Shown here: positions 1 through 64,000 of the stretch, piece by piece
Position numbering within the stretch: position 1 is the stretch's first letter
Layout: the number at the start of each line of letters is the position of its first letter
Translations under genes and position numbers: made by a program
The notes under the pieces: model-generated
What the model was told of the DNA's origin: nothing
Seen by the model: only the letters and a program-made list of their open reading frames with translations
Database searches by the model: none
Assembly: GCA_031552405.1 (NCBI GenBank)
Contig: JAVBMN010000020.1
Coordinates: 12,860-76,859 of the forward strand
DNA length: 64,000 nt
Reading direction: 5' to 3'
Origin: Bacteroidaceae bacterium
Lineage (GTDB): Bacteria > Bacteroidota > Bacteroidia > Bacteroidales > Bacteroidaceae

Positions 1-576
1 ACATACTACACATTGCTGCACCGTCCTATATACGGCTCCAGCGGTATCATGCCGGATTATTTTGTACCGAAAGACACTACAGGATACACCTCCTGGTTCC
101 TTGCTACAGCCAATATGGCGCTGGATCTCCGCTTTGCCTTTGAGTACACTGATAAGCATCGCAAAGACCTGCAAGCCTATAGCAACATCAACGACCTGGT
201 GAAGTACCTGTCTAAGCAGAATATCATGGATAAATTTGCCAACTATGCGCAGGACAACGGGGTAAAACGTCGGAATCTGATGATTCAGAAGTCGCGTAAG
301 ATAACCGAAGACCGGATCTACAGCTACATTATATATAATATACTGGGAGAGTCGGACAGCTACGAGTACATCAACCAAAGCGATCCTACCATACAGAAGG
401 CGTTCAATATACTACAGGCCGGAGAAGCATTTCCCAAAGAGCCCGACCGGGAAATCACCCCTATCAAAGAGAAGAAAAAAGAAGCGCTGAGCTATGATTC
501 CGCTGTGGCGCCCGCACCAAGGAAAGAATATGCACCAGATCTTGGAAAAACGTATATATGCCAGACAAACGCATAA
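1..576 (+). CDS. C-terminal fragment of an S41-type carboxy-terminal processing peptidase (5' end outside window)
   Basis: The frame is open from base 1; the track ORF 13..576 begins at an internal TTG. The segment GSSGIMPDYFVP resembles the conserved GGGI-PD stretch of Bacteroidetes S41 peptidases. Family call by eye only. Confidence 0.5.
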   Translation, partial: TYYTLLHRPIYGSSGIMPDYFVPKDTTGYTSWFLATANMALDLRFAFEYTDKHRKDLQAYSNINDLVKYLSKQNIMDKFANYAQDNGVKRRNLMIQKSRKITEDRIYSYIIYNILGESDSYEYINQSDPTIQKAFNILQAGEAFPKEPDREITPIKEKKKEALSYDSAVAPAPRKEYAPDLGKTYICQTNA

Positions 577-1109
577 TACGCACAGATATGGCACGCCTTA
601 GGCGTGCCATATCCATTGAGGAGAGTGTACGCCGGGCAAAGTTGGCCTGTCAGCACTTGCTCCAATGGGATCTCTTTGAACAGGCACGCACAGTCTTGCT
701 GTATTATTCCCTACCCGATGAATTGCCTACTCCACCCCTTCTCGAACAAATATATCCGGGAAAACGTATTCTGCTGCCTGTAGTCAAAGGAGAAAACCTT
801 GAGCTAAGGCTGTATTGCGGACCAGAGGCCATACTCTCGGGAGCTTTTCAAATCCCGGAACCCGTAGGAGATCCGTTTATTAACTATGAAGAAATCGATT
901 TATGCCTAATACCAGGCGTGGCTTTCGATGCACGAGGAGTGCGGTTAGGACGTGGAAAGGGATACTACGACCGATTGCTTCCCCGGATACAATCCCCGAA
1001 GGCCGGCCTGTGCTATGCCTGCCAGCTCATAAAAAGAATCCCTGCAGAGGCGCATGACATCCGCATGGATTATCTGGTTACAGAAGAAGGAATTAATACG
1101 TTTCTATAG
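558..1109 (+). CDS. 5-formyltetrahydrofolate cyclo-ligase
   Basis: 183 aa ORF with GVAFDARGVRLGRGKGYYDRLL, the characteristic MTHFS motif. The alternative start ATG 588 avoids overlap with the upstream stop at 576. Confidence 0.85.
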   Translation: MPDKRIIRTDMARLRRAISIEESVRRAKLACQHLLQWDLFEQARTVLLYYSLPDELPTPPLLEQIYPGKRILLPVVKGENLELRLYCGPEAILSGAFQIPEPVGDPFINYEEIDLCLIPGVAFDARGVRLGRGKGYYDRLLPRIQSPKAGLCYACQLIKRIPAEAHDIRMDYLVTEEGINTFL

Positions 1110-1114
1110 CCAAG

Positions 1115-1630
1115 CTACTCTATCCGCTCTAAGAAACTGCCCGGAATGTAAGTCGTGGCAAGCGAAAAAAGGCCTTCCAGGCGCACCACCACACGTTTGT
1201 GTCCCTGAAGACGTATCAGCTCACCCTCAATACCGGCAAACTCACCTTTAACCACACGCACGCGGTCGCCTCGCTTCAGGTTCTCGTTCAGTACCTGAAT
1301 AGCCTCTTCGGAGAAATCAACCAGGAACTTGAAGTCTTCCATCTGCTTATTCGGGATAATCAGGAAGTTGCCTGTCTCACGACTGTGGATAAAGCTCAGT
1401 TTCAGGAAATGCTCCGTAACAAGCTGACGGCAAGTATGCTCATCGGCACGGATAAACACGATGCCCGGCACTACGGGACGCTCCACTTCGATACGCTTCC
1501 CATTACGCTCCATCATCGTCTTGCGGAAGGGAATGAAATACTCCACCTGGAGTGCATCCAACTGCTCCTTGATCCGTTTCTCAAGCTGATAACGGGTGCG
1601 GGCAGCATACCAATGGAGTTCTACATTCAT
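1115..1630 (-). CDS. UpxY-family (NusG-like) transcription antiterminator
   Basis: The N-terminus WYAARTRYQLEKRIKEQL and a C-terminal KOW-like GDRVRVVKGEFAGIEGELI are typical of NusG/UpxY. Start trimmed to MNVELHWY because a TACTTTTG -7 box lies at 1662..1669 on the minus strand. Confidence 0.75.
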   Translation of the reverse strand: MNVELHWYAARTRYQLEKRIKEQLDALQVEYFIPFRKTMMERNGKRIEVERPVVPGIVFIRADEHTCRQLVTEHFLKLSFIHSRETGNFLIIPNKQMEDFKFLVDFSEEAIQVLNENLKRGDRVRVVKGEFAGIEGELIRLQGHKRVVVRLEGLFSLATTYIPGSFLERIE

Positions 1631-1661
1631 ACGTAATACGTTTACCTTTTTAAAGAAGGTG

Positions 1662-1669
1662 CAAAAGTA
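1662..1669 (-). promoter_or_regulatory. Bacteroidetes -7 promoter box (TACTTTTG) for the UpxY-like gene
   Basis: Matches TAnnTTTG on the minus strand, about 32 nt upstream of ATG 1630. Confidence 0.5.
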
Positions 1670-1741
1670 ACACTTTCCCAGCAAAGAAAAAATCCTTACC
1701 TATTCTTTTTTCGTTATTTCCCCTATTATCCCTAACTTCAT

Positions 1742-3880
1742 TCAAAGCGTTTGCTCCACACCCTTCATGGAAAGGGAAATTCGGCTACGGCTGTGATCCA
1801 CCTCAACGACCCGCACCCGTACATGTTGATGCAGGGACACCACCTCCGCCGGACTTGACACAAAACGATCCGTAAGCTGAGACACGTGTACCAGCCCGTT
1901 TTCGTGGATACCTATATCCACAAAGCAGCCAAAATTAGTAAGGTTGGAGATAATCCCGTTCAATTCCATTCCGGGCCGAAGGTCGTGAATGCTTCGCACA
2001 TTGCGGTCGAACTCAAACACCTTGATAGGCTTACGCGGATCACGCCCCGGCTTCTCCAGCTCAGACATAATATCCGTCAAAGTGGGCATTCCCACCTCAC
2101 CCTGCACATAATCAGCCAGTTGAATCTGTTTTCTGGAAGCTGAATCTGCCATCAGCTGCGGTACAGAACACCGTATATCACGAGCCATACGCTCCACAAG
2201 TGCGTAACGTTCCGGGTGTACCGCCGAGTTGTCAAGCGGGTTCTCGCCATCCGGAATACGTAAAAAGCCTGCGCTCTGCTCGTAAGCCTTGGCGCCCATG
2301 CGGGGCACTTTCATAAGTTCGCGGCGTGAGTGAAAGGGGCCGTTTTCTGTCCTGTAATTCACAATATTCTGAGCCAGCTGAGGCCCAAGGCCCGAAATAT
2401 AGCTGAGCAAGTGGGTGCTGGCAGTGTTCACATTTACCCCCACGGCATTTACGCAGTTGATTACCGTCTGGTCGAGGGAGCGTTTCAGTTTCGCCTGATC
2501 CACATCGTGCTGGTACTGTCCTACACCGATCGACTTAGGCTCTATCTTCACCAGTTCGGCCAACGGGTCCATCAGTCGGCGCCCGATAGATACAGCTCCG
2601 CGCACGGTGACGTCATAGTCGGGGAACTCCTCACGGGCCACCTTGGAGGCAGAATAGATAGAAGCGCCGTTCTCGCTTACCACGAAAACCTGTAATTCAC
2701 GGTCGTAACGCTGCGAGGTGACAAACTGTTCCGTTTCTCTTCCTGCCGTTCCATTCCCTATTGCAATGGCCTGAATGGCATATTGCTCTACCAACTTGGC
2801 AAGCTTACGCCCCGCCTGCTGCATGTCGCCCTTAGGAGGATGCGGATAGATCGTTTCATTGTGCAGCAAAACGCCCTGTGCATCCAAGCATACCAACTTA
2901 CAACCGGTACGAAAACCGGGGTCTATACCCAGCACGCGCTTCTGGCCCAGAGGGGAAGCCAGCAATAGCTGGCGCAGGTTTTCGGCAAATACTTTTATGG
3001 CTTCTTCGTCGGCTTTCTCCTTGGAAAGAGCCGAGAACTCGGTTTCAATGGACGGTTTCAACAAGCGCTTATAAGCATCGTGCACCGCAATCTGCACCTG
3101 CCCGGCACAGGGACCGGTACCGCGTACAAAGGAACGCTCGATCTGTTCCACGCACGGTTCCTCTTCGGCGGGGGTAACAGATACGCGTAAGAACCCCTCT
3201 TTCTCACCACGTCGGATAGCCAGCAAACGATGAGAAGAACAACGGCGAAGGGGCTCTTCAAAGCTGAAATAATCGCGATACTTCACAGCCTCTTCTTCTT
3301 TCCCCTTCACAACCTTGGAGATGATAAGGGCTTCACGCTCAAAATAACGACGTACCCGGTTGCGACTGATTTCATGTTCGCTGACACGCTCAGCTATAAT
3401 ATCGCGGGCGCCCTGCAAGGCTTCTTCTACAGTTTTCACATCGCCCTTCAGGAAAGACTTGGCACGCACATCCGGCTGTGCCTCGTGCTGCGCCTGAAGG
3501 ATATTGGCCAAAGGCTCCAACCCTCGCTGGCGAGCCACCTCAGCACGGGTACGACGCTTAGGCTTGAAGGGAAGATAGAGGTCTTCCAGCTCCACACTAT
3601 TCCAGATATCACGGATGCGCTGTTCCAGTTCCGGAGTCAGCTTTCCCTGTTCGGTAATGGTGGAGAGAATGGTTTCTTTCCGCTTCTGCAACTCACAAAG
3701 CTTTTCGTATTGTTGGTGGATCTGCTCGATGATCACCTCATCCAACCCGCCGGTCACCTCTTTACGGTAACGACTGATAAAGGGGATTGTAGCTCCCTCG
3801 CCCAGAAGCTGTAGGGTACGTGCCACCTGCGACACGCTAATCTGGAGCGCCGTGGCGATCCGTGAGTGGAAAGATTCCAT
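1742..3880 (-). CDS. tex: Tex-like transcription accessory protein (YqgF/HhH/S1 domains)
   Basis: 712 aa. The N-terminus is VARTLQLLGEGATIPFISRYRKE, the central region is RuvC/YqgF-like (LGIDPGFRTGCK), and the C-terminus has an S1 domain (GIISNLTNFGCFVDIG). Confidence 0.9.
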   Translation of the reverse strand: MESFHSRIATALQISVSQVARTLQLLGEGATIPFISRYRKEVTGGLDEVIIEQIHQQYEKLCELQKRKETILSTITEQGKLTPELEQRIRDIWNSVELEDLYLPFKPKRRTRAEVARQRGLEPLANILQAQHEAQPDVRAKSFLKGDVKTVEEALQGARDIIAERVSEHEISRNRVRRYFEREALIISKVVKGKEEEAVKYRDYFSFEEPLRRCSSHRLLAIRRGEKEGFLRVSVTPAEEEPCVEQIERSFVRGTGPCAGQVQIAVHDAYKRLLKPSIETEFSALSKEKADEEAIKVFAENLRQLLLASPLGQKRVLGIDPGFRTGCKLVCLDAQGVLLHNETIYPHPPKGDMQQAGRKLAKLVEQYAIQAIAIGNGTAGRETEQFVTSQRYDRELQVFVVSENGASIYSASKVAREEFPDYDVTVRGAVSIGRRLMDPLAELVKIEPKSIGVGQYQHDVDQAKLKRSLDQTVINCVNAVGVNVNTASTHLLSYISGLGPQLAQNIVNYRTENGPFHSRRELMKVPRMGAKAYEQSAGFLRIPDGENPLDNSAVHPERYALVERMARDIRCSVPQLMADSASRKQIQLADYVQGEVGMPTLTDIMSELEKPGRDPRKPIKVFEFDRNVRSIHDLRPGMELNGIISNLTNFGCFVDIGIHENGLVHVSQLTDRFVSSPAEVVSLHQHVRVRVVEVDHSRSRISLSMKGVEQTL

Positions 3881-3946
3881 TAGATTTATAAAGACCTTAT
3901 ATAATTAGTAACACGAAGATATGGGAAAACTAAATTCCCTGTCGGG

Positions 3947-3954
3947 CAAAGGTA
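3947..3954 (-). promoter_or_regulatory. -7 box (TACCTTTG) for tex
   Basis: TAnnTTTG on the minus strand, 67 nt upstream of ATG 3880. Confidence 0.45.
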
Positions 3955-4018
3955 ACCATAAATCCGCAAAACGCAGACAATCCCCCTACAAATATCGTGG
4001 GCCATAAAGGAAATATCG

Positions 4019-4026
4019 TATCTTTG
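4019..4026 (+). promoter_or_regulatory. -7 box (TATCTTTG) for the DUF418 gene
   Basis: TAnnTTTG, 24 nt upstream of ATG 4050. Confidence 0.55.
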
Positions 4027-4049
4027 CCCCTCCTAAAATACCATTTAAA

Positions 4050-5225
4050 ATGAATCAGATTACCGGAACCAAAGAGCGGATACAGGCCGTGGATGCCCTG
4101 CGTGGCTTTGCCGTAATGGGAATAATGTTGCTGCATAACATTGAGCATTTCAATTTTTACTCCTTCCCCACCCCTCCTTCTGAGCTTATCGCATCCATCG
4201 ACCGTACGTTGTGGGATATGTTGTTCTTCCTTTTCTCTGGAAAAGCATACGCTATCTTCGCACTTCTTTTCGGACTCACCTTCCACATACAAAGCCAGAG
4301 TGCAGCGAAACGCGGCGAAGATTTCAAGAACCGTTATATGTGGCGATTGGTATTACTCTTCGGATTCGGATGCATAAATGCCAGCTTCTTCCCCGGCGAA
4401 ATCCTTGTGCTATATGCTATCATAGGCTTTGTGTTGGTTCCCGTACGACACATGAACAACAAAACCGTATTCCTCATCGCCCTGGTACTGATGCTGCAAC
4501 CTCTGGAATGGGGCAAGGTGGTTTACTCACTCTGCAACCCCGAAGCCAATCCGCAGCAGATGATTTATTCGCTGGGACAAGTATATCCGCAACTGGGAGG
4601 AGATTCGCTGATAGAAATGATAAAGGCCAATCTGATCACCGGCCAGCTGGCCAGCCTCAACTGGGCATGGTGCTACGGGCGGGTATTCCAAACGGCCTCT
4701 CTCTTCATGCTGGGTATGTTACTGGGAAGAAAGGGGCTGCTACGCTTCTCGAATGAAGCCTCTGCATTTTGGACACGGGCGCTGTGCCTGTCGCTTCCTG
4801 CCGCCATCGGGCTGTATTATTTCAAGGAGTTTCTGTATCCGTGGATTGAGAATCCATTCTTAAAAGACACGATGCGCACCATCCTCAACTCATGGTACAA
4901 TTTATTCTTTATGGTATGTATTGTAGCCGGATTCTTGCTATTATACTGGACAAGCAAAGGAAAGGCACTGCAGATACTGGCTCCTTATGGACGAATGAGT
5001 CTCACGGATTACCTCATGCAGTCTGTCATAGGTACGTTCCTCTACTTTGGCTACGGTTTGTCACTGCATAGTTCCTGCGGAACCACATACAGCCTGTTGA
5101 TCGGAATCGCCTTCTTGACAGGCCAGGTTGCCTTTGCCCATTGGTGGTTCCGCCGTTTCAAACGAGGACCACTGGAAACGTTATGGCACAAAGCCACCTG
5201 GATGCAATGGAAGCGTACAGCGTGA
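4050..5225 (+). CDS. DUF418/YeiB-like polytopic membrane protein
   Basis: 391 aa, multi-TM, with the N-terminal RIQAVDALRGFAVMGIMLLHNIEHF signature of the DUF418 family. Confidence 0.7.
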   Translation: MNQITGTKERIQAVDALRGFAVMGIMLLHNIEHFNFYSFPTPPSELIASIDRTLWDMLFFLFSGKAYAIFALLFGLTFHIQSQSAAKRGEDFKNRYMWRLVLLFGFGCINASFFPGEILVLYAIIGFVLVPVRHMNNKTVFLIALVLMLQPLEWGKVVYSLCNPEANPQQMIYSLGQVYPQLGGDSLIEMIKANLITGQLASLNWAWCYGRVFQTASLFMLGMLLGRKGLLRFSNEASAFWTRALCLSLPAAIGLYYFKEFLYPWIENPFLKDTMRTILNSWYNLFFMVCIVAGFLLLYWTSKGKALQILAPYGRMSLTDYLMQSVIGTFLYFGYGLSLHSSCGTTYSLLIGIAFLTGQVAFAHWWFRRFKRGPLETLWHKATWMQWKRTA

Positions 5226-5243
5226 GAATAAGTCCTCAACGAC

Positions 5244-5828
5244 CTATCTCACCCCCAGCACTTTATGAAGTTGTATGGAAAGTTTCCACGCCGGATGAAG
5301 CAACAGGTATTTAATTAGCCGGGACTGCAACTCCGAGTTTTGCTCTGCATCCCCCGTATCACAGGGCTGAAGGTAATAATGAAGCGCAGGGATTGCCAGA
5401 TAATGCTCCAAATCTTCCTGCCCTGTATAAACCACCTTCAGCTCATGGCAGGAAGTCAGCACAGGAGCTCCCTGATTAGAGCCGAATTCATACTTGGGCG
5501 ACCATGTAACCCAATCGATCCCAACAGGAAGCAAATGTGTACCGTTCGTTTCCACAGCCACATATTTCTCCTCTTGTTTCAGTAACTGTATAAATGACTC
5601 ATCCAGAAACAGAGAAGGCTCCCCCCCGGTAAGCACCACATGGCGAGCCGGGTATTCGCATACACGATTCACAATATCTTCATCGCTAAGCCACTCCCCC
5701 TCCTTGTGCCGGGTATCACAGAAGGGACACTGCAGGTTACACCCCGAGAAGCGAACGAAGACCGATGGCGTACCGCTATAAAAGCCCTCCCCCTGGAGAG
5801 AATAGAAGATCTCATTAATCTTCTTCAT
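5244..5828 (-). CDS. queE: 7-carboxy-7-deazaguanine synthase (radical SAM)
   Basis: YSLQGEGFYSGTPSVFVRFSGCNLQCPFCDT matches the QueE N-terminal cluster motif. The gene overlaps queD by 14 nt. Confidence 0.85.
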   Translation of the reverse strand: MKKINEIFYSLQGEGFYSGTPSVFVRFSGCNLQCPFCDTRHKEGEWLSDEDIVNRVCEYPARHVVLTGGEPSLFLDESFIQLLKQEEKYVAVETNGTHLLPVGIDWVTWSPKYEFGSNQGAPVLTSCHELKVVYTGQEDLEHYLAIPALHYYLQPCDTGDAEQNSELQSRLIKYLLLHPAWKLSIQLHKVLGVR

Positions 5829-6147
5829 ACACAGCGGTATTCCTTTCCGACTCCTGCACCTCTGCCTTGTAACAATGAGGTATTTGTTCCACTACCCAGC
5901 GGGCGATATTTTCAGCCGTAGGATTAAAGGGAAGCACATCGTTCAGGTTCTTATGATCCAGTTTACCTTGAATCAAATCCTTAATATGTTTAAAATCAAT
6001 CACCATCCCATCCGCATTCAACTCTGCCGATTTACAGTGTACAGTGATGATCCAGTTGTGCCCATGCAAATGCTCGCATTTACTGGCATACCCCAATTGC
6101 AATGAGTGAGAAGCCGATATTTCAAGGCGCTTAATTACATAATACAT
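5815..6147 (-). CDS. queD: 6-carboxy-5,6,7,8-tetrahydropterin synthase
   Basis: 110 aa with CEHLHGHNW and the overall PTPS/QueD pattern. It sits upstream of and overlaps queE. Confidence 0.85.
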   Translation of the reverse strand: MYYVIKRLEISASHSLQLGYASKCEHLHGHNWIITVHCKSAELNADGMVIDFKHIKDLIQGKLDHKNLNDVLPFNPTAENIARWVVEQIPHCYKAEVQESERNTAVYEED

Positions 6148-6177
6148 AATTCAGTAATTCATTATATCTTTACGCTA

Positions 6178-6185
6178 CAAATATA
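6178..6185 (-). promoter_or_regulatory. -7 box (TATATTTG) for queD-queE
   Basis: TAnnTTTG on the minus strand, about 31 nt upstream of ATG 6147. Confidence 0.5.
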
Positions 6186-6283
6186 CTATATTATCCCGGC
6201 ACATACGGAAAATGGAATGTTTTTTAAACCCAATAAAACATAATGCACTGGTAATCAACGCCAGAACAAGCAATAAGAGAGAC

Positions 6284-6375
6284 TTTTCATCGCAGGCCTG
6301 AAGTTCTGGAATCGCAGGCCTAAGATTATAAAACTTCAGGCCTGCGACTTGAGAACTTCAGGCCTGCGATGAAAA
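6284..6375. repeat. 92-bp palindromic cluster of four CGCAGGCCTGAAG-type words
   Basis: 6284..6306 (ttttcatcgcaggcctgaagttc) is the exact reverse complement of 6353..6375. Two degenerate copies lie between them. Confidence 0.8.
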
Positions 6376-6796
6376 AGCGGATGCCCTACGGTAAAAATTT
6401 CCCCTCCCCGCGATTCATAAATTCACACAGAGTATCCTCACAACTCTAGAACCTTCCTTACAATCTTCATACCGTAAAATAAGGTAAAATTAACCCTTTT
6501 TGAGGTATCGAAATGAGCAAACTAAACCCTCATCACACTCTTCATACCGGAAACATCAAGTCCATCAAACAAAAGGATAGTGTTAATATATCGAAAAACA
6601 AGCACAATTATACGCAAAGTTTATTGGTATATTCCCAAAAAAACACTTACTTTGCCTCGATTTCTAGCCGAATATGCCCGCCTGGGAATTAACTATTTTT
6701 CAAGTGTAACAGATAACAACTACAAAAATGATACTACTCAAAGAAATATTCTTTGGTAATTTGCATTTTTTGAAGAGTTCAAAAAAAAGACGATCT

Positions 6797-7699
6797 ATGC
6801 ATATCAAAAAAGCCAAACTCATTCTATTATTGAATGGTATTGCCCTCTTTGCACCCATTTCATTATTGGCTCAGAATCAAAACGAGATTGAAACTCGCAG
6901 AGAAATAGAGAGCAGAAAGAATGCCCTTGACGCTGCCGATGAATACGGAAAAGAGCTGTACAACTTCATTGTCGACAGTCTTCAAAGAGGAGAACAAAAC
7001 GAGAATTACGAATTCACCCCCGACGAAGACAAACTCCCCCAAAGAGGATATGTAGATCAGCTACTTGGTCTTGAAGACTTAAGCCTGCCGCCGCTGGAAA
7101 CATTTATGGCATCCGTGTATGACAACGGAAGCGTAAAAGAAAAAGTGGCATTTCAAGAACAAATGGAAGCTGAATATCGCCACGTAAAGGCTGAGTGGTG
7201 GGATTACGTTCGTTTCCATGCCCAATATGCCTACGGGTACTTTTACAATTTCAACAGCTATTATTCCGATTACATGCCTGCCACCACCTCCAACGCTCAG
7301 CACAGCTGGAGCATCGGAGCCGACCTCATCGTTCCTTTGGGCGATTTGTTTGGAAGAAAGCATAAGCTAAGGACACATAAGGCTAAAATAGACCAGGCCA
7401 TCTACCTCCAAGAGGCTGTAGTTGAAGAACGAAAACTGAGAATTCTCAATGCATACAACTCTATTCTTGAGAATCTGGCTGCCGTAAAACCACGTGCTGA
7501 AACCGTAGCACTCTACGATGCAAACATGAAAGTGTCGGCTAACGACTTTATCAATGGTAATACCTCTATCATCGAGCTTTCACTGGAAAGACAGCGTCGA
7601 TCCACTGCAATCGTTCAGTACCAACAGGGACGTGTAGCCCTGTTCAGCGCCGTGCGAACACTTGAGTTGCTCACCAATATCAAAATCATTAAAGACTAA
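6797..7699 (+). CDS. TolC-family-like outer membrane protein (single OEP repeat) with signal peptide
   Basis: Start trimmed to MHIKKAKLILLLNGIALFAPISLLAQ (signal peptide). The C-terminal half (DANMKVSANDFINGNTSIIELSLERQRR...LFSAVRTLELL) resembles one outer-membrane efflux protein repeat. Confidence 0.5.
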   Translation: MHIKKAKLILLLNGIALFAPISLLAQNQNEIETRREIESRKNALDAADEYGKELYNFIVDSLQRGEQNENYEFTPDEDKLPQRGYVDQLLGLEDLSLPPLETFMASVYDNGSVKEKVAFQEQMEAEYRHVKAEWWDYVRFHAQYAYGYFYNFNSYYSDYMPATTSNAQHSWSIGADLIVPLGDLFGRKHKLRTHKAKIDQAIYLQEAVVEERKLRILNAYNSILENLAAVKPRAETVALYDANMKVSANDFINGNTSIIELSLERQRRSTAIVQYQQGRVALFSAVRTLELLTNIKIIKD

Positions 7700-7704
7700 A
7701 TATT

Positions 7705-9867
7705 ATGCCTTTTTCACTGTATATATCACAATTCTTCTATCGGATACGCCACTGGCTATTTTTCGGTACATTGATAATCACTGCTCTAGTATATTACTTT
7801 AGTCAGTTTCTGTCAAAGGCTTATACTTCCTCTACCAGCATCTATGCTGGTGTTACATCTGCGGTGAGCCTTGACGAATCGCAAATCTCCTACTTCTCTA
7901 TCAACAGTACATTCGACAACTTGATCAACCTGACCAAGGCAAGAGGTACACTTGAGAAAGTGGCGATTAAACTATTGGCACAAAGCTATGTCTGCGGAAA
8001 TCCTTATGAGGATACAGAGCAAATTAAGGCGGTGAATTATCGCGCCTTGATACAAGAAACTCCACAAGAGATTTTAAAGCTCATTGATAAGAAGTCGCAA
8101 AAAAACACTGCAGCCAGACTAACCGCTGCATACAAAAAGAACCGCACAAATTTTGTATATCGTATTGTAAACAGCGACCACCCCTTCTTTAGTTGTAACG
8201 CACTATCCAGAGTAGACTCCAAGCGTTTAGGATCCAGTGACTTGATCGAGATCCAATACACGACCTCTGATCCGGGTTTGGCCGAAAGTACCGTTCGTTT
8301 TATCAGTGAAGAACTATTATCTGCATACGAGGACTTGCGCTTTTCTGCTGCAAATGACGTAGTAGCCTACTTTGAACGCGAGCTGAAAAAGATCAAGGCC
8401 GACTTAGCGCAACAGGAAGAATCACTCATTGCCTTTAACAAAGCGAATGATGTAATCAACTACTTTGAGCAAACCAAGGCGTTAGCTATTCACTATACTG
8501 ACTTTCATGCCAGATATGAAGAAACAATGGAAAAGCTCCATTCCAGTGACGTAGCTTTGAACGACTTGAAGAAAACAATGGACATACGTAACAACCTGCT
8601 TCAAACAAACGTGGATTTCTTGGCCAAACTGGATGAGGTAGCGAAGTTAACAGAGAGTATACTCCAAAAAGAAATATTCAGCTCCACTGATGCGCAGCTC
8701 CGGGATGAGGCACTGATAAGTGACCGAAAAAAGCGGGATGAGCTTGAAAGATACATCAGTTCACTGTCCGACAACATCGACGTATACACCTACAGCAAAG
8801 AAGGTATTAACATTAGTGAAATGGCTCTCAGATGGCTCGACGAATTAATCATAAATGCGAAAGCCAAAGCCCAGCTTAAAGTAATGGACGGCTGGAAGAG
8901 CAATCTGAAACGTCAGTATCAAGAGTTCTCACCAGTAGGTACGCTGCTTGCCCGTTTTGAACGCGGTATTGGTATCACAGAAGAGCAGTTGAAGCTGATC
9001 TTGCACGGTTTGCATCTCGCAAAACTGAAACAAAAGAGCATTCAAATGAGTACTGCTACTCTGAAAATCGTTACAGATCCTACGTATCCTTTCTCCGGTA
9101 GCAATAACAGATGGCTCTACATAGCCGCTGCCTTCCTTGGAAGTTTGATCTTCATTACCGGTATATTCCTAATCATCGAGCTGCTAGACCGTACACTACG
9201 CGATGAATTACGTACTTCAAGGCTAACAAAAACGCCGGTATTGGGTGCTTTTACAGGTCATAACAATATTAAGTTCCGTGGCTATGCAAAGGTGTGTAAC
9301 CGTATTGCAACGTCATACGCCACCAACCGGTTGAATCCTTATTTGAAGCCGGGTGAGACCTGCATTATCAACCTGCTCAGTTTGCAGAAGGGTGAAGGAA
9401 AGAGCTATTTCTCCTCTTACCTCACTGATCACTGGGAGGACATGGGATTCCAGGTAACTACTGTAAAATGTGGCGAAGACTTTGATCCGAACACCAAAGA
9501 TTATGTATTGGCACAAAAGCTTAATGAGATCTGGAAACCTACCAGCAAAACAAAGCCTAACATTGTACTGGTTGAGTACCCTGAGATGTCTACAGGAAGC
9601 ACACCGCTTTCTCTGTTGAAAGAAGCTCAAATAAATCTGTTGATTTGTAACGCCTGCCGTTTGTGGCAACGTAGCGACGATATTCTTTTGTCCCAGATTA
9701 AGAAAGAAATGGGTGAAGATGTACCTATGTATATCTATTTGAATAATGCGGATCGTTATGTAGTTGAGAACTTTACCGGCGACTTGCCTCCTCAATTACC
9801 TATCCACTCATTCATAAAGAGCCTGTTCTCACTCGGATTTACATCCAAGAAGGCTTCGGTGAAATAA
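7705..9867 (+). CDS. Polysaccharide co-polymerase (Wzz/GumC-like) fused to a degenerate BY-kinase-like P-loop domain
   Basis: 720 aa. It has an N-terminal TM, a long coiled-coil periplasmic region and a second TM (WLYIAAAFLGSLIFITGIFLIIELL). The cytoplasmic domain follows, with LQKGEGKSYF (Walker A-like) but no C-terminal tyrosine cluster. Confidence 0.65.
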   Translation: MPFSLYISQFFYRIRHWLFFGTLIITALVYYFSQFLSKAYTSSTSIYAGVTSAVSLDESQISYFSINSTFDNLINLTKARGTLEKVAIKLLAQSYVCGNPYEDTEQIKAVNYRALIQETPQEILKLIDKKSQKNTAARLTAAYKKNRTNFVYRIVNSDHPFFSCNALSRVDSKRLGSSDLIEIQYTTSDPGLAESTVRFISEELLSAYEDLRFSAANDVVAYFERELKKIKADLAQQEESLIAFNKANDVINYFEQTKALAIHYTDFHARYEETMEKLHSSDVALNDLKKTMDIRNNLLQTNVDFLAKLDEVAKLTESILQKEIFSSTDAQLRDEALISDRKKRDELERYISSLSDNIDVYTYSKEGINISEMALRWLDELIINAKAKAQLKVMDGWKSNLKRQYQEFSPVGTLLARFERGIGITEEQLKLILHGLHLAKLKQKSIQMSTATLKIVTDPTYPFSGSNNRWLYIAAAFLGSLIFITGIFLIIELLDRTLRDELRTSRLTKTPVLGAFTGHNNIKFRGYAKVCNRIATSYATNRLNPYLKPGETCIINLLSLQKGEGKSYFSSYLTDHWEDMGFQVTTVKCGEDFDPNTKDYVLAQKLNEIWKPTSKTKPNIVLVEYPEMSTGSTPLSLLKEAQINLLICNACRLWQRSDDILLSQIKKEMGEDVPMYIYLNNADRYVVENFTGDLPPQLPIHSFIKSLFSLGFTSKKASVK

Positions 9868-9913
9868 TGTAAGTGTATTATCCAGAAGATAATCTACAAA
9901 ATATAAGCAAGAT

Positions 9914-11389
9914 ATGAACAATGTTCAATCCCGCTCCTCAATGGGGCCGCAAAACCTGATTTATGCTACGATCTGCCTTGGGCTGGTCGGCATACTTTAT
10001 GCGGCTATCAACCAGCGGATGCCAATGCTCTTCGCTATGGGAGCATTGCCATTCTTGCTCATAGGGTTTGCTTATACATTCAAAAGTCCGCTATTTTGTT
10101 TCCTGGTATTCTTTACCGGAAACTATTTCATCATGACTCTGTTCCGATACAGTGGAATGAGCGGATTGAGCTTTCTTATTGACATCGCAATCGTATTAAC
10201 CCTGATTGTTGCACTCATTCATACAGCTCTTTTTCACAATATCCCTTGGAAAAGAGTTATGAACCCGGTCACATTTGGTGCGTTAGTATGGATGATCTAC
10301 ACATTCCTTGAGGTGTTGAACCCCAACTCTATGTTTTCGGCGTGGGTGGCATCCCGACAAATGATTTATGGATGTTTGGCTGTGGTTATCATGTCATGTA
10401 TTGTATATACAAAGAAGTCCTATATACAGACTACTCTGCTATTACTTGCTTTTTTCACGCTGATCTCTGCATTCAAAGCAATCTGGCAGAAACACGTAGG
10501 TTTTGACCCTATTGAATCAAGGTGGCTGTACGAAGAAGGAGGCGCGGTAACACATATCATATTCTCCGGTATACGCTACTTCTCCATCTTTACGGATGCC
10601 AGTAATTTTGGCTCTAACATGGGGTTCACCACGCTGATTTTCTTCATCATGCCTTTCTATATTAAGAACCCTCTTATAAAAGGCTTCTATATATTCGTTG
10701 CTGCACTGTCGTGTTACGGAATGTTTATCTCAGGAACTCGAGGAGCAATTGTAGTACCCCTTGCCGGATTGGCCTATTTTTGCCTGTTGGGCAAGAACTT
10801 CAAGGCTTTCTCGGCTTCAGTGGTTCTCTTTTTATTCCTCTTTTGTTTCTTCGCATTTACTACACTTGGCGAAAGTAACAACTACATCCGCCGAATGCGT
10901 ACGGCGTTTACACCCAGTGAAGATGCTTCTTTCAACGTTCGTAAAGAAAACCAGAATCTGATTCGCTCTTATATGCATAATAAACCTTTTGGTGTAGGAC
11001 TCGGATTAGGAGGTGTAGAAGCACAGCGATTCGGAGAAACCTATATCAGTACTATCCCTGTAGACTCCTGGTATATTAAGCTCTGGGTAGAAACCGGATG
11101 GATTGGTTTGACACTTTACCTCTTGATTGTATTATCGGCAATCTTCTGGGGTAGTTACAACATTATGTTCCGAATAAAAGACCCTACGCTACGCGGTACA
11201 ATGGCCGCACTTGCAAGCGGGTGTTTCGGACTGCTGGTGAGTGCATATGGTAACTCCTTCTTCGGACAGTTCCCTACTCACTTCATTGTGTTTACCGCAT
11301 TAGGCCTTATGGCCATTGCTCCTCATATTGAAAGAGATGAGGAGGACGAAAATAACATCTACAGTAAAAAACAAGATTTAATAGAATAG
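9914..11389 (+). CDS. O-antigen ligase / Wzy-like polytopic membrane polymerase
   Basis: 491 aa with roughly 10-12 predicted TM helices and a large loop containing SGTRGA, typical of the O-antigen ligase/Wzy family. Confidence 0.6.
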   Translation: MNNVQSRSSMGPQNLIYATICLGLVGILYAAINQRMPMLFAMGALPFLLIGFAYTFKSPLFCFLVFFTGNYFIMTLFRYSGMSGLSFLIDIAIVLTLIVALIHTALFHNIPWKRVMNPVTFGALVWMIYTFLEVLNPNSMFSAWVASRQMIYGCLAVVIMSCIVYTKKSYIQTTLLLLAFFTLISAFKAIWQKHVGFDPIESRWLYEEGGAVTHIIFSGIRYFSIFTDASNFGSNMGFTTLIFFIMPFYIKNPLIKGFYIFVAALSCYGMFISGTRGAIVVPLAGLAYFCLLGKNFKAFSASVVLFLFLFCFFAFTTLGESNNYIRRMRTAFTPSEDASFNVRKENQNLIRSYMHNKPFGVGLGLGGVEAQRFGETYISTIPVDSWYIKLWVETGWIGLTLYLLIVLSAIFWGSYNIMFRIKDPTLRGTMAALASGCFGLLVSAYGNSFFGQFPTHFIVFTALGLMAIAPHIERDEEDENNIYSKKQDLIE

Positions 11390-11393
11390 AATT

Positions 11394-12509
11394 ATGAATA
11401 TAGCTCCTTTTTTTAGTGCACCCTGGTGGGATGTGAATAAAGACAATGTGCTGCATGTGGCAGATGCAATTATCTATTTACTCTTCCTTATTTCTGTGTT
11501 GTACCTGCTCTTTTTCGCTTTGATCTCATTGACAAAGTGGAAACAAAGATATGATACAGCCAAGAAGAAACATAAGTTTATTATATTCTTCCTGGCTCGC
11601 CCAAATGAAGACAGGAGTATTTTAGAGTCTGTTCTTGACTTACAAAATCAAGACTATCCCGAAGATAAATACGATATCGTTGTAGGATACTCTGACTTAA
11701 GAGATAGCACAATTGATGAGTTGCACGATGCAGGAATAGAGACCTATCAACTGGACAACAGCTATGACAGCGGAAGCAGTCTGAAAAAGATCATGTCTGT
11801 ATTGCCTGAAAGAGCATACGATATGATTGTATTGTTTGACGCAAATAATATTGTGACCAATGACTTCCTGACAAGAATGAATGAAGCTTACTATTCAGGA
11901 TGTATGGCCATACAGTCACATCGTGTTCCCATGGAGATACATTCCATCTTTGGCCGTTTAGGTTCTGTCAGCGAAGAAATCAACAATTCGATCTTCCGCA
12001 AAGGACATATTCAGGTGGGATTCTCTGCTGCTCTCAACAGCTCGGGCATTGTGATTGATTACGACTGGATGAAAGAAAACGCCGATTCATTAAAACGAAA
12101 TGATGTTGTAAAGCAGCTTGAAACAGGCCTTCTCAAACAGAACATCTACATTGATTATATGAACGATGTCTATACTTTCATTACCGAAAGCCAAGCATCG
12201 GGAGGTAAGTTCCAGAAGCAGCACAGCAAATGGCAAAGGGAAACACTTGTCAATGTATTCAGAGAATTACCTCGTTTCATTTTATTCATACTCCAGGGTA
12301 ACTGGGACTATTGCAATAAGATTTTCCAATGGCTGCTTCCCTCGCGTGTAAACCTGACTCTTCTTATAGGCCTTTTTGCTTGTATTACATTTGTGTACGA
12401 CTGGAGTATTTCTATTAAATGGTTTATCCTGCTTATTCTTCTGTTTGTAGTATATGCAGTGGCAGCTCCGGATAAGATCATCAGTAAAAAGAATTATCAG
12501 AAAGCATAA
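11394..12509 (+). CDS. Membrane-anchored family 2 glycosyltransferase
   Basis: 371 aa with an N-terminal TM and a GT-A core (FIIFFLARPNED...QDYPEDKYDIVVG...VLFDANN). C-terminal TM helices are also present, an architecture reminiscent of synthase-type GT2 enzymes. Confidence 0.7.
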   Translation: MNIAPFFSAPWWDVNKDNVLHVADAIIYLLFLISVLYLLFFALISLTKWKQRYDTAKKKHKFIIFFLARPNEDRSILESVLDLQNQDYPEDKYDIVVGYSDLRDSTIDELHDAGIETYQLDNSYDSGSSLKKIMSVLPERAYDMIVLFDANNIVTNDFLTRMNEAYYSGCMAIQSHRVPMEIHSIFGRLGSVSEEINNSIFRKGHIQVGFSAALNSSGIVIDYDWMKENADSLKRNDVVKQLETGLLKQNIYIDYMNDVYTFITESQASGGKFQKQHSKWQRETLVNVFRELPRFILFILQGNWDYCNKIFQWLLPSRVNLTLLIGLFACITFVYDWSISIKWFILLILLFVVYAVAAPDKIISKKNYQKA

Positions 12510-12518
12510 CATATAGCT

Positions 12519-13694
12519 ATGCAAGGGAGAGACTTCATCTTTACCAGTCTCCAATCATGGGATGTTTCCATCGGAGCAAATGTGAAAGAGATCGCCTCTG
12601 AGATCTCTAAGCATAACCGGGTATTATTCATAAATTCCCCGCTGGACACTTTGTCATATCGTGGGAAGGAAGACAAGCCTGAAACAATCCACCGGAGAGA
12701 GGTAGTCCAAAAGAAACGGCCTGCCTTACGCCAGATCAATCCTAACTTTTGGGCATTGGACCCCCCTTTTACGGTACTCCCTGTACAGTTCTTGCCTGAC
12801 GGAATCTGCTTTGATGCCGTAAATAGGCTAAACAATTTCGGAATCTATTCGTATGCCAAGAAAGTTATCAAACAACTTGGCTTTGAAAATCCTATATTGT
12901 TTATTGACAATGACATCTACCGAAGCTTCTATGCCAAGGAAATGCTAAAACCGGCTTTCACGATATTCTATATCCGGGACAATCTGGTTAGTGCATATTG
13001 GAAACGTCACGTACCCCGTTTATGCCCCAAAATCTGCAAAAAGGCGGATGTGGTTTTGACCAACTCAGAATATTATGAAGATCTGTTTCGTCCTCATAAC
13101 CCTCAGATACACTACATAGGCCAAGGAGTAAATCTGAGCCAGTACAATATCCGGGAAACGCGGACGATACCCAGCGATCTGAATGGTATACCCTACCCCA
13201 TCATAGGATATACGGGACTTATCACTTCACTTCGTTTGGATGCTGATCTGTTACATTCCGTAGCAAAGGCTCGTCCCAACTACTCTTTTGTGATGGTGGG
13301 AAAAGAAGACGAACAGTTTGCTTCCCACGCCATCCATAAACTTCCTAATGTATTCTTTCTGGGCGAGAAACCATATCGTGAGATATCCTCATACATCAGC
13401 GCTTTTGATGTATGTATCAACCCTCAGCTTATCAACTCTGTAACAAACGGGAATTATCCGCTTAAGATTGACGAGTACCTTGCCCTTGGCAAACCGGCTG
13501 TAGCCACGCGAACAGACTTCATGAAGTTGTTTGCGGATACAGTATGGACGTGCATAGGAGCAGATGAATACGCAGCCGCTATCGACCAGGCGCTAACTGA
13601 GAATTCAAGTGAAACCATCAGCAAGCGAGTTGCAATGGCTGAGTCACATTCATGGGAACAATGTGTGAAGCGTATTTATTCTTACATTCCTTAA
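12519..13694 (+). CDS. Family 1 (GT4-type, GT-B fold) glycosyltransferase
   Basis: 391 aa. The C-terminal half (IIGYTGLITSLRLD...FVMVGKED...NPQLINSVTNGNYPLKIDEYLALGKPAV) fits the glycosyl transferase group 1 pattern. Confidence 0.75.
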   Translation: MQGRDFIFTSLQSWDVSIGANVKEIASEISKHNRVLFINSPLDTLSYRGKEDKPETIHRREVVQKKRPALRQINPNFWALDPPFTVLPVQFLPDGICFDAVNRLNNFGIYSYAKKVIKQLGFENPILFIDNDIYRSFYAKEMLKPAFTIFYIRDNLVSAYWKRHVPRLCPKICKKADVVLTNSEYYEDLFRPHNPQIHYIGQGVNLSQYNIRETRTIPSDLNGIPYPIIGYTGLITSLRLDADLLHSVAKARPNYSFVMVGKEDEQFASHAIHKLPNVFFLGEKPYREISSYISAFDVCINPQLINSVTNGNYPLKIDEYLALGKPAVATRTDFMKLFADTVWTCIGADEYAAAIDQALTENSSETISKRVAMAESHSWEQCVKRIYSYIP

Positions 13695-13699
13695 GAAGT

Positions 13700-14326
13700 A
13701 TGCAATTAGAACAGTTAAAACAATCCATCAAGCAGAATCAGAAGCTAAAAGACTTTGTCTTATTTTTGATCTCACCCAAGCGCAATCCCAAGCCGCGAAT
13801 ATGGGTTAAATGGTTTGTGAACCCGTTTGTGCATAAGCGGGGAAAAGGAACTGTAATCCGTTCATGGCGTTCCAGAATCGATGTATTTCCCTGGCATCGG
13901 TTTGATGTGGGGAATTATGTAACTATAGAAGACTTTACCGTAGTTAACAATGGAGCGGGTGACGTTATTCTGGGCGACAATGTAAGAATCGGGATAGGCT
14001 CTTCCGTCTTAGGTCCGGTTGTTATCAAATCCGGTTGCGGACTGGGCCAACATGCATTTGTTTCAGGCTTCAATCATCGTTTTGAAGATGGAAAACGCAA
14101 CTCTTCCGAACAAGATTTGGAACGAAGACCTACCGTTATTGACGAAGATACCCACATCGGCTCCAATGCTGTGGTAGTAGCAGGTGTACATATAGGTAAA
14201 CGTTGCCAGATAGGCTCAGGAAGTGTAGTTACCAAAGACATTCCCGATTATTCTGTAGCAGTGGGGAATCCAGCCAAAGTAATTAAACGATTTGATTTCG
14301 AAAAAGACGAGTGGGTAAAGGCCTGA
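13700..14326 (+). CDS. Left-handed beta-helix (hexapeptide repeat) acyl/acetyltransferase
   Basis: Hexapeptide repeats are present (GDNVRIGIGSSVLGPVVI, IGSNAVVVAGVHIGKRCQIGSGSVVTKDIPDYSVAVGNPAK). Start trimmed to ATG 13700, just after the upstream stop at 13694. Confidence 0.75.
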   Translation: MQLEQLKQSIKQNQKLKDFVLFLISPKRNPKPRIWVKWFVNPFVHKRGKGTVIRSWRSRIDVFPWHRFDVGNYVTIEDFTVVNNGAGDVILGDNVRIGIGSSVLGPVVIKSGCGLGQHAFVSGFNHRFEDGKRNSSEQDLERRPTVIDEDTHIGSNAVVVAGVHIGKRCQIGSGSVVTKDIPDYSVAVGNPAKVIKRFDFEKDEWVKA

Positions 14327-14407
14327 AATGCATTTATCGATATCTTGGAATTAAAACTAAATAAGCATAGTATTACAATAGTATATAAACAATCCATAGA
14401 ATAGCGT

Positions 14408-15712
14408 ATGAACAGATATATTACACATCTTTTATTGTCATGCTTTACATTAGCGTTCACGCTATCATCCTGTGTAGAGAGCCCTACATATATTAATAGC
14501 TCGGGCAGATCGTACGCCGGAGGTAATGACAATAACAACTCCGATAACGGCGGAGGCTCTTCACAAGACCCTGTGGACAAGGGGGAATCATTCGATCTTC
14601 GCAAAAAGACCACCCTGACTATTCAAGTTTCAGGAGGAAGCAGCTCTGAAAGAGGGGAAGTTCCTTTCCTTATTTTTGGTGAAAATCCTTTTAATTCAAG
14701 CGTACAACGCATTGAAAGCATACAGCCCATAGGTGGAGGATATACTGATGCCAACGGCAAGCTAACCACTGCCGTCTACCCCAATCCGGAGATGAGCAAG
14801 CTCTATATAGTTCCCTCCAACGGAAAATATGGAGCCATGCAGGAAGTAGATATAAAAGACCAGTCTTTGACTTTCACACTAAGCGACAATGCCGCCATGG
14901 CATTATCAGAACCCGTTAGCGAAAACTATTACGGGACACTTGCCTACGAAGACTTATGGCCTTGGAATGCGGATTTCGATTTTAATGACTGGGTGGCCAG
15001 TTACTCATACACTCTTATAAAAAACACAGAGAATAAGGTTTGCTCAGTCCATATCCATATAGACCCCTTGGCTTGTGGTACAGGTTTTAGCAATGGGTTC
15101 GGCATTGAACTCCCTGTGCTTGTGTCAAACGTACAAGAGATAAAAGGTGCGAGTGCTGAAGGTGGATGTAGCAAACTCACCATGATCCTCTTCGACAAGA
15201 CTAATGAGCTCTTTGTCTATAGCAAGACGGGGGTAGCTTCAAAAACCGGTTTTGCCAACGTATATTCCGGCCTGTCTTTCCACTCCACACGTGAAGCCGA
15301 TATCCAGATAACGCTCAAACAAGCTGCCAGTTTCTCCATTGAAGAAATCAACCCCTTTATCTACTGTAACCAGATCCGCACCAAAGAAGTGCACCTGGTA
15401 AACAAGGCTCCTACGCAGATGGTTGATATCCGTACACTCGGAATGGGAAATGACTATTCAGTACCCGCATCCGGGCTATACTACAAAAACAAGAAGTACA
15501 TCTACCCTTGGGCATTTGATATTCCCCGTATGAGAAAAGACAGTCCCAACTGGCGCCATCCTATTGAAAAGTCCGATCTGGAGCTACAATATGTATATCC
15601 GGATGTTGCAAAATGGCTTGCCAACCAGGATGAATACCGGACATGGTACGACTCCAATCACAGCAATGTAAGTACTTCGCTCCTGTTTGATCCTACCCTT
15701 ATCACGGATTAA
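14408..15712 (+). CDS. LruC-domain (DUF4842) lipoprotein
   Basis: Lipobox-like signal (LAFTLSSC). The motif LAYEDLWPWNADFDFNDWV matches the LruC/DUF4842 signature. Confidence 0.65.
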   Translation: MNRYITHLLLSCFTLAFTLSSCVESPTYINSSGRSYAGGNDNNNSDNGGGSSQDPVDKGESFDLRKKTTLTIQVSGGSSSERGEVPFLIFGENPFNSSVQRIESIQPIGGGYTDANGKLTTAVYPNPEMSKLYIVPSNGKYGAMQEVDIKDQSLTFTLSDNAAMALSEPVSENYYGTLAYEDLWPWNADFDFNDWVASYSYTLIKNTENKVCSVHIHIDPLACGTGFSNGFGIELPVLVSNVQEIKGASAEGGCSKLTMILFDKTNELFVYSKTGVASKTGFANVYSGLSFHSTREADIQITLKQAASFSIEEINPFIYCNQIRTKEVHLVNKAPTQMVDIRTLGMGNDYSVPASGLYYKNKKYIYPWAFDIPRMRKDSPNWRHPIEKSDLELQYVYPDVAKWLANQDEYRTWYDSNHSNVSTSLLFDPTLITD

Positions 15713-15746
15713 AGCGCTGTCCAGCCCATTTTCTGCCGTTTCTTCG

Positions 15747-15754
15747 TATCTTTG
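15747..15754 (+). promoter_or_regulatory. -7 box (TATCTTTG) for rlmN
   Basis: TAnnTTTG, 20 nt upstream of ATG 15774. Confidence 0.55.
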
Positions 15755-15773
15755 CGAAAAATAACAGAAACAG

Positions 15774-16796
15774 ATGGAAGAAAAGATTCCACTTTTAGGA
15801 ATGAGGCCTGAAGAGTTCCGGGTAGTGACTACCGAACTGGGCATGCCGGCCTTTACTGCCAAACAGATCGCTGAATGGGTATACGGCAAGAGAGTCAAGA
15901 CGATTGATGAAATGACCAATCTTTCCCTTCGTCACCGTGAGGCCCTGAAAGAACGTTACACTATAGGCTGCTCAGAACCCGTCGAGGCAATGCGGTCAAT
16001 AGACGGTACGGTGAAATACCTGTTTCGTACTGCCGGAGGACATTTCATAGAAAGCGTCTTCATCCCGGACGAAGAACGTGCCACATTGTGCGTATCCTCC
16101 CAGGTGGGTTGCAAGATGAATTGTCGTTTTTGCATGACCGGCAAGCAAGGCTTTACCGCCCATCTCACTCCCGCAGAAATCCTGAACCAGATTTATTCCC
16201 TCCCCGAGGCCGACCAACTCACGAACGTAGTTCTAATGGGTATGGGTGAACCTTTGGACAACCCTGACGCCGTGCTTCGCGCCCTGCATATACTCACCGC
16301 CCCATGGGGGTACGGATGGAGCCCTAAACGTATCACTTTGTCGACCATAGGGCTGCCCCAGCCCTTGGAACGCTTCATCGAAGAAAGCGAATGCCATCTG
16401 GCCGTTAGCCTGCACAGTCCTATTCCTCAACAGCGCGCCTCGCTGATGCCGGTAGAAAAAGCATTTCCCATTCAAGAAGTAGTAAACCTTTTGGCACGGT
16501 ATGACTGGAGTAAGCAGCGAAGACTATCTTTTGAATATATTGTTTTCAAGGGCGTAAATGATTCCCTTCCCTATGCCAAGGAACTGACCCGCCTGCTACG
16601 CGGGTTGGACTGCCGCATTAACCTCATCCGCTTTCATGCTATTCCCGGCGCAGACCTGGAAGGAACCGATATGGAAACTCTTACCCGCTTCCGCGACTAT
16701 CTCACCACACACGGTATCTTCACCACCATCCGTGCTTCGCGGGGTGAGGACATCTTTGCCGCATGCGGTATGCTATCCACGGCCCGGAAAGAATAA
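15774..16796 (+). CDS. rlmN: 23S rRNA/tRNA (adenine-C2)-methyltransferase, radical SAM
   Basis: CVSSQVGCKMNCRFCMTG and the C-terminal GEDIFAACGML are typical of RlmN. Confidence 0.9.
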   Translation: MEEKIPLLGMRPEEFRVVTTELGMPAFTAKQIAEWVYGKRVKTIDEMTNLSLRHREALKERYTIGCSEPVEAMRSIDGTVKYLFRTAGGHFIESVFIPDEERATLCVSSQVGCKMNCRFCMTGKQGFTAHLTPAEILNQIYSLPEADQLTNVVLMGMGEPLDNPDAVLRALHILTAPWGYGWSPKRITLSTIGLPQPLERFIEESECHLAVSLHSPIPQQRASLMPVEKAFPIQEVVNLLARYDWSKQRRLSFEYIVFKGVNDSLPYAKELTRLLRGLDCRINLIRFHAIPGADLEGTDMETLTRFRDYLTTHGIFTTIRASRGEDIFAACGMLSTARKE

Positions 16797-16831
16797 TACG
16801 GCGTAAAATTGTACAGTCCGTAAAAAAGGAG

Positions 16832-16839
16832 TACTTTTG
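16832..16839 (+). promoter_or_regulatory. -7 box (TACTTTTG) for pdxA
   Basis: TAnnTTTG, 37 nt upstream of ATG 16876. Confidence 0.5.
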
Positions 16840-16875
16840 TTCGTTCGTAACACCATCTGATAACAGACTCAAAGA

Positions 16876-17982
16876 ATGGAAGAAAGCAACAAAATACGGG
16901 TGGGCATCACCCAAGGGGATATCAACGGAGTAGGATATGAAGTAATCCTCAAAGCCTTTCAAGACCCCATGATGCTGGAATTATGCATCCCCATAATATA
17001 TGGATCAGCCAAAGTGGCCACCTATCATCGCAAAGCGCTGAATCTGCAAGTCAACTTTGCCACTATCTCCACTGCAGCCGAAGCTTCACTCACAAAGCTC
17101 AACATAGTAAACACCAATAACGAAGAAGAAAAGGTAGAACTGTCCAAGCCCACTCCCGAAGCTGGCGCCGCCGCACTTGAAGCACTCGAGATGGCTGTCA
17201 AAGAAATGAAGGAAGGATTGATTGACGTACTGGTTACCGCACCTATCAACAAGCATACCATACAGACAGATACCTTCCATTTCCCCGGACATACCGAGTA
17301 TCTGGAAGAACGCTTGGGCGAAGGGAAGAAATCCCTCATGATCCTCATGAACGGATCGCTGCGCGTAGCACTTACCACCACCCATATACCTGTATCCGAG
17401 ATCTCTTCCTCCCTATCCAAAGAGCTTATAGTGGAAAAAGTAGCCATTCTTCACCACTCCTTGCAGCATGATTTTGGTTTCCGCAAGCCCCGCATAGCCG
17501 TGCTGGCGCTCAACCCGCATGCCGGAGATAACGGACTCATTGGTCGCGAGGAAGAAGAAATCATCATTCCAGCTATCCAAGAACTTAAAGAAAAGGAGAT
17601 ACAATGCTTCGGCCCTTATCCTGCCGACGGATTCTTCGGGTCAGACAAATATACCCACTTTGACGGCATCTTGGCCATGTATCACGACCAGGGCCTTGCC
17701 CCTTTCAAGGCCATTGCCATGGAAGAGGGAGTAAACTACACCGCCGGACTGCCCATTGTACGCACTTCGCCTGCACACGGTACCGCATACGACATCGCAG
17801 GAAAGGGAGTGGCTTCGCCCGATTCTTTCCGCCAAGCCGTATATAGCGCCATCGATATATTCCGTAACCGCTGTTTTGACGACGCAGCTCACTATTCGCC
17901 CCTTCGCAAGCAATATTACGAACGCCGGGACGACAGTGACAAGCTGAAACTGGACACCGTAGACGAGAATGACACTCTTTAA
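16876..17982 (+). CDS. pdxA: 4-hydroxythreonine-4-phosphate dehydrogenase
   Basis: GDINGVGYEVILKAF, FHFPGHTEYL, LNPHAGDNG and VRTSPAHGTAYDIAGKG are the conserved PdxA blocks. Confidence 0.9.
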   Translation: MEESNKIRVGITQGDINGVGYEVILKAFQDPMMLELCIPIIYGSAKVATYHRKALNLQVNFATISTAAEASLTKLNIVNTNNEEEKVELSKPTPEAGAAALEALEMAVKEMKEGLIDVLVTAPINKHTIQTDTFHFPGHTEYLEERLGEGKKSLMILMNGSLRVALTTTHIPVSEISSSLSKELIVEKVAILHHSLQHDFGFRKPRIAVLALNPHAGDNGLIGREEEEIIIPAIQELKEKEIQCFGPYPADGFFGSDKYTHFDGILAMYHDQGLAPFKAIAMEEGVNYTAGLPIVRTSPAHGTAYDIAGKGVASPDSFRQAVYSAIDIFRNRCFDDAAHYSPLRKQYYERRDDSDKLKLDTVDENDTL

Positions 17983-18005
17983 TTACTAATCACCCGCATA
18001 TACCT

Positions 18006-18047
18006 GTTGCCGGGGATGCCCGTGGCATCTCCGGCAACAAGCTTTTT
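18006..18047 (+). terminator. Rho-independent terminator-like hairpin after pdxA
   Basis: 15-bp stem gttgccggggatgcc / ggcatctccggcaac (one G-U pair) with a 3-nt loop, followed by a T5 run. Confidence 0.65.
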
Positions 18048-18053
18048 CACACA

Positions 18054-19628
18054 ATGAAGTTTGCAATCATTGCCGCCGGTGAAGGCTCACGGCTGGCACA
18101 AGAGGGTATTAAACAACCCAAACCCCTGATCCCTATCGAAGGGCAACCGATGATTCACCGGTTAATAGACATTTTTATGCGCACAGGCGCTGAATCTATT
18201 ACGGTGATTATCAATAACGAGTCGCCAGCCACAAAGGAATACCTGCAGCAGCTCCAACAGAAATACCCTCTTGAGCTTGTTATCAAGACTACTGCCGGAT
18301 CGATGGAAAGCCTCTTTAACCTCATCCCACACCTGGAGGGCGAATCATTCTGCCTCACTACAGTAGATACAATCTTCCATGAAGCAGAGTTTGCCGCCTT
18401 CATCGAATACTTTCGGGAAATGGAAGATGAAGAAGACGGATACATGGCTGTGACCGACTTTATCGACGATGAAAAACCCCTCTACATCGCTACGGATGAA
18501 GCGCTAACCATCACCGGATACCACGATGAGAAGACCACTGAATGCAACTATATCTCAGGTGGCATTTATTGCCTCACGCCTGCATGCCTTGACACGCTGA
18601 AACGCGCACAGACAAAAGGACTCACCCGCATGCGCCAATTTCAGAAGGCGCTGGTAGAAGAAGGCAAAGTACTGAAAGCCTATCCTTTCAGCAAGATACT
18701 GGATGTAGACCACGCTGAAGATATCGAAAAGGCAGAAGCCTTCCTGCACGGCCCCTTCCCGATCCTTGCCATATCCCGCGGACAGGAATACTCACCCAAC
18801 AAAGAAAGCAGTGACAATGCCATCTTTCGGCGTGTCCGCGAAGAGTTGGAAGTACGTGGATACCCTGTGCTGCCCTTTACAGAGGATCGTTTCTGCCAGC
18901 ATGCCATCTTCTCTCCCGCATGTTATACCATGGGGCGAAGCGAGGATACTTTAGATGTGCTACACATCCTGGAAGAAGAAGGAACCCGCATCATCAACAC
19001 CCCGGAAAGCATAGCGAATGCAGACCGCATCCGCACTACCGCACTATTGAAGGCGGCAGGCATCCCCCTTCCTGTGTGCACGCTGCTGAGTACGGGCATC
19101 CCTCTAAGCAAACAGACACCCCTTACCTACCCCTGCTGGATCAAGCGGGGCAATGGGTATTCTCAGTTCAAAAGTGATGTGGTGTATGTAGAGTCCGACA
19201 AGGAAGCAGATGCTGTACTTTGCAACATGAACTCCCGTCGTGTCCACAATGCCATAGCCAATGCACACCTTCCGGGCGACCTTATCAAATTCTACGGAGT
19301 AAGCAGTGAGACAGAGCAAATATTCTTCCACTGGTATTATCCTTCGCCCACAGAAGGCAGTAAGTTTGGACTGGAAGCTATCAACGGACAAGCCCACGGA
19401 TATCACTTTGACGAGATACAGCTAAGAAACCTGGCCCACCAGGCAGCACACGCCACCAGATTACAAGTGTACGGCGGCGATGCCATTGTAGATACCGAAG
19501 GTAATATACGTTTTATCGACTTTAACGACTGGCCCAGTTTCAGCCCCTGCCGCAACAAGGCAGCCGAAGCCATTGCCAAACTTATTATTGACGAATACTC
19601 CAAATCCACCTATGTCTCAGGATACTAA
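18054..19628 (+). CDS. Sugar/inositol-phosphate nucleotidyltransferase fused to an ATP-grasp-like domain
   Basis: N-terminus MKFAIIAAGEGSRLAQEGIKQPKPLIPIEG (NTP-transferase G-x-G-x-R-L loop). The C-terminal ~280 aa end in GNIRFIDFNDWPSF, which resembles the ATP-grasp xIDxNxxPG motif. Confidence 0.6.
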   Translation: MKFAIIAAGEGSRLAQEGIKQPKPLIPIEGQPMIHRLIDIFMRTGAESITVIINNESPATKEYLQQLQQKYPLELVIKTTAGSMESLFNLIPHLEGESFCLTTVDTIFHEAEFAAFIEYFREMEDEEDGYMAVTDFIDDEKPLYIATDEALTITGYHDEKTTECNYISGGIYCLTPACLDTLKRAQTKGLTRMRQFQKALVEEGKVLKAYPFSKILDVDHAEDIEKAEAFLHGPFPILAISRGQEYSPNKESSDNAIFRRVREELEVRGYPVLPFTEDRFCQHAIFSPACYTMGRSEDTLDVLHILEEEGTRIINTPESIANADRIRTTALLKAAGIPLPVCTLLSTGIPLSKQTPLTYPCWIKRGNGYSQFKSDVVYVESDKEADAVLCNMNSRRVHNAIANAHLPGDLIKFYGVSSETEQIFFHWYYPSPTEGSKFGLEAINGQAHGYHFDEIQLRNLAHQAAHATRLQVYGGDAIVDTEGNIRFIDFNDWPSFSPCRNKAAEAIAKLIIDEYSKSTYVSGY

Positions 19629-20556
19629 AAAGCATATTGAAGCTTCACTAAAGTCGTTGGACACCGAAGAATTCATCGACATCCATTTCTATCGCCCTAT
19701 CGGTTATCGCTGGGCACTGTTCTTCCACAAGCTGGGAGTAAGCCCTAATGCCATCACCATTGCCAGCATCTTTCTGGGCGTGGGGGCCGGGGTATGTTTC
19801 TATTTCTCCAACCTGTGGATCATCCTGCTGGGTATCCTCCTGCTGATATGGGCAAATATGTATGACAGCGCCGACGGGCAACTGGCCCGCCTCACCAATC
19901 AGAAGTCCGAACTGGGGCGTATCCTCGACGGCGTTAGCGGCGACCTCTGGTTCATTTCCATCTATGCCGCTATCTGCCTGAAACTCACTTTTGCAGAAAT
20001 TCCCTTCAGCGGAGGAATGCAATGGGGTATCTACATTTGGATATTGGCCGCAGCAGCAGGCTTCTTTCATGCTACACAAGCCTGCCTGGCCGACTACTAC
20101 CGCAACATCCACCTCTTCTTCCTGAAAGGAGAATCCGGCAGCGAACTGGCACATGCCTCTGTTCAGAAAGCCATCTATGAGGAGTTATCTTTCCGCAAGA
20201 CACCTATTAGAAAAATATTCCAGTTCTTTTATAAGGATTATACCGCCAAGCAGGAAAAGAATACTCCCCAGTTTCAGGAGTTCTTCAGCTACATCCGCCA
20301 CCATTATCCCAATCACATCCCGCAATGGCTACGAGAAGAGTTTCGCAAAGGAAGCCTTCCCCTGATGAAATACACCAACATACTCACCTTCAACACACGC
20401 GCCATCGTGCTTTGCCTCAGCATACTGTTGAACTTTCCGTGGGTATACTTCGTCTTCGAACTGATCGTAATGCAAGGCATCTATATGTATATGGTATGGA
20501 AACATGAAAGCCTGTGCCGCCGTTTAACCCTCAAGATCAAGCAAAATGAGCAGTAA
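19612..20556 (+). CDS. CDP-alcohol phosphatidyltransferase family membrane protein (candidate phosphatidylinositol(-phosphate)/inositol-phosphoceramide synthase)
   Basis: YDSADGQLARLTNQKSELGRILDGVSGD fits the D-x2-DG-x2-AR...G-x3-D signature. The protein is multi-TM. Start trimmed to MSQDTKKH, overlapping the upstream gene by 17 nt. Confidence 0.8.
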   Translation: MSQDTKKHIEASLKSLDTEEFIDIHFYRPIGYRWALFFHKLGVSPNAITIASIFLGVGAGVCFYFSNLWIILLGILLLIWANMYDSADGQLARLTNQKSELGRILDGVSGDLWFISIYAAICLKLTFAEIPFSGGMQWGIYIWILAAAAGFFHATQACLADYYRNIHLFFLKGESGSELAHASVQKAIYEELSFRKTPIRKIFQFFYKDYTAKQEKNTPQFQEFFSYIRHHYPNHIPQWLREEFRKGSLPLMKYTNILTFNTRAIVLCLSILLNFPWVYFVFELIVMQGIYMYMVWKHESLCRRLTLKIKQNEQ

Positions 20557-21544
20557 GTGGCGCAATGCTTTTCTCCTCTTCGGCATTGCAGCTGTAATAA
20601 TCATGCTATTCACCTTCGACATGCAGTGGGAGGAGTTGTGGGAACACCTGAAGCGTGCCGGATATTGGTTTCCGATGGTTGTACTGTTGTGGGTCGTTAT
20701 CTACTTCTTTAATACGCTGGCATGGTATATCATCATCCGCGACGACAAACAGAGTTATGTACCTTTCTGGAGGCTGTACAAGTTCTCCATCAGCGGTTTT
20801 GCACTGAACTACGCCACCCCCATAGGATTGATGGGCGGCGAACCCTACCGCATCATGGAACTCACCCCCTATATAGGCTCCAGCAAAGCCACCTCCAGCG
20901 TGATACTGTACGTGATGACACACATCTTTTCGCACTTCTGGTTCTGGCTCAGCTCCATACCTTTATACCTGATCCTCTACCCCCTGGACGCAGGAATGGG
21001 TGTCCTATTGGGAATCGCAAGCTTCCTGTGTATCGCCGCCATTTATTTCTTCCTGAAAGGATACCGCAACGGGATGATCCTGAAGACAATCCGTTTGTGC
21101 TGCAAAATTCCTTTTCTGAAGAAATGGGCCATCCGATTTGCCGAGGAAAAACGCGAGCAACTGGAACATATCGACCAGCAAATCGCAGCCTTGCACCACC
21201 AGCACAAACGTACCTTCACCGGAGCCGTGCTACTGGAATACCTGGCACGCATTATTAGTTGCCTAGAGATCTGGTTCATTCTCAAGATATTAACTCCGGA
21301 GGTCAGCTTCTGGGATTGCATACTCATCCTTTCCTTTACTTCGCTCTTCGCCAATCTGTTCTTCTTCTCACCCATGCAGTTGGGAGCACGTGAAGGAGGC
21401 TTTGCTCTGGCCATTGGCCGCCTCTCCATGAGCGGAAGCTGGGGTATTTACACCAGCCTTATCACCCGCCTGCGGGAGTTGATATGGATAGCCATCGGAG
21501 TACTACTCATGAAAATTGGAAATCAACCGAAAAAGAAATTATGA
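20546..21544 (+). CDS. UPF0104 / lysylphosphatidylglycerol-synthase-TM-like (flippase-like) membrane protein
   Basis: 332 aa, ~8 TM, basic-residue pattern of the UPF0104 family. It overlaps the upstream gene by 11 nt. Confidence 0.55.
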   Translation: MSSKWRNAFLLFGIAAVIIMLFTFDMQWEELWEHLKRAGYWFPMVVLLWVVIYFFNTLAWYIIIRDDKQSYVPFWRLYKFSISGFALNYATPIGLMGGEPYRIMELTPYIGSSKATSSVILYVMTHIFSHFWFWLSSIPLYLILYPLDAGMGVLLGIASFLCIAAIYFFLKGYRNGMILKTIRLCCKIPFLKKWAIRFAEEKREQLEHIDQQIAALHHQHKRTFTGAVLLEYLARIISCLEIWFILKILTPEVSFWDCILILSFTSLFANLFFFSPMQLGAREGGFALAIGRLSMSGSWGIYTSLITRLRELIWIAIGVLLMKIGNQPKKKL

Positions 21545-22278
21545 ACGCTAAATTCAAACCCGTCAAAGGCATAATATTTGACTACGGAGGCACACTTGAC
21601 ACCAATGGACGCCACTGGGCCGAAGTGCTATGGGAGGCATACAAATCAATTGGTATCCCCGTCGCAAAAGAGCAATTCCGTGAAGCCTACATACACGCCG
21701 AGCGTACACTGGCCACCCGCCCGTTGATAGAGCCGCACCACATATTTTACGATGTATTGTACATTAAAGCCGGGATCCAGGTTGAGTATCTGATTGAGAA
21801 CGGCATCCTTGCACACGGTACTGAAAGCAGCAAATACGCCGAACAGATTGCTACGCAATGTAATCAATTCGTCGAGGGAGTAGTTAAAAAGTCCTATTCA
21901 TTAGTCAAAACGTTGGCAAATTGTTATAATTTAGTAGTAGTATCCAACTTTTACGGAAATATCCATACCGTTCTGAAAAACTATGGCTTACTTTGCAGTT
22001 TCCAAGAGGTAATAGAGTCGTCAGTTGTGGGTATACGTAAACCCGATCCGGCTATCTTCACACTTGGAGTAAAGGCATTGGGATTACTGCCCGAAGAGAC
22101 CGTTGTCATTGGCGACTCGTACTCCAAGGACATCCTCCCAGCCCGCCAGGCCGGCTGCCATACCATCTGGCTCAAAGGAGAAGGATGGGATAATGAAGGA
22201 GATGACTCTGTGCCTGATGCCGTGATACAGGACATCGGGCAAGTAGCCGATTTATTAATTGGAATTACTAACAAATAG
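21541..22278 (+). CDS. HAD-superfamily phosphatase
   Basis: GIIFDYGGTLD (DxD motif I), VVSN (motif II) and IGDSYSKDI (motif IV). The ATG at 21541 overlaps the upstream TGA (ATGA coupling). Confidence 0.8.
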   Translation: MNAKFKPVKGIIFDYGGTLDTNGRHWAEVLWEAYKSIGIPVAKEQFREAYIHAERTLATRPLIEPHHIFYDVLYIKAGIQVEYLIENGILAHGTESSKYAEQIATQCNQFVEGVVKKSYSLVKTLANCYNLVVVSNFYGNIHTVLKNYGLLCSFQEVIESSVVGIRKPDPAIFTLGVKALGLLPEETVVIGDSYSKDILPARQAGCHTIWLKGEGWDNEGDDSVPDAVIQDIGQVADLLIGITNK

Positions 22279-22318
22279 ATTTCAAAGGAGAAATCAATAG
22301 ACAGAGAATAAAAAAAGT

Positions 22319-23617
22319 ATGGAACACGAAATTGTAAAGCCCGCTGAAGGTAAGCTGGGTATATTATGTGTGGGACTGGGAGCTGTAACCTCTACCTTTA
22401 TGGTAGGAACCCTGATGGCTCGCAAGGGTCTTAGTAAGCCGGTGGGCTCTTTGTCACAGTTAGCAACCATCCGCGTAGGAAAAGGGGCTGACAAGCAGTA
22501 CAAGAAAATCAGTGACATTGTACCCCTCACGGATCTGAATGATGTAGTACTCGGAGCCTGGGATATCTTCCCCGACTCAGCTTATGAAGCTGCGATCCAC
22601 GCCGAAGTACTGAAGGAAAAAGACATTAACCCGGTAAAGGATGAGCTGGAAGCTATCAAGCCTATGCCCGCAGCGTTCGATCACAATTTCGTAAAGCGAC
22701 TGAACGGTACATGTATCAAACAAGCAGCTACCCGCTGGGAGCTCATGGAGCAGATACGCCAGGACATCCGCAACTTCAAAGCAACCCACAACTGTGACCG
22801 CATTACTGTAATCTGGGCAGCCAGCACAGAGATCTATGTAGAGCCACACGAAGTGCACAACTCACTGGCCAGCTTGGAAAAGGCCATGAAAGAGAATGAT
22901 ACCGAGCACATCGCCCCCAGCATGTGTTACGCATATGCCGCCATCGCCGAAGGCTGTCCCTTCATCATGGGAGCACCTAACCTCTGCTTAGACATCCCCG
23001 CTATGTGGGAATTTGCCGAGAAGATGCAGGCGCCCATCGCCGGAAAAGACTTCAAGACCGGACAAACCATGATGAAAACCGTCCTTGCCCCCGCCTTCAA
23101 GACACGTATGCTGGGCCTCAACGGATGGTTCTCTACCAACATCCTCGGTAACCGTGACGGCGAAGTGCTGGACGATCCTGCCAACTTCAAGACCAAGGAA
23201 GTGAGCAAACTCTCCGTGATCGAAACCATCCTCGACAAGCAGGAATATCCGGAACTGTACAGCAATATTTTCCATAAAGTGCGCATCAATTACTACCCTC
23301 CCCGCAATGACGACAAGGAAGGTTGGGACAATATCGATATCTACGGCTGGATGGGCTACCCCATGCAGATCAAGGTGGACTTCCTTTGCAAGGACTCCAT
23401 CCTGGCCGCCCCGCTGCTGCTTGACCTTGTCATCTTCAGCGACCTGGCCAAACGTGCCGGAAAAGGTGGTATCCAGACATGGCTGTCCTTCTACTCCAAG
23501 AGCCCGATGCACAAGCCCGATGAGAAGCCGGTACACGACCTCTTCGAACAATTTGCCATGCTCAAGAACGCCATCCGCGAAATGGGAGGCTACGAAGCAG
23601 ATCAGGAAATCGACTAA
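22319..23617 (+). CDS. myo-inositol-3-phosphate synthase
   Basis: 432 aa with LGILCVGLGAVTSTFMVG (NAD-binding N-terminus) and APNLCLDIPA...GKDFKTGQTMMKTVLAP, typical of bacterial/archaeal MIPS. Confidence 0.85.
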   Translation: MEHEIVKPAEGKLGILCVGLGAVTSTFMVGTLMARKGLSKPVGSLSQLATIRVGKGADKQYKKISDIVPLTDLNDVVLGAWDIFPDSAYEAAIHAEVLKEKDINPVKDELEAIKPMPAAFDHNFVKRLNGTCIKQAATRWELMEQIRQDIRNFKATHNCDRITVIWAASTEIYVEPHEVHNSLASLEKAMKENDTEHIAPSMCYAYAAIAEGCPFIMGAPNLCLDIPAMWEFAEKMQAPIAGKDFKTGQTMMKTVLAPAFKTRMLGLNGWFSTNILGNRDGEVLDDPANFKTKEVSKLSVIETILDKQEYPELYSNIFHKVRINYYPPRNDDKEGWDNIDIYGWMGYPMQIKVDFLCKDSILAAPLLLDLVIFSDLAKRAGKGGIQTWLSFYSKSPMHKPDEKPVHDLFEQFAMLKNAIREMGGYEADQEID

Positions 23618-23952
23618 TCCGAAAGGTGTATATACAAAATAGAAAAGGAGGGACTAAGTTCTCTCCTTTTTCTATTTCACAAAGTAGCATATTGTATATA
23701 CTGATCTTTATCCCTTACGAGGATATATCAAAATGGAATCTTGGCAGCTATAGCACTTGAAATAAGGTCTTTCATAGTTTTATCATTCTGATATTAGCCA
23801 ATTTACGCAGCCTTCTTTTTCTTGGAAATTGCACGAATAAACCTACTATAAGTTATATTGTTGAAATACAGATGCAACATATGAGCTACATTTTTCAACA
23901 TATAAATAGTTGATTTCAACATATAATACACCCTATAAATAATGTAAGGGTG

Positions 23953-23960
23953 TACATTTG
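23953..23960 (+). promoter_or_regulatory. -7 box (TACATTTG) for A1, implying a ~335-nt leader
   Basis: This is the only TAnnTTTG I saw in 23640..24300. It is preceded by three phased CAACATAT repeats. Confidence 0.4.
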
Positions 23961-24300
23961 TCGCAGAAATTGCTTAATACAGAAAGATATCTAACTATTT
24001 TATATTAACCCAACTCATATGAGAAAATGTACTCTTACCATCCCACCCCATTCTAAGATTTTCCCTGCGCTTTTTTTTTCGCAAGGTCCGTGTACGATAA
24101 CAGCAACCGATAAAGGAACTGATAGATTCCCTTATACTTTTTTTTCACAGAGACCGTGTACGATAACAGTCAAACCAAATAGATGAATTAACAATGTCTA
24201 TTTCCCATATTACTGAGCCGTCATTTTTAAGTAAGAACCAAAGGCATGGTATTCTCTTAAACTTAAGACCCTATTTATTCACCTTTTAATAATTATCAAA

Positions 24301-27300
24301 ATGAAAAGTAAATTATTTATGTTCATTATGGCTTTGACCATAAGCACCTGTCCCCCAACGGCACAGGCACAGAATGTGATTCCGTACTTACCGATGCAAA
24401 ACGATTTCGGTGGAACGGCAGTGGCTGACCTGGCAACTTTTGAGCCTTCGCTCAGTCAGTTCACTCTCGAAGTAACGGCAGATGCAACAGGTACGCCTGT
24501 AAGCATTGATATGCTGGGCATTACTTACACACCACAAATCTCCACGGATCTACGCTTCGTGCTCTACAAAGAGAAAGTGTACATTTACGAAGGTGACGAA
24601 TACAAAGAAACACAGATTCCATCCCTACAGATCTCTTACAGCGGAAGCAACCTTCTTCAGAATCCGGGCTTCGAAACGGTAGTATCACTGGGAAGCGTAT
24701 GGAAGGATGGGATATACTGGAATGCGTACACTGACACAAGAACGGAAGCATGGGGAGCCACTTCCTCCACTTCGATTCGTAATGGCTCATCGTACGGCAC
24801 TTACCGTATGTTAATGCACAATAACGCCCGTTATTTGACACAACAGCTGGCCACAGGCGAAGTAAAGCCAAACACCTATTACAAAGTAGCTTATCATTGG
24901 GCCGAAGCCGCAGGCGCTAACGATGGCGGATTGTACACCATAGAATTGGGCAGTACTCAGTTTGCAAGTGACTACCTTTCCATTCCGGCACATACCGTAA
25001 CCAATACAGAAAATGCATGGCGTGACTTTGAAACAACCTTCAAAACCGGATCAAATGTCGACATAAATAATCCCGTTTGGTTTACTCTGCACAGAAGCAA
25101 TTCAAAAATAGACTACCTTGACGATATTTCACTATTGGAAGGTACAGCCGCAGTAGGCATCACCGGCGCAGTTTCGGCACAGTATGCCGCTGAAGTAGTG
25201 GCTGCTCCGGAAATGACACCCAACTATGCCGCAGGTGATGCATTTGACATGTATCCTTACTATCTGGTCAATCCTAACTTTGATGTGGATTATTCGGGAT
25301 GGCAAAAAACCACGAACGGCACCATACAACGCGGAACCGGTATAAAGGCCGATGGTACGCTTTTACCTGCCGGAGACGGGAAATTACAGGTATGGGGAAT
25401 CACAAGCGCAGGAAATATTTATCAATCTCTTTCAGATCTTCCTAACGGGAAATACAAACTAAGGGCTGCTGTGTATGCCAGTCCGGTCACTCAGGATGGG
25501 CTTTACCTGTATGCCAATCAGCAACAAACGGTGATTACTGATGCGGTGGCAACCACCAATGCCTATATTGAAGTGGAGAATGCAATTGTGGTAGACGGGA
25601 ACCTGGAGTTTGGCTTGAAACTCACTGTTGCTCCAAGTGCCACTGCTGAAGTGGATTTGGACAAAGTTAGTCTGTTCTATTACGGTCCTGATCACTCTGC
25701 TCAGGCCGAAGCCATCCTGGCGCAGATTGCCTCTATTGAAACGTTGCTTGAAAGCCCGATGAATACCGCCATAAAAGCCGAGTTAACAGCTAAGAAGAAT
25801 GCAGCCTACAATGCAGCAACCGCCTCTCCGCTTGTTCCTTCTGACTTGGAAACAACCGCTACTGCATTGAGTAGTGTGATTACTACAGCTAATGCTTCCG
25901 CTGCAGCATACGTAATTCTGGACAATTTCCTCAACGGTGTTGAATCTGCATTAGACTCTTACAACAGTTATTCAGGTTACGCTACCTATGCCGCCATCGT
26001 TCTTACTGCAAGAACTGCTTACACCAATGGAACAACCGCTGATGCAGATATCCAAACTGCAATCCTCGCCCTCAAAGCAGCCAAAAACAACTGCAAGTAC
26101 TCAGACGGAGCAATCCATAACGACCCTAATCTGCTTTATGGATGGGATGCCCAAAAAGACGGCACAACTACCCCCGAAGAGGCAGGATGGATCGCCTCAC
26201 AGGATGATCTTATTTGGGGAGGACAGCTTTCGGGAGCTAATGAAGACAAAGATGCATTATACCGTACCAATTCTCTTGATAAATATGCTTTCTATGCCAA
26301 ATCCAGAAAGAACAATGAAGTGATTACATACGCATACCCAATCTACCTAGAAGCTGGCAAAACCTATTTCTTTGAAGGAAAGAACTGGCGTAGAAACGGG
26401 CAACAAGCCGCCGATGCAGCCCATGTCACATTTGCCGTTTCATCTACCCCTTCCAGTACAGGCACTATCTTGAACTCACAAACAATACTTTGCAATAAGG
26501 AAGGATACCTTGATTATTCCTTCTCTTTTGATGTGACCACCACAGGGGTTTATTACCTTGTCCGTTATGCGGAAGAACCTACATCAAGTAATTACCAGGA
26601 TGTATCTGCCGATTTATCCCTAGTTGAAGCCTATACACTTACCGACGGAGCAGCCACTGTGGTTGGTGAACTCACCCCATCCATCATCACAGAGCTTGGA
26701 GTTGCCGATATTATCTCTGTAGATCTTACCAATACCACTGCTTCCAATGCTGTAATACTAACCCTTAAAAATCCCAACACTTTAGTACACAATGCACCTG
26801 CCAATGTGACAACCAATGGGATTAAGGTATCTAACAATGAATTTGTAGACACCCCCAACTTGACTGACCTGCAACCTTTCTCAGCCACAGGCGATATTGC
26901 TGGTGCAATATCCTACCAACGTGCCTTCACCGGAGTAGCTAACGAAACTGACGGAGCAACTGGAGGATGGGAAGTATTCAACGTGCCGTTTAAGGTAACC
27001 AGCGTAAAAGCCACCATCGATGGTAAAGAGTACGAATACCTGCCTTATACAGAGTGGAAGGCCACGGATGATGCAACGGTAGAAGGTTGTGGATTCTTCT
27101 GGATTAAGAAGGCCACAGAGGGTAGCAATGCTATCAGCAGCAGTGTAGAGAGTCTTGAGGATATGACTGCGAATGAACCGTATCTTATCGCATTTCCCAG
27201 AATATCTATTGAAGGACGTCCACAGTTTAATGTAAATGGTGAAACCTTCACTTTTAGCGGCGAAAACGGTGTAGAGGCAACTATTAATCTTCAGCCCGCA

Positions 27301-27717
27301 GAAGCAGGTAACTTCAGCTTCAACCAAAGCTATCTGGAAGGTACTATGCAGAATGTGTATCTGCTGAATGCTGCCGGTGATGCATTTGTAAAAGAGGCAG
27401 AGGCAACAATCGTTCCTTTCCGTCCTTTTGTGACATTTGATAATCCAATAGGTGCAGCTCCTTCGCAGTTCCTTATCAATGGCAATAATGATGTGACTAA
27501 TATAGAAGAAGTGAAGGCTCGCCTTGCTGCTGCCAAGATGATTATTACTGTAGCTGAGAACGGAGTAACTATCTACTCGGAAAATGAAGGCACGGTATTG
27601 GTATATGACCTGAACGGTGCATTAGTGAAGAGCATAGCTATCAGCAATGGTGAGAACTTCATATCTCTCCCGAGCGGTGCATACGTCATCCACAATAAGA
27701 CAGTTATCGTAAAATAA
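24301..27717 (+). CDS. Secreted modular protein A1; no catalytic domain recognised
   Basis: Signal peptide ending AQAQ. N-terminal IPYLPMQNDFGG domain, NPGFE and NPNFD CBM4/9-like modules, and alanine-rich helical repeats. About 330 aa of the C-terminal region are shared with A2. The tail VLVYDLNGALVKSIAISNGENFISLPSGAYVIHNKTVIVK resembles the type A T9SS sorting domain. Confidence 0.75.
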   Translation: MKSKLFMFIMALTISTCPPTAQAQNVIPYLPMQNDFGGTAVADLATFEPSLSQFTLEVTADATGTPVSIDMLGITYTPQISTDLRFVLYKEKVYIYEGDEYKETQIPSLQISYSGSNLLQNPGFETVVSLGSVWKDGIYWNAYTDTRTEAWGATSSTSIRNGSSYGTYRMLMHNNARYLTQQLATGEVKPNTYYKVAYHWAEAAGANDGGLYTIELGSTQFASDYLSIPAHTVTNTENAWRDFETTFKTGSNVDINNPVWFTLHRSNSKIDYLDDISLLEGTAAVGITGAVSAQYAAEVVAAPEMTPNYAAGDAFDMYPYYLVNPNFDVDYSGWQKTTNGTIQRGTGIKADGTLLPAGDGKLQVWGITSAGNIYQSLSDLPNGKYKLRAAVYASPVTQDGLYLYANQQQTVITDAVATTNAYIEVENAIVVDGNLEFGLKLTVAPSATAEVDLDKVSLFYYGPDHSAQAEAILAQIASIETLLESPMNTAIKAELTAKKNAAYNAATASPLVPSDLETTATALSSVITTANASAAAYVILDNFLNGVESALDSYNSYSGYATYAAIVLTARTAYTNGTTADADIQTAILALKAAKNNCKYSDGAIHNDPNLLYGWDAQKDGTTTPEEAGWIASQDDLIWGGQLSGANEDKDALYRTNSLDKYAFYAKSRKNNEVITYAYPIYLEAGKTYFFEGKNWRRNGQQAADAAHVTFAVSSTPSSTGTILNSQTILCNKEGYLDYSFSFDVTTTGVYYLVRYAEEPTSSNYQDVSADLSLVEAYTLTDGAATVVGELTPSIITELGVADIISVDLTNTTASNAVILTLKNPNTLVHNAPANVTTNGIKVSNNEFVDTPNLTDLQPFSATGDIAGAISYQRAFTGVANETDGATGGWEVFNVPFKVTSVKATIDGKEYEYLPYTEWKATDDATVEGCGFFWIKKATEGSNAISSSVESLEDMTANEPYLIAFPRISIEGRPQFNVNGETFTFSGENGVEATINLQPAEAGNFSFNQSYLEGTMQNVYLLNAAGDAFVKEAEATIVPFRPFVTFDNPIGAAPSQFLINGNNDVTNIEEVKARLAAAKMIITVAENGVTIYSENEGTVLVYDLNGALVKSIAISNGENFISLPSGAYVIHNKTVIVK

Positions 27718-27735
27718 CCCTTAATAACAAGTCTG

Positions 27736-27915
27736 ATGAAAACAAAGAAAGAATATAACCGGCCTCATATAGAGATTATTGAGCTGGAACTGGAAGAAAT
27801 AATGATCACAGCTTCGCAACTTAAAGAAAGCTTTGGAGATAAAAGTGGAGTAAACCTCCAGCAAACAAACTCTTTCTGGAACGAAAACAACATAATAAAA
27901 GGCGACGAAGAGTAG
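27736..27915 (+). CDS. Conserved small acidic protein (59 aa), unknown function
   Basis: Below the 60 aa track cutoff and found by hand: MKTKKEYNRPHIEIIELELEE... It starts 18 nt after the A1 stop. Its paralog at 49814..49996 sits in the same position behind A2 and differs by about 12 synonymous third-position changes. Confidence 0.6.
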   Translation: MKTKKEYNRPHIEIIELELEEIMITASQLKESFGDKSGVNLQQTNSFWNENNIIKGDEE

Positions 27916-27950
27916 TCTCTCATAGACTATAGTTAGTAAGTAAGTGAAAA

Positions 27951-27987
27951 GCCGGAGGAGAACGGTCACGTTCTTCCTCCAGCTTTT
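27951..27987 (+). terminator. Terminator-like hairpin after the A1 small ORF
   Basis: gccggaggagaac-ggtcac-gttcttcctccagc followed by tttt. Confidence 0.6.
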
Positions 27988-28040
27988 AATTCATGAACTG
28001 CAAGCGGATAATTATAAAAACAATTCTAAAACGATTTGAA

Positions 28041-31000
28041 ATGAAGAAACTATTTTTGATTTATTCCCTGCTGACACTGATTGGCCTCATAGGCTTCAGT
28101 CCGGAGGTTATAGCACTGAATCATGCAAACCGAGTTTTCAACAGTTTTGAATCCTCTGCCAAGGCATCTGCTGTGGCCCCTCTTGCCGGGGAAAATAGCT
28201 TTTTGGCCCAAGAAGCAGCAGAAGATGGGAGTTTTCCTTTGGTGAAAGACGGAAAAGCTGCCATATTGGTAGTAGATGCAAAGGATGCGGAGGTCGTTTC
28301 CATTGTCGCTACGGCATTCAGCAAGGATGTAAAACTTATTACAGGAGTTACTCCTTCAGTATCGAACAAGTTGGAGGAAGGCACCTACCCTGTGATCATC
28401 GGTACGCTCGGAAAATCGGCGCTGATTGACCAACTGGCTTCGGAAGGGAAAATTGCTTCTGCACAAGTGAAAGGGAAATGGGAGACCTTCTGCCTGTCGG
28501 TAATTGAAAATCCTTTTGAAGGAGTGGATAAAGCGTTGGTAATCTTCGGAAGCGACCCAAGGGGAACGGCTTTTGGAGTCTTCGAGTTATCCAGGCAAAT
28601 CGGGGTTTCTCCCTGGGTGTGGTGGGCAGACGTGCTGCCAGAAGAACGTAGTACTATATATATACCTGCGGGAGAAGACATTATCGGGCCCCCGTCTGTG
28701 AAGTACAGAGGGCTGTTCATTAATGACGAAGACTGGGGACTCCAACCCTGGGCTGCAAAAAAAATGGATACAGATATCAAAGACATTGGCCCCAAGACGT
28801 ATGAAAAGGTGTTTGAATTGATGCTACGCCTGAAAGCCAATTATATGTGGCCGGCCATGCATCCTTGCACAAAAGCCTTTTGGTACTACCCCGGAAACCC
28901 GGAGATGGCCCGTAAATACCATATTGTATTGGGCGCCACCCATTGCGAACCGCTACTGAGGAACAATGTGGACGAGTGGGTCAATAATTTCCAGAGCGAA
29001 TATGGGACCGCCTCAGGCGACTGGAACTGGGCGACAAACAGTACTAAAATCACAACATACTGGACCGACCGGGTGATCCAGTCCAAGGGACAGGATGCCG
29101 TCTACACCATCGGTATGCGCGGTATTCACGACAGCGATATGCCGGGCTACTCCGGTAATGAGGCCAAAAAGAATGGGCTGAGAAGTGTCATTGCAGCCCA
29201 GCGCACTATTCTGGAAACCCATCTTGAAAAACCCGCTTCGCAAGTACCTCAGATCTTCTGCCCCTACAAAGAAGTGCTGGATTTATACAAATTGGGGCTT
29301 GACCTGCCCGATGATATTACCATCACATGGGCTGATGATAACCATGGCTACATCCGCCAGCTCTCCAATCCACAGGAACAGTTGCGAAGCGGAGGAGCAG
29401 GCGTATACTACCATTTGTCATATTGGGGCGCTCCCGAAGATTACCTGTGGCTCTCTTCCATTTCTCCTTCTCTGATCAGTTATGAGATGAGCAAAGCATA
29501 CGCTCTGAACACGCGGAATTTGTGGGTATTTAATGCGGGAGACATCAAACCCGCCGAGCTGGAATTGCAGTTTGCAATGGATCTTGCCTGGGATATAACC
29601 GCCTGGAGCCCGGAGAAAGCACACACCTACAGCACCCACTGGGCCACAGAAACCTTTGGAAAAGAACTGGGTGAGAGCATTGGAAAGATCAAGCAGGAAT
29701 ACTACCATTTGGCAGCTTTGGGTAAACCGGAACATCTGCATCTGATTGAATACACTGAGGAAGAAATCGATCAGCGCTTGGCTGATTATGCTAAACTTGT
29801 GGCCGAATCCAGAAGTGTGGAAGGACAAGTTCCCTCGCGTCTGAAGGATGCCTACTACGAATTGGTTGCCTACCCGCTTGAGGCTGCAGCCTCCATGAAT
29901 GAAAAAATACTGTATGCAAAAAGAAGCCTCCAACTAGCTGCGCAAGGGAACCGTAATGCTCTGGACTATGCTGCTAAGGCAAAAACTGCCTATCAGAGTA
30001 TCATTACCCTGACGAATAAATACAACCAGGAGATTGCTTCCGGGAAATGGAATGGCATTATGAGTTATGCCCCACGTGGCCGTTCCCAATTCTCTGCCCC
30101 TACTGTAGCCACCGAAAGCTCTATCGCTGAACATGGTGTCCCCGCAGAAGAGAAAGGAAACGTAACTTCTTTTACCGCCGATGACTTTACGCTGAAGCAC
30201 GAAGCCGGATACACCCTTCACTCAATTAAGGAACTGGGGGCTTCTACAGGATCCGTGACGGTTTGGCCGTTGAATATGACCACTTATAATGAATCCAACA
30301 TTACCTCTGCACCCTACGTGGAATACAATGTGGAAGTATCCAAGGGAACCTCTCTCCTTATCGTAAAATGCCTCCCTACGTTCCCCTTGTATGAGGAAAT
30401 GAAACTGCGTTATGCAATCTCTGTGGACGGTTCTATACCCGAGTTTGTGAATATTGCTACCTCCGCGGAATCAAGTGCATGGACCAAGAATGTTATTGCA
30501 GGCTATGCAAGCGGGTCAAGTGCCTACAAAAGCGATTCGGACAAGGAAATCAAGGTACGCATCTATTTTACGGATCCGGGATTGGTACTGAGCGCTCTGG
30601 ACGTAAAGAAAGAGATAACAAGTCCTTATACGGAGTTGATCACCAACCCAAGCTTCGAATACGTAGCAGCAGGAAAGTTATATGAAGGTACGGTTGCAAG
30701 AGGCACCCCCTACGGTTGGCAGCAAACCGGCCAGGTAGTTGGGAACTCCTACGGTATCAGCAACGATGCTACAGAATATGATGAAAATGCCATCTGCTGG
30801 TACAACGCCAACCAGTCTCCCTATGCCATGCCGGAAGAATTTGAGCTGTATCAGATCATCCGTGGATTAGAGCCTGGGGAATATGTGGTTCGTTGCCGTC
30901 TGGCAGTAATGACGGGCTATGAAACTAATGTGCGTCTATTTGCCAATAACTTCGTGCAATATTATGGAAGCGCCTCGAAGTACGTCGACAACCTGACGAT

Positions 31001-31478
31001 AAGCGAGATCAAAAGCTTTGCAGGATTAACAGGAGTTTCAGGTATGACTAAGGCTGCCTTGAGAGAAATGGCGGTAAAAGTGACCCTTCAGGAAGGGGAT
31101 TCATTGAAGCTGGGTATCCGCTCCAGTAACCTAAAAAGCGATGGAACAAAGGGAAGCGGCCCTGACGCCTCCCATGCATACGGCGGATTCAAGGTGGATC
31201 ATTTCCGGTTGGAAGCAGTAAATCCCGTGGGACTAAAACCTCTTGCTACGGAGGAAGCAGGCATTCGGATCACCGGGTCAGAGGATGGAATCGAAATCAC
31301 CATAGAGCAACTCCATATACACGGATACGCCAAACTCTATTCTTTATCAGGTAATCTCATACTGAAACGTATCCTTACAACGGGTATGAATTCTATTTCC
31401 ATTGCCCAGAAAGGAGTGTACCTGGTACAGACTGTAGTAGATGGGCGAGAACACACTAAAAAGATACGAATCGAATAG
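28041..31478 (+). CDS. GH115 alpha-glucuronidase-like enzyme with C-terminal CBM4/9-like module and T9SS-type sorting domain
   Basis: GPPSVKYRGLFINDEDWGLQPWA...KANYMWPAMH is characteristic of GH115. Late in the protein come an NPSFE module and the tail AKLYSLSGNLILKRIL...GVYLVQTVVDGREHTKKIRIE. Start trimmed to MKKLFLIY (signal peptide). Confidence 0.8.
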   Translation: MKKLFLIYSLLTLIGLIGFSPEVIALNHANRVFNSFESSAKASAVAPLAGENSFLAQEAAEDGSFPLVKDGKAAILVVDAKDAEVVSIVATAFSKDVKLITGVTPSVSNKLEEGTYPVIIGTLGKSALIDQLASEGKIASAQVKGKWETFCLSVIENPFEGVDKALVIFGSDPRGTAFGVFELSRQIGVSPWVWWADVLPEERSTIYIPAGEDIIGPPSVKYRGLFINDEDWGLQPWAAKKMDTDIKDIGPKTYEKVFELMLRLKANYMWPAMHPCTKAFWYYPGNPEMARKYHIVLGATHCEPLLRNNVDEWVNNFQSEYGTASGDWNWATNSTKITTYWTDRVIQSKGQDAVYTIGMRGIHDSDMPGYSGNEAKKNGLRSVIAAQRTILETHLEKPASQVPQIFCPYKEVLDLYKLGLDLPDDITITWADDNHGYIRQLSNPQEQLRSGGAGVYYHLSYWGAPEDYLWLSSISPSLISYEMSKAYALNTRNLWVFNAGDIKPAELELQFAMDLAWDITAWSPEKAHTYSTHWATETFGKELGESIGKIKQEYYHLAALGKPEHLHLIEYTEEEIDQRLADYAKLVAESRSVEGQVPSRLKDAYYELVAYPLEAAASMNEKILYAKRSLQLAAQGNRNALDYAAKAKTAYQSIITLTNKYNQEIASGKWNGIMSYAPRGRSQFSAPTVATESSIAEHGVPAEEKGNVTSFTADDFTLKHEAGYTLHSIKELGASTGSVTVWPLNMTTYNESNITSAPYVEYNVEVSKGTSLLIVKCLPTFPLYEEMKLRYAISVDGSIPEFVNIATSAESSAWTKNVIAGYASGSSAYKSDSDKEIKVRIYFTDPGLVLSALDVKKEITSPYTELITNPSFEYVAAGKLYEGTVARGTPYGWQQTGQVVGNSYGISNDATEYDENAICWYNANQSPYAMPEEFELYQIIRGLEPGEYVVRCRLAVMTGYETNVRLFANNFVQYYGSASKYVDNLTISEIKSFAGLTGVSGMTKAALREMAVKVTLQEGDSLKLGIRSSNLKSDGTKGSGPDASHAYGGFKVDHFRLEAVNPVGLKPLATEEAGIRITGSEDGIEITIEQLHIHGYAKLYSLSGNLILKRILTTGMNSISIAQKGVYLVQTVVDGREHTKKIRIE

Positions 31479-31525
31479 TTTGCCTATTCCTCTGGTTGTT
31501 ACTCTGAAAATGACCGCATATCTTT

Positions 31526-31563
31526 AAAGGCTGTCTTCACAATTATGTGAGGCAGCCTTTTTG
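31526..31563 (+). terminator. Terminator-like hairpin after GH115
   Basis: aaaggctgtcttcac-aattat-gtgaggcagccttt followed by ttg. Confidence 0.55.
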
Positions 31564-31605
31564 TATGCAAGCTTTTCCGTACACAGAGCTGTTGTCGAAA
31601 TATTT

Positions 31606-31755
31606 CACGCCTGAAGTTCAACAATCTTAGGCCTGAGATTTTAATTTACAGGCCTGAGGTTGCGGAACTCGTGGCCTGAGGTTGAAGAACTGGTGCCCAC
31701 CAATTGAAAAACTCGTGCGCACCAGTCATTCAGCTGGTGCGCACGAGTTTAAATG
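31606..31755. repeat. Seven degenerate 21-22 bp tandem units (GGCCTGARRTT type, then GTGCGCACCAG type)
   Basis: The units begin cacgcctgaagtt, ttaggcctgagatt, acaggcctgaggtt, tcgtggcctgaggtt, tggtgcccaccaatt, tcgtgcgcaccagtc and tggtgcgcacgagtt, at a 21-22 bp period. Confidence 0.75.
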
Positions 31756-31783
31756 AAAATAGAATGAACAATCAAACAATCTG

Positions 31784-31839
31784 CCTTCACCTTCCACAAC
31801 TGACGTTCCACCTTCCACTTTTTGGGTTGATCCTTCCAC
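31784..31839. repeat. Three CCTTCCAC words phased at 21 bp
   Basis: ccttccac-type cores at about 31790, 31811 and 31832. Inverted gtggag/gtggaa copies follow at 31853..31950. Confidence 0.6.
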
Positions 31840-31852
31840 TAAAACACATTGA

Positions 31853-31879
31853 GTGGAGGCTTTAAAAACAAGCCTCCAC
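31853..31879. terminator. 9-bp-stem hairpin between the convergent GH115 and B1 genes (possible bidirectional terminator)
   Basis: gtggaggct-ttaaaaaca-agcctccac. Confidence 0.4.
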
Positions 31880-31982
31880 TCCAAAACTACTTGTGACAAA
31901 GGGTTTCAGAAGGTTAGTGGAACGTGGAGGGTTGATGAAAAAATGGTGGAACATGCTTTCATTCTCTCCTCAATTTTCCAGG

Positions 31983-34922
31983 TTAATCGGGGAAGACTTC
32001 CTTCACTGTTTGTGTGGAACCATCTTCGTAATTTTTCCTGACGATATACATATCACCAGCTATCGGTTCGTATATTTCAAGCCCTTGCAGGTTGTAATAT
32101 TTTCTCGACACTTCTTTTAACTCTGCACTGACTCCTTCCAAAGAAGAAAGGTTCTTGACTGTCACAGTGTAGTCTTTCTTACTGCTCTGACCGTAGGCAT
32201 TCAGGAATACGGATGTGTACACACCGGCATCGGCAGAAGTGACGCTGGCAACACTATACTCCCTCGTTGCCGCCCCGTGATTATTAGGCCCGGCAAAGGC
32301 CCATGTACCCACAGCCGAAGAGAGGTTGGGGCCAAAAGAAAGGCTGATTCCCGGTGTCACATTATTTATTGTAGCGGATTGCTGCCATCCTGTGGCGGCG
32401 CCTATTCTATAATAAGGATAAATCGTATGTGGTGTATAAGCCGCCGTGTTTTGCAACATCTCCAGTTCGGCAACTGTAGCAAAAGTACCCGACAAGGATG
32501 TCAAGCGGAAATAACGCGCCTGGATGGGGGTAAAGTACACCTCCCCGCAGTATGGCATCCAGCTTCCCCCTGATACGGCGGTCCACTCTTTACCATTCTG
32601 GCTCACCTGGAACACAAACTCACGAATGATCCCGTTTATCGAGTTATCCAATCGGGGTACACAAAGAAAACCTGATACTTCATACTCTGCACCCATATCC
32701 ACTTCGATGTAGTGAGGAGCAGATACACCACTGTATTTGGTATGCCATATAGTACCCGTTTTACCGTCAATGGCATTGGCGGCTGCTCCGTTTTCGCCAG
32801 CTGTTTCCTGACTGCTGAAGCCATGGATCTTCCAAGCCGTTTTGGGTACACGATTGGTGGTAGCCGTTTCGCGCCACTCTCCGGTGAAGAAATCGATATC
32901 GAACTGCTGCCTATAGGTAAAGGTGCAGGATTTACCACTAAACTGGATGGGGAATATAATCGTTTTTGACTCTGCCAAACCGGGATCCTGCCAGCGGTCG
33001 CCCACATACAAGTAGGTAGTAGCATCCGTGCCCTGAACAGTCAGGATGGAAGCTGCCTGAGTATCAAAAGTAACTCCATTACCAATATTACTCAGTCCCG
33101 ACCACCCGGAAGTAAGAGAAGAAGAATACGAGATCTTAGCCTGATTGGGATCCCAGCCGGTACAGGCAGAAGAGATCATGAAATAAGTATTGTCCACCCG
33201 CACAATGGCAGGCGCTTCACGAGATTGCCCGGCAAATAGAACCGTATGGCTCACGGCACTCAGATAATCATCAGAGAGTTTGAAAAGACCGAGGTCCCGA
33301 TTCTCATTGGTGGTAGAAATAAAGTAGGCAGTACCATCGTGATCCACAAAGACATTACAGTCGCGCGATTTAATATTCAGCGGCCTGCCTGCCCAGTGGA
33401 ACTTATACGGTCCGTTCACTGAATCGCAATAGAACACAGCCGCTTCCGATGCGCCGTAGTTTCCCTGTTCCCAATGACACCACACCACATACTTTCCGGT
33501 TTTTGCGCAATACATTAACTTGGGCCGTTCTATAAAACGACTTCCGTCTGCCAGTGCGCTATGGGTAGAATTGGTAATAATACGGCGTTCGAACTTCCAG
33601 TTCACTAAGTCCTTGGAAGAATACATGTTCACATCCGGATTCCAGGTCCGGTCGCGGTTCTCGCCAATCATATACCAGGTATCACCCACCTTCAGGAATC
33701 CTGCGCCATGTGCCTGTACGGAGGTTCCGTTGGTTGCTTTCCATAAGGCACCATTGCGGATAGTGGCCCATTCTGAAGGCCTTCCCTCCAGATAGAGGGC
33801 CATGGCCTCATTAATAGCAGTTACAGCAGCGGCAATATCCTTTCCAACAGGGAATTCATACACAGTCTGGGCCAGCGCAATGGCTGCCTCAAACGCTTCC
33901 TTATTGACATAATCGGAAGTGCTGAACAGCTTCTTTGCCTTTGCAAGGTCTTTCTCCAAGCCCTCGCATGCTACAAGTTGAACACCTTTTTCAGAAAGAA
34001 GAGTGATCATTGACTCAATGGATGCACGTTGATCCTCAGGACTGTCGTACATAGCCTGTGCAGTAGCAATGGCAACTTCAAAACTGCTTTTGTACGCATA
34101 TACGGAGGCAGCAAGTTGGTTGGTCAGGCTTTCAACAGCTTCCTTCAAAGGCTTGTAGGCCGCCATCGCCGCTTTGTACTCAGCTACAGCCGCATCCAGC
34201 GCAGCAAGGGCGGCAATAAGGCTGGCCTCATCTTGTGCTACCGTTTCTGCACGTTTAATTGCATTTCTCAGTGCAGGAAAGCCGCAATACCCGGGCCTAC
34301 CGCCCTCCAAGGTATCCGCGATAGCCAATTCCAGCTTTTCCGCCAGGATCCGGTTGTATCCTTCCATATCACTTCCATAATAATATAGTGAGATGTGATC
34401 CAGTTCGATAGTCGTCTGACCGGAAGTGGCCAGATCCAGCCCCAGTTCCAGCGTACCGTCATACACCGTGCCCGTGGCTTCATAATATGCCGAAGCCTTA
34501 CTGGTAACAGGCGTTTCCCCGGTATTGGCATACACCGAAAGCGTTCCGCCAAAGACCGCATATAAGCCCACTCTCACGGCATACTTCCCATTTGTCAAAC
34601 CAGAAATTTGTTGATACACCTTACCCGAAACACCTCCACTGCTCCAAAGCTGCCAATGGTTCTCGCCATCTACAATCACCGAGCCGTCTCCTTTGGCAGC
34701 AGTAATTATCTTCGAGAGATTTGGATTAAATGTCTTCTCCCACCCATTCGGTGCAAAAGTACTGCCGCCCGTGTTGGCCGCATCGTCATCAAATTCCGGG
34801 TTTACCACTTTAGAGGTTACGTCTGTGCGCTCCTCATCCGTCTCTGTCGGTGCATAAGCCCAGCCGGCAATGGCACATATCGTAAAAAGGATCGATACTG
34901 AAAGGAAAAACTGTTTTTTCAT
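31983..34922 (-). CDS. Secreted GH43 enzyme B1 (NHWQ-type CBM-like module, helical repeats, GH43 propeller, CBM32/F5-8 type C, Ig-like domain, T9SS-type tail)
   Basis: Start trimmed to MKKQFF, with a -7 box at 34960..34967. GH43-like blocks are AHGAGFLKVGDTWYMIGE, SSKDLVNWKF, DCNVFVDHDGTAYF and REAPAIVRVDNTYFMISS. The discoidin-like segment is AANAIDGKTGTIWHT...ARYFRLT. The tail is RKYYNLQGLEIYEPIAGDMYIVRKNY. Confidence 0.8.
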   Translation of the reverse strand: MKKQFFLSVSILFTICAIAGWAYAPTETDEERTDVTSKVVNPEFDDDAANTGGSTFAPNGWEKTFNPNLSKIITAAKGDGSVIVDGENHWQLWSSGGVSGKVYQQISGLTNGKYAVRVGLYAVFGGTLSVYANTGETPVTSKASAYYEATGTVYDGTLELGLDLATSGQTTIELDHISLYYYGSDMEGYNRILAEKLELAIADTLEGGRPGYCGFPALRNAIKRAETVAQDEASLIAALAALDAAVAEYKAAMAAYKPLKEAVESLTNQLAASVYAYKSSFEVAIATAQAMYDSPEDQRASIESMITLLSEKGVQLVACEGLEKDLAKAKKLFSTSDYVNKEAFEAAIALAQTVYEFPVGKDIAAAVTAINEAMALYLEGRPSEWATIRNGALWKATNGTSVQAHGAGFLKVGDTWYMIGENRDRTWNPDVNMYSSKDLVNWKFERRIITNSTHSALADGSRFIERPKLMYCAKTGKYVVWCHWEQGNYGASEAAVFYCDSVNGPYKFHWAGRPLNIKSRDCNVFVDHDGTAYFISTTNENRDLGLFKLSDDYLSAVSHTVLFAGQSREAPAIVRVDNTYFMISSACTGWDPNQAKISYSSSLTSGWSGLSNIGNGVTFDTQAASILTVQGTDATTYLYVGDRWQDPGLAESKTIIFPIQFSGKSCTFTYRQQFDIDFFTGEWRETATTNRVPKTAWKIHGFSSQETAGENGAAANAIDGKTGTIWHTKYSGVSAPHYIEVDMGAEYEVSGFLCVPRLDNSINGIIREFVFQVSQNGKEWTAVSGGSWMPYCGEVYFTPIQARYFRLTSLSGTFATVAELEMLQNTAAYTPHTIYPYYRIGAATGWQQSATINNVTPGISLSFGPNLSSAVGTWAFAGPNNHGAATREYSVASVTSADAGVYTSVFLNAYGQSSKKDYTVTVKNLSSLEGVSAELKEVSRKYYNLQGLEIYEPIAGDMYIVRKNYEDGSTQTVKEVFPD

Positions 34923-34959
34923 ATGCTTTAAGAATATAAGTATCATTTAGAAAGAAGTT

Positions 34960-34967
34960 CAAAGATA
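34960..34967 (-). promoter_or_regulatory. -7 box (TATCTTTG) for B1
   Basis: Minus-strand TAnnTTTG, about 38 nt upstream of ATG 34922. Confidence 0.55.
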
Positions 34968-35192
34968 CTACACCCCAAACAAACCTACAACAAGGTAGGT
35001 GAGTTGTTGCATTAATTGAATGAATTGTTCGATATTTCCTTCCTGAAGACGCAAACACAACCAGTGAAATCAACAATGCAAATGAAGCCCGCCACATAAA
35101 TGAGTCCCACTATGTAAATGAGTCCCTATCCTAAGAGGGATAAATTTGAATACCACTCGGGCTCTCCCTGCGTATCAATGCTATTCCCCTGC

Positions 35193-38138
35193 TTATTCCG
35201 CAGAGAGAATTGTTTTTTCAGTGGCTACCGCACCGCTTTCATAGGTCTTTTCTATTACATGCACTCCATTTCCTAACGGACCTGATACTTCCAGGCCTTG
35301 CAGGTTATAGTACTTTCTCGATACTTCCTTATCATCCGCACTTACTCCTTCCAGTGAGGAGGGATTCTTTACGGATAAGGTATACTCTTTTCTGCTGCTT
35401 TGGTTGTACGCATTGAGGAATACAGAGGTATATACTCCTGCGTCTTCAGGGGTGATGCTGGATATGTTGTACTCACGAGTAGCTGACTGGTGACCGTTAG
35501 GGCCGGAAAACGCCCACGTACCAGTGGCCGAATAATTAGGACCGAAAGCGAAAGCCACCCCTGGATTCAGATTGCTGATGGTAGTGGCCTGCTGCCAGCT
35601 ACCGCTACCTATCTTGTAATAGGGAAGGATGTTTTGCGCGGTATACGCAGTGGTATTCTTCAACATATCCAGTTCGGCAATGGAGGCATACGTACCAGCA
35701 AGGGCAGTGAGGCGGAAATAGCGTGCTGAAACAGGCGTAAAATACACCTCGGCGCCATACGGCATCCAGCTACCGCCTGATACCGTTTTCCAATCCGTTC
35801 CGTCTACGCTGACCTCAAACAGATACTGGCGAATCAAGCCGTTCGTAGAATTATCCATGCGCGGAGTACAAAGGAAACCAGATACTTCATGTGTGGCACC
35901 CATATCTACCTCGATGCTGTGAGGAGCCGCAGCTGCCGTACCACTGTACCGGGTATGCCACTTGGTATTCACATTACCGTCAATGGCATTGGCAGCAGCT
36001 CCGCTTTCACCGCTGGTTTCCTGACTGCTGAAAGCACGGATCTTCCAGCCTGTTTTAGGCACACGGTTGGCTGTTGTTTCCGTTTCACGCCATTCACCGG
36101 TAGCAAAGTTTACATCAAATTGCTGCCTGTACGCAAAGGTGCAGGATTTACCGCTAAACTGAATGGGGAATATAATGGTTTTCGACTCTGCCAAGCCTGG
36201 ATCCTGCCAGCGGTCGCCCACGTACAGGTAAGTAGTACCTTTCGAGCCTTGCACCGTAAGTATGGAAGCGGCCTGAGTATCATAACTGATACCGTTACCA
36301 ATATTGCTCAGCCCCGACCATCCGGAGGTGAGGGAAGAGGAATAAGAGAGCTTTGCCTGGTTGGGATCCCAGCCCGTACAAGCAGAAGAGATCATGAAGT
36401 AAGTATCGCCCACCCGCACGATGGCCGGTGCTTCACGTCCCTGTCCGGCAAAGAGGACAGTATGACTCACTACGCTCAGATAGTCATCTGAAAGACGGAA
36501 GAGGCCAAGGTCACGATTCTCATTAGTGGTGGATATGAAATACGCAGTACCGTCATTGTCTACAAAGACATTACAGTCACGCGATTTCACATCAAGCGGG
36601 CGTCCTGCCCAGTGGAACTTATACGGCCCGTTTACCGAGTCGCAATAGAACACAGCCGCTTCGGAAGCGCCATAATTGCCTTGTTCCCAGTGGCACCATA
36701 CCACAAATTTCCCTGTTTTTTCGCAGTACATCAGTTTAGGACGTTCGATAAAGCGGCTGCTACCCAAGGAAGAATGGGTAACTCCGTTTTGAATAATCTT
36801 ACGTTCGAACTTCCAGTTCACAAAGTCCTTGGTAGAGTACATATTCACATCCGGGTTCCAGGTATTGTTACGGTCCTCACCTATCATATACCAAGTATCG
36901 CCCACCTGTACGAATCCGGCTCCATGAGCCTGCACGGAAGCACCGCTGGGGATTTTCCACAAGGCACCGTTGCGAATGGTCACAAACTCAGAGGGGCGAC
37001 CCTGCAGATATACCTTCTGCGCACTTTCCAGAGCGACAAGGGCGTCATTAAGGTTCTTTCCGGAAGGGGCATCATACACAGCCTGCGCTACGGCAATGGC
37101 GGATTGAAATGTAGTCTTACCCGGATAATCAGACTTATTATATAAGGTTTTTGCATCTGTAAGATTCCTACCCAATACATCGTAGGTTGTAAGCTCAGCC
37201 ACTTTCACAGAAAGAACATTTATGGTGGAAGCAAGGGATGAACGCTGGTCCTTAGGGTTGTCATACACAGTCTGTGCAGTTGCAAGCGCTGCCTCCATAT
37301 CGTTCTTATCAGGATACGCAGAAGCTGCCAACTGCTTTTTGAAGGCTGCTATAGCCTCCTTTAAGGGCTGGTATGCAGCAAGGATGGATTCGTACTCGGC
37401 AATGGCGGCATCCAGGGCAGCGATCGCGGCAATCAGGGCGGCATCGGTCTGCTCAACGGCCTTTCCCCGTGCAATAGCTGCGCGCAGTTGCGGCAAGGCG
37501 CAATATCCGGGACGGTCTGCAGCCAAAGTATCCGCCACGGCCGCAGCAAGCTTTTCGGCCAGGAGCTGGTTGTATCCTTCCAGGTCGCTGCCGCAATATT
37601 GCAGGGTGATGTGGTCAAATTCCAAGGTGGTTTGTCCGGTAGTGGCTATATCAAGGCCTATTTCCAACATCCCGTTATGCACCGTTCCGGTCGCCTCGTA
37701 ATAGGCCGAAGCGTTGTTTACCACATTGGTTTTCCCCTCATTGGCATAGAGGGTAACCGTCCCGCCAAAAGAGGCGAACAGTCCGGCTCTCACCGTATAT
37801 TGCCCGTTGGGCAGGTTGGAGATGGTCTGACTTACTTTCCCTGCCACGGCGCTTCCGTTCCAGATCTGCCAGTGGTTCTGGCCTTCTACAATCACCACTC
37901 CGTCCCCTTTGGCAGCTACGCTCATCTTTGAGGTGGCAGGGCTGAATGTTTTTGTCCACCCTTTCGGAACAAAACTGCTGCTGCCCGTATTGGCGGCATC
38001 GGAGTCGAACTCCGGATTTACCACTTTGGAGGTCACATCCGCACAGTCTTCATCAGCCGGCACCTGTGCGTAGAGTAAAGTGCCTGAGATGCAAATCGCC
38101 AAAAAGGCACACACTAAAAAGAGAAACTTTTTCTTCAT
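35193..38138 (-). CDS. Secreted GH43 enzyme B2, tandem paralog of B1 with the same domain order
   Basis: Colinear with B1 along its whole length (roughly three quarters identical by eye). Start trimmed to MKKKFLF, with a -7 box at 38161..38168. Confidence 0.8.
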   Translation of the reverse strand: MKKKFLFLVCAFLAICISGTLLYAQVPADEDCADVTSKVVNPEFDSDAANTGSSSFVPKGWTKTFSPATSKMSVAAKGDGVVIVEGQNHWQIWNGSAVAGKVSQTISNLPNGQYTVRAGLFASFGGTVTLYANEGKTNVVNNASAYYEATGTVHNGMLEIGLDIATTGQTTLEFDHITLQYCGSDLEGYNQLLAEKLAAAVADTLAADRPGYCALPQLRAAIARGKAVEQTDAALIAAIAALDAAIAEYESILAAYQPLKEAIAAFKKQLAASAYPDKNDMEAALATAQTVYDNPKDQRSSLASTINVLSVKVAELTTYDVLGRNLTDAKTLYNKSDYPGKTTFQSAIAVAQAVYDAPSGKNLNDALVALESAQKVYLQGRPSEFVTIRNGALWKIPSGASVQAHGAGFVQVGDTWYMIGEDRNNTWNPDVNMYSTKDFVNWKFERKIIQNGVTHSSLGSSRFIERPKLMYCEKTGKFVVWCHWEQGNYGASEAAVFYCDSVNGPYKFHWAGRPLDVKSRDCNVFVDNDGTAYFISTTNENRDLGLFRLSDDYLSVVSHTVLFAGQGREAPAIVRVGDTYFMISSACTGWDPNQAKLSYSSSLTSGWSGLSNIGNGISYDTQAASILTVQGSKGTTYLYVGDRWQDPGLAESKTIIFPIQFSGKSCTFAYRQQFDVNFATGEWRETETTANRVPKTGWKIRAFSSQETSGESGAAANAIDGNVNTKWHTRYSGTAAAAPHSIEVDMGATHEVSGFLCTPRMDNSTNGLIRQYLFEVSVDGTDWKTVSGGSWMPYGAEVYFTPVSARYFRLTALAGTYASIAELDMLKNTTAYTAQNILPYYKIGSGSWQQATTISNLNPGVAFAFGPNYSATGTWAFSGPNGHQSATREYNISSITPEDAGVYTSVFLNAYNQSSRKEYTLSVKNPSSLEGVSADDKEVSRKYYNLQGLEVSGPLGNGVHVIEKTYESGAVATEKTILSAE

Positions 38139-38160
38139 GGTTATAACATTTAAAACTCTA

Positions 38161-38168
38161 CAAAGGTA
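38161..38168 (-). promoter_or_regulatory. -7 box (TACCTTTG) for B2
   Basis: Minus-strand TAnnTTTG, about 23 nt upstream of ATG 38138. Confidence 0.55.
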
Positions 38169-38252
38169 TGGCAAGACAGGATAAGAAACAGGACTCTCTC
38201 CCTTCAGAGAAAGACGTTACGGCATCAAAGTGCCTATTTCCTGTATAAACCG

Positions 38253-38746
38253 CAGGTTTGTGGGCTCAGCGGCTTTTCCCGGTGGATGTTTTCCCCTTAG
38301 CTCTGAAAGAGCGTCCTACCTAAGCCTGGGGTCAATGAGCAAAGCGAATGCAGCCCCAGGAACAAACCGCCGTAAGGAATGAGTTCTGTAAGAACGATAT
38401 ACAAGCTCCACAAACTATCATTCTATTGAAAAGAAATAGAACACAATGTAGTGGCACAATTATTATCACAATTATAGGTGCATCGCATCTTTTCTGCGAG
38501 AAGGGGTTCGGTATAATGAGGGCTATACGAGACGGATTGATTGTATATCGTTCTTACAGAACTCATGCGCCTGGCGATGCTTTAAACCTGGGGCTGCATT
38601 CGCTTTGCTCATTGACCCCAGGCTTAGGTAGGACGCTCTTTCAGAGCTAAGGGGAAAGAATATGATCTACCTCTGCCGGTATGATCATATTTTTGATATG
38701 CGGGGAAACATCCACCGGGAAAAGCCGCTGAGTCGGTTTGTGCCTG
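38253..38746. repeat. Nested inverted-repeat element (MITE-like or large RNA/DNA hairpin)
   Basis: 38297..38360 is a perfect reverse complement of 38587..38650 (64/64 by eye). Outer arms 38265..38296 and 38702..38732 match apart from one indel. Inner arms 38376..38404 and 38541..38569 match over 26 bp. The loop is 136 bp. Confidence 0.8.
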
Positions 38747-38750
38747 CTAT

Positions 38751-41700
38751 TTACCTCCCTTTCAGCTTCTTGATGTAATCAGAAGGAAGCACTCCATACT
38801 CCGCCTTAAACGACTGGCGGAAGTAAGACATGTTGTTAAAGCCAACCCTTAAGGCTATTTCAGAGATGGGCATTTCAGAGGAGCGCATCAGTCCTTCGGC
38901 TTCCTGTATCCTGACTTTCCGGATCAATTCTGTTCCGGAAAGCCCGGTCAACGCCTTGACTTTCCGATAGAATGTGGATTCACTCATGTACGAGTGGTCG
39001 GCCAGGAAGGTTATGTTCAGTTGCTCCGACTCAATATTCTCCTTGATAAGTAAGGTTATCTTCTCTATAAATTCGCGATCCTGACGGCAGAAGACGTTCT
39101 CAATCGGGTGCTCTTCTTTCATTCCGACCGAAAAAGCGGCTGCCAGTTTTTTACGCGATTCAAGCAGGTTGTGCACCCTGCTTTGCAACAGCCGGGCTGT
39201 GAATGGTTTGGTGAGATAGGAATCCGCCCCCATGGAATAGCCTTCCGCTTTATCCTGCATAGAGTCCTTTGCTGTCAGCAAGATGATCGGGATGTGGCAA
39301 GTACGCAGGTCTTCTTTTACAGTTTTGCAAAGGTCGATCCCGTCTATAACAGGCATCATAATGTCACTGATAATAAGATCCGGTATCTGTTCAAAAGCGA
39401 TTTCCATACCCGCCTGTCCGTTTTCCGCTTCCAGAATTTTGTATTCGGAGCTGAAAGAAGAGGCAATGTACTCACGGATATCCACATGGTCCTCCACGAT
39501 CAGCAAAACCGGGCGGGAATGCCCGGTGGCCTCCTTGGGTTCCTGAATAGAGTCCTCCGGCTGAGGCAATACGTCCTCCCGAGTTTCTTTGTGCAATGCA
39601 TCCGGATACATATTTCCGGTCAGGAGCCGAAGCGTAAATACTGTTCCTTTTTCCAGTTGGCTTTCCACCTCTATACTCCCTTCGTGCAGAGCCACCAGCG
39701 ACTTAACCAAAGCCAGACCAATCCCCGTTCCCGAGGCCTGGTGCTTCTCCTTCGCCTGATAATAGCGGTCAAAGATATGAGGTAACGCCTCCGGGGCGAT
39801 CCCGTAGCCGGTATCTGAGACACGGATCACCGTATACTCTTGGCCGGAGTCTACCACAGAGCCCAGCGTCAAGCCGATTTCTCCTTCCTGCGTATATTTC
39901 ACGGCATTGGACAACAGGTTGTTCAGAATCGTGGTCATCACATCCGCATCGAAATAAAGCTCTACATTATCCGTCTCAATATGGATCTTGAACTGCAGGC
40001 GGGGATTGCGGTTTAGCTCTTTGTAACGCAGCCCTATCTCTGTGACCAAGTGGGCCAGATTCCCTCTGGCCACCACAAGTTCCCGATTCTGAGTCTCCGT
40101 TTTCCGGAATTCCAGGATCTGATTCACCAGATCCAAAAGACGAAGTGCGCTGCGATGAATCGTCTGTATCTTCTTACTATATCCCCCTGCCAGGCCCTGG
40201 TCATTTACCAGATCTTCCAACGGACCCAAGATCAGGGTCAGCGGCGTGCGGAGCTCATGGGTGATATTCGTATAAAAGCGGAGGCGTTCCTGGTTCAGGT
40301 TTTGCTCATTCTGGCTGTTCCTTCGCTCTATCTCGAGCGAACTTTTCAACCTTAGTTTCCGCTTGTAGGACCTGATCCACATAAAAACAGCTAAGCCTAT
40401 GACGCATACATACAAAAGTTTAGCATACCAGGTCAACCACAAAGGAGGATGAATCCGAATAGTCAGGGCTGCTATATGCTCCTCGTCCCAATCCTGGTTT
40501 CTCAGCCGGGCCTTTACCAGGAACCGGTAATTTCCCGGTGGAAGGTTACGAAACGTAACTCCATTCTCTCCATACGTATTGGACCATACTTCGTCCAGCC
40601 CTTCCATTTTATAGGCATATTCCACTTGCTTGCTCTGCGCATAATCGGGCACTACAAAAGAGATGCGAAGAGAGTTCTGATCGTGGTCTAAACCGATACT
40701 CCCATCTGCAGAGGGCAGAAAGAACTCAAAGCTATTATGCTCCACCTGCTTGTTGAACCCTTTACAGTCGATAATCTGAACCGGAGCCACCTGATGTTCC
40801 GCTTTCACGTCTTTCGGATTAAAATAACACACCCCGTTCAGTGATCCGAAGTACAACGTCCCATCGGAAGTCATACAGGTGGAGCCCTCTATAAAATTGC
40901 CTGCAGGAATGCCATCCTGCCGGTTGTAATTGTGAAAACGCTGCTGCTGCTTATTCCAAAAAGAGACCCCTTGATTCGTACTGATCCAGATGGTACCGGA
41001 GGCATCCTCCTGTATGGCTCTTACAAAAAGATCTTCCAAGCCGTGCTTCGGACCGTACCAGTCAAATTGTCCGGGTTGGTTGGTATCCTTCACGTACCCT
41101 ACACCACTCCGGGTAGCGATCCAGACACCGCCCTTCGAGTCTAAGTAAAGCTGGTTTATCGCGCTGGAGAAGAAACCATTCCCAGTATTTAGCGTATGTA
41201 CCAGATTGTGGTCCCGATCGAACACGCACACGCCTCCTCCGTATGTCCCTACCCACAGTTTACCCTGGCGGTCATGCAATATACCGAATACCGACTTGTC
41301 AGACAGCTGGTTCGTGACCTTCTCTTCCTTCTGCGCTACACCGTCTTTATACATATAAATGCCGTACTCCGCACCGATCCACATCGCACCTCCGGTATCT
41401 TCATAGAAGGTGATAATATCCACATATTCCATTCCCAACTCCACGCGCGTAATCTGTCCGGTTCGGGTATCAAGCCTCAACAAGCCATCATCATACAAAC
41501 CTATCAGGAGTACACCCTTCCGGTTCTCGTGCATAGAGAACACCTGGGAGTAAGGCCGATGCTGGTACTTGGAAAGATCAATTGTGCGAACCAACTGATT
41601 CTCCTTGAACACCGCTATTTTATTCTCGCCTCCCACCCATATCTGCTGGTCCTGGTCTGCATAAATGCCCCATACAGGATGGTTCTTTAACTTATTGGCT

Positions 41701-42782
41701 TTATTCATTGCGTAAGGAAGCGTCCGGAACAAGGGACGGGTATGACTGATAAAATCTACTCCGCTGCTGTAATTACCTATCCATATATTACCGAACGAGT
41801 CCTGCAACAAACTCCTGATATTCCCCGAAGAGAGCCCATTTTCATCACCGGTGGCGGCTATGTTTTTGAACTGCACCGTTTCCGGGCTCACAAAGCTGAT
41901 GTGGTACAAATCGAGTATACTGATCCCCCCGATATCACTGGCAATCCACAGAGTCCCATCGCCCATCTCCTTGATATCGTAGATATGATCGGCTATCAGC
42001 GAATGCGGGTTGCCCGGCTCGTGCTTAAATACCAGAAACTCTTCGGTACGCGGGTTGAATAAAGCCAGTCCACGATTTGTCCCCATCCAGATATTTTCAA
42101 GGTGGTCTACAAAGATAGAATACACGCTGTTTCCAGGCAGGCTTTTGGAGTTTTGCGGGTCATGACGGAAATGACGGGCCGTTTTCCGGGCTACATCCAT
42201 AATTGTCAATCCATCCTGTGCATGTCCTACATACAAATATCCCTTTCCATCATCAAAAGAGCACCAGTTCGAATTTTTGAGTCCCTTTATATTTTCAGAG
42301 GAATAAGCTGTATATTGCCTTGTCTCTTTATTATAATGTACCACTCCGTGGTGATGGTTGGCGATCCATATATTACCGTCTGCATCCTGTTCAATATCTA
42401 TGACTCCACTAATCAGGATGTTGCGAGGAGGGTCTACCCGGTAAAATTGGTGGGTAGCACAGTTGTAGGTCATCAGTATTGTAGTGGTACCAATCCATAG
42501 CATATTGTCCTGCTTGTCATACAACAAGGCGGTGATCGCATCATTAACCAGCCCGGAATTGCTGACGGTAAAACTCGTGATGTTCTTCCCGTCGAAACGG
42601 TTCAATCCGGATTCGGTAGCGATCCAGATAAATCCCTGCCCGTCCTGAACAATATGTTTCACATAGTTGTTGGAAAGCCCATCCTCCACACCCAGGTTTT
42701 TCAGAGCATACGCTTGGGCGGTATCGTGCATTGCACACCACAGTACAAGAGCCAGAACGGCTATAATCCGGTTTCGTTTCAT
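38751..42782 (-). CDS. Hybrid two-component system sensor/regulator HTCS-2
   Basis: 1343 aa. Periplasmic beta-propeller repeats plus a Y_Y_Y segment (EYAYKMEGLDEVWS), followed by a TM. Then HisKA (ITHELRTPLT), HATPase (SDTGYGIAPE), REC (LLIVEDH...DIMMPVIDG) and AraC HTH (STFYRKVKALTG). Confidence 0.9.
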   Translation of the reverse strand: MKRNRIIAVLALVLWCAMHDTAQAYALKNLGVEDGLSNNYVKHIVQDGQGFIWIATESGLNRFDGKNITSFTVSNSGLVNDAITALLYDKQDNMLWIGTTTILMTYNCATHQFYRVDPPRNILISGVIDIEQDADGNIWIANHHHGVVHYNKETRQYTAYSSENIKGLKNSNWCSFDDGKGYLYVGHAQDGLTIMDVARKTARHFRHDPQNSKSLPGNSVYSIFVDHLENIWMGTNRGLALFNPRTEEFLVFKHEPGNPHSLIADHIYDIKEMGDGTLWIASDIGGISILDLYHISFVSPETVQFKNIAATGDENGLSSGNIRSLLQDSFGNIWIGNYSSGVDFISHTRPLFRTLPYAMNKANKLKNHPVWGIYADQDQQIWVGGENKIAVFKENQLVRTIDLSKYQHRPYSQVFSMHENRKGVLLIGLYDDGLLRLDTRTGQITRVELGMEYVDIITFYEDTGGAMWIGAEYGIYMYKDGVAQKEEKVTNQLSDKSVFGILHDRQGKLWVGTYGGGVCVFDRDHNLVHTLNTGNGFFSSAINQLYLDSKGGVWIATRSGVGYVKDTNQPGQFDWYGPKHGLEDLFVRAIQEDASGTIWISTNQGVSFWNKQQQRFHNYNRQDGIPAGNFIEGSTCMTSDGTLYFGSLNGVCYFNPKDVKAEHQVAPVQIIDCKGFNKQVEHNSFEFFLPSADGSIGLDHDQNSLRISFVVPDYAQSKQVEYAYKMEGLDEVWSNTYGENGVTFRNLPPGNYRFLVKARLRNQDWDEEHIAALTIRIHPPLWLTWYAKLLYVCVIGLAVFMWIRSYKRKLRLKSSLEIERRNSQNEQNLNQERLRFYTNITHELRTPLTLILGPLEDLVNDQGLAGGYSKKIQTIHRSALRLLDLVNQILEFRKTETQNRELVVARGNLAHLVTEIGLRYKELNRNPRLQFKIHIETDNVELYFDADVMTTILNNLLSNAVKYTQEGEIGLTLGSVVDSGQEYTVIRVSDTGYGIAPEALPHIFDRYYQAKEKHQASGTGIGLALVKSLVALHEGSIEVESQLEKGTVFTLRLLTGNMYPDALHKETREDVLPQPEDSIQEPKEATGHSRPVLLIVEDHVDIREYIASSFSSEYKILEAENGQAGMEIAFEQIPDLIISDIMMPVIDGIDLCKTVKEDLRTCHIPIILLTAKDSMQDKAEGYSMGADSYLTKPFTARLLQSRVHNLLESRKKLAAAFSVGMKEEHPIENVFCRQDREFIEKITLLIKENIESEQLNITFLADHSYMSESTFYRKVKALTGLSGTELIRKVRIQEAEGLMRSSEMPISEIALRVGFNNMSYFRQSFKAEYGVLPSDYIKKLKGR

Positions 42783-42818
42783 AAGTAATCGCTATTGTTC
42801 ATTTCTCATCAATACTAT

Positions 42819-45800
42819 TTATCTCCCTTTCAACTTCCTGATGTAATCAGAAGGAAGCGCTCCATACTCCGCCTTAAACGACTGCCGGAAGTAGGCCATG
42901 CTATTAAAACCCGCCCTTAAGGCTATCTCAGAGATAGGCATCTCAGAAGAGTGCATCATTTGTTCGGCCTCCTTTATCCTTACTTTTCGGATTAATTCGG
43001 TGCCAGACATCCCGGTCAGAGCCTTGACCTTCCGGTAAAATGTAGACTCGCTCATGAATAAGCGGTCGGCCAGGAAGATGATATTCAGTTGCTCCGACTC
43101 AATGTTTTCCTTTATCAACGAGGTAACTTTCTCTATAAATTCGCGATCTTGCTGGCAGAATGCATCCTCAACCAGCTGCTCTTCTTTCATGCCGGTCGAG
43201 AAAGCCGTGGCCAGTTTCTTACGCGATTCAAGCAGGTTATCCACCCGGTTACGCAGCAACTGGGCAGTGAACGGCTTGGTGAGATAAGAGTCCGCCCCAA
43301 TGGAATAACCTTCTGCTTTATCCTGCATAGAATCCTTTGCCGTCAGTAGGATGACCGGTATGTGACAAGTACGTACATCTTCTTTGACAGCCTTACACAA
43401 GCTGATCCCATCCATTACGGGCATCATAATATCGCTGATAATAAGATCCGGGATCTGTTCAAAAGCGGTTTCCATACCTGCCTGGCCGTTTTCTGCGGTA
43501 TATATGTCAAAGGTCTTTTCAAACAATCCGGTAATATATTCCAGAATCTCCTTGTTATCTTCCACAATCAAAAGACGCGGGGCCGATGATTCCTTCTTCT
43601 CTGTCAAAAGCTTACTTTCCTCAACATGCAAAGCTTCCGGATAGGTATATTCCCTGCGGAGGCGCACATAGAAAGAAGTACCTTCTCCTTCACTACTCTC
43701 CACGGTAATAGTCCCCTGATGAAGCTGTACCATATTCTTTACCAGGGCCAGGCCTATTCCCGATCCTGCTGCCTGATATTCACCCTGCACCTGGTAATAA
43801 CGATCGAAGATCTTTTCCAGCTGAGCGGCAGGAATACCTCTCCCCGTATCGCTGACCACCAACTCTGTATACTCCGAGTCATCGGCTGTGACATTTCTTA
43901 GCCGGATGGTTATCTCTCCCTCTTCGGTGTATTTCAGAGCGTTAGATATCAGGTTGTCCAGAATGATGGTGATCACCTCAGGATCGTAGTACAGTTCCGT
44001 ATATGCGGCTTCCGGCAGCAGGTTTACAACCACCTGCTTATTCTGGTTCAGTTCCTTGTATTTCAGACCTATATCCCTCATCAGCAAGGACATATCTCCA
44101 TACCTGACACGCAAAACCCGGTTATTTGTTTCGCTTCTCCTGAACTCCAGAATCTGGTTTATCAGGTTCGACAAGCGGGTGGCGCTCCGGTAAATCAGCG
44201 AAATCTTCTTGTTTTGTTCCGGTTGCTGGGCATGATCTTCCAGCAGATCCCCCAGCGGGCCGATGATCAGGGTCAATGGCGTTCTAAGTTCATGCGCCAC
44301 ATTGGTATAAAACCGGAGTTTCTCATCGTTCAACTCCTGTTCTTTGCGGTGATTCTCTTTCTCTAAATAAAGAAGGCTCTCTAAGTTTAGTTTCCGTTTG
44401 TAGAAACGCGCCAGGAGGAAGATTACCCCAAAAACAAGGATATAGTAAAGCGTCTTCGCCCACCAGGAGAGCCAGAAGGGTGGCAGCACCTCTATTTGCA
44501 TGGACGCAGTCTGCTGAGACCATTCCTGGTTACGGATCCGTGATTTCACAGTGAAGGTGTAACTGCCGGGAGGCACATTACGAAAGGTAATCTGATTCTG
44601 TCCGTTGGCCGAGCGCCACGCCTCATCCATCCCATCCAGGCGGTACTGGTACTCTACCTGCCCGTTCAGGGCATAGTCCATAACATTAAACTCTACGGTG
44701 AACGTATTCTGATTGTGTTTCAGGCTTACCCGGGGGATCAGCGAAACACTTACCGCACTTTCCCCACCCGGATTTTCCGTTTCATAGTATGTAAAAGCAG
44801 TAACCCGCACATTCGGGAACTCCCGTTTCGCAAGGCGTTCGCCTGCGTTGACATAGCAAAGTCCGTCCTGCGAGCCAAAATACAGGGTACCGTCTGCCCC
44901 CTTCGCCACCGAGGCATTCATAAAGAATCCCAGCGGGATATGGTCTGAATGGGCATAGTTATCAAAGCGTTTGTTATGGAGCGAGTAGCGACTGATGCCA
45001 GAGTTGGTAGTCATCCACATCTCCCCGGGAAGCCCTTCCGCCACAGCGCGGATATAATCATCCGCAATCCCGTCTTTTTGATTCAATAAGTGAAGCTTTT
45101 GGTAATGGTCGCCCGGATCTAACCGCACCGCCCCATCGCGGGTGGCCACCCACATCCGGCCTCCGGAATCCCTGAACAGATGACTGATACCGTTAGAAGG
45201 AAATCCCCTGTTCATATCCAACACACGCACGGGAGCGAAATCCGGAGTAATGATACTGATCCCGCTGATCTGTGTACCAATCCACATATTCCCGTCTGCA
45301 TCCTGGGAGATGCTTTGGATCAGGTTGTTCCAGATCCCTATTTTGTCGCCATCCAATGCACGTACTTCACCACTATCCGGGTTGTATTTGATAACTCCGT
45401 AGTTTGTGCCTACCCATACGTTGTGGTCTTTGTCTTCATACAGACAGTTTACATACCCTTCTAAAGAGCGGTTACCCGTCAGTTTTACCGGTTCAAAACG
45501 CTCATTTCGGGGATTGTAACGTAACACTCCTCCTGCCAAAGTACCCAGCCACACGCTTCCCCGGCTATCACACAAGGCAGACAGCACGCCATTGCCAGGC
45601 AGGTTTCCTGTCTCCTTACTAAAAGTTTTCTGTTTCTTTCCGTTCTTATAAAGATTAATTCCTGCATCTGTTACAACCCACACCTGTTGATCCTGGTCTA
45701 CGCACACTGCCTGAACGCTTTTTCCGCTCAGGCCGTTCGTATCGCCTTTGACGGAGGAATAGGTAATCGTATGGAAGAATGACTTCCGATGACTGACAAA

Positions 45801-46877
45801 GTTCAGACCACCCCCATACGTGCCTATCCATATATTCCCGAAAGAGTCCTGAAACAGGGAAGTGACGGAGGAATTGGATAGTCCGGTAGGAAGATCACTG
45901 GCTAGTATATTCTGGAAGCGGACCTCCTCCGGCGATGACAACATGCACTGGCGGATGTCCAGTATACTGACTCCCCCGCGCAAGGTTCCTATCCACAAAT
46001 CTTTCTGATTGACCTCCTGGATACAATATACATTAGGTTCTGGCAGGCTGTACGGATTGCCCGGTTCATGGTTAAAGACTGTAAAACGATCCTCCCCAGG
46101 GCGATATAATGCCAGGCCACCTGATGTGGCTAACCAGACATTTCTCCAAGAGTCGATACAAATTTGAAACACCCGATTGGAGGGCAGGCTGTGCGGATCA
46201 TCCGGGTTGCGCTCAAAATGCTTTACTTTTCCGTCTTTCAGCGAAACCACACTCAGCCCCTCGTTCACATGACCGATGTACAGCGTTCCCTTCCCATCAT
46301 CGGCCACGCTCCATATATTATGGTCTTTCAACGCCGGAAGGCGGGATTCGTCATAATGAATGATGGTGTTTGAACGCACGTTTAGCTTCTTCAAACCATT
46401 GTTATAAGTACCAATCCACAGGTTGCCGTCCGCAGCCAGGCACAAGTCGGTAATACCATTTGCTCCTGTTCCATTGGGATATTCTGTTGATATCGGATAA
46501 TGCGTAAAGGTCTGCGTAGCGCAATCAAACGCATTTAGTCCGCTGCGTTGCGTAGCAATCCATATCTTATTGTGGTGCTTGTCTGCAAGCACCTTGTTCA
46601 GACCGTTACTATTTATTGTATTGCTATCCACCGGATGAGTCTTATACACCCTGAAATGGCTTCCATCAAACCGGTTCAGACCCCATTCAGTGGCAAACCA
46701 AAGAAATCCATCCCGGTCTTGTGTGATACTCTTTATATAATTACATGATAGTCCACGTTCAAGACCTATCTTCTCAATTGAATAAGAAGAGGACGATTCT
46801 GCACAAACAGGAAGCCCTGCCATTACAAAAAAGAACGCTACTACCATCCGGTATTTATACATCGTTACCCACTTCAT
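42819..46877 (-). CDS. Hybrid two-component system sensor/regulator HTCS-1
   Basis: 1352 aa with the same architecture as HTCS-2. Only 36 nt separate its stop from the HTCS-2 start. Confidence 0.9.
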   Translation of the reverse strand: MKWVTMYKYRMVVAFFFVMAGLPVCAESSSSYSIEKIGLERGLSCNYIKSITQDRDGFLWFATEWGLNRFDGSHFRVYKTHPVDSNTINSNGLNKVLADKHHNKIWIATQRSGLNAFDCATQTFTHYPISTEYPNGTGANGITDLCLAADGNLWIGTYNNGLKKLNVRSNTIIHYDESRLPALKDHNIWSVADDGKGTLYIGHVNEGLSVVSLKDGKVKHFERNPDDPHSLPSNRVFQICIDSWRNVWLATSGGLALYRPGEDRFTVFNHEPGNPYSLPEPNVYCIQEVNQKDLWIGTLRGGVSILDIRQCMLSSPEEVRFQNILASDLPTGLSNSSVTSLFQDSFGNIWIGTYGGGLNFVSHRKSFFHTITYSSVKGDTNGLSGKSVQAVCVDQDQQVWVVTDAGINLYKNGKKQKTFSKETGNLPGNGVLSALCDSRGSVWLGTLAGGVLRYNPRNERFEPVKLTGNRSLEGYVNCLYEDKDHNVWVGTNYGVIKYNPDSGEVRALDGDKIGIWNNLIQSISQDADGNMWIGTQISGISIITPDFAPVRVLDMNRGFPSNGISHLFRDSGGRMWVATRDGAVRLDPGDHYQKLHLLNQKDGIADDYIRAVAEGLPGEMWMTTNSGISRYSLHNKRFDNYAHSDHIPLGFFMNASVAKGADGTLYFGSQDGLCYVNAGERLAKREFPNVRVTAFTYYETENPGGESAVSVSLIPRVSLKHNQNTFTVEFNVMDYALNGQVEYQYRLDGMDEAWRSANGQNQITFRNVPPGSYTFTVKSRIRNQEWSQQTASMQIEVLPPFWLSWWAKTLYYILVFGVIFLLARFYKRKLNLESLLYLEKENHRKEQELNDEKLRFYTNVAHELRTPLTLIIGPLGDLLEDHAQQPEQNKKISLIYRSATRLSNLINQILEFRRSETNNRVLRVRYGDMSLLMRDIGLKYKELNQNKQVVVNLLPEAAYTELYYDPEVITIILDNLISNALKYTEEGEITIRLRNVTADDSEYTELVVSDTGRGIPAAQLEKIFDRYYQVQGEYQAAGSGIGLALVKNMVQLHQGTITVESSEGEGTSFYVRLRREYTYPEALHVEESKLLTEKKESSAPRLLIVEDNKEILEYITGLFEKTFDIYTAENGQAGMETAFEQIPDLIISDIMMPVMDGISLCKAVKEDVRTCHIPVILLTAKDSMQDKAEGYSIGADSYLTKPFTAQLLRNRVDNLLESRKKLATAFSTGMKEEQLVEDAFCQQDREFIEKVTSLIKENIESEQLNIIFLADRLFMSESTFYRKVKALTGMSGTELIRKVRIKEAEQMMHSSEMPISEIALRAGFNSMAYFRQSFKAEYGALPSDYIRKLKGR

Positions 46878-46921
46878 CCCGCTACCTGTTTCATTTTACA
46901 AATAAATATTCATTCACTTCC

Positions 46922-46929
46922 CAAAGTTA
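46922..46929 (-). promoter_or_regulatory. -7 box (TAACTTTG) for the HTCS-1/HTCS-2 operon
   Basis: Minus-strand TAnnTTTG, about 45 nt upstream of ATG 46877. Confidence 0.45.
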
Positions 46930-47058
46930 ATATGATTCATTCACTTCACGACCCACTTTTGCTATCTATTTACTGCATCTTCCCCGCTATCAGGAATTTT
47001 GAAGCCGAAGAGTCTTTCTTTGAAGGGAGAGAGTCCCTCCTGTACTTCAGTACTGCCC

Positions 47059-47066
47059 TATCTTTG
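47059..47066 (+). promoter_or_regulatory. -7 box (TATCTTTG) for A2, implying a ~275-nt leader
   Basis: TAnnTTTG upstream of the conserved leader block 47126..47343. Confidence 0.45.
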
Positions 47067-47343
47067 CAACATCCTACAAATGAACGGATAAATTATACAA
47101 AACCTTAACCCTTTAAAATGTATCTGCATGAGAAAATGTAACCTTATTATCCCACTCCTTTCATAAGATTCCCCTTGCGGGACTTTTTTTGCACGGCATC
47201 CGTGTACGATAACAGCAATTAGCTAAACAAATTATTCGCGTTTATTCCCCATTTTATCCTGTCGTCATTTTTAACAAGAATCAAAGATATGGCATTCTTT
47301 TAAACTTACGACTCTTTTACTCACCTTTTTAATAACGATCAAA

Positions 47344-49794
47344 ATGAAAAGTAAATTACTTATGTTCCTTGCGGCTTTGACCGTAAGCGCCTTTGCCACA
47401 ACGGCACAGGCACAGAATGTGACTCCGTATTTACCGATGCAAAACGATTTCGGTGGAACGGCAGTTACCAACCTCGCAACTTTTGAGCCTTCGCTCAATC
47501 AGTTTACCCTTGAAGTAACAGCAAGTGCAGTGGGTACACCCGTAAGCATTGGCATGCTGAGTATTACTTACACGCCGACAACCTCTACTGAGGTACGCTT
47601 TGTACTTTACAAAGGTAAGGTGTATATTTACGAAGGTGGCGAATATAAAGAAACGCAAACACCTGCTGGCAATCTTCTTCTGAATCCGGGTTTTGAATTG
47701 GGCACTACTGTTGGTGCAGGAACCAACAACTGGAATGCCTACGATGCTACCCCAACTCTTAGTTGGAACAATACTACTGGTGCTGGCTCTGTTAGAAACA
47801 CAGAAGGTTCTATAAAATCAGGTACTTACAGTTTGTTAATGCGCGACCCATTTGTATATCTAACACAAAATTTGCCAGCAGGAAAGATTAAGCCAAACAC
47901 TAATTACAAAGTGGCATATTATGCGCGTATGTTTGATAACAACCGAGCAATTGCCACTTACCAATTAGAACTGGGAAGTACCGAACGGGGAGTGGATTAT
48001 GGTACAGTAGTTGCGCACACATCAACCAACGCAACATATACAGAAGTTATCCGCTATATCCAAACCAATGATTTGGTTAATGAAAGTGAGGACGTTTGGT
48101 TTTGCCTGCATCGTACAACTAAGACAAGGAATGATGCCTACGATTGGGTCGACGATTTTTCATTAGTGGCAATTGGTATCTCCGGCGCAGCTTCGGCACA
48201 GTATGCTGCCGATGTAGTGGCGGCTCCGGAAGGAACTACACCCAACTATACTGTAGGTGATGTACTTGACATGTATCCTCACTTCCTAATCAATCCTGAA
48301 TTTGATCTTTATACAGGAACTGGCAACAATGTGTCCTATACAGGTTGGAGCAATACAGTAGGTGCACAACAAACCAAATTAAGCACTGGTGCAAAAGGAA
48401 ATCCAATTGTAATTGAAGCAGCTCCTAACAATCATTGGCAATTATGGAGCGGTAATGCGATGAAAGGTAAAATATCTCAAGGAATTTCGAATCTTCCAAA
48501 TGGGAAATACAAGGTTAGCGCTGCCATTGTTGCAACGAGCCTAACAACGATATCCATATATGCAAATGAAGGACGGAAAACTATTGGAAATAACGGATTT
48601 CATGAAACCACAGGAATAGTGATTGACGGAACCCTAGAAATTGGTTTAGATATCAATTTATCAGCAGGGCAAACTGTTGACTTCGACCACTTCTCTTTAC
48701 ATTATCTTGGTCCTAATTATACTACATTTAATAACGGAGCAGCTGCCGTGACCGGTGAAATCACTCCATCTATTGTAACAGAACTTGGAGCTGCTGGCAT
48801 TACCTCTGTAGATCTTACTAATGCCACCGCTACCGGCGCTGTGATACTAACCTTTGACAATCCTAATACCTTGGTATATAATGTACCCGAAAATGTGACA
48901 ACCAATGGTATTGAAATATCTAACGGTGCATTTGTGGGTGAACCCAGCCTGACCGACCTGAAACCTTTTGCTGCTGCAAACGGCATTACCGGTGCAATAT
49001 CCTACCAACGCGCCTTCACCGGAGTTGCCAATGGAGCAACCGGAGGATGGGAAGTTTTCAACGTGCCGTTTAAGGTAACCAGCGTAAAAGCCACCATCAA
49101 TGGTACAGAGTACGACTACCTGCCTTATACAGAGTGGTATGCTGCGGATGATGCCACAGTGGAAGGCAAAGGATTTTTCTGGATTAAGAAGGCCACCTCA
49201 GGTAGCAATGCAATCAGCACCAGTGTAGAGAATCTTTCGGCAATGGAAGCCAATGAGCCGTATCTCATCGCGTTTCCGAAGACAACTATTGAAGGACATC
49301 CACAGTTTAATGTAAATGGTGAAACCTTTACTTTCAGTGGAAACGGTGTAGAGGCTACCATTACTCTTCAGCCCACACAGGCCGGTAATTTCAATTTCCT
49401 CCAAAGCTATCTGGGAGGTACTGTTCAGAATGCATATCTGCTGAATGCTGCGGGTGATGCATTTGTAAAAGAGGCAGATGCAACAGTTATTCCTTTCCGT
49501 CCTTTCGTGACATTTGGTAATCCAGTGGGTGTAGCTCCTTCGCAATTCCTTATCAATGGGAATAACGATGTGACTAATATCGAAGAAGTGAAGGCACGCC
49601 TGGCTGCTGCTAAGATGATTATTACTACGGTTGAGAACGGAGTAACTATCTACTCGGAAAATGAAGGCACGGTATTGGTGTATGACCTGAATGGTGCATT
49701 AGTGAAAAGCGTAGCTATCAGCAATGGTGAGAACTTCGTATCCCTCCCTGCCGGTACATACGTCATCAACAATAAGACAGTTATCGTAAAGTAA
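47344..49794 (+). CDS. Secreted modular protein A2, a shorter paralog of A1
   Basis: The N-terminal ~110 aa and the C-terminal ~350 aa are near-identical to A1. It lacks the ~320 aa central insertion of A1 and has the same VLVYDLNGALVKS...NNKTVIVK tail. Confidence 0.75.
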   Translation: MKSKLLMFLAALTVSAFATTAQAQNVTPYLPMQNDFGGTAVTNLATFEPSLNQFTLEVTASAVGTPVSIGMLSITYTPTTSTEVRFVLYKGKVYIYEGGEYKETQTPAGNLLLNPGFELGTTVGAGTNNWNAYDATPTLSWNNTTGAGSVRNTEGSIKSGTYSLLMRDPFVYLTQNLPAGKIKPNTNYKVAYYARMFDNNRAIATYQLELGSTERGVDYGTVVAHTSTNATYTEVIRYIQTNDLVNESEDVWFCLHRTTKTRNDAYDWVDDFSLVAIGISGAASAQYAADVVAAPEGTTPNYTVGDVLDMYPHFLINPEFDLYTGTGNNVSYTGWSNTVGAQQTKLSTGAKGNPIVIEAAPNNHWQLWSGNAMKGKISQGISNLPNGKYKVSAAIVATSLTTISIYANEGRKTIGNNGFHETTGIVIDGTLEIGLDINLSAGQTVDFDHFSLHYLGPNYTTFNNGAAAVTGEITPSIVTELGAAGITSVDLTNATATGAVILTFDNPNTLVYNVPENVTTNGIEISNGAFVGEPSLTDLKPFAAANGITGAISYQRAFTGVANGATGGWEVFNVPFKVTSVKATINGTEYDYLPYTEWYAADDATVEGKGFFWIKKATSGSNAISTSVENLSAMEANEPYLIAFPKTTIEGHPQFNVNGETFTFSGNGVEATITLQPTQAGNFNFLQSYLGGTVQNAYLLNAAGDAFVKEADATVIPFRPFVTFGNPVGVAPSQFLINGNNDVTNIEEVKARLAAAKMIITTVENGVTIYSENEGTVLVYDLNGALVKSVAISNGENFVSLPAGTYVINNKTVIVK

Positions 49795-49813
49795 CCCCTT
49801 AAAAACAAGTAAA

Positions 49814-49996
49814 ATGAAAACAAAGAAAGAATATAATCGCCCTCAGATAGAGGTTATTGAACTAGTGCTCGAAGAAACAATAGTTACCGCCTCTAGTGTG
49901 AAGTCGCAATTTTCGGCTGACAAAGAGGGAGTAGGACTCCAAGAAACCAATTCCTTCTGGAATAAAAACAACTTTCTGGATCGAAGTGATGAATAA
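49814..49996 (+). CDS. Conserved small acidic protein (60 aa), paralog of 27736..27915
   Basis: MKTKKEYNRPQIEVIELVLEE... It starts 19 nt after the A2 stop. See the paralog entry for the synonymous-change argument. Confidence 0.6.
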   Translation: MKTKKEYNRPQIEVIELVLEETIVTASSVKSQFSADKEGVGLQETNSFWNKNNFLDRSDE

Positions 49997-50043
49997 CTGA
50001 AACAGTTACTGTTTCGTATAGTTACAAAACAGTAATGTAATAA

Positions 50044-50167
50044 GATCCGCATCTCCTCTCTCCTTCCTTTTAGTTTAGTTCGCACGACAGATGACTTTCC
50101 ACTCAAATGAAGAAATATAGTAAATCTACACAAAATAGTAAGGAGAAGGGGAGATGCGGATCTTTTT
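50044..50167 (+). terminator. Long-range hairpin plus T5 after the A2 small ORF
   Basis: gatccgcatctcc at 50044 pairs with ggagatgcggatc at 50150..50162, then ttttt follows. The loop is about 78 nt. Confidence 0.45.
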
Positions 50168-50256
50168 CAAGTTGCAGTGCCCTATTCACAGGCACTTTGA
50201 TTCCATAGCATCCTTTTTTGACGGTGGAGCATTCCCCCTTTCATCTCCTCCCGCTC

Positions 50257-50264
50257 TATCTTTG
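50257..50264 (+). promoter_or_regulatory. -7 box (TATCTTTG) for protein C
   Basis: TAnnTTTG, about 108 nt upstream of ATG 50373. Confidence 0.5.
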
Positions 50265-50372
50265 TACCATTCGGCATAGTGAGATAACGAAGCGGATTAT
50301 GCCATCTATCAAAAGATAGTATACCTAACCAAAAATAAATAAAATGAGTACTTACCATTCAAAAACGTTATT

Positions 50373-53177
50373 ATGAAAAAAACAAAGTTATTCTTTTTAC
50401 TTGCCGTCCTGGCAGCATGGTGCAACCTTGCCCCGCTGCATGCGGCCGCGATTCCTTACCTGCCGGTAAAGGCGAATCTGGAAGGAAGCACAATTGACCT
50501 AGCCGCCTTCGAACTGCCTGTCGGCGATTTCAGTATGGACATCCAGTGCAATGCCGGAGCCGGCATTTCCATTTGTGGCGTATATGAATACACCGCCGAA
50601 GGAACCAGCCTGCGTATTGCCAGAAAGAACGGGACAGTGGTAGTATACGAAGGAAACGCGTATAAAGCCACATTAACTTCCGCCCTCACTCCCATTGCCG
50701 GTATTACCAATGCTACTTCGGCCACGTTCCTTGACGGAGCTGCCTACGGCCAGCAGGTTACATTGGGTGTAGAGGATTATTGGGATATGACCCTGTATGT
50801 AATAAACCCAGAGTTCGATAATGGAACAATGGTGAACAAAGCCCCTACAGGTTGGATACAAACCACTTCTGCGAGCACCTCTAAAATTAGTACAGCGGCA
50901 AAAGGAGACGGTTCCGTGATCTTTGATGGCCAAAATCACTGGCAGATCTGGAATGGGGGTGGTCTTACCGGAAAGGCTTACCAGGTTATTGCCGGATTGC
51001 CCTTAGGTAAGTATACATTCAAAGCAGGCCTGTATGCAGCTATTGCCGGTCCCGTGCATCTATATGCCAACAGTAGCCGCATTGAAGTGACGAATGACTC
51101 TTCGGCCATTTACGAAGTAGAAGCCATTGTAGTAGACGGTACACTGGAAATAGGTATGGACATTGCCACCACCGGAGGTACCACGCTGGAATTTGACCAC
51201 ATCACACTGGAATATTACGGCGCCGACATGAGTGCAGTAATCAAATCCTTTCAGGAACTTGTGGAAGCAGCCCAGGCAAGCGCAGCCCAGCACATGAACG
51301 TAACGGTGAAGTCTAAACTGAATGCCGCCATCTCAGCAACAGAAACCATCCTGCAGAACCCCACGGAGGAAGCTATCGTACAGGCATCCCCCATACTTAA
51401 ACTGGCCAATGACACTGCGAAACTATCCATTACCGAATATACGAAGTTCAAGGCAGCCATTGACACTTCCGAGGTACACATGGCCATTCATACTGGTCTG
51501 TCTGGGTTTGCCGCATATTCTACTGTATATAATAACACAAAAGCTGCATACAATGCTGCACAGATACAAGGTGATTCCATAAACAGCTTGATCTCTGCAT
51601 TGACAGTGGCAGAAGTGGCCTGCCTCCTGACTCAGGAAGCTCCGTATGATGCTACGTTCGTCATTGTAAACCCCAGCTTTGAAAACTCTGACAGCTACAA
51701 GGGTTGGGTAAACAACGGAATGCAGACGCAAAGTAACGCTTCTTTTGAACTGAAAGTAGGAAACCGTTATGTAGAGAAATGGATTGGTGATGGAAACATG
51801 CTTGCCGATGCCAGTATTACCCAAACCATCCGCAACCTCCCCAACGGTGCTTATGAACTGACCATCGTAGGTTTCTGTACCCAAGGCGGACTTGGTGCTG
51901 AAGGCGGATTCCTTTTTGCCAACAAAGGAAAAACACAGATGGGCGAAGCGGGCGAATATACTGTAGAAGCTGTAGTTATGGACAATACACTCACCTTTGG
52001 TATCAAAACAGAGAGTTGCACAGGCAACTGGATTGCTGCCGACAACTTCCAACTCCGATTCATTGGTTATAATCTCTCGGTAGCTGTTGCCACATTGCAG
52101 GAAATGATTACTGAAGCAGGAAATCTCTATAGTAGCGGAAGCCCTATGTCACAAAGTGCACTTGATGCACTGGAAACGGCCATAAGCACAGCAAACGATG
52201 CGTGCAGCGCTCCTACGGAAGAAGGCATCAAGGCGGCTTCAACCGCCCTAAGCACAGCAATGGATAACGTGGAAACATCCATCCAACAGTACGCCAACCT
52301 GGTAGCTGAGCTCGACAGACTTGCCGATCTCTGCGACAACGGCGCCGAACTGTACCCTGATGGACACGAAGCTTTTGTAAATGTGTATTTTGAAGTAGCC
52401 GAGCAGTTTGGTGAAGGAGCGTATGACTCAGAAGGTGTCACCGCAGCCATCAAGCAACTGAAAGAGGCTGAGTTTAGCTGCTACCTGTCTTCTACTCCTC
52501 CCATCGATGCGACTTTCATCCTGAAAAACCCGAGCTTCGAAGATGGCAATGCCAGCTGGACTGTAAAATCAGGTGTACTCAGCACCAGTTCTGCAAACTG
52601 CATAGACGGTTTGAAAGCTGGTAACACCTGGAATGCCACCTATAGAGATACTGACTTCTATCAGGAAATCAGCCTGCCCGCAGGAGAGTATGAACTGACT
52701 GCTGTGATGCGTGTAGGTGTTGTGACCAATCAGTACATCTATGCAGAAATCGGAGATCAGAGATCCAAATCTCAACCCGTAGAATTCGCCGGAAACTGGG
52801 GTGAAGCAGGCGATTTAAGCGCCTGGAACGATATGTCACTAGCCTTTACAGTACCCAGTAGCGGCACCGTACGCATCGGAGCAGCCTGTGAATTGGGCGA
52901 TTTTAGTGGAGACGCCTATTTCCAGATTGACAACTTCCGCCTGACTCTCATTGATAAGCTTTCTTCTACAGAAACGATACAAGAGGATGATCACTCACTC
53001 CGCGTAGCCGGAAGCAAGGGTGGCGTATATGTGACAAGCCCCGCAAGCTGCACAATCGCAATCCATGCCATAGACGGAGTGTTGCTAAAAACTCTGGAGA
53101 TCAGCGAAGGCGAAACCTTCATCGACCTGCCACAAGGCACATACCTGATCGGTGGCAAGATAGCTATCGTCTTATAA
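50373..53177 (+). CDS. Secreted modular protein C; no catalytic domain recognised
   Basis: Signal peptide, then AIPYLPVKANLEG. Modules begin VINPEFDNG...NHWQIWNGG, IVNPSFENSD and ILKNPSFEDGN. The tail is AIHAIDGVLLKTLEISEGETFIDLPQGTYLIGGKIAIVL. Confidence 0.75.
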   Translation: MKKTKLFFLLAVLAAWCNLAPLHAAAIPYLPVKANLEGSTIDLAAFELPVGDFSMDIQCNAGAGISICGVYEYTAEGTSLRIARKNGTVVVYEGNAYKATLTSALTPIAGITNATSATFLDGAAYGQQVTLGVEDYWDMTLYVINPEFDNGTMVNKAPTGWIQTTSASTSKISTAAKGDGSVIFDGQNHWQIWNGGGLTGKAYQVIAGLPLGKYTFKAGLYAAIAGPVHLYANSSRIEVTNDSSAIYEVEAIVVDGTLEIGMDIATTGGTTLEFDHITLEYYGADMSAVIKSFQELVEAAQASAAQHMNVTVKSKLNAAISATETILQNPTEEAIVQASPILKLANDTAKLSITEYTKFKAAIDTSEVHMAIHTGLSGFAAYSTVYNNTKAAYNAAQIQGDSINSLISALTVAEVACLLTQEAPYDATFVIVNPSFENSDSYKGWVNNGMQTQSNASFELKVGNRYVEKWIGDGNMLADASITQTIRNLPNGAYELTIVGFCTQGGLGAEGGFLFANKGKTQMGEAGEYTVEAVVMDNTLTFGIKTESCTGNWIAADNFQLRFIGYNLSVAVATLQEMITEAGNLYSSGSPMSQSALDALETAISTANDACSAPTEEGIKAASTALSTAMDNVETSIQQYANLVAELDRLADLCDNGAELYPDGHEAFVNVYFEVAEQFGEGAYDSEGVTAAIKQLKEAEFSCYLSSTPPIDATFILKNPSFEDGNASWTVKSGVLSTSSANCIDGLKAGNTWNATYRDTDFYQEISLPAGEYELTAVMRVGVVTNQYIYAEIGDQRSKSQPVEFAGNWGEAGDLSAWNDMSLAFTVPSSGTVRIGAACELGDFSGDAYFQIDNFRLTLIDKLSSTETIQEDDHSLRVAGSKGGVYVTSPASCTIAIHAIDGVLLKTLEISEGETFIDLPQGTYLIGGKIAIVL

Positions 53178-53186
53178 ATGTAATCC

Positions 53187-53233
53187 GCATCTCCTCTCTC
53201 CTGAAAGAACAAGGAGAGAGGAGATGCATTTTT
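53187..53233 (+). terminator. Strong rho-independent terminator after protein C
   Basis: 16-bp perfect stem gcatctcctctctcct / aggagagaggagatgc with an 8-9 nt loop, followed by attttt. Confidence 0.75.
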
Positions 53234-53294
53234 CCAGCAGCGGTTAAACTCAACAAAAGAAAGCGTACTGTGCCCGCACACGAATGATTATTCC

Positions 53295-53302
53295 TATATT
53301 TG
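53295..53302 (+). promoter_or_regulatory. -7 box (TATATTTG) for the GH43 / CE12 / protein D operon
   Basis: TAnnTTTG, 49 nt upstream of ATG 53352. The downstream intergenic gaps are only 30 and 38 nt. Confidence 0.55.
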
Positions 53303-53351
53303 TATGCCATCCCATACAAGGCCATTTAACCACATTAAACCACTTTATTTT

Positions 53352-54737
53352 ATGAAATATTGGATATTACTTTGCAGCATTCTCATTTGTACAGGAAGCC
53401 AAGCTAAATCAGGTTCTACTACAAACAAGACCGTTTACAACGGTATTCCCTGGTTTGATGACCGGGGCAATATAGTAAATGCCCACGGAGCATGTATCGT
53501 AGAGGACAACGGGCGATACTACCTGTTTGGCGAATGGAAATCGGACAAGAGCAATGCCTTTCCGGGATTCAGTTGCTATTCCTCCGATGACCTGGTACAC
53601 TGGAAGTTTGAGAATGTAGTGCTCCCACTCCAGACCGACGGGCTGCTGGGCCCCAACCGGGTGGGCGAACGCGTCAAAGTAATGAAATGCCCCTCCACTG
53701 GGGAATATGTGATGTACATGCACACAGATGATATGGGATACATGGATCCGCACATTGGCTATGCCACCTGTAAAACCATTGCAGGCAATTACGAATTCCA
53801 AGGGCCGCTGTTGCATCAGGGCAAACCTATCAACCGTTGGGATATGGGTACATTCCAGGATAATGACGGAACCGGTTATCTGCTGATTCATCACGGCATT
53901 ATCTACCGGCTTAGCAAAGACTACCGTTCTGCCGAGGCCAAAGTAATTGACCACATGCCCGGCTCAGGTGAATCGCCTGCCATGTTTAGGAAGAACGGGC
54001 TGTATTACCTGCTTTACTCCGCTCTCACCAGTTGGGAGAAGAATGATAACTTCTACTTCACAGCACCCAAGATAGAAGGCCCCTGGACGCGCCAAGGGCT
54101 GTTTGCCCCTGAAGGCTCGCTAACCTACAACTCGCAGACTACTTTTGTGCTCCCGTTGGTGCGTGACAATGATACGATCCCCATGTTTATGGGCGACCGC
54201 TGGTCGTACCCCCACCAAGCCTCAGCCGCTACGTATGTATGGCTACCCATACAAGTGGAGGGAACAAAATTATCCATCCCCGAATACTGGGAATGCTGGG
54301 ATCTCAATCAGGCAAAGCAAGTAACCCCTCTGAAGGGCGCAACCGCTATCCCGGCCAAACAGATAAAGCCCAATAACTCGGCAGACTGGAAAGCTGAGAA
54401 CAATCAGCTAACCTGCAATACACAGGGAAGTTTTCTGGAGATCCCTTTCAAAGGCACCCAAATCGCATTCACCGGTGAAACCAATTCTAAGAGCGGATAC
54501 GCCAGAGTGGTTATCATTAACAAAGACCAAAAGGAGGTACATTCTTCTTTGGTAGACTTCTATAGCAAAGAGCCCAATCATGCAGTTCGCTTTATCAGCC
54601 CCCGCCTTACAGAAGGCACCTACACGCTGAAGATTGAAGTAACCGGTATCTCACCCGTATGGACGGATAAAAGCAAAGCACGCTACGGAAGCACGGATTG
54701 CTTTGTAACTATACACAAGGCGTTTCACTTCCTCTAA
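53352..54737 (+). CDS. GH43 enzyme (same propeller type as B1/B2) with C-terminal beta-sandwich; probable lipoprotein or periplasmic enzyme, no T9SS tail
   Basis: NAHGACIVEDNGRYYLFGE, SSDDLVHWKF, DMGTFQDNDGTGYLL and GESPAMFRKNGLYYLLYS parallel the B1/B2 catalytic blocks. Start trimmed to MKYWILLCSILICTGS, with a -7 box at 53295..53302. Confidence 0.75.
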   Translation: MKYWILLCSILICTGSQAKSGSTTNKTVYNGIPWFDDRGNIVNAHGACIVEDNGRYYLFGEWKSDKSNAFPGFSCYSSDDLVHWKFENVVLPLQTDGLLGPNRVGERVKVMKCPSTGEYVMYMHTDDMGYMDPHIGYATCKTIAGNYEFQGPLLHQGKPINRWDMGTFQDNDGTGYLLIHHGIIYRLSKDYRSAEAKVIDHMPGSGESPAMFRKNGLYYLLYSALTSWEKNDNFYFTAPKIEGPWTRQGLFAPEGSLTYNSQTTFVLPLVRDNDTIPMFMGDRWSYPHQASAATYVWLPIQVEGTKLSIPEYWECWDLNQAKQVTPLKGATAIPAKQIKPNNSADWKAENNQLTCNTQGSFLEIPFKGTQIAFTGETNSKSGYARVVIINKDQKEVHSSLVDFYSKEPNHAVRFISPRLTEGTYTLKIEVTGISPVWTDKSKARYGSTDCFVTIHKAFHFL

Positions 54738-54767
54738 TTTCATTAAATCCATTTTAGACTATAACCC

Positions 54768-56405
54768 ATGAAGAAATATAAAATCTTATTCCTTTGTATC
54801 CTATTAAGCGTACAACTGCTGCAAAGCAAAATTGTAGTGTTTACCATCGGCGACTCCACAATGGCAAACAGAAGCAGCGGAGACTCTGAACGAGGATGGG
54901 GTATGCTATTACCCCAATTCGTGACGGATGAGGTACAAGTATCAAACCATGCCATCAACGGATACAGCACCAAAAGCTTTATTGATGATAAGAAATGGAG
55001 CGCCGTAGTAAACTCCTTGCAGCCCGGTAACTTCGTACTGATACAATTTGGCCACAATGACGCCAAAGCAGACGCGCCGCTCCATACGGATCCGGCCACT
55101 ACCTACAAGGCAAACCTCACGAAGTTTGTAAATGAATCGCGTGCCAAAGGAGCTATTCCAGTCTTATTAACATCTATTGTGCGCCGTAGCTTTGACACGT
55201 ATGGTAATGTGACAAATACACACGGTGAGTACCCAGAAGCTGTAAGAGAACTGGCCATCGAATTAAATGTTCCGATGATCGATATGGAACTGAAGACCCG
55301 CCTATTGGAAAACATTGCCGGGCTGACAGGCTCTCGCAGCATCCACCAATGGAGCCCGGGATCAGAGATTGACAACACGCATCTCTGCAACTACGGTGCA
55401 TACGTGGTAGCACGACTGGTAGCAGATGGTATACGCGAACTACACATCCAGATCCCACTGAAGGCTACTCCTACCGCATTGGCCAATGCCGAAGCAAACA
55501 CGCTGGAACTGGCCTACCGCATGTTAAACACCCAGATCCAAACCGCCCAAGCCACACTTCAGAGCCTGACAACGGCCACTGGAAAAGTCGATTTTCAAAA
55601 GGCCATAACGGAAGTGAAAGGAAAGACACAGGGAAAACAGTATGCTACCCTCAGTGAAATGGACGCAGATATACGGGCACTCCGCAGTGCAGAACTCGCA
55701 TTTAAGTGGACACAAGCCACTCCCTTCAACGCCACTTTCGCCATCGGCAATCCAGGTATGGAAGAGGGGGTAATATGGGATATCACCAATAACTCGGTCA
55801 TGGCCATGTCGTGGACACTGGATGCCACCTTTGCAGGGACCAAAGACATTGCACTGAAAACCGTGGCAAGCGAAGGATATTACCGGTTCTATGCCTGGGG
55901 CGATGCCGGTTCTTCTATCGACTTTTTCCAAGACCTAGTGTTATCGGCAGGGAAATATACACTGAAAGCCGATTTAAAGCCCAATGTCACCAATACGGCT
56001 GTTCTTTATGCAAAAATGAAGGATGAAACCCTTCAGGGAAACGCCCTTGGCTCCTGGAGTTCATGGGGAACTACACAAATAACCCTCACCATTACAGAAG
56101 ATCACACCCCTGTACGTATAGGTGTCAACTCCTCGCGGGCGATAATGATTGACAACTTCCAGTTGATAAAGAACGAAGCCATAGCCTCTTCGCTAGAAAA
56201 GCCGGAGCAGCATTCTTTCAGCATCCTAAACTGTAAAGGAGGTATAGTCATCAGCGGAGACGATGCGCCGCAATCTACTCTTGCCATCCATACGCTTGAA
56301 GGACAACTAATCAAAACCGTACAGGTAACAACTATTCCACTTTTTATTCCATTGTCAAGAGGGATCTATATTATCAATAATCAGAAAATAGCGATTGAAT
56401 CCTAA
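54768..56405 (+). CDS. SGNH/CE12-like (rhamnogalacturonan acetylesterase-like) esterase with NPSFE-type module and T9SS-type tail
   Basis: SGNH blocks are present: FTIGDSTMAN, NHAINGYSTKSF, LIQFGHNDA and DNTHLCNYGA. The C-terminal module and the tail (LAIHTLEGQLIKTVQV...GIYIINNQKIAIES) match those of protein D. Confidence 0.75.
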   Translation: MKKYKILFLCILLSVQLLQSKIVVFTIGDSTMANRSSGDSERGWGMLLPQFVTDEVQVSNHAINGYSTKSFIDDKKWSAVVNSLQPGNFVLIQFGHNDAKADAPLHTDPATTYKANLTKFVNESRAKGAIPVLLTSIVRRSFDTYGNVTNTHGEYPEAVRELAIELNVPMIDMELKTRLLENIAGLTGSRSIHQWSPGSEIDNTHLCNYGAYVVARLVADGIRELHIQIPLKATPTALANAEANTLELAYRMLNTQIQTAQATLQSLTTATGKVDFQKAITEVKGKTQGKQYATLSEMDADIRALRSAELAFKWTQATPFNATFAIGNPGMEEGVIWDITNNSVMAMSWTLDATFAGTKDIALKTVASEGYYRFYAWGDAGSSIDFFQDLVLSAGKYTLKADLKPNVTNTAVLYAKMKDETLQGNALGSWSSWGTTQITLTITEDHTPVRIGVNSSRAIMIDNFQLIKNEAIASSLEKPEQHSFSILNCKGGIVISGDDAPQSTLAIHTLEGQLIKTVQVTTIPLFIPLSRGIYIINNQKIAIES

Positions 56406-56443
56406 GAAATAATATCAAAGAAACTATCATAGAAAGATAAATT

Positions 56444-59400
56444 ATGAAAAAGAAACTCTTATCCCTTGTACTCTGCCTTATGGCATGTATGAGTATCACC
56501 CATGCACAGACGGGCATCCCCTACCTCCCTTTAAAGGGTCAATTCGGAGGGGCGCAGGTCAATGACCTCACTAATTTTGTGCCCAGTCTGGGCGATTACA
56601 CGCTGGAACTACAGGGCACAAAAGGCACTGAGATCCGGATTGCATTCGCAGGTATCAGTTATACTCCGGCAGAAACGTCTACCGTACGTTTCACCCAAAA
56701 AGAGGGGAAAGTATATGTGTTTGAGAATGGGCTGTTCAAGACTATTCTTACCCCCGATTCGAAATACGCCACAAGCGGGGACAATATTATTCAGAACCCC
56801 GGCTTCGAACAAGTAGAAGCAGAACTGCTGGCCACCGGCCGCTGGAAACCCACCATTTGGGATACCTGGAACGGAGGCATGCCTACCTGGGGAGGTGACA
56901 CCGGGAAAACCAACGTACGCGAAGATGCTGCCTATCGCTCAGAAGGCACAAAGTCTATCATTATGCACAGCGACTCGCGCCAGTTGCTGCAGGAGCTGCC
57001 GCAGAACTCACTGGAAGCCGGTGCACATTACCTACTTGCGTATGACTACTGGACCTCAGCCGGAAGCGGAAATGGGGGTATCACCTATCAGATCATGCTC
57101 CGGAAGGATAAGTATTCGAATGAATTTCAAACGTTTTCAGGCCATACCACCCTCGAATCGGGCACTGCAAAGACCTCCTTCTCCACCCTCTTCCAAGTGG
57201 CGGCAGATGTACCGGAAAGTGTGTGGTTCGTACTCCAGCGCAATGAAGACAAGGTAGACTGGCTGGACAACTTCAAACTATACAAGATCATACCCGAAAA
57301 CAAAGGAATCACCGGAGCAACCTCCGTGGCATATCTTTCCGGTGCGGCATATGCTCCGGGCAACCTAAGTTTTGAAAACGGAGATTATATCGACATGACC
57401 GGCCGCATTACAAATCCGGGCTTTGACAATAACACTACCGGATGGACCCTTGAAGCAAACGGTTCTAAGATCAGTACCGCAGAAAAAGCCGGCGGACTGA
57501 TCCCCGCTGGCCAAAACCACCTCCAGTTCTGGGTAGGAAGCGGTGGCGTCACAGGTAAAATGTACCAAACCCTCACCGGTCTACCCAATGGGAAATACAC
57601 CGTAAAGGCAGCTATCGCTCCAGCATTCAGCGGCACCGCCTCTCTTTATGCCAACTCGGGCAAGACAGCTGTTGTCTCAGGAACATCCAAACAGTATGAA
57701 GTACACGGAATCGTATTTGACGGTACACTGGAAATGGGTCTGGAAATGGCCACATCCGGAAGCCCTACGATTGATATTGACGATTTCAAACTCTTCTACT
57801 TAGGAATAGAGGCCGAAGGTTACTTGCAAGTACTACAGGCCAAGATTACAGAGGCCAAAGCAGATACCACCGCCATGCACACCGCCACCGGACGTCCCGG
57901 TTACCACAACCTGCCCCAGTACCGCCTGGCATTGGAAAAGGCTGTTAACCGACCTGACGATGAAGCGGCTACACTGACAGAGGCCCTGGCTACACTGAAC
58001 GAGGCCATTACGGAATATGAGGCCATCCTTGAGGCATACACCCCGCTGAAAGAAGCCATAGACAAGCTAAAAGTCCAACTGACCGCTTCAGGCTATCCGG
58101 TCAAAACCTCTTTTGAGAGTGTCCTCGCAGCCGCACAGGCAGTGTATGACAGCCCGAACGATCAACGCGCCCATATTGCAGCAAGCATCCAGACAATAGC
58201 TGAGAAAGAAGCAACCCTTACCACCTACAAGGACCTGAAAACGGCCATCGCAAGTGCCACCGCGATACTAAACAGTACCTCCTATGCAGGGAAAGCAGCC
58301 TTCCAGACGGCCATCCAGGCAGCTCAGGCGGTAACCGAGAATCCCGAAGGGAAGGATCTGAGTGTCGCCATTGCCGCCTTAAGCACTGCGCAGACAGCCT
58401 ATCACAACTCCCAGTACACCAACCCGGCCGTTCAGCAGACGGTATCCAGCGTAGACACCAGTCTGAAAGGGTCTGATAAGTTTGTACTCAGAGTGGATGG
58501 GAAGCCCTTCTACATGACCAATATACAGGTACGTCTCGACAAGCTGTATGGTTATGAAGGCTGGAACGATGCCGCCCTGGAAGCGGTGGTAAAACGTGCG
58601 GCAGAAGACGGTTTCAACACCCTGTCCATCCCCATTCACTGGCGCGAGGTAGAACCGGTGAAAGACCAGTTCAACTGGACCATCCTGGACAAGTTCATGG
58701 GCTGGTGCAAGAAGTATGACGTAAAGATGGAAATGCTGTGGTTCAGCTGGAGCAGTGGCGGACGGGTGCAATACCTGATGAACACTGGCGAAAAGCAAAC
58801 CCTCCGCACCCCTGATTATGTATGTTCACTATCCGGAACCAGCGAATTCAACATGTTGCGCAAAGAATGGGAATACTCCTTAGACTGGCGGGATACCAAT
58901 CTGCGCAACCGCGAGAAATATGTAATGGGACAGATCATGGAGCACATCGCCGTATGGGATGCCAACAACGGCAATCCGCACACCGTGGTAGGCGCCCAGC
59001 TGGGTAACGAGGCACGCAATCATGGAGACAATTCAGCCACCGCTGCCGAGATTATAGAGTACTACCACCATATAGGCGCCGGGATAAAGGAGTCGAAATA
59101 TGTGATCTGGACCCGCCTCAACTGCGTAAGCTGGGAAACCCCCGGACGCATCAGCGCCAACGAAGCCAAGCGCAACAGCAGTACCGGTACCAATATCGAC
59201 TTTGTAGGCATTGACATCTACGGAACAAGTGCTTCAAGCATCCTGGGAAATATGGGCGGCCAGTTGCCTCATACAGGTAAAAATTATTCCATGATTATGG
59301 AAATCGATGCCAAAGACTCCAACTCCCCCATCTACCAGATGGCAGCGCTTGCCGGAAACAAGGCTTTCGATTATTACAACATGGCTGTGGTTGACGGTAA

Positions 59401-60511
59401 TAACCTATACACCAACAGCGGAACCACCCTGACGGAACGCAGCCACATCACCCTCGTGCGCCAACGTAACAAGATACTGAACCTAGCCAACCAGGATGTA
59501 GCCCTCCGGGCACAAGGAAAAAACCTGTATGTGTACAACTACGCCGGTAACTCCACTGTAGGCGAGAACGGCCTTGAAGACATTCGTTTCGTACCCAATG
59601 CCCCCCAGACACAGGCTGTGGCCATCCGTCGCAGCGAATCGGAAATCGTACTCCTCTCCACCATGACCGGTACATTCACCTTCCCTGCCAAATTTGAGAT
59701 CGTCTCAGCCTCGAAAGGATACTTTGACAAAGACAACAAATGGGTGAACGAAGGTGCAGTAACGCTTAGCGGAAATACCCTGACCATGCCTGCCACCTCC
59801 GCCGTACTGGTAAAGCTGAAGACCACCGAAGAGCCCATTACCGGCGTGATCAAAAACCCCAGTTTTGAGGAAACGATTTATAACAACGGAACATACACCG
59901 TACCCAAAGACTGGACTCTGCAAGGAACCATCAATGGCCCCGATGTACAGTTGAAAACCGGAGATGCCGTGGACGGTGAGAAACGCTACTACATCTGGGC
60001 CACCTCCGGCAGCTCCATCGATTTGTATCAGGACATCGTGTTGCCCGCAGGCGATTATACCGTGAAAGCCTCCCTGAAGGCCAACGCCCCCGCCTCTACC
60101 TATGTATATGCCACAGTAGGCGGCAACACGATCCGTACAGCCACCTCGGCCAGTTGGAGCCTATGGAGAAGCACCGCCGCATCATTCAAAGTATCGGCGG
60201 ATAACACCACCGTACGCATCGGAGTTACAGCCAGCGAGGCAGTGATGATCGACCATTTCCTGTTGTACAAGAAAACTGAAGGTGCGGACGTATCCGCACC
60301 CTCAGTAGCCGAAGACCGTCCGGAGCTGCAACTCATCAACTGCGAAGGAGGAATACTCATTAGCAGCAACAACCCCGAGCTACTGTCCGTGCACATCCAT
60401 TCCATCGCCGGCCAATACATAAAGACCATAAGTCTAAGCAACGAGCCGGTCTTTGTATCCCTGCCAAAAGGAGCGTATGCAGTGGGCGCACAAACAGCGC
60501 TTGTAAATTAG
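56444..60511 (+). CDS. Secreted modular protein D with a clan GH-A (beta/alpha)8 hydrolase-like domain
   Basis: GIPYLPLKGQFGG N-domain, NPGFE, NPGFDNN...NHLQFW and NPSFE-type CBM-like modules, and helical repeats. The TIM-barrel-like blocks are IPIHWREVEPVKDQFNW, LGNEARNHG and IMEIDAKD. The tail is SVHIHSIAGQYIKTISL...GAYAVGAQTALVN. Confidence 0.7.
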   Translation: MKKKLLSLVLCLMACMSITHAQTGIPYLPLKGQFGGAQVNDLTNFVPSLGDYTLELQGTKGTEIRIAFAGISYTPAETSTVRFTQKEGKVYVFENGLFKTILTPDSKYATSGDNIIQNPGFEQVEAELLATGRWKPTIWDTWNGGMPTWGGDTGKTNVREDAAYRSEGTKSIIMHSDSRQLLQELPQNSLEAGAHYLLAYDYWTSAGSGNGGITYQIMLRKDKYSNEFQTFSGHTTLESGTAKTSFSTLFQVAADVPESVWFVLQRNEDKVDWLDNFKLYKIIPENKGITGATSVAYLSGAAYAPGNLSFENGDYIDMTGRITNPGFDNNTTGWTLEANGSKISTAEKAGGLIPAGQNHLQFWVGSGGVTGKMYQTLTGLPNGKYTVKAAIAPAFSGTASLYANSGKTAVVSGTSKQYEVHGIVFDGTLEMGLEMATSGSPTIDIDDFKLFYLGIEAEGYLQVLQAKITEAKADTTAMHTATGRPGYHNLPQYRLALEKAVNRPDDEAATLTEALATLNEAITEYEAILEAYTPLKEAIDKLKVQLTASGYPVKTSFESVLAAAQAVYDSPNDQRAHIAASIQTIAEKEATLTTYKDLKTAIASATAILNSTSYAGKAAFQTAIQAAQAVTENPEGKDLSVAIAALSTAQTAYHNSQYTNPAVQQTVSSVDTSLKGSDKFVLRVDGKPFYMTNIQVRLDKLYGYEGWNDAALEAVVKRAAEDGFNTLSIPIHWREVEPVKDQFNWTILDKFMGWCKKYDVKMEMLWFSWSSGGRVQYLMNTGEKQTLRTPDYVCSLSGTSEFNMLRKEWEYSLDWRDTNLRNREKYVMGQIMEHIAVWDANNGNPHTVVGAQLGNEARNHGDNSATAAEIIEYYHHIGAGIKESKYVIWTRLNCVSWETPGRISANEAKRNSSTGTNIDFVGIDIYGTSASSILGNMGGQLPHTGKNYSMIMEIDAKDSNSPIYQMAALAGNKAFDYYNMAVVDGNNLYTNSGTTLTERSHITLVRQRNKILNLANQDVALRAQGKNLYVYNYAGNSTVGENGLEDIRFVPNAPQTQAVAIRRSESEIVLLSTMTGTFTFPAKFEIVSASKGYFDKDNKWVNEGAVTLSGNTLTMPATSAVLVKLKTTEEPITGVIKNPSFEETIYNNGTYTVPKDWTLQGTINGPDVQLKTGDAVDGEKRYYIWATSGSSIDLYQDIVLPAGDYTVKASLKANAPASTYVYATVGGNTIRTATSASWSLWRSTAASFKVSADNTTVRIGVTASEAVMIDHFLLYKKTEGADVSAPSVAEDRPELQLINCEGGILISSNNPELLSVHIHSIAGQYIKTISLSNEPVFVSLPKGAYAVGAQTALVN

Positions 60512-60546
60512 GAAAAACCCATGGATTTGAAGAAAAAAGGGCTATA

Positions 60547-61172
60547 CCCTTCACATCCCCTGCAATCACTTGTTATACAGCCACTTAAGCGTGAACCCCA
60601 CCCTTCACAAAGGATTTGTACAAACCTTATTATCAGATATTTACGCGTGAGCCCCCACCCTTCACCTATCCTTCACGCTGAGAGGTAGGCGTTCTCCGGG
60701 ATGTTAGGCATCCCGGAGGAGAAAAGCGTGGATGTCTTGCATCCACATCTGAGTACCTGGCCCTGTTCGCGGAGGGGATGCAAGACATCCCCGTTTTGAA
60801 ACGTCGGGATGCCTAACATCCCGACGAACATTAGTCAGGTTGTGAATAGCACCCTTCACAGGGTTCACACCCGCCCTTCGTCCTGAAAGCCCTTGCCCAC
60901 CAGCGTTTCAGAGCATGTGAAGGATGTGAAGGGGTGTAGCGAAAACCCCGTGAAAGAGAGGTATTTCTCTGTATTTCACGACCTGCGCAAACCTGCAAAA
61001 GTGCAAGGCTGCGGTCATACAATCTCACGCCTGCGTTTTGAAATCTCAGGCCTGAGATTTCAAAATACAGGCCTGAAATTGAGAAACTGGAGCGCTGCAG
61101 TTCGACAATTGGTGGGCACGAATTTAAAACTGGTGGGCACGGGCTGATAAACTCGTGCGCACCAGTTGTACC
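60547..61172. repeat. Composite repeat region (CCCTTCAC words, four GGATG hairpins, 21-22 bp GGCCTGA / GTGGGCAC / GTGCGCAC tandem units)
   Basis: cccttcac occurs at about 60547, 60601, 60658 and 60852, with inverted gtgaagg at about 60917 and 60926. The tandem units at 61026..61172 have the same word families as 31606..31755. Confidence 0.7.
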
Positions 61173-61195
61173 AAAGATAAACAAATACCAAGTAT

Positions 61196-62752
61196 ATGAA
61201 TAGGAAATGGATACCCAAAATTGCCGCAATCGCTATAAGCCTCGCGGTTTCTCTGCCCAGTGAAACATGGGCACAACAAAAAACTCAGACAAGGAGTAAT
61301 GCAGACAAGGGGTATTATCAGAATCCCATCTTAGGCGGCGATTATCCCGACCCCACCATTGTAAGGGATGGCAATGACTATTACATGACCCATTCCGCCT
61401 TCAATTATTTGCCGGGGCTCACCCTCTTCCATTCAAAAGATCTGGTACACTGGAAGCCGGTCAGCATGGCCCTTACCCGATACTTAGGTTCTGTGTGGGC
61501 GCCTGACATCTGCAAATACAAAGGGAAATTCTATATTTACTTTACCGTATCGCAGGGCAATGACGATTTCAGCAACCATGTAGTGTATGCCGATTCTCCC
61601 CGGGGGCCCTGGAGCGAGCCCGTTAATCTGAATATAGGCAGTTGGATAGATCCCTGCCATGCCGTGGATGAAAGTACCGGGCAGCGCTGGCTGTTCCTCA
61701 GCGGAGGGCACCGCATCAGGCTGTCTGAAGACGGACTCTCTGCCGAAGGAAAGCTGGAAAAGGTATATGACGGGTGGCCCATTCCTAAGGACTGGACCAT
61801 AGAAGGCATGGCATTGGAAGGCCCGAAGATGAAAAAGATTGGCGATTATTATTACTTCCTGAACGCCCAGGGAGGAACCGCAGGCCCTCCTACTACCCAC
61901 ATGGCGGTGTTAGCCCGCTCCAAATCCATCAACGGCCCCTGGGAAAACAGCCCGGCCAACCCTTTGGTTCATACCTATAGCGGCACGGAACGCTGGTGGT
62001 CAAAGGGGCACGCCTCACTCATTGATACCCCTGACGGGCAATGGTGGGTGGTATATCACGCCTACGAAAAGGACTTTTTGACCCTGGGAAGGCAAACCCT
62101 CCTGGAACCTGTGCAGATCACCGAAGACGGTTGGTTAAAAGCCCCGTCAGGAAAAGAAACGGAAGGGATGATTCCCTGCCCCCTCCCCTCTGCCCGCAAG
62201 CAGCAACCAGGCGATAAGCTGAATGAGTTCCGCATCGGCTTCGACTGGAAATTTTATAAGCAGTATGATCCCGCACGTTTCACCCTGAAAGACGGCATAT
62301 TGACCCTGAAAGCCCAAGGTTCCAATCCGGCAGAATCCTCTCCCATGCTGTTTGTGACCGGTGCACATGGCTATGAAATGAGTGTAAAGATAGAATGTGA
62401 CAGCAATGCCGTGGCCGGACTTATACTCTACTACAATGACAACTTCTATGTAGGCACCGGCTGCGATCCCCAATACAGATACCGATGGCGAAGAGGCGCA
62501 CCGAAAGGAAGAACCCGGTACAGCAAGCCCGGCCCTATATGGCTAAAGCTTCGCAATGAAAATCACATCGTGACCGGTTATTACAGCTACGACGGCAAAG
62601 AATGGATCAAAGAAGGATGGGGCATGGAAATCTCCGGCTACCATCATAACACCCTTTCCGACTTTCAGAGCGTACTCCCCGGACTGTTCGTCTATGGAAA
62701 AGGAAAAGCTTGCTTTAAAGAGTTTCAATATAAATCCCTGAACTCTTTATGA
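61196..62752 (+). CDS. GH43 beta-xylosidase/alpha-L-arabinofuranosidase-type enzyme with C-terminal concanavalin-like domain
   Basis: Signal peptide. YQNPILGGDYPDPTIVRDGNDYYMTHS, VWAPDICKYKGKFYIYF and EGPKMKKIGDYYYF are classical GH43 blocks. No T9SS tail. Confidence 0.85.
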   Translation: MNRKWIPKIAAIAISLAVSLPSETWAQQKTQTRSNADKGYYQNPILGGDYPDPTIVRDGNDYYMTHSAFNYLPGLTLFHSKDLVHWKPVSMALTRYLGSVWAPDICKYKGKFYIYFTVSQGNDDFSNHVVYADSPRGPWSEPVNLNIGSWIDPCHAVDESTGQRWLFLSGGHRIRLSEDGLSAEGKLEKVYDGWPIPKDWTIEGMALEGPKMKKIGDYYYFLNAQGGTAGPPTTHMAVLARSKSINGPWENSPANPLVHTYSGTERWWSKGHASLIDTPDGQWWVVYHAYEKDFLTLGRQTLLEPVQITEDGWLKAPSGKETEGMIPCPLPSARKQQPGDKLNEFRIGFDWKFYKQYDPARFTLKDGILTLKAQGSNPAESSPMLFVTGAHGYEMSVKIECDSNAVAGLILYYNDNFYVGTGCDPQYRYRWRRGAPKGRTRYSKPGPIWLKLRNENHIVTGYYSYDGKEWIKEGWGMEISGYHHNTLSDFQSVLPGLFVYGKGKACFKEFQYKSLNSL

Positions 62753-62753
62753 A

Positions 62754-62777
62754 AATTCACAACCAATTGTGAATTTG
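62754..62777 (+). terminator. Hairpin immediately after the GH43 stop
   Basis: aaattcaca-accaat-tgtgaattt, a perfect 9-bp stem with a weak T tract. Confidence 0.4.
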
Positions 62778-62892
62778 AGGCATTTCTCCTATCTTTTCTT
62801 GCGAATCAAGATCAAAATGATTTTGGCATATTGCTTGCTACTGCACATTATGACACAATTGGGGCTGTAACCATTAAACCTAATTATGATTG

Positions 62893-63022
62893 GATGATTT
62901 AGCCCCTGTAGTCTATTTCGGCACCGCATAGCGGTGCAATTCTGGGTAGCCGTGGCGTGCTTGCACCCACGGTATCTAAAGGTTTCCATACCCCTAAGCC
63001 ACCTATAGTGGCTGCCCCTTGG
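62893..63022. repeat. Left inverted repeat of the RAYT unit (REP-like hairpin triplet)
   Basis: Direct comparison with the reverse complement of 63534..63663. Confidence 0.8.
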
Positions 63023-63478
63023 TTATTCATCGAAGAGATATTTACCATCGTAAGTAATTCCGAACTTCTCCAATATATTCATGTATTCATCCCTAAAAGA
63101 ATGCTTCCGGTGATGTTCCGGTTGCCTCTTTATGTATTCGATCACCGCTTCTTCATGCGTTTTTGAATAAGAGAAAGCCCCAAATCCATCCTGCCAGCAG
63201 AAAAGGGAACGGAATATTCCTTTTTTATTGATGCAATACGATGACTGCGATTTTATCTTCCTCACGAGGGTCGAGATGCATACTGTGGGGTGTAATCCAA
63301 TGAATAGATGAAGATGATCAGGATTGCAATAAATAGCAAGTACTCTACATTTTTCTTCCGATACAAGATGGGTAATGTGTTTCTCAAGGGCTATCCGGGA
63401 AGATTCAGGGATAAGGTTTTCTTTTGATTTAACTGCAAATATAATGTGTATGCGCAGTTGGGTAAATGTATTAGCCAT
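63023..63478 (-). CDS. REP-associated tyrosine transposase (IS200/IS605 Y1 transposase-like, RAYT)
   Basis: 151 aa. FTQLRIHIIFAVKSKENLI and NPDHLHLFIGLHP (HUH-type motif) fit the transposase 17/RAYT family. The gene is flanked by 130-bp inverted repeats. Confidence 0.75.
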   Translation of the reverse strand: MANTFTQLRIHIIFAVKSKENLIPESSRIALEKHITHLVSEEKCRVLAIYCNPDHLHLFIGLHPTVCISTLVRKIKSQSSYCINKKGIFRSLFCWQDGFGAFSYSKTHEEAVIEYIKRQPEHHRKHSFRDEYMNILEKFGITYDGKYLFDE

Positions 63479-63533
63479 AGTATTATTGATAAAAAGGTTT
63501 TGTAGTGCAAAAGTAATGAAAGTTTCCTGATAA

Positions 63534-63663
63534 CCAAGGGGCAGCCACTATAGGTGGCTTAGGGATATGGAAACCTTTAGATACCGTGGGTGCAAGCACA
63601 CCACGGCTACCCAGAATCGCACCGCTATGCGGTGCCGAAATAGACTACAGGGGCTAAATCATC
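63534..63663. repeat. Right inverted repeat of the RAYT unit
   Basis: Direct comparison with the reverse complement of 62893..63022. Confidence 0.8.
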
Positions 63664-64000
63664 ACAGTGGTATTGTATGGGCTATGCTGTTGTATCGTAT
63701 AGGCCGAAGTGGCATCATGCCGGCTATTACGGTCGTATATGCATAATGCAGGTTAAAACAAAGACAGGACAAATGAAACACGACTAAGAAAGCTGTCCCT
63801 AATAAATTTCCGATAGTACCACCAACCTTTCCGCACAAACGACTCATTTATACCCGACAATTCATCCAAAAAGGAAAGTAAAGCCGACAAACAGGTACAA
63901 AGAACCAGACTTTCTTTTAACTTTGCGTGCAGCCATGAATATTCTGCTTCCAGCAAGAACCGAAACGGTGTATTTCGGGAAAGAAACAAAGAAGGTGATG

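Follow-up and report, generated by a model that had tools for sequence, protein, structure and literature searches.

The window analysed here, a 64-kb stretch (64,000 nt) of a 107-kb contig from a Bacteroidaceae bacterium, carries 12 intact ORFs at 24301-62752, comprising a tandem pair of hybrid two-component sensor/regulators (HTCS) and ten glycan-active or glycan-binding proteins, all 12 with signal peptides. The initial annotation had the HTCS pair flanked by 12 large genes; its coordinates and gene content were correct, and 12 is the total, with ten genes flanking. Paralogy was extensive (A1/A2, B1/B2, HTCS1/HTCS2) and included duplicated upstream and downstream DNA. A small conserved ORF of 59 aa (27736..27915, plus strand) lies directly 3' of A1 and has a 60-aa paralogue directly 3' of A2 (49814..49996, plus strand); DNA repeat D13 spans the region of both (copies 81% identical), and a family search with the ORF after A1 gave no match. 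REP-like arrays were located at 31623-31748 and 61042-61166, and a near-perfect palindromic (MITE-like) element of ~470 nt, built of inverted repeats I2, I11 and I12, separates the HTCS1 stop codon from the promoter of B2 (38265..38732, unstranded). An IS200/REP-associated tyrosine transposase region (62893..63663, minus strand; gene 63023-63478, with 134-nt inverted repeats, I1, on either side) marks the right-hand boundary. The nearest named relatives are Phocaeicola/Bacteroides, and by the Tex protein the closest is Phocaeicola (73% identity).

The enzyme calls of the initial annotation all held under domain and structure searches. The GH115 alpha-glucuronidase (27993..31478, plus strand, likely true start 28041; PF15979, 2.9e-126) belongs to the arabinogalactan type and has a CBM-like region towards its C-terminus; its nearest PDB entry was BtGH115A (5by3, 4.7e-158), with xylan-type GH115s ranking behind. 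BtGH115A is the sole GH115 with activity on arabinogalactan, and is inactive on xylan (PMC9063842). B1 (31983..34946, minus strand) consists of shared CBM-like modules, a GH43 propeller, an F5/8-type-C (CBM32-like) domain, an Ig-like domain and a short tail, and its tandem paralogue B2 (35193..38174, minus strand, likely true start 38138) is 68% identical with the same architecture, so that the CBM32 predicted in two of the three like-typed GH43 proteins was found in both. Taken from its MKKK start, B2 corresponds to P0271. The third such protein is a 477-aa GH43 (53304..54737, plus strand, likely true start 53352), for which L082 has a gene call of 461 aa. The GH43 domains of all three matched exo-beta-1,3-galactanase structures (3vsf, 7bys, 5flw and 6euf/6eug), with B1 matching 3vsf (3.4e-71), 6euf and 7bys, and the 477-aa protein matching 3nqh (1.2e-224), 5flw (1.5e-55) and 7bys; these galactanase structures are members of subfamily GH43_24. 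A second GH43 type is represented by a 518-aa GH43 + GH43_C2 protein (61196..62752, plus strand; PF04616, 6.3e-86) of the arabinofuranosidase/xylosidase type (nearest PDB entries 6ms3, 1yrz and BoGH43A/B), which has no sorting tail and is therefore probably periplasmic. The remaining enzymes are an SGNH/CE12-like esterase with a DUF5013-like module (54768..56405, plus strand), matching YxiM (2o14) and rhamnogalacturonan acetylesterase (1deo), and a 1355-aa enzyme (56444..60511, plus strand; protein D of the initial annotation) composed of an N-domain, CBM-like modules, a GH35/GH42-like barrel with DUF4978 and a DUF5013-like module.

This is a genuine glycan-degradation island, probably for plant arabinogalactan. 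As judged from the domain content, the likely substrate is type II arabinogalactan (AGP). Among the substrates first proposed arabinogalactan was the best fit, and glucuronoxylan and pectin were not favoured, given the GH43 type, the BtGH115A-like GH115 and the GH35-like barrel. Arabinogalactan is not typically acetylated, and the CE12-like esterase is left unexplained by this reading.

Three further proteins, A1, A2 and C, had been proposed to contain binding-type modules only, and this was borne out. A1 (24301..27717, plus strand) is a putative surface glycan-binding protein of 1138 aa, ordered as signal peptide, N-domain of ~80 aa with a conserved IPYLP..FGG.. pattern, CBM-like jelly rolls, helical insert, pre-tail domain and tail. 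It had no sequence match in Pfam or PDB, and its family is rare (28 matches). A2 (47344..49794, plus strand; 816 aa), also a putative surface glycan-binding protein, is its paralogue, with 80% identity across the C-terminal 360 aa. The AF2 model of A2 (mean pLDDT 75.6) consists of beta-sandwich modules, and Foldseek matched it to CBM22, CBM4, CBM16, CBM61 and a B. thetaiotaomicron SGBP-B. Protein C (50373..53177, plus strand; 934 aa) comprises the N-domain, repeated CBM-like modules, helical linkers and a DUF5013 domain, and had no PDB match by sequence.

Both members of the tandem HTCS pair, HTCS1 (38751..42782, minus strand) and HTCS2 (42819..46877, minus strand, 37 bp upstream of HTCS1), are complete, with the full HTCS domain set, as first described. 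Homologues of HTCS1 elsewhere were 59-63% identical, whereas HTCS2 showed only 41-44% identity to the HTCS1 orthologues. The propellers of the two have diverged (35% identity), REC is 77% identical and the AraC-type outputs are nearly identical (HTH_AraC 84%); therefore, HTCS1 and HTCS2 probably share operators. A common promoter-proximal element, TTTGAnnCC-N6-TCnTTnTnTGAnGG, followed ~25 nt downstream by a TAnnTTTG -7 box, was located upstream of B2 (38201..38229, minus strand), A2 (46998..47026, plus strand) and C (50196..50224, plus strand), giving three sites against 0.02 expected for a motif defined from those same three sites. No conserved copy of it precedes susC in the sister loci. The element is a candidate HTCS operator for the A2, B2 and C units, through which the island may be co-regulated.

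Eight proteins had been assigned type A type IX secretion system (T9SS) sorting tails. Profile comparison and predicted fold favour a divergent type A assignment for six tails: A1 (27529-27714), GH115 (31251-31475, canonical-looking), A2 (49606-49791), C (52986-53174), the CE12-like esterase (56205-56402) and the 1355-aa enzyme (60314-60508). The tails of B1 (31986-32159) and B2 (35196-35372) are of a different, shorter kind (B-type). When the CTD models were run, no tail reached the curated cut-off of TIGR04183 (23 bits) or PF18962 (27 bits), which counts against type A membership by the test the initial annotation had itself proposed. Sub-threshold TIGR04183 matches were placed at the extreme C-terminus of A1 (17.7 bits), GH115 (19.0), A2 (17.9) and the CE12-like esterase (11.6); C, B1 and B2 had no match at E <= 1, nor the 1355-aa protein at E <= 0.1. 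PF18962 scores in the island were 15.9 and 17.1 bits, the latter for GH115. In leave-one-out searches the tails of A1, A2, C, the CE12-like esterase and the 1355-aa enzyme were mutually homologous (49-55 bits), and the GH115 tail joined them weakly (13 bits). Proteins related to the island cargo bear bona fide PF18962 tails, to which the six A-type tails aligned with a probability of 93.9% (hhalign, E 1.6e-7). The AF2 model of the A1 tail (pLDDT 92, seven strands) matched best in the PDB to the CTDs of RemA, within the T9SS translocon (8gl6_D, TMq 0.70), and of RgpB (7pq4, 5ag8), with weak Foldseek E-values (0.01-0.04) in a fold class, small beta-sandwiches, that is common. The six tails are homologous to T9SS CTDs. 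The B-type tail (YYNLQG...GIYIVKK) is widespread and covered by no model: no significant match to it came from the A-type profile or from tails positive for PF18962, its hhalign comparison with T9SS CTDs was not significant (P = 0.0013, probability 18%), and its 46 relatives matched PF18962 in 0 cases, TIGR04183 in 1 (weak) and the type C model in 4 (weak).

Within the window both tail kinds were confined to the eight island proteins, and homologous passengers bear either kind: B1/B2 carry the B-type and the B-like enzyme of sister locus L092 the A-type, whereas A1/A2 carry the A-type and P0003/P0004 the B-type. All eight have signal peptidase I leaders and no canonical lipobox (N-termini read by eye). 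With these leaders and CTD-like tails, most of the large island proteins look like T9SS cargo, and we infer that the tailed proteins would be exported by this route.

The reported lack of SusC/SusD in the window was confirmed, as no TonB-dependent receptor or SusD was present among all ORFs of at least 400 aa, and tblastn with four SusC/SusD proteins of related loci found no remnant (best E = 0.98). HTCS1 orthologues in other Bacteroidota adjoin SusC/SusD, including those of Bacteroides oleiciplenus (L089) and contig L091. A sister locus, L092 (metagenome contig OLSH01000194.1), has the order HTCS - SusC - SusD - fusion protein (1355-aa-like + B-like, A-type tail) - GH43 - GH43, in which the first GH43 is the orthologue of the 518-aa GH43 (75.5%). 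In these three loci SusC/SusD occupy the position beside the HTCS that A2 and C occupy here.

The locus is probably an AGP utilisation locus of an uncultured Bacteroidales, with T9SS-tailed proteins acting outside the cell and import through SusC/SusD-type or other TonB-dependent transporters from elsewhere. The tandem HTCS would sense periplasmic breakdown products, probably acting on the same operators, for which the element shared by the A2, B2 and C promoter regions is a candidate. Eight proteins with signal peptidase I leaders and sorting tails would be induced: A1, A2 and C for binding, B1 and B2 as exo-beta-1,3-galactanase-type GH43/CBM32 enzymes, the arabinogalactan-type GH115, the GH35-like/DUF4978 enzyme and the CE12-like esterase. 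The two tail-less GH43 enzymes would complete degradation in the periplasm. Since the enzymes and sensors of the locus include periplasmic ones, oligosaccharides have to get across the outer membrane; the window does not encode the transporter, which is most likely SusC/SusD or a different TonB-dependent system from elsewhere in the genome.

Three other explanations were weighed. It is improbable, though largely compatible with the preferred reading, that the island is the remnant of a canonical arabinogalactan PUL, rearranged by duplications and mobile elements that removed or relocated SusC/SusD, and now only supplies accessory enzymes to another PUL. The paralogy, REP-like arrays, palindromic element and IS200-type gene would fit this, and the L092 order looks ancestral; however, each of the 12 genes is intact and has a signal peptide, three units still carry the promoter element and both HTCS are complete. 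It is similarly unlikely that, on the strong reading of the initial annotation, the locus is self-sufficient, with T9SS-anchored A1, A2 and C replacing SusD and SGBPs and products entering by a route other than a PUL-type SusC/SusD pair. Consistent with this are 64 kb free of SusC/SusD or remnants, the position of A2 and C, the CBM-like modules and SGBP-B resemblance of A2, and the precedent of gut Bacteroidales without PULs (PMC5831590). Against it, L092 has the same enzymes beside SusC/SusD, the retained periplasmic GH43s and sensors require oligosaccharide import, binding proteins are no substitute for the transporter SusC, and the scan covered 64 kb, with 43 kb of the contig and the remaining genome outside it. 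A replacement of SusD/E/F by A1, A2 and C is speculation, supported only by position, in that A2 and C fill the SusC/SusD slot of the sister loci.

That the tails are not secretion signals here, being generic Ig-like beta-sandwiches or relics on horizontally acquired genes of a T9SS-less Bacteroides relative, with the proteins periplasmic or vesicle-exported, is doubtful: the sub-threshold HMM matches, the Phocaeicola/Bacteroides relatives, the 3nqh match and the IS200-type, REP-like and MITE-like elements speak for it, but eight unrelated passengers each end exactly in a tail, five tails remain mutually recognisable at only 24-34% identity, which argues for selection, T9SS CTDs are the best structural matches, related proteins bear genuine PF18962 tails, and none of the eight has the canonical lipoprotein signal that is the usual Bacteroides surface route. 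The best-studied Phocaeicola/Bacteroides species are not known to have a T9SS, and if 3nqh is a Bacteroides thetaiotaomicron protein, the island has gene content in common with Bacteroides that lack this system.

An AGP locus with external T9SS-type cargo, as preferred here, can be compared with four known systems. L092 shares orthologues of the HTCS (58%), the 1355-aa enzyme (62%, as the N-terminal half of the giant protein), B1/B2 (49%) and the 477-aa GH43, and an A-type tail (TIGR04183, 18.3 bits, below the cut-off and at the very C-terminus). It differs in keeping a SusC/SusD pair that separates HTCS and enzymes, in fusing the two large enzymes into one 2743-aa protein, and in having neither a second HTCS nor an A2/C-type binding protein within the 20 kb seen. 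The Bacteroides AGP PULs (B. thetaiotaomicron, Phocaeicola plebeius) and the PULs of L089 and L091 (HTCS 59-61% identical to HTCS1) are likewise GH43-rich, with GH2/GH35-type galactosidases and arabinofuranosidases; hallmarks of arabinogalactan degradation, namely GH43_24 exo-beta-1,3-galactanases and BtGH115A-type GH115, are a further point in common. They have SusC/SusD, absent from the window, beside the HTCS, and they lack any counterpart of the multi-CBM A1, A2 and C; moreover, the outward-facing proteins of the island have signal peptidase I leaders and end in CTD-like tails, and lack lipoprotein signals.

The chitin locus of Flavobacterium johnsoniae includes SusC/SusD, and a T9SS-secreted multi-domain enzyme likewise serves a dedicated polysaccharide system there; L092 similarly combines SusC/SusD and an enzyme of T9SS type within a single locus. 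Its ChiA signal belongs to the type C class, the model that B1/B2-type tails match in a minority and weakly. According to the summary in PMC5831590, ChiA is a CTD-bearing T9SS substrate vital to chitin utilisation. T9SS-CTD CAZyme clusters with no PULs were described in 2018 from rumen Bacteroidales ('Ca. Paraporphyromonas polyenzymogenes'), and these, like those of Cytophaga hutchinsonii, are operon-like clusters of multi-modular CAZymes without SusC/SusD and with unannotated flanking modules (PMC5831590). They target cellulose/hemicellulose with CTDs that pass TIGR04183, whereas the island would target arabinogalactan with divergent tails, and no HTCS control of T9SS CAZyme clusters is reported in PMC5831590. 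Unlike the rumen clusters, the island clearly derives from a PUL lineage. The initial view that it is not a standard described locus type was overstated in view of the rumen precedent, of the HTCS1 orthologues beside SusC/SusD, and of L092, where this enzyme set and an orthologous HTCS belong to a canonical SusC/SusD PUL; the T9SS cargo design therefore coexists with SusC/SusD and is not a system-level replacement; the locus is an uncommon version of known designs, since the related L092 keeps its SusC/SusD importer.

All 12 large genes at 24301-62752 were intact in the ORF listing. The initial annotation had placed 12 genes on both sides of the HTCS pair; its coordinates and its 12 intact genes stood, and the flanking count was corrected to 10 genes around two HTCS genes. 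In the left arm, A1 (a putative glycan-binding protein), a 59-aa small ORF and GH115 were on the forward strand, and the GH43 paralogues B1 and B2 were on the reverse strand, converging on GH115. HTCS1 (38751..42782) and HTCS2 (42819..46877) occupied the centre in tandem on the reverse strand, with 37 bp between them. The right arm, divergent from HTCS2, comprised A2, a 60-aa small ORF, C, a 477-aa GH43 (53304..54737), an SGNH esterase (54768..56405), a 1355-aa enzyme (56444..60511) and a 518-aa GH43 (61196..62752).

Enzyme families were assigned by Pfam and PDB matches, which supported the original calls of GH115, two GH43 types, a CE12-like esterase and a barrel. B1, B2 and the 477-aa GH43 matched solved exo-beta-1,3-galactanases (3vsf, 6euf/6eug, 7bys, 5flw), with values of 3.4e-71 (3vsf), 4.4e-52 (6euf) and 9.6e-45 (7bys) for B1, and 1.2e-224 (3nqh) and 1.5e-55 (5flw) for the 477-aa protein; B1 and B2 also carried an F5/8-type-C module (Pfam). 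The matched galactanase structures presumably belong to subfamily GH43_24. All members of this subfamily are reported to be exo-beta-1,3-galactanases, with the AGP backbone as their target (PMC8406133). B1 and the 477-aa GH43 are closer to characterised members of this group than to other GH43 groups, and are predicted to share its activity. For GH115 the nearest PDB entry was BtGH115A (5by3, 4.7e-158), ahead of the xylan-type entries 4zmh (1.1e-129), 4c90 (1e-106) and 7pug (7e-100). Among GH115 enzymes, BtGH115A alone is said to act on arabinogalactan while having no activity on xylan (PMC9063842), and closeness to it by E-value ranking puts the island GH115 in the predicted arabinogalactan-active clade. 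The 1355-aa enzyme had a GH35/GH42-like barrel with DUF4978, the SGNH esterase resembled the CE12 members YxiM and rhamnogalacturonan acetylesterase, and the 518-aa protein was GH43 plus GH43_C2, of arabinofuranosidase/xylosidase type. A literature search on 3NQH and DUF4978 returned nothing useful. By informal judgement, the target is quite probably type II arabinogalactan/AGP; the esterase apart, the enzyme set suits this glycan far more closely than it does glucuronoxylan or pectin. Of the substrates proposed initially, arabinogalactan was thus retained, and glucuronoxylan and pectin were rejected as main substrates on the nearest relatives of the GH43 and GH115 enzymes.

HTCS1 and HTCS2 both had the periplasmic Reg_prop/Y_Y_Y sensor, HisKA, HATPase_c, receiver and AraC-type HTH domains above cut-off and were classed as hybrid two-component regulators. 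Their identity was 35% in the sensor propellers, 77% in the receiver and 84% in the AraC-type HTH. The last 300 nt of the two genes had 84% DNA identity. This pattern suggests that two inputs may converge on the same DNA sites, and the likeness of the HTH domains suggests either gene conversion or constraint by a common operator. An element of the form TTTGAnnCC-N6-TCnTTnTnTGAnGG, with two TTTGAnG-like half-sites 21 bp apart, was present upstream of A2, B2 and C; some 25-32 nt after its end came a -7 box of the Bacteroides type, TAnnTTTG. Three occurrences were counted against 0.02 expected, with the pattern derived from those same sites. We infer a regulatory function for this element, which was not found upstream of A1, GH115 or the 518-aa GH43.

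A Pfam scan of every window ORF of at least 400 aa gave no Plug, TonB_dep_Rec, CarboxypepD_reg or SusD domain. Querying the 64-kb window, part of a 107-kb contig, by tblastn with SusC and SusD sequences of related loci, two of each (L089 of Bacteroides oleiciplenus, and L091, on another contig), revealed no remnant of the pair, the best E value being 0.98. The absence of the pair from the window, first read from ORF translations, was therefore confirmed at both levels. By the strict definition of a PUL, an adjacent SusC-like TonB-dependent transporter and SusD-like lipoprotein, the 64-kb window contains none; by co-localisation of CAZymes for one glycan with a dedicated sensor/regulator, the island is one, having seven arabinogalactan-consistent CAZymes, two HTCS and the promoter element at three units.

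HTCS1 had many homologues at 55-63% identity across Bacteroidota; HTCS2 was only 41-44% identical to the HTCS of L089, L091 and L092 (a sister locus on a metagenome contig). In B. oleiciplenus and one other contig, the HTCS1 orthologue was divergent beside SusC/SusD, followed by GH43, GH2, GH51 or DUF4978-type genes. L092 was found by scanning metagenome contigs with an N-terminal domain common to several island proteins (the N-domain, below). It began with an HTCS 58% identical to HTCS1, followed by SusC (Plug, CarbopepD_reg) and SusD, then a 2743-aa ORF in which a half resembling the 1355-aa enzyme (62%, DUF4978) was fused to a B-like half (49%, GH43 and F5/8C), then an orthologue of the 518-aa GH43 (75.5%) and finally an orthologue of the 477-aa GH43. 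From this gene content, the same enzymes and regulator work in a canonical SusC/SusD PUL elsewhere. The slot held by SusC/SusD in the sister loci is occupied in the window by A2, the small ORF and C. None of 80 loci around relatives of the 518-aa GH43 had the synteny of the island.

The susC promoters of L089 (9700-9800) and L092 (4400-4470), both HTCS-susC intergenic, had CATGACnAATTTGTCC in common, and in L092 a second ATTTGTCC lay 21 bp downstream. CATGACnAATTTGTCC, absent from the window, is a candidate operator of that HTCS group. Transfer of the operator between loci was considered and rejected, as the susC upstream regions of L089 and L092 lacked the window element, and that of L091 had only a loose counterpart of it.

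Eight island proteins had been proposed to end in type A T9SS sorting domains. The curated cut-offs were 23 bits for TIGR04183 and 27 bits for PF18962, and no tail reached either. TIGR04183 scores were 17.7 (A1), 19.0 (GH115), 17.9 (A2) and 11.6 (esterase), with no match at E <= 1 for C, B1 and B2 and none at E <= 0.1 for the 1355-aa enzyme; PF18962 gave 15.9 and 17.1 bits. The TIGR04183 check suggested with the initial annotation consequently failed for every tail. Three tail flavours were distinguished. The GH115 tail, ending in GVYLVQTVVDGREHTKKIRIE, was the most canonical. The A-type tail, on A1, A2, C, the esterase and the 1355-aa enzyme, was short at approximately 60 aa, canonical CTDs being longer; the five recognised each other at 49-55 bits (leave-one-out), and GH115 joined weakly at 13 bits. 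When the profile of these six tails was compared with the tails of PF18962-positive homologues, hhalign gave a probability of 93.9% (E = 1.6e-7), and the profile comparison thereby points to homology of the six with accepted type A members. Modelled with AF2 (pLDDT 92.4), the A1 tail had seven strands in an Ig-like beta-sandwich, a predicted fold at the extreme C-terminus of the protein. Its best Foldseek matches among 350,542 PDB chains were the RemA CTD (8gl6_D, TMq 0.70), bound there in the T9SS translocon, and the RgpB CTD (7pq4/5ag8), at E values of only 0.01-0.04.

The third flavour, B-type, was observed on B1 (31986-32159) and B2 (35196-35372) as approximately 45 aa with YYNLQG, 6-8 residues and GxYIVKK..S.K. 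At E <= 1e-3 its profile matched 893 representative proteins of surface type, in which it nearly always stood at the extreme C-terminus; they included BspA-type LRR, LamG, InlB-repeat and SusE/F-like proteins, some from the termite-gut symbiont Ca. Symbiothrix. Among 46 such proteins, PF18962 matched none, TIGR04183 one weakly and T9SS type C four weakly (best 8.5e-4). Comparison of B-type with type A tails by hhalign gave probabilities of 3-18% (P = 0.0013 at best), so that homology was not established for B1/B2; the best alignment (18%) paired the YNLQG, GxY and K positions across a deletion of approximately 14 residues. Relatives differed in tail type: B1/B2 are B-type where the B-like enzyme of L092 is A-type, and A1/A2 are A-type where their relatives P0003 and P0004 are B-type. 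The C-terminus of the 2743-aa L092 ORF had an A1/A2-like pre-tail region and then an A-type tail (TIGR04183, 18.3 bits). Because homologous passengers carry either type, the two may be equivalent, by this indirect argument. Within the window both types were confined to the eight proteins. The claim of eight type A tails was in sum upheld for six by profile homology, with which the A1-tail fold agrees; the B1/B2 tail is different.

On reading the N-termini, the leaders of all eight tailed proteins were hydrophobic with an A-x-A-like end, several followed by Gln, and had no canonical lipobox. By eye they appear to be signal peptidase I type Sec signals, not those of lipoproteins. Both tail-less GH43 enzymes also had leaders and are presumably periplasmic. 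Six of the tailed proteins are, in an informal estimate from sequence and model, probably T9SS cargo. No T9SS component gene was found within the window. The organism appears to be an uncultured relative of Bacteroidaceae, because its Tex protein was 73% identical to those of Phocaeicola/Bacteroides and 77-83% to MAG proteins; no relatives above 60% were found in the species-representative scan. It is represented by one NCBI contig set and a single sequencing run (SRR23967709). A T9SS is not known from those species of Bacteroides and Phocaeicola that have been studied best, and this makes for a real risk in predicting export.

Modules were heavily shared among island proteins in an all-against-all comparison. 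An N-domain of approximately 80 aa, beta-rich (IPYLP..FGG..TLEV..YTP..RF..GKVYVYEG..YK), was observed straight after the signal peptide in A1 (24379-24621, residues 27-107), A2, C and the 1355-aa enzyme. The N-domain had pLDDT > 90 in the A2 model. The L092 fusion protein had two copies, the second at the fusion point. Jelly-roll modules opening NP(S/G)FE recurred in A1, A2, C, B1, B2 and the 1355-aa enzyme, and a DUF5013-like module preceded the tail in C, the esterase and the 1355-aa enzyme. A1, A2 and C had no Pfam or PDB sequence match save DUF5013 in C, and the N-domain, pre-tail domain, A1 insert and small ORFs matched no family significantly in Pfam and NCBIfam scans. The AlphaFold model of A2 (mean pLDDT 75.6) was a string of beta-sandwiches; Foldseek matched it to CBM22 tandems, CBM4, CBM16, CBM61, Vip3 CBM-like domains and SGBP-B of B. 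thetaiotaomicron, with no catalytic fold among the matches, which bears out the earlier view that A1, A2 and C contain binding-type modules only. The A1/A2 family was rare: a search of 5.8 billion proteins gave 28 matches (E <= 1e-5), of which several had PF18962 tails. Three A1-family homologues (P0003, P0004, P0019) were stand-alone genes, with no SusC/SusD or HTCS at their loci among called genes or by tblastn.

Paralogue pairs were A1/A2, B1/B2 and HTCS1/HTCS2, and the A1/A2 duplication took in flanking DNA and the small downstream ORF. The small ORFs directly 3' of A1 (27736-27915, 59 aa) and A2 (49814-49996, 60 aa) were paralogous (MKTKKEYNRPxIExIEL...), with 81% DNA conservation. At two other loci (L085, L088) a small ORF likewise came after the A1-family gene, but this one (91-94 aa) was unrelated in sequence, with a signal peptide and C-terminal hydrophobic anchor. 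Two copies of a 43-nt element, a T-run followed by CCGTGTACGATAACAG, lay in the long A1 leader (24061-24103 and 24127-24169) and one in the A2 leader (47173-47215), on the 3' side of the predicted -7 boxes; the element may act in the leader, for instance in attenuation, or may just have been inherited with the duplication. A near-perfect palindrome of approximately 470 nt (38265-38732), with arm segments of 88 nt (91% complementary), 31 nt (97%) and 26 nt (100%), separated the B2 promoter from the stop codon of HTCS1 and looks like a MITE or long hairpin. REP-like tandem units of 22 nt (AACTGGTGCCCACCAATTGAAA-type) were arrayed at two intergenic sites, 31623-31748 and 61042-61166. They are plausibly related to the REP-associated/IS200-type transposase gene downstream of the island (63023-63478), which was bounded by 134-nt inverted repeats (62893-63026 and 63530-63663, 98% complementary). 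Upstream, 1-23617 held housekeeping and envelope genes including Tex, an UpxY antiterminator, a polysaccharide-biosynthesis cluster, RlmN, PdxA and an inositol-lipid cluster. Within this, 1115-15712 comprised the UpxY-family antiterminator, several unrelated genes and then the biosynthesis cluster (OEP-like, chain-length determinant-like, Wzy_C ligase/polymerase, GT2, GT1, acetyltransferase and LruC-domain protein). That cluster has no connection to the island, surface glycan synthesis being relevant only if the cargo is LPS-anchored. An Rfam scan of the island gave no match, and sigma-70 promoter and terminator scans gave counts near shuffle expectation, such models being uninformative for Bacteroidales.

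Taken together, it is reasonably likely that the HTCS pair would control an arabinogalactan locus with an extracellular layer exported as T9SS cargo, the last degradation steps in the periplasm, and the outer-membrane importer encoded outside the locus. Import encoded elsewhere is, by separate informal estimate, somewhat probable. A system working without SusC/SusD, with A1, A2 and C in the place of SusD-type proteins, would agree with the lack of the pair in the window but is unlikely; it is weakened by L092, where the same enzymes and regulator stand beside SusC/SusD, and by the retention of periplasmic enzymes and sensors. It is unlikely that, jointly, the PUL swapped its SusC/SusD-plus-lipoprotein layer for a T9SS-anchored one, with A1, A2 and C capturing arabinogalactan in place of SusD/SGBPs and uptake without a SusC of the locus, and that the B1/B2 tail YYNLQG...GIYIVKK is an unmodelled T9SS or other sorting-signal class in at least 893 protein clusters.

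The window and L092 form a natural pair, with the same enzymes and regulator without and with SusC/SusD, which lets one test directly how far T9SS-anchored binding proteins substitute for a Sus-type surface layer. PUL prediction of the PULDB style depends on SusC/SusD pairs and would miss a complete regulated arabinogalactan locus of this kind, so that the glycan-degrading capacity of such uncultured Bacteroidales would be underestimated. The short A-type CTD, the B-type mini tail and the IPYLP..FGG N-domain are families outside current models, and modelling them would improve surface-protein annotation in gut and termite-gut Bacteroidales.

The island had been called not a standard described locus type, which did not hold against L092 and the published systems. 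Operon-like clusters of T9SS-secreted multi-modular CAZymes have been described in PUL-lacking gut Bacteroidales, as have T9SS enzymes serving dedicated polysaccharide systems, e.g. ChiA (PMC5831590). New here are the tail classes outside current models, the rare cargo proteins with several CBM modules, and an evident origin in a lineage of SusC/SusD PULs although the locus itself lacks the pair. T9SS-secreted CAZymes are thus already represented by those clusters and ChiA, and the island differs from them by its predicted arabinogalactan target and dual HTCS, both also new.

Follow-up and report, generated by a model that had tools for sequence, protein, structure and literature searches.

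A conserved N-terminal segment of Bacteroidales proteins as part of a putative split β-sandwich hosting a carbohydrate-binding-like module

The segment directly behind the signal peptide of four proteins (A1, A2, C, and D) encoded in a 64,000-nucleotide stretch of a Bacteroidaceae genome, here called the window, is probably the N-terminal and larger half of a small, uncatalogued β-sandwich that would be completed by a downstream closing strand. In most members a jelly-roll resembling carbohydrate-binding modules (CBM) of families 4, 16, and 22 would be nested between these two pieces, which in C-type proteins would be contiguous, and the predicted outcome is a rigid two-domain head of ~300 AA. 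We read the split sandwich and its nested CBM-like module as the substrate-binding head of type IX secretion system (T9SS) cargo, a reading to which we assign a probability of about one half and which draws directly on the homology, distribution, and architecture of the segment, the CBM-like fold of the insert, the co-conservation of its flanks, and the presence of a T9SS.

The shared segment and its relatives

The open reading frames of A1 (24301-27717), A2 (47344-49794), C (50373-53177), and D (56444-60511), all on the forward strand, as are the features located within them below, were confirmed, and each carries the homologous ~80 AA segment that the initial annotation had described directly behind the signal peptide. 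The signal peptide of A1, as read from the sequence, occupies 24301-24369 (AA 1-23, ...TAQA|QNV), and the Gln at position +1 is consistent with the Bacteroidetes Q-rule (PMC5837995). Alignment and profile placed the segment, which we call the IPYLP half, at 24370-24621 in A1 (AA 24-107; profile E = 4.6e-44), 47413-47664 in A2 (AA 24-107), 50445-50684 in C (AA 25-104), and 56507-56755 in D (AA 22-104), so that the positions first given for the three partners were good to a few bases, while the end originally set for A1 (24645, AA 115) lay about 8 residues inside the linker. In the alignment of the four, the segments of A2, C, and D were 82%, 35%, and 41% identical to that of A1, with 13 invariant columns, P-Y-L-P among them, and an in-frame PYLP occurred nowhere else in the window. 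A profile of the four sequences, searched against the six-frame translation of the genome, recovered its four source proteins with E-values between 5e-44 and 5e-37, a similarity far above chance, and detected six more IPYLP proteins on other contigs, bringing the total to 10. These 10 copies represent at least five lineages, and several of these are closer to sequences from other organisms than to the remaining copies.

A 10-sequence profile searched against 1.84 billion representative proteins matched 162 (E ≤ 1e-3), of which 101 also passed E ≤ 1e-10. Carriers of the segment amounted to ~132 representative proteins from several Bacteroidales lineages, and the segment is thus not restricted to one duplication family; a word-indexed homology search, which returned just 5 proteins, lacks the sensitivity that a census requires. 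A longer relative of the same split layout is found in a BNR_4/PA14 protein of this genome (hhalign probability 95.8%, E = 6.8e-9), which has two such units, each consisting of an N-terminal half and a jelly-roll with a '...IDYITVEEGAFAP' strand to close it. A concatenation of this relative from which the jelly-roll had been deleted matched nothing in Pfam or the PDB.

The segment had initially been recognised as no named CBM or Pfam family, and our searches of Pfam, NCBIfam, PDB sequences, and Foldseek bore this out, with no significant match in any. At E ≤ 10, the 10 domain sequences gave scattered single-member Pfam matches, the best to Y_Y_Y at 0.0032; the full proteins matched nothing in Pfam or NCBIfam across AA 24-110; and the best E-value of the profile against PDB sequences was 0.8. 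Foldseek returned 0 matches at E ≤ 0.001 for a model of the 84 AA half (pLDDT 77.5, moderate confidence), the best being 5ik7_B (E = 1.6, probability 0.18), and a full-text literature search for 'IPYLP' found irrelevant matches only. The IPYLP half and its closing strand are a new, uncatalogued module family of an ordinary kind. The best non-significant Foldseek matches of the isolated half were mostly of the LamG/ConA-like fold, namely laminin LG4-5 (E = 1.6), agrin, neurexin, galectin, and DUF1080-type hydratases, and by eye the 'IDYITVEEGAFAP'-type strand that ends the BNR_4-protein relative resembles the closing strand of such domains. The canonical LamG domain, however, is a larger two-sheet structure (~150-200 AA) than a sandwich of ~100 AA, and kinship with LamG, with no significant sequence or fold match, is a lead only.

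A three-part head

The four proteins had been described as otherwise differently composed, a description that does not hold for the region behind the segment, which is one part of a conserved ~300 AA unit made up of the IPYLP half, a jelly-roll, and a closing strand. The N-x-x-F-E start of the jelly-roll lay no more than 75 AA downstream in 107 of 117 untruncated IPYLP copies, and the CBM4/16/22-like jelly-roll is followed by a conserved 'GITGATSATYLSGTAYAP' strand, the GIT strand (consensus GITGxxSxxYLxGxAYAP), whose motif falls between +178 and +222 in 61 of 133 copies; in two others it is found at +7 or +12. In A1, the nested NPGFE jelly-roll (24649-25143, AA 117-281), which is CBM4/16/22-like and was delimited by alignment to the modelled D unit, precedes a GIT strand at 25156-25212 (AA 286-304, GITGAVSAQYAAEVVAAPE). 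The corresponding elements were placed by alignment at 47671-48171 (AA 110-276) and 48175-48231 (AA 278-296) in A2, and lie at 56783-57286 (AA 114-281) and 57305-57358 (AA 288-305, GITGATSVAYLSGAAYAP) in D, the jelly-roll of D resting on an AF2 model with Foldseek matches to CBMs and its GIT strand being modelled as an 8-residue β strand. In C, the GIT strand (50700-50756, AA 110-128, GITNATSATFLDGAAYGQQ) adjoins the IPYLP half with no nested jelly-roll, and by eye the two pieces are likewise contiguous in P0016 and P0113.

Under a stricter regular expression, the GIT motif was matched in this genome only in IPYLP proteins, and the strand appears to be part of the upstream unit. We considered and rejected the GIT strand as an N-terminal extension of a downstream NPEFD/NHWQIW module, as the motif is present in the C48 protein without the usual NPxFD module behind it and is absent from two GH43/F5_F8 proteins (31983-34946 and 35193-38174) that were read as carriers of that module.

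Identities for the IPYLP half, jelly-roll, and GIT strand were 82, 42, and 83% between A1 and A2, 74, 38, and 78% between A1 and P0006, and 42, 30, and 50% between D and A1. The groupings based on the jelly-rolls disagreed with those based on the flanks; the jelly-rolls of L030 and L031, for example, were 45-46% identical to that of C31, and their IPYLP halves were closest to the FGG type. From these comparisons, the two flanks seem to behave as one co-conserved unit, and the jelly-rolls appear to have been shuffled between subfamilies. The invariant positions of the IPYLP half (P, Y, L, P, F, Y52, and R61, together with hydrophobic strand residues) look mostly structural, and none could be named as ligand-binding.

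Structure prediction argues against the segment as an autonomous domain. In the AF2 model of the A1 half alone, the first three 10-residue blocks had pLDDT values of 43, 64, and 69 with no strands, and the first 28 residues were disordered, whereas in a 301 AA model of the D unit (pLDDT 87.4, pTM 0.79) the corresponding blocks scored 88, 92, and 90 and gained β bridges, a comparison between two different sequences in which these first 28 residues are confidently predicted only with the rest of the unit present. Within the D model the IPYLP half reached pLDDT 88-97, and the GIT motif formed a β strand at model residues 271-278 (pLDDT ~93). A Foldseek search with the D unit matched the insert alone, to 114 PDB entries at E ≤ 0.001, led by CBM70 (4d0q, 2.4e-6), CBM16, CBM22, CBM4, and CBM61, with TM-scores normalised to the target of 0.6-0.69; against the CBM70, CBM16, CBM22, and CBM4 structures, E-values ranged from 2e-6 to 1e-4 with TM-scores of 0.62-0.69. 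The nested module is accordingly modelled as a jelly-roll of the CBM4/9/16/22 type, which it resembles in fold and in its N-x-x-N-P-x-F-E start strand. The IPYLP half, in contrast, lies outside all of those matches and has no Pfam CBM match, in the CBM_4_9 clan (CBM4, CBM9, CBM16, and CBM22) or elsewhere. On indirect evidence, we infer that the GIT strand pairs physically with the IPYLP half, forming a split β-sandwich that hosts a carbohydrate-binding module.

Position, sorting, and genomic context

A fixed position at the mature N-terminus, as initially proposed, did not survive the wider sample, in which 22 of 133 domain copies (17%) were internal, with projected start residues from 60 to 601. 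The internal copies that were checked lay downstream of BNR_4 or GDSL-esterase domains, and some others, by eye, downstream of another CBM-like module; in 83% of copies the segment was at the free terminus.

The last ~75 AA of A1 (27490-27714) constitute a putative T9SS-type sorting domain that scored 17.7 bits against TIGR04183 (cut-off 23), and equivalent tails are present in A2 (49567-49791; TIGR04183, 17.9 bits, cut-off 23), C (52950-53174; DUF6383, 14.8 bits against 23.7), and D (60284-60508), the last with no match to a C-terminal domain (CTD) model. Across the family, CTD models matched 31 of 56 C-termini at E ≤ 0.01 (Por_Secre_tail 22/56, DUF6383 9/56); the CTDs of P0001 and P0046 exceeded the Pfam threshold, and that of P0053 (24.1 bits) fell just under it. 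The genome itself encodes T9SS machinery, with SprA/Sov (TIGR04189) at 2767 bits and GldM/PorM (TIGR03517) at 533 bits. Eight further genomes of the taxonomic family are IPYLP-positive, each with a single copy of the segment, and all 8 have GldM; IPYLP was absent from ~190 genomes of the family, among them all 58 that are GldM-negative. As a T9SS is present in 71% of genomes of the family and related genomes are not independent, this association is statistically weak.

In T9SS cargo, sorting and any anchor reside at the C-terminus of the protein. Because the carriers have putative T9SS C-terminal sorting domains, anchoring through the N-terminus, one of the roles initially suggested, is unlikely; an anchor, if there is one, would lie at the C-terminus, leaving the N-terminal head as the distal end, which makes a substrate-binding head more plausible than docking or anchoring, although with 17% of copies internal the argument from a distal tip is not valid for all. 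We also rejected the segment as a lipoprotein anchor, as there is no proper lipobox (A1 has I-S-T-C, and A2 lacks Cys altogether). The carriers would be Sec-exported, SPase-I-cleaved, and T9SS-sorted multi-modular proteins of some gut Bacteroidales that degrade or bind glycans and that, where surface-anchored, would be held through the C-terminus with the head distal. The most likely job of this head would be to bring a carbohydrate-binding module into contact with polysaccharides of the plant cell wall, with the sandwich as a conserved scaffold and the nested jelly-roll as a variable, exchangeable specificity element.

The gene content of the window includes a GH115, several GH43s, a GDSL esterase, and a GH35-like barrel with DUF4978. 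The window also holds two ORFs of ~1350 AA, read as hybrid two-component sensors. A small acidic ORF behind A1 and A2 was considered as a conserved partner and rejected, as P0006, the closest homologue, is followed at this position by an ORF of no similarity.

Alternative roles and relation to known systems

Two other readings differ on whether the sandwich itself binds anything. It might be an inert cap or 'X-module' that lends stability to the exposed N-terminus and to neighbouring modules and binds neither sugar nor protein, the adjoining jelly-roll being simply the first of many CBM-like repeats. This fits conserved positions that are mainly hydrophobic or Pro/Gly, the lack of a match to any ligand-binding family, and the large number of additional jelly-roll modules and helical linkers in the carriers; 27 of 93 carriers also have an A-x-A|Q site in front of the domain, and the mature N-termini of A1, A2, and D are likely protected as pyroglutamate (PMC5837995, PMC10653852). 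An inert cap, however, is unlikely to be kept with one jelly-roll type and one closing strand over ~130 divergent clusters, or to be reused internally behind catalytic domains in the same three-part layout, and we regard this explanation as possible but on the unlikely side. Alternatively, the sandwich could be a docking or assembly module that binds a surface receptor or other cargo and so builds a multi-enzyme complex on the cell surface. No other part of the head is as conserved as the sandwich, and the CBM next to it diverges; it is common to ten differently composed cargo proteins of one genome, it is at the free terminus in most copies, and C-type proteins keep it with no nested CBM, for which reason it might also function by itself. 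Structural constraint would explain the conservation of a scaffold equally well, though, and the internal copies, the lack of an identified partner, and the single copy in 8 of 8 other positive genomes of the taxonomic family, which argues against a general many-enzyme assembly, leave docking improbable in our judgment.

The short conserved terminal module on many different plant-fibre enzymes of one genome recalls the dockerin-cohesin system, but the IPYLP proteins have neither Ca-binding dockerin repeats nor a Pfam dockerin or cohesin match, no scaffoldin-like partner of IPYLP is known, and most carrier genomes are single-copy. A docking sandwich at the centre of a cellulosome-like, T9SS-secreted fibre-degrading complex independent of cohesin-dockerin, with the 10 proteins of this genome as its enzyme complement, is more doubtful still. 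We give the least credence to the segment as a secretion or folding helper at the N-terminus, either a pro-domain or an intramolecular chaperone, on which periplasmic folding or T9SS competence would depend and which might be removed after export. Its place right behind the signal peptide would suit such a role, and there is precedent in other T9SS cargo with N-terminal pro-domains, such as the gingipains; yet internal copies exist, structure prediction integrates the segment with elements further downstream, there is no conserved processing site behind it, and other T9SS cargo of the same locus (the GH115, two GH43/F5_F8 proteins, and the GDSL esterase) has no match to the profile.

As a putative small β-sandwich at the mature N-terminus of Bacteroidota surface glycan-degrading proteins with varied cargo, the module is also reminiscent of the N-terminal BACON/Ig-like spacers of Bacteroides surface glycanases and SusE/F-like proteins. 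Those proteins are lipoproteins anchored at the N-terminus in which the domain is a proximal spacer, whereas the IPYLP carriers appear to have a C-terminal T9SS CTD that would make the module distal, and the IPYLP half has no sequence or Pfam relationship to the BACON/Ig-like spacers.

T9SS-secreted multi-modular CAZymes are considered a main means by which uncultured Bacteroidales of the rumen, the termite gut, and digesters break down fibre without reliance on SusC/D loci, and large parts of these proteins are unannotated. The recurrent ~300 AA head supplies a new module boundary for annotation and a candidate family for CAZy-type curators, as well as a compact construct for glycan-binding work. 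If the jelly-roll sets specificity while the sandwich stays constant, the head would lend itself as a scaffold on which binding specificities could be swapped; protein binding by the sandwich would instead be a sign of a surface assembly system not yet described.

The shared segment and its distribution

The IPYLP segment is shared by four open reading frames (ORFs) of the window: A1 (24301-27717, 1138 aa), A2 (47344-49794, 816 aa), C (50373-53177, 934 aa) and D (56444-60511, 1355 aa). Behind the typical Sec signal peptide that opens each of them, it begins after 0-3 residues and spans residues 24-107 of A1 and A2, 25-104 of C and 22-104 of D. In an alignment of the four, identity to A1 was 82% for A2, 35% for C and 41% for D, with P-Y-L-P and nine more columns invariant, and PYLP occurred in frame within the window only in these proteins. 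The ORFs, the alignment and the motif scan bear out the initial annotation on both the shared segment and its coordinates. Glutamine is first after the predicted signal peptidase I site of A1, A2 and D (AQA↓Q, AQA↓Q and THA↓Q; 24301-24372, 47344-47415 and 56444-56509), and family-wide 27 of 93 carriers with a signal peptide have an A-x-A↓Q site immediately before the domain; these predicted sites fit the Bacteroidetes Q-rule (N-terminal pyroglutamate; PMC5837995).

Against a six-frame translation of the entire assembly that holds the window (G000; 3.79 Mb, 66 contigs, 88% complete), a four-sequence profile recovered A1, A2, C and D at E = 5e-44 to 5e-37 and, with E from 2e-33 to 9e-7, six additional proteins spread over five other contigs. 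In each of the ten the segment sits right behind the signal peptide, and the protein ends in a tail resembling the C-terminal sorting domain (CTD) of type IX secretion (T9SS) cargo. A census of 1.84 billion representative proteins with the 10-sequence profile gave 162 matches at E <= 1e-3 and 101 at E <= 1e-10, and re-scoring defined 133 domain copies in 132 proteins. The segment was found in 8 of 200 other genomes sampled from the same taxonomic family, one copy apiece, and in none of 400 sampled across the remaining phylum; named records outside the family include several 'Bacteroidales bacterium' MAGs, Prevotella sp. UBA3675 and a Candidatus Symbiothrix MAG. Compared with the single protein of each other positive genome in the family, the G000 set of ten is unusually large and represents a marked lineage-specific accumulation.

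In the domain tree, the ten G000 copies fell into at least five lineages (A1/A2; D; C48; C/C45/C16; C31/C32/C50, numbers denoting the contigs of proteins outside the window), and D, C48, C31, C32 and C50 had a nearer relative in another organism than in the other G000 lineages. With 132 proteins in the census and these lineages in one genome, the segment extends beyond one duplication family; from the outside relatives and the sampled distribution, the module is rare and patchy in occurrence, yet old. The fixed position at the mature N-terminus proposed initially is a strong tendency but no rule: 111 of the 133 copies lie at projected residue 45 or below (mode about 23-25), right after the signal peptide, whereas 22 are internal, starting at residues 60-601. 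Internal copies that were checked followed BNR_4 and PA14-like domains or a GDSL esterase, and some others, judged by eye, come after another CBM-like module; one protein has two copies.

A three-part unit

Nothing in Pfam-A or NCBIfam lay over the segment, its profile matched none of the PDB sequences, and an AF2 model of the isolated 84-aa segment of A1 (pLDDT 77.5) gave no Foldseek match at E <= 0.001, the top non-significant ones being mostly LamG/ConA-like sandwiches. These empty searches agree with the earlier view that it belongs to no named CBM or Pfam family, and a full-text literature search on the motif returned nothing relevant. A longer AF2 model, of D residues 22-322 (301 aa, 17-sequence alignment), was confident (pLDDT 87.4, pTM 0.79). 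Its N-terminal 30 residues scored 88, 92 and 90 and formed beta bridges, against block means of 43, 64 and 69 for the disordered start of the isolated model, and the motif G-I-T-G-x-x-S-x-x-Y-L-x-G-x-A-Y-A-P (GIT) was an 8-residue strand. With Foldseek, the middle module alone was matched (CBM70, CBM16, CBM22, CBM4 and CBM61, E = 2e-6 to 1e-4). We infer that one sandwich is probably built from the IPYLP half together with the GIT strand, with a CBM-like jelly-roll nested inside, the whole being a head of ~300 aa.

An N-x-x-F-E jelly-roll start lies within 75 residues past the segment in 107 of 117 untruncated copies, and 61 of 133 copies have the strongly conserved GIT motif downstream, at a distance of 178-222 residues. 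In the C-type proteins (window C, its paralogues on contigs 45 and 16, and homologues P0016, P0113 and P0132), GIT follows ~7-12 residues past the IPYLP half with no intervening jelly-roll. Assignment of GIT to the downstream NPxFD module was ruled out: a stricter GIT regular expression matched only IPYLP proteins across G000, and the contig-48 protein has GIT without the usual NPxFD module after it, so the motif belongs to the upstream unit.

Identities over IPYLP, jelly-roll and GIT were 82, 42 and 83% between A1 and A2, 74, 38 and 78% between A1 and its homologue P0006, and 42, 30 and 50% between D and A1; the flanks are thus co-conserved around a diverging insert. The jelly-rolls of homologues L030 and L031 cluster with C31/C32 and their flanks with the FGG type, a conflict suggesting that the insert may have been exchanged between subfamilies. 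Many family members (e.g. the G000 C48, C31, C50 and C32 proteins; L029-L036) have a conserved extra linker, 'YPDIF..(T)DD....KTGIY...NL..NPGFE', between IPYLP half and jelly-roll (alignment columns ~101-135), which A1, A2 and D lack or have in shortened form.

A longer relative occurs outside the window in a 1389-aa BNR_4 and PA14-like protein (G000 contig C32, about 3200-7400, minus strand), with two units, each an N-half of ~125 aa followed by a jelly-roll and closed by a '...IDYITVEEGAFAP'-type strand. These units matched the IPYLP profile (hhalign probability 95.8%, E = 6.8e-9) and had no relative in Pfam or PDB; homologues in other MAGs (L030, L031, P0045 and P0053) carry the canonical unit in the same place after BNR_4/PA14.

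Secretion and locus context

G000 encodes the T9SS components SprA (2767 bits) and GldM (533 bits). Among 56 family C-termini scanned, 22 matched Por_Secre_tail and 9 DUF6383; the tails of the window proteins fell below the CTD model thresholds of Pfam and NCBIfam. GldM was present in every one of the eight other genomes of the taxonomic family that carry IPYLP, and IPYLP in 0 of its 58 GldM-negative genomes. This is weak evidence of a T9SS link, given that T9SS occurs in 71% of the family and that related genomes are non-independent.

The locus includes GH115, several GH43s, a GDSL esterase, a GH35-like barrel with DUF4978 (protein D) and two ~1350-aa ORFs initially read as hybrid two-component sensors. 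By their assigned families, the enzymes of the cluster (24301-60511) appear to be a hemicellulose-type set. The cluster is composed of proteins with CTD-like tails, and the window ORFs scanned gave no SusC/D-like match, suggesting organisation on T9SS rather than Sus-like lines. Small acidic ORFs follow A1 (27736-27915) and A2 (49814-49996), and a 94-aa ORF (L037:5125-5409) likewise follows the closest homologue, P0006; since it shares no detectable similarity with them, the idea that they are a partner conserved across the family was rejected.

Possible roles of the head

T9SS cargo is recognised via its C-terminal domain, by which cell-retained cargo is also attached. This makes an anchoring role unlikely for the N-terminal module and would place it at the distal end, and with a CBM-like insert in that position a substrate-binding head is the best reading (probability about 0.5). 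The conserved IPYLP/GIT split sandwich would be the scaffold, and the nested jelly-roll a variable, exchangeable carbohydrate-binding module. That the head is an inert structural cap seems rather unlikely. The docking role first proposed, with the sandwich as docking module, would suit its being the most conserved part of the head and its retention in C-type proteins that lack the insert, but we consider it improbable, as neither a partner nor a dockerin or cohesin signature turned up and most carrier genomes have a single copy; a pro-domain or secretion helper is very improbable.

The carriers, as multi-modular CAZymes and T9SS cargo, belong to a class already well known, in which such a module is unsurprising in kind. 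The IPYLP unit is nevertheless an undescribed family of accessory modules with a nested-domain layout, useful for annotation and worth taking up in structural and binding studies.

Follow-up and report, generated by a model that had tools for sequence, protein, structure and literature searches.

The two small open reading frames (ORFs) lying directly behind the cargo genes A1 and A2 most plausibly encode LppA-like precursor peptides, each with a leader and a core, of a Bacteroidales counterpart of the linear polyphosphorylated peptide (LPP) pathway, a reading to which we give a probability of about 0.7. The sequence-only reading of this DNA had held that no family could be assigned; the closest described one is that of the LPP precursor LppA (PMC13381572). 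Both ORFs lie in the window, the whole stretch of 64,000 nt that was analysed (C37:12860-76859 of genome G000, an assembly of 3.79 Mb in 66 contigs). Their pairing with T9SS cargo genes, and that of their relatives with genes for fimbrillin-like lipoproteins, is unexplained and is the most interesting part of the system. It offers a testable lead on the function of such phosphopeptides, pointing to the cell-surface biology of gut, rumen and oral Bacteroidales.

The two small ORFs and the cargo genes before them

Small ORF 1 (27736..27915, + strand, 59 aa), a candidate LppA-like precursor gene, starts 18 nt after the stop of cargo gene A1 (24301..27717, + strand), whose product of 1138 aa has a signal peptide and no Pfam domain. 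Its paralog, small ORF 2 (49814..49996, + strand, 60 aa), likewise a candidate precursor gene, starts 19 nt after the stop of A2 (47344..49794, + strand, 816 aa), a paralog of A1. The coordinates and translations agree with the sequence, and the measured gaps bear out the earlier statement that the two ORFs occupy the same place behind A1 and A2. The genes of the small ORFs are absent from the annotation. Neither window peptide has a match in Pfam or NCBIfam, and no model of either library covers the family. Both peptides are acidic (pI 4.8) and contain no Cys, and since their hydrophobic runs never exceed 4 residues, they have neither a signal peptide nor a TM segment, as had been proposed.

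The C-terminal domains (CTDs) of the cargo proteins are encoded at ~27460-27717 (A1, + strand) and ~49537-49794 (A2, + strand), the DNA of the latter being 91% identical to that of the former. Both C-termini match TIGR04183 (T9SS type A CTD) weakly, with 17.7-17.9 bits against a cut-off of 23 when whole proteins are searched; the A1 match covers residues 1089-1131. A six-frame search of the genome with the same model reached 24.1 bits, just over the cut-off, covering only model positions 13-57. The AlphaFold model of the last 300 aa of A1 (pLDDT 85-95) comprises a β-rich domain followed by the β-sandwich of the CTD. Foldseek matched the A1 CTD to that of RgpB (5ag8_A, probability 0.92, TM 0.31), and beyond the CTD it returned no convincing fold match for the cargo C-terminal module.

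A hairpin followed by a U-run stands behind each small ORF. The first (27947..27987, + strand; -24.9 kcal/mol, z = -5.2) is GC-rich, with a 3' arm ending in the U-run, and is likely the terminator of a transcript carrying A1 and small ORF 1. The second (50036..50175, + strand; -46.2 kcal/mol, z = -4.9) is long and is likely a terminator too. Because these structures follow the small ORFs and nothing terminator-like was found between cargo stop and small ORF start in either pair, cargo gene and small ORF are probably joined on one transcript. Read-through of the A1 stop into the small ORF was considered and rejected, as only 5 of 20 pairs are in frame, which is about chance.

As proteins, the two window copies are 63% identical. 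Their aligned codons include 22 that are identical, 21 with replacements and 16 that differ only at synonymous sites; the pattern had already been recognised in the sequence-only reading, where the synonymous-only codons were counted as about 12. That reading had also called for dN/dS on a larger set of homologs. Applying the Nei-Gojobori method to 14 paralog pairs, with the same nucleotides in the two other frames as controls, we obtained values of 0.07-0.41 in frame (0.91 in one pair) and of ~1-1.9 off frame. When the ORFs were split into the N-terminal 23-24 codons (leader) and the remainder (core), the pooled dN/dS was 0.17 for the leader and 0.24 for the core, both parts being constrained, and dN was about threefold higher in the core (0.27) than in the leader (0.089).

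Between the window copies, DNA identity falls from 0.91 in the CTD to 0.82 over the 24 N-terminal codons and 0.59 over the rest of the ORF (the core), compared with 0.53 in unrelated downstream DNA. The reading frame and the length persist through the divergence of the core, as do an aromatic FW motif and the acidic end. Since these features survive and dN/dS is below 1 in this frame only, the substitution pattern indicates that the small ORFs are protein-coding and under purifying selection. This result, together with the wide family described below, upholds the earlier view of a translated conserved gene as opposed to a 3' UTR. The contrary explanation, in which the ORF does not function as a protein and is conserved as a 3' UTR or an RNA element, or is a remnant hitch-hiking with the CTD, could draw on the invariable co-duplication of ORF and CTD and on a core DNA identity near that of unrelated downstream DNA. 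We regard it as hardly credible: 20 paralogs and ~150 distant relatives preserve the frame, the start, the length and the motifs, the constraint seen in this frame alone extends to the core, and the protein motifs persist although synonymous sites are saturated.

Twenty copies paired with one CTD subclass

An HMM built from the first matches identified 20 paralogs in this genome, both window copies among them, and every one of the 20 lies a few to ~30 nt downstream of a large co-directional gene. The fixed position behind cargo genes, first noted for A1 and A2, is therefore general here, and the same layout is found in other lineages. The upstream products carry the tail LPxGxY(F/V/I)I(N/G)xxK..V. 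Using a profile of this tail, we found 21 genes with at least 80 bits, of which 20 have a small ORF behind them and one is followed by another cargo-like gene, and 18 genes with related short-hairpin tails scoring at most 65, none of which is followed by a family member; because the profile was trained on the 20 positives, there is some circularity in this score gap. None of the other, ordinary TIGR04183 matches in the genome is followed by a family member either.

The only region common to the cargo paralogs is their last 250-300 residues. The identities of the peptides track those of the CTDs (Mantel r = 0.82, p = 2e-4). Small ORF and C-terminal module have thus been duplicated together, a process by which the putative precursor genes would have reached 20 copies in this genome.

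Copies also occur in congeneric genomes (1-3 each) and in two further genera of the family, again behind genes with the same tail. Among all genomes, three kinds of neighbourhood recur. In the first, the small ORF directly follows the gene of a large protein of secreted type whose tail is short and CTD-like, as here and in G555, G775, G576, G777, G271 and G159; on metagenomic contigs such ORFs stand behind LRR_5, RicinB/MucBP and DUF5013 proteins, and one contig has two tandem pairs. In the second, it directly precedes the gene of a fimbrillin-like or DUF1566-type lipoprotein of 400-700 aa. In the third, it adjoins peptide-maturation genes (see below). The sequence-only reading had proposed a homolog search and asked whether homologs always follow T9SS cargo genes: the cargo pairing does recur, but about half of the distant members precede lipoprotein genes without a CTD.

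One explanation of the pairing is that the peptide is an unmodified cytoplasmic partner of the cargo, such as a chaperone, an export-competence factor or an adaptor, which binds the CTD or the C-terminal module and is unrelated to any PqqD/kinase cassette. The strict association of all 20 copies with a single, divergent CTD subclass speaks for it, as do the small ORF behind 20 of the 21 high-scoring genes (with the circularity of that profile as a reservation), the same layout in relatives and metagenomes, the duplication history in common with the CTD, and the small size and acidity that some secretion chaperones also have. The structural predictions point the other way. Since small ORF 1 shares the frame of the A1 TAA stop, a natural fusion of CTD, 7 residues and peptide could be modelled with AlphaFold by reading the TAA as a residue, using an alignment of 15 cargo paralogs. 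The peptide (residues 304-366) was predicted at pLDDT 28-45 and did not dock onto the cargo part, which reached 85-95; the test is a weak one, given the short linker and the lack of alignment rows for the peptide. Modelled alone, the peptide showed no secondary structure (pTM 0.18).

Export of the cargo proteins via Sec, together with the lack of a signal peptide on the small ORF product, also speaks against a partnership of this kind, as do the distant members placed before fimbrillin-like lipoprotein genes without a CTD. Finally, a cytoplasmic partner would leave the lasso-type leader motif and the adjacency to PqqD, kinase and peptidase genes unaccounted for, and we consider it improbable. 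The disorder of the isolated peptide is what would be expected of a precursor. Among the roles listed in the sequence-only reading, the RiPP-like precursor is the one favoured by leader motif, enzyme adjacency and disorder, whereas the low pTM and the lack of docking lend no support to a folded chaperone or inhibitor.

Predicted leader architecture and candidate maturation enzymes

When 1.84 billion representative proteins were searched exhaustively with the family profile, 159 further relatives emerged at E <= 1e-3, almost all of them 30-90 aa long and aligned from residue 1. A word-index search with a single peptide had retrieved only the peptide itself, a conserved-block scan of genome contigs gave only two weak matches, and a search of PDB sequences with the family profile gave nothing useful. 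The spread across the order is patchy (17 of 401 genomes, 13 of 237 genera), with multiple copies in several unrelated genomes.

In 224 of 227 members a Y-x-x-P motif stands near the start, followed two residues after the P by I, M, V, T or L in ~90% of the 227; the window copies read YNRPHI and YNRPQI. Behind the motif comes an alternating acidic/hydrophobic strand, E-V-I-E-h-E-x-E, then two hydrophobic residues (Y+15 and Y+16) and A-x-S, with A at Y+17 in 58% and S at Y+19 in 63%. Across the 227 sequences conservation persists to about Y+20 and then collapses into a variable C-terminal tail that is rich in Gly, Ser, Thr, Asp and Asn and often carries a terminal aromatic motif and acidic residues. 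All 19 paralogs examined in this genome have a small-small-Ser junction at this point, which is TAS in both window copies, and Cys is absent from nearly all paralogs. As predicted from the sequences, the leader/core layout is that of lasso-type RiPP leaders. Matches to RiPP precursor models were all below threshold: six members matched NF033524 (lasso_PadeA_fam), two StsA and two SSH RaS-RiPP.

From the YxxPxI motif and its register we infer the position of cleavage. Small ORF 1 would thus consist of a leader (~27736-27807, + strand; MKTKKEYNRPHIEIIELELEEIMI) and a core (~27808-27912, + strand; TASQLKESFGDKSGVNLQQTNSFWNENNIIKGDEE), and small ORF 2 of a leader (~49814-49885, + strand; MKTKKEYNRPQIEVIELVLEETIV) and a core (~49886-49993, + strand; TASSVKSQFSADKEGVGLQETNSFWNKNNFLDRSDE).

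The genome has one intact set of the corresponding enzymes, at C37:90637-93989, in the order kinase, peptidase, PqqD, exporter. The HprK-like kinase, a P-loop protein (C37:90637-91509), matches TIGR04355/TIGR04352 weakly. The SipW-type, signal-peptidase-like peptidase (C37:91527-92015), a weak TIGR02228 match, carries its Ser in GNSMNP, its His in LHR and its Asp in GDG. They are followed by the only PqqD gene of the genome (C37:92040-92306; PF05402, 1.4e-14) and by an MsbA-like ABC half-transporter (C37:92316-93989; PF00664 and PF00005). A PF14907 nucleotidyltransferase gene is found elsewhere in the genome, at the end of a locus resembling one for polysaccharide synthesis. No solved RRE was found when the PqqD protein was compared with PDB sequences, which, like the weak profile scores of the kinase and peptidase, counts against the LPP reading. 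Literature on T9SS chaperones and on Bacteroidales PqqD/HprK systems yielded nothing specific.

In eight genomes a family member lies at most 4 kb from a cluster of PqqD (RRE), HprK-like kinase, SipW-type peptidase and ABC exporter, and seven of the eight belong to seven different families of the order (G012 stands outside that count). For ~60 small ORFs outside this genome, windows of 8 kb and genomes of ~3 Mb, about 0.16 such cases would be expected by chance. Small ORF and enzyme genes adjoin directly in four of the eight: three clusters are of the kinase type, namely G271 (small ORF-PqqD-HprK-ABC), G585 (PqqD-small ORF-HprK-peptidase) and G576 (protein-small ORF-HprK-peptidase-PqqD-369 aa-ABC), and G474 is a radical-SAM variant without the kinase (ABC-PqqD-rSAM-small ORF-peptidase). 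In G530, with the order (small ORF-lipoprotein) x2-HprK-peptidase-PqqD-371 aa-ABC, the nearer small ORF ends ~2.3 kb before HprK; in G675 (small ORF-lipoprotein-ABC-peptidase-PqqD-HprK) the distance is within 4 kb, with the lipoprotein gene between, and in G018 and G012 a member lies within 3.5 kb of the enzymes.

The G474 arrangement, in which the gene of a member with a Cys-bearing core is flanked by those of a radical-SAM enzyme and the SipW-type peptidase and preceded by PqqD and ABC genes, raises the alternative that the family supplies precursors of a different RiPP class, such as radical-SAM cross-linked peptides, and that the leader type is merely a common one. The weak StsA and SSH RaS-RiPP matches and two SPASM-type enzymes in the present genome would fit with this. 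One of these enzymes, however, adjoins a sulfatase, as is typical of a sulfatase maturase, and the second lies on an integrase-flanked island without a peptide gene. Moreover, the window peptides and nearly all their paralogs offer no Cys for cross-linking, and across lineages the small ORFs usually have kinase, peptidase, PqqD and ABC genes beside them and not rSAM genes, which makes such a class very unlikely.

Further observations weigh against the LPP reading. The cassette lies ~29 kb from the nearer window copy and 51 kb from the other, unlike published LPP loci, which are clustered, and no precursor was found in the DNA adjoining it. Of 41 related Bacteroidales genomes, 33 have a PqqD/HprK-like/SipW-like/ABC cassette and only 7 yielded the peptides, so either the cassettes act on other substrates or short divergent precursors went undetected. 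A SecG-kinase-peptidase-PqqD-ABC block is kept throughout the genus and family, normally with no precursor alongside. PqqD is present in all 23 genomes holding the peptides; as a discriminator this co-occurrence is uninformative and was set aside, PqqD being found in 33 of 41 related genomes regardless. If the LPP reading is right, the small ORFs would be plausible substrates for a cassette that is hardly ever accompanied by a recognisable substrate gene.

Under the LPP reading, maturation could proceed as follows. Judging from gene layout, the peptide would be made from the same transcript as the preceding T9SS-type cargo gene. Its leader, with a K-rich start, Y-x-x-P-x-I and the acidic strand EVIELE, would be bound as a β-strand by the PqqD-type protein, as the motif and the biochemistry of LPPs and lasso peptides suggest. 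The HprK-like kinase may then phosphorylate the Ser of the small-small-Ser junction (TAS), the SipW-type Ser/His/Asp peptidase would cut off the leader, and the MsbA-like ABC exporter would move the acidic, Ser/Thr-rich core of ~30-35 residues out of the cytoplasm.

A precursor role alone leaves the strict adjacency to surface-protein genes unexplained. The joint copying of putative precursor gene and cargo C-terminal module implies that the exported peptide may act together with the co-encoded surface protein. More specifically, the exported phosphorylated peptides might be cognate partners of these proteins: once across the inner membrane, each would encounter its own T9SS cargo or fimbrillin-like lipoprotein and be needed for its sorting, anchoring or activity, or else signal which surface protein is made; we put this forward tentatively and think it rather unlikely as it stands. 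If true, it would give a role to LPP-type peptides and to the orphan PqqD/kinase/peptidase cassette of most Bacteroidales.

Comparison with known systems

PorP/SprF-like proteins are encoded after type-B CTD cargo genes, and VirE1 is a small acidic secretion chaperone. The small ORFs resemble both in that the gene of a secreted protein has a partner gene right behind it that is inherited with it, and they are small and acidic like VirE1. However, PorP/SprF-like proteins are outer-membrane β-barrels with signal peptides and secretion chaperones are folded, whereas the small ORF 1 peptide has 59 aa, is disordered and shows neither a signal peptide nor predicted docking.

In their dispersed, multi-copy layout the small ORFs are reminiscent of the prochlorosins, whose precursor genes, with a conserved leader and a hypervariable core, are scattered away from a single enzyme set. 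The prochlorosins differ in their chemistry, lanthionine rings formed by ProcM, and in that their genes are not tied to particular neighbours.

Phosphorylated lasso peptides, the paeninodin family and BsfA of Bradymonas, are a further parallel. They follow a YxxPxL rule, have a hydrophobic residue at -2 and, in BsfA, are phosphorylated at Ser3 (PMC10368454). The likeness lies in the motif at a fixed distance from the core, in the hydrophobic Ile/Val at leader position -2, in the weak NF033524 matches of six members, and in a B1 protein of PqqD type, which presents the precursor both to the leader peptidase and to an HPr-kinase homolog. The small ORF family has no fixed Asp/Glu at core position 7-9, its leader peptidase is of the signal-peptidase type and not a B2 protease, and its product would be linear. 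A lasso peptide identity was rejected: there is no B2 protease (no PF13471 match in this genome) and no cyclase, the only Asn-synthase-like match above cut-off being one 565-aa ORF on another contig.

The closest counterparts are the LPPs (Popov et al., Nat Commun 2026, PMC13381572), whose gene clusters combine the precursor LppA with the HprK-like kinase LppK, the RRE LppB as a discrete protein, the Ser/His/Asp peptidase LppS of SipW type, the MsbA-like exporter LppD and the NTP-transferase LppN. LppA, 35-200 aa long, has a conserved N-terminus, YxxPxVLxHQxIxFETxxS, and a variable C-terminus; its core starts A-Q-S, LppK adds several phosphates to the core Ser3, and LppS removes the leader only upon presentation by LppB (PMC13381572). 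LPPs are said there to be restricted to Bacillota and to lie near capsule loci, with an unknown role (PMC13381572).

The small ORF family differs from them in phylum, in the rest of the leader and, most of all, in the placement of its putative precursor genes. The consensus of the small ORF family is YxxPxIEVIEhExE(G)hhAxS, so that past YxxPx[I/V/L] the leader is unlike that of LppA, which weighs against the assignment; only YxxPx[hydrophobic] and the terminal small-x-Ser correspond, and the junction Ser lies 19-20 residues past the Tyr, compared with 18 in the LppA consensus. The precursor genes, 20 of them in this genome, are scattered, mostly outside the enzyme cluster, and each is tied to a T9SS-type cargo gene or, in other members of the family, a fimbrillin-like lipoprotein gene. 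A precursor within the cluster, as in LPP loci, is absent for the window copies and present in G271, G585, G576 and G474 (without the kinase), and in G530 and G675 with a lipoprotein gene between. The gene order is kinase, peptidase, PqqD, exporter, with the NTP-transferase elsewhere; Bacteroidota are not mentioned in the LPP study (PMC13381572).

In several other respects the two systems agree. The small ORF family carries the RRE-binding motif of lasso peptides and LPPs, [Y/W]xxPx[L/V/I/F/A] (PMC13381572), and combines a conserved leader with a highly variable C-terminal part in peptides of ~30-90 aa. The enzyme set is the same, with a discrete PqqD-type RRE, an HprK-like kinase, a SipW/archaeal-type peptidase and an MsbA-like exporter and without a macrolactam cyclase, and a PF14907 NTP-transferase occurs in many genomes. 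The catalytic residues of the peptidase, which we count as S36/H76/D103, are spaced similarly to S29/H68/D93 of LppS (PMC13381572). Just past the leader end, a small residue and then a Ser stand at almost the same distance from the Tyr. Finally, both systems are linked to the cell surface, through capsule loci in Bacilli and through surface-protein genes and one Wza/Wzc locus in the present family, and with these peptides the LPP class, described as confined to Bacillota, would reach into Bacteroidota.

Cargo proteins and tails with and without a partner peptide

The two T9SS-type cargo proteins of the window, A1 (24301-27717) and A2 (47344-49794), matched no entry in Pfam, no PDB sequence and no NCBIfam model other than that of the C-terminal sorting domain (CTD). 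The β-rich domain of ~220 aa that lies N-terminal to the CTD has a confidently predicted fold, for which no convincing structural neighbor was found. The next gene after A2 and its small ORF, at 50373-53177, encodes a 934-aa DUF5013 protein, which terminates in a related short-hairpin tail, IDLPQGTYLIGGKIAIVL. No small ORF lies behind this gene, whose tail is among the 18 related ones that lack a partner peptide.

Nearly identical C-terminal tails occur in two tandemly arranged LRR_5 paralogs at a metagenomic locus (L088, ERZ15609948 contig, 1232-7156). A member of the small acidic peptide family follows the second paralog only; the peptide gene is therefore a marker of where the tandem pair ends, not of each copy.

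Incomplete modules in the same genome

Outside the window, five sites of the same genome, G000 (C65:60370-62685, C1:89539-89655, C49:11013-11567, C44:1380-1778 and C34:24031-24360), hold incomplete cargo/small-ORF units, which we regard as signs of decay in this module family. They comprise a cargo gene that shares the CTD of the paired cargo genes but is followed by no small ORF, a small ORF shortened to 34 aa, and three small ORFs preceded only by short cargo remnants (109-184 aa).

Apparent leader reuse and polysaccharide loci

In another Bacteroidales genome (L106, G474:C84:1-6000), positions 193-4055 encode a radical-SAM enzyme, a PqqD protein, an ABC exporter, the same SipW-like peptidase and a precursor with the same leader type as the family, whose core bears Cys (MKKQKKPYQKPKLEIIEMEPEERIASCLVIYYSSHTYQGCNEIQ...). 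The leader/RRE/peptidase module seems to be reused here with a different modifying enzyme.

In G012, a block of PqqD, 369-aa and HprK-like genes adjoins Wza-like and Wzc-like polysaccharide export genes (L051, G012:C1:2746400-2758600, positions 354-6234); a family member closes the gene run, immediately 5' of a lipoprotein gene. The LppN-like PF14907 nucleotidyltransferase of G000 (380 aa, C58:15278-16420) is encoded outside both the window and the kinase/peptidase/PqqD cluster. Its gene closes a polysaccharide-synthesis-like locus whose other ORFs resemble glycosyltransferase, UDP-sugar dehydrogenase and epimerase genes. This location echoes the link to capsule loci reported for the linear polyphosphorylated peptides of Bacilli (PMC13381572).
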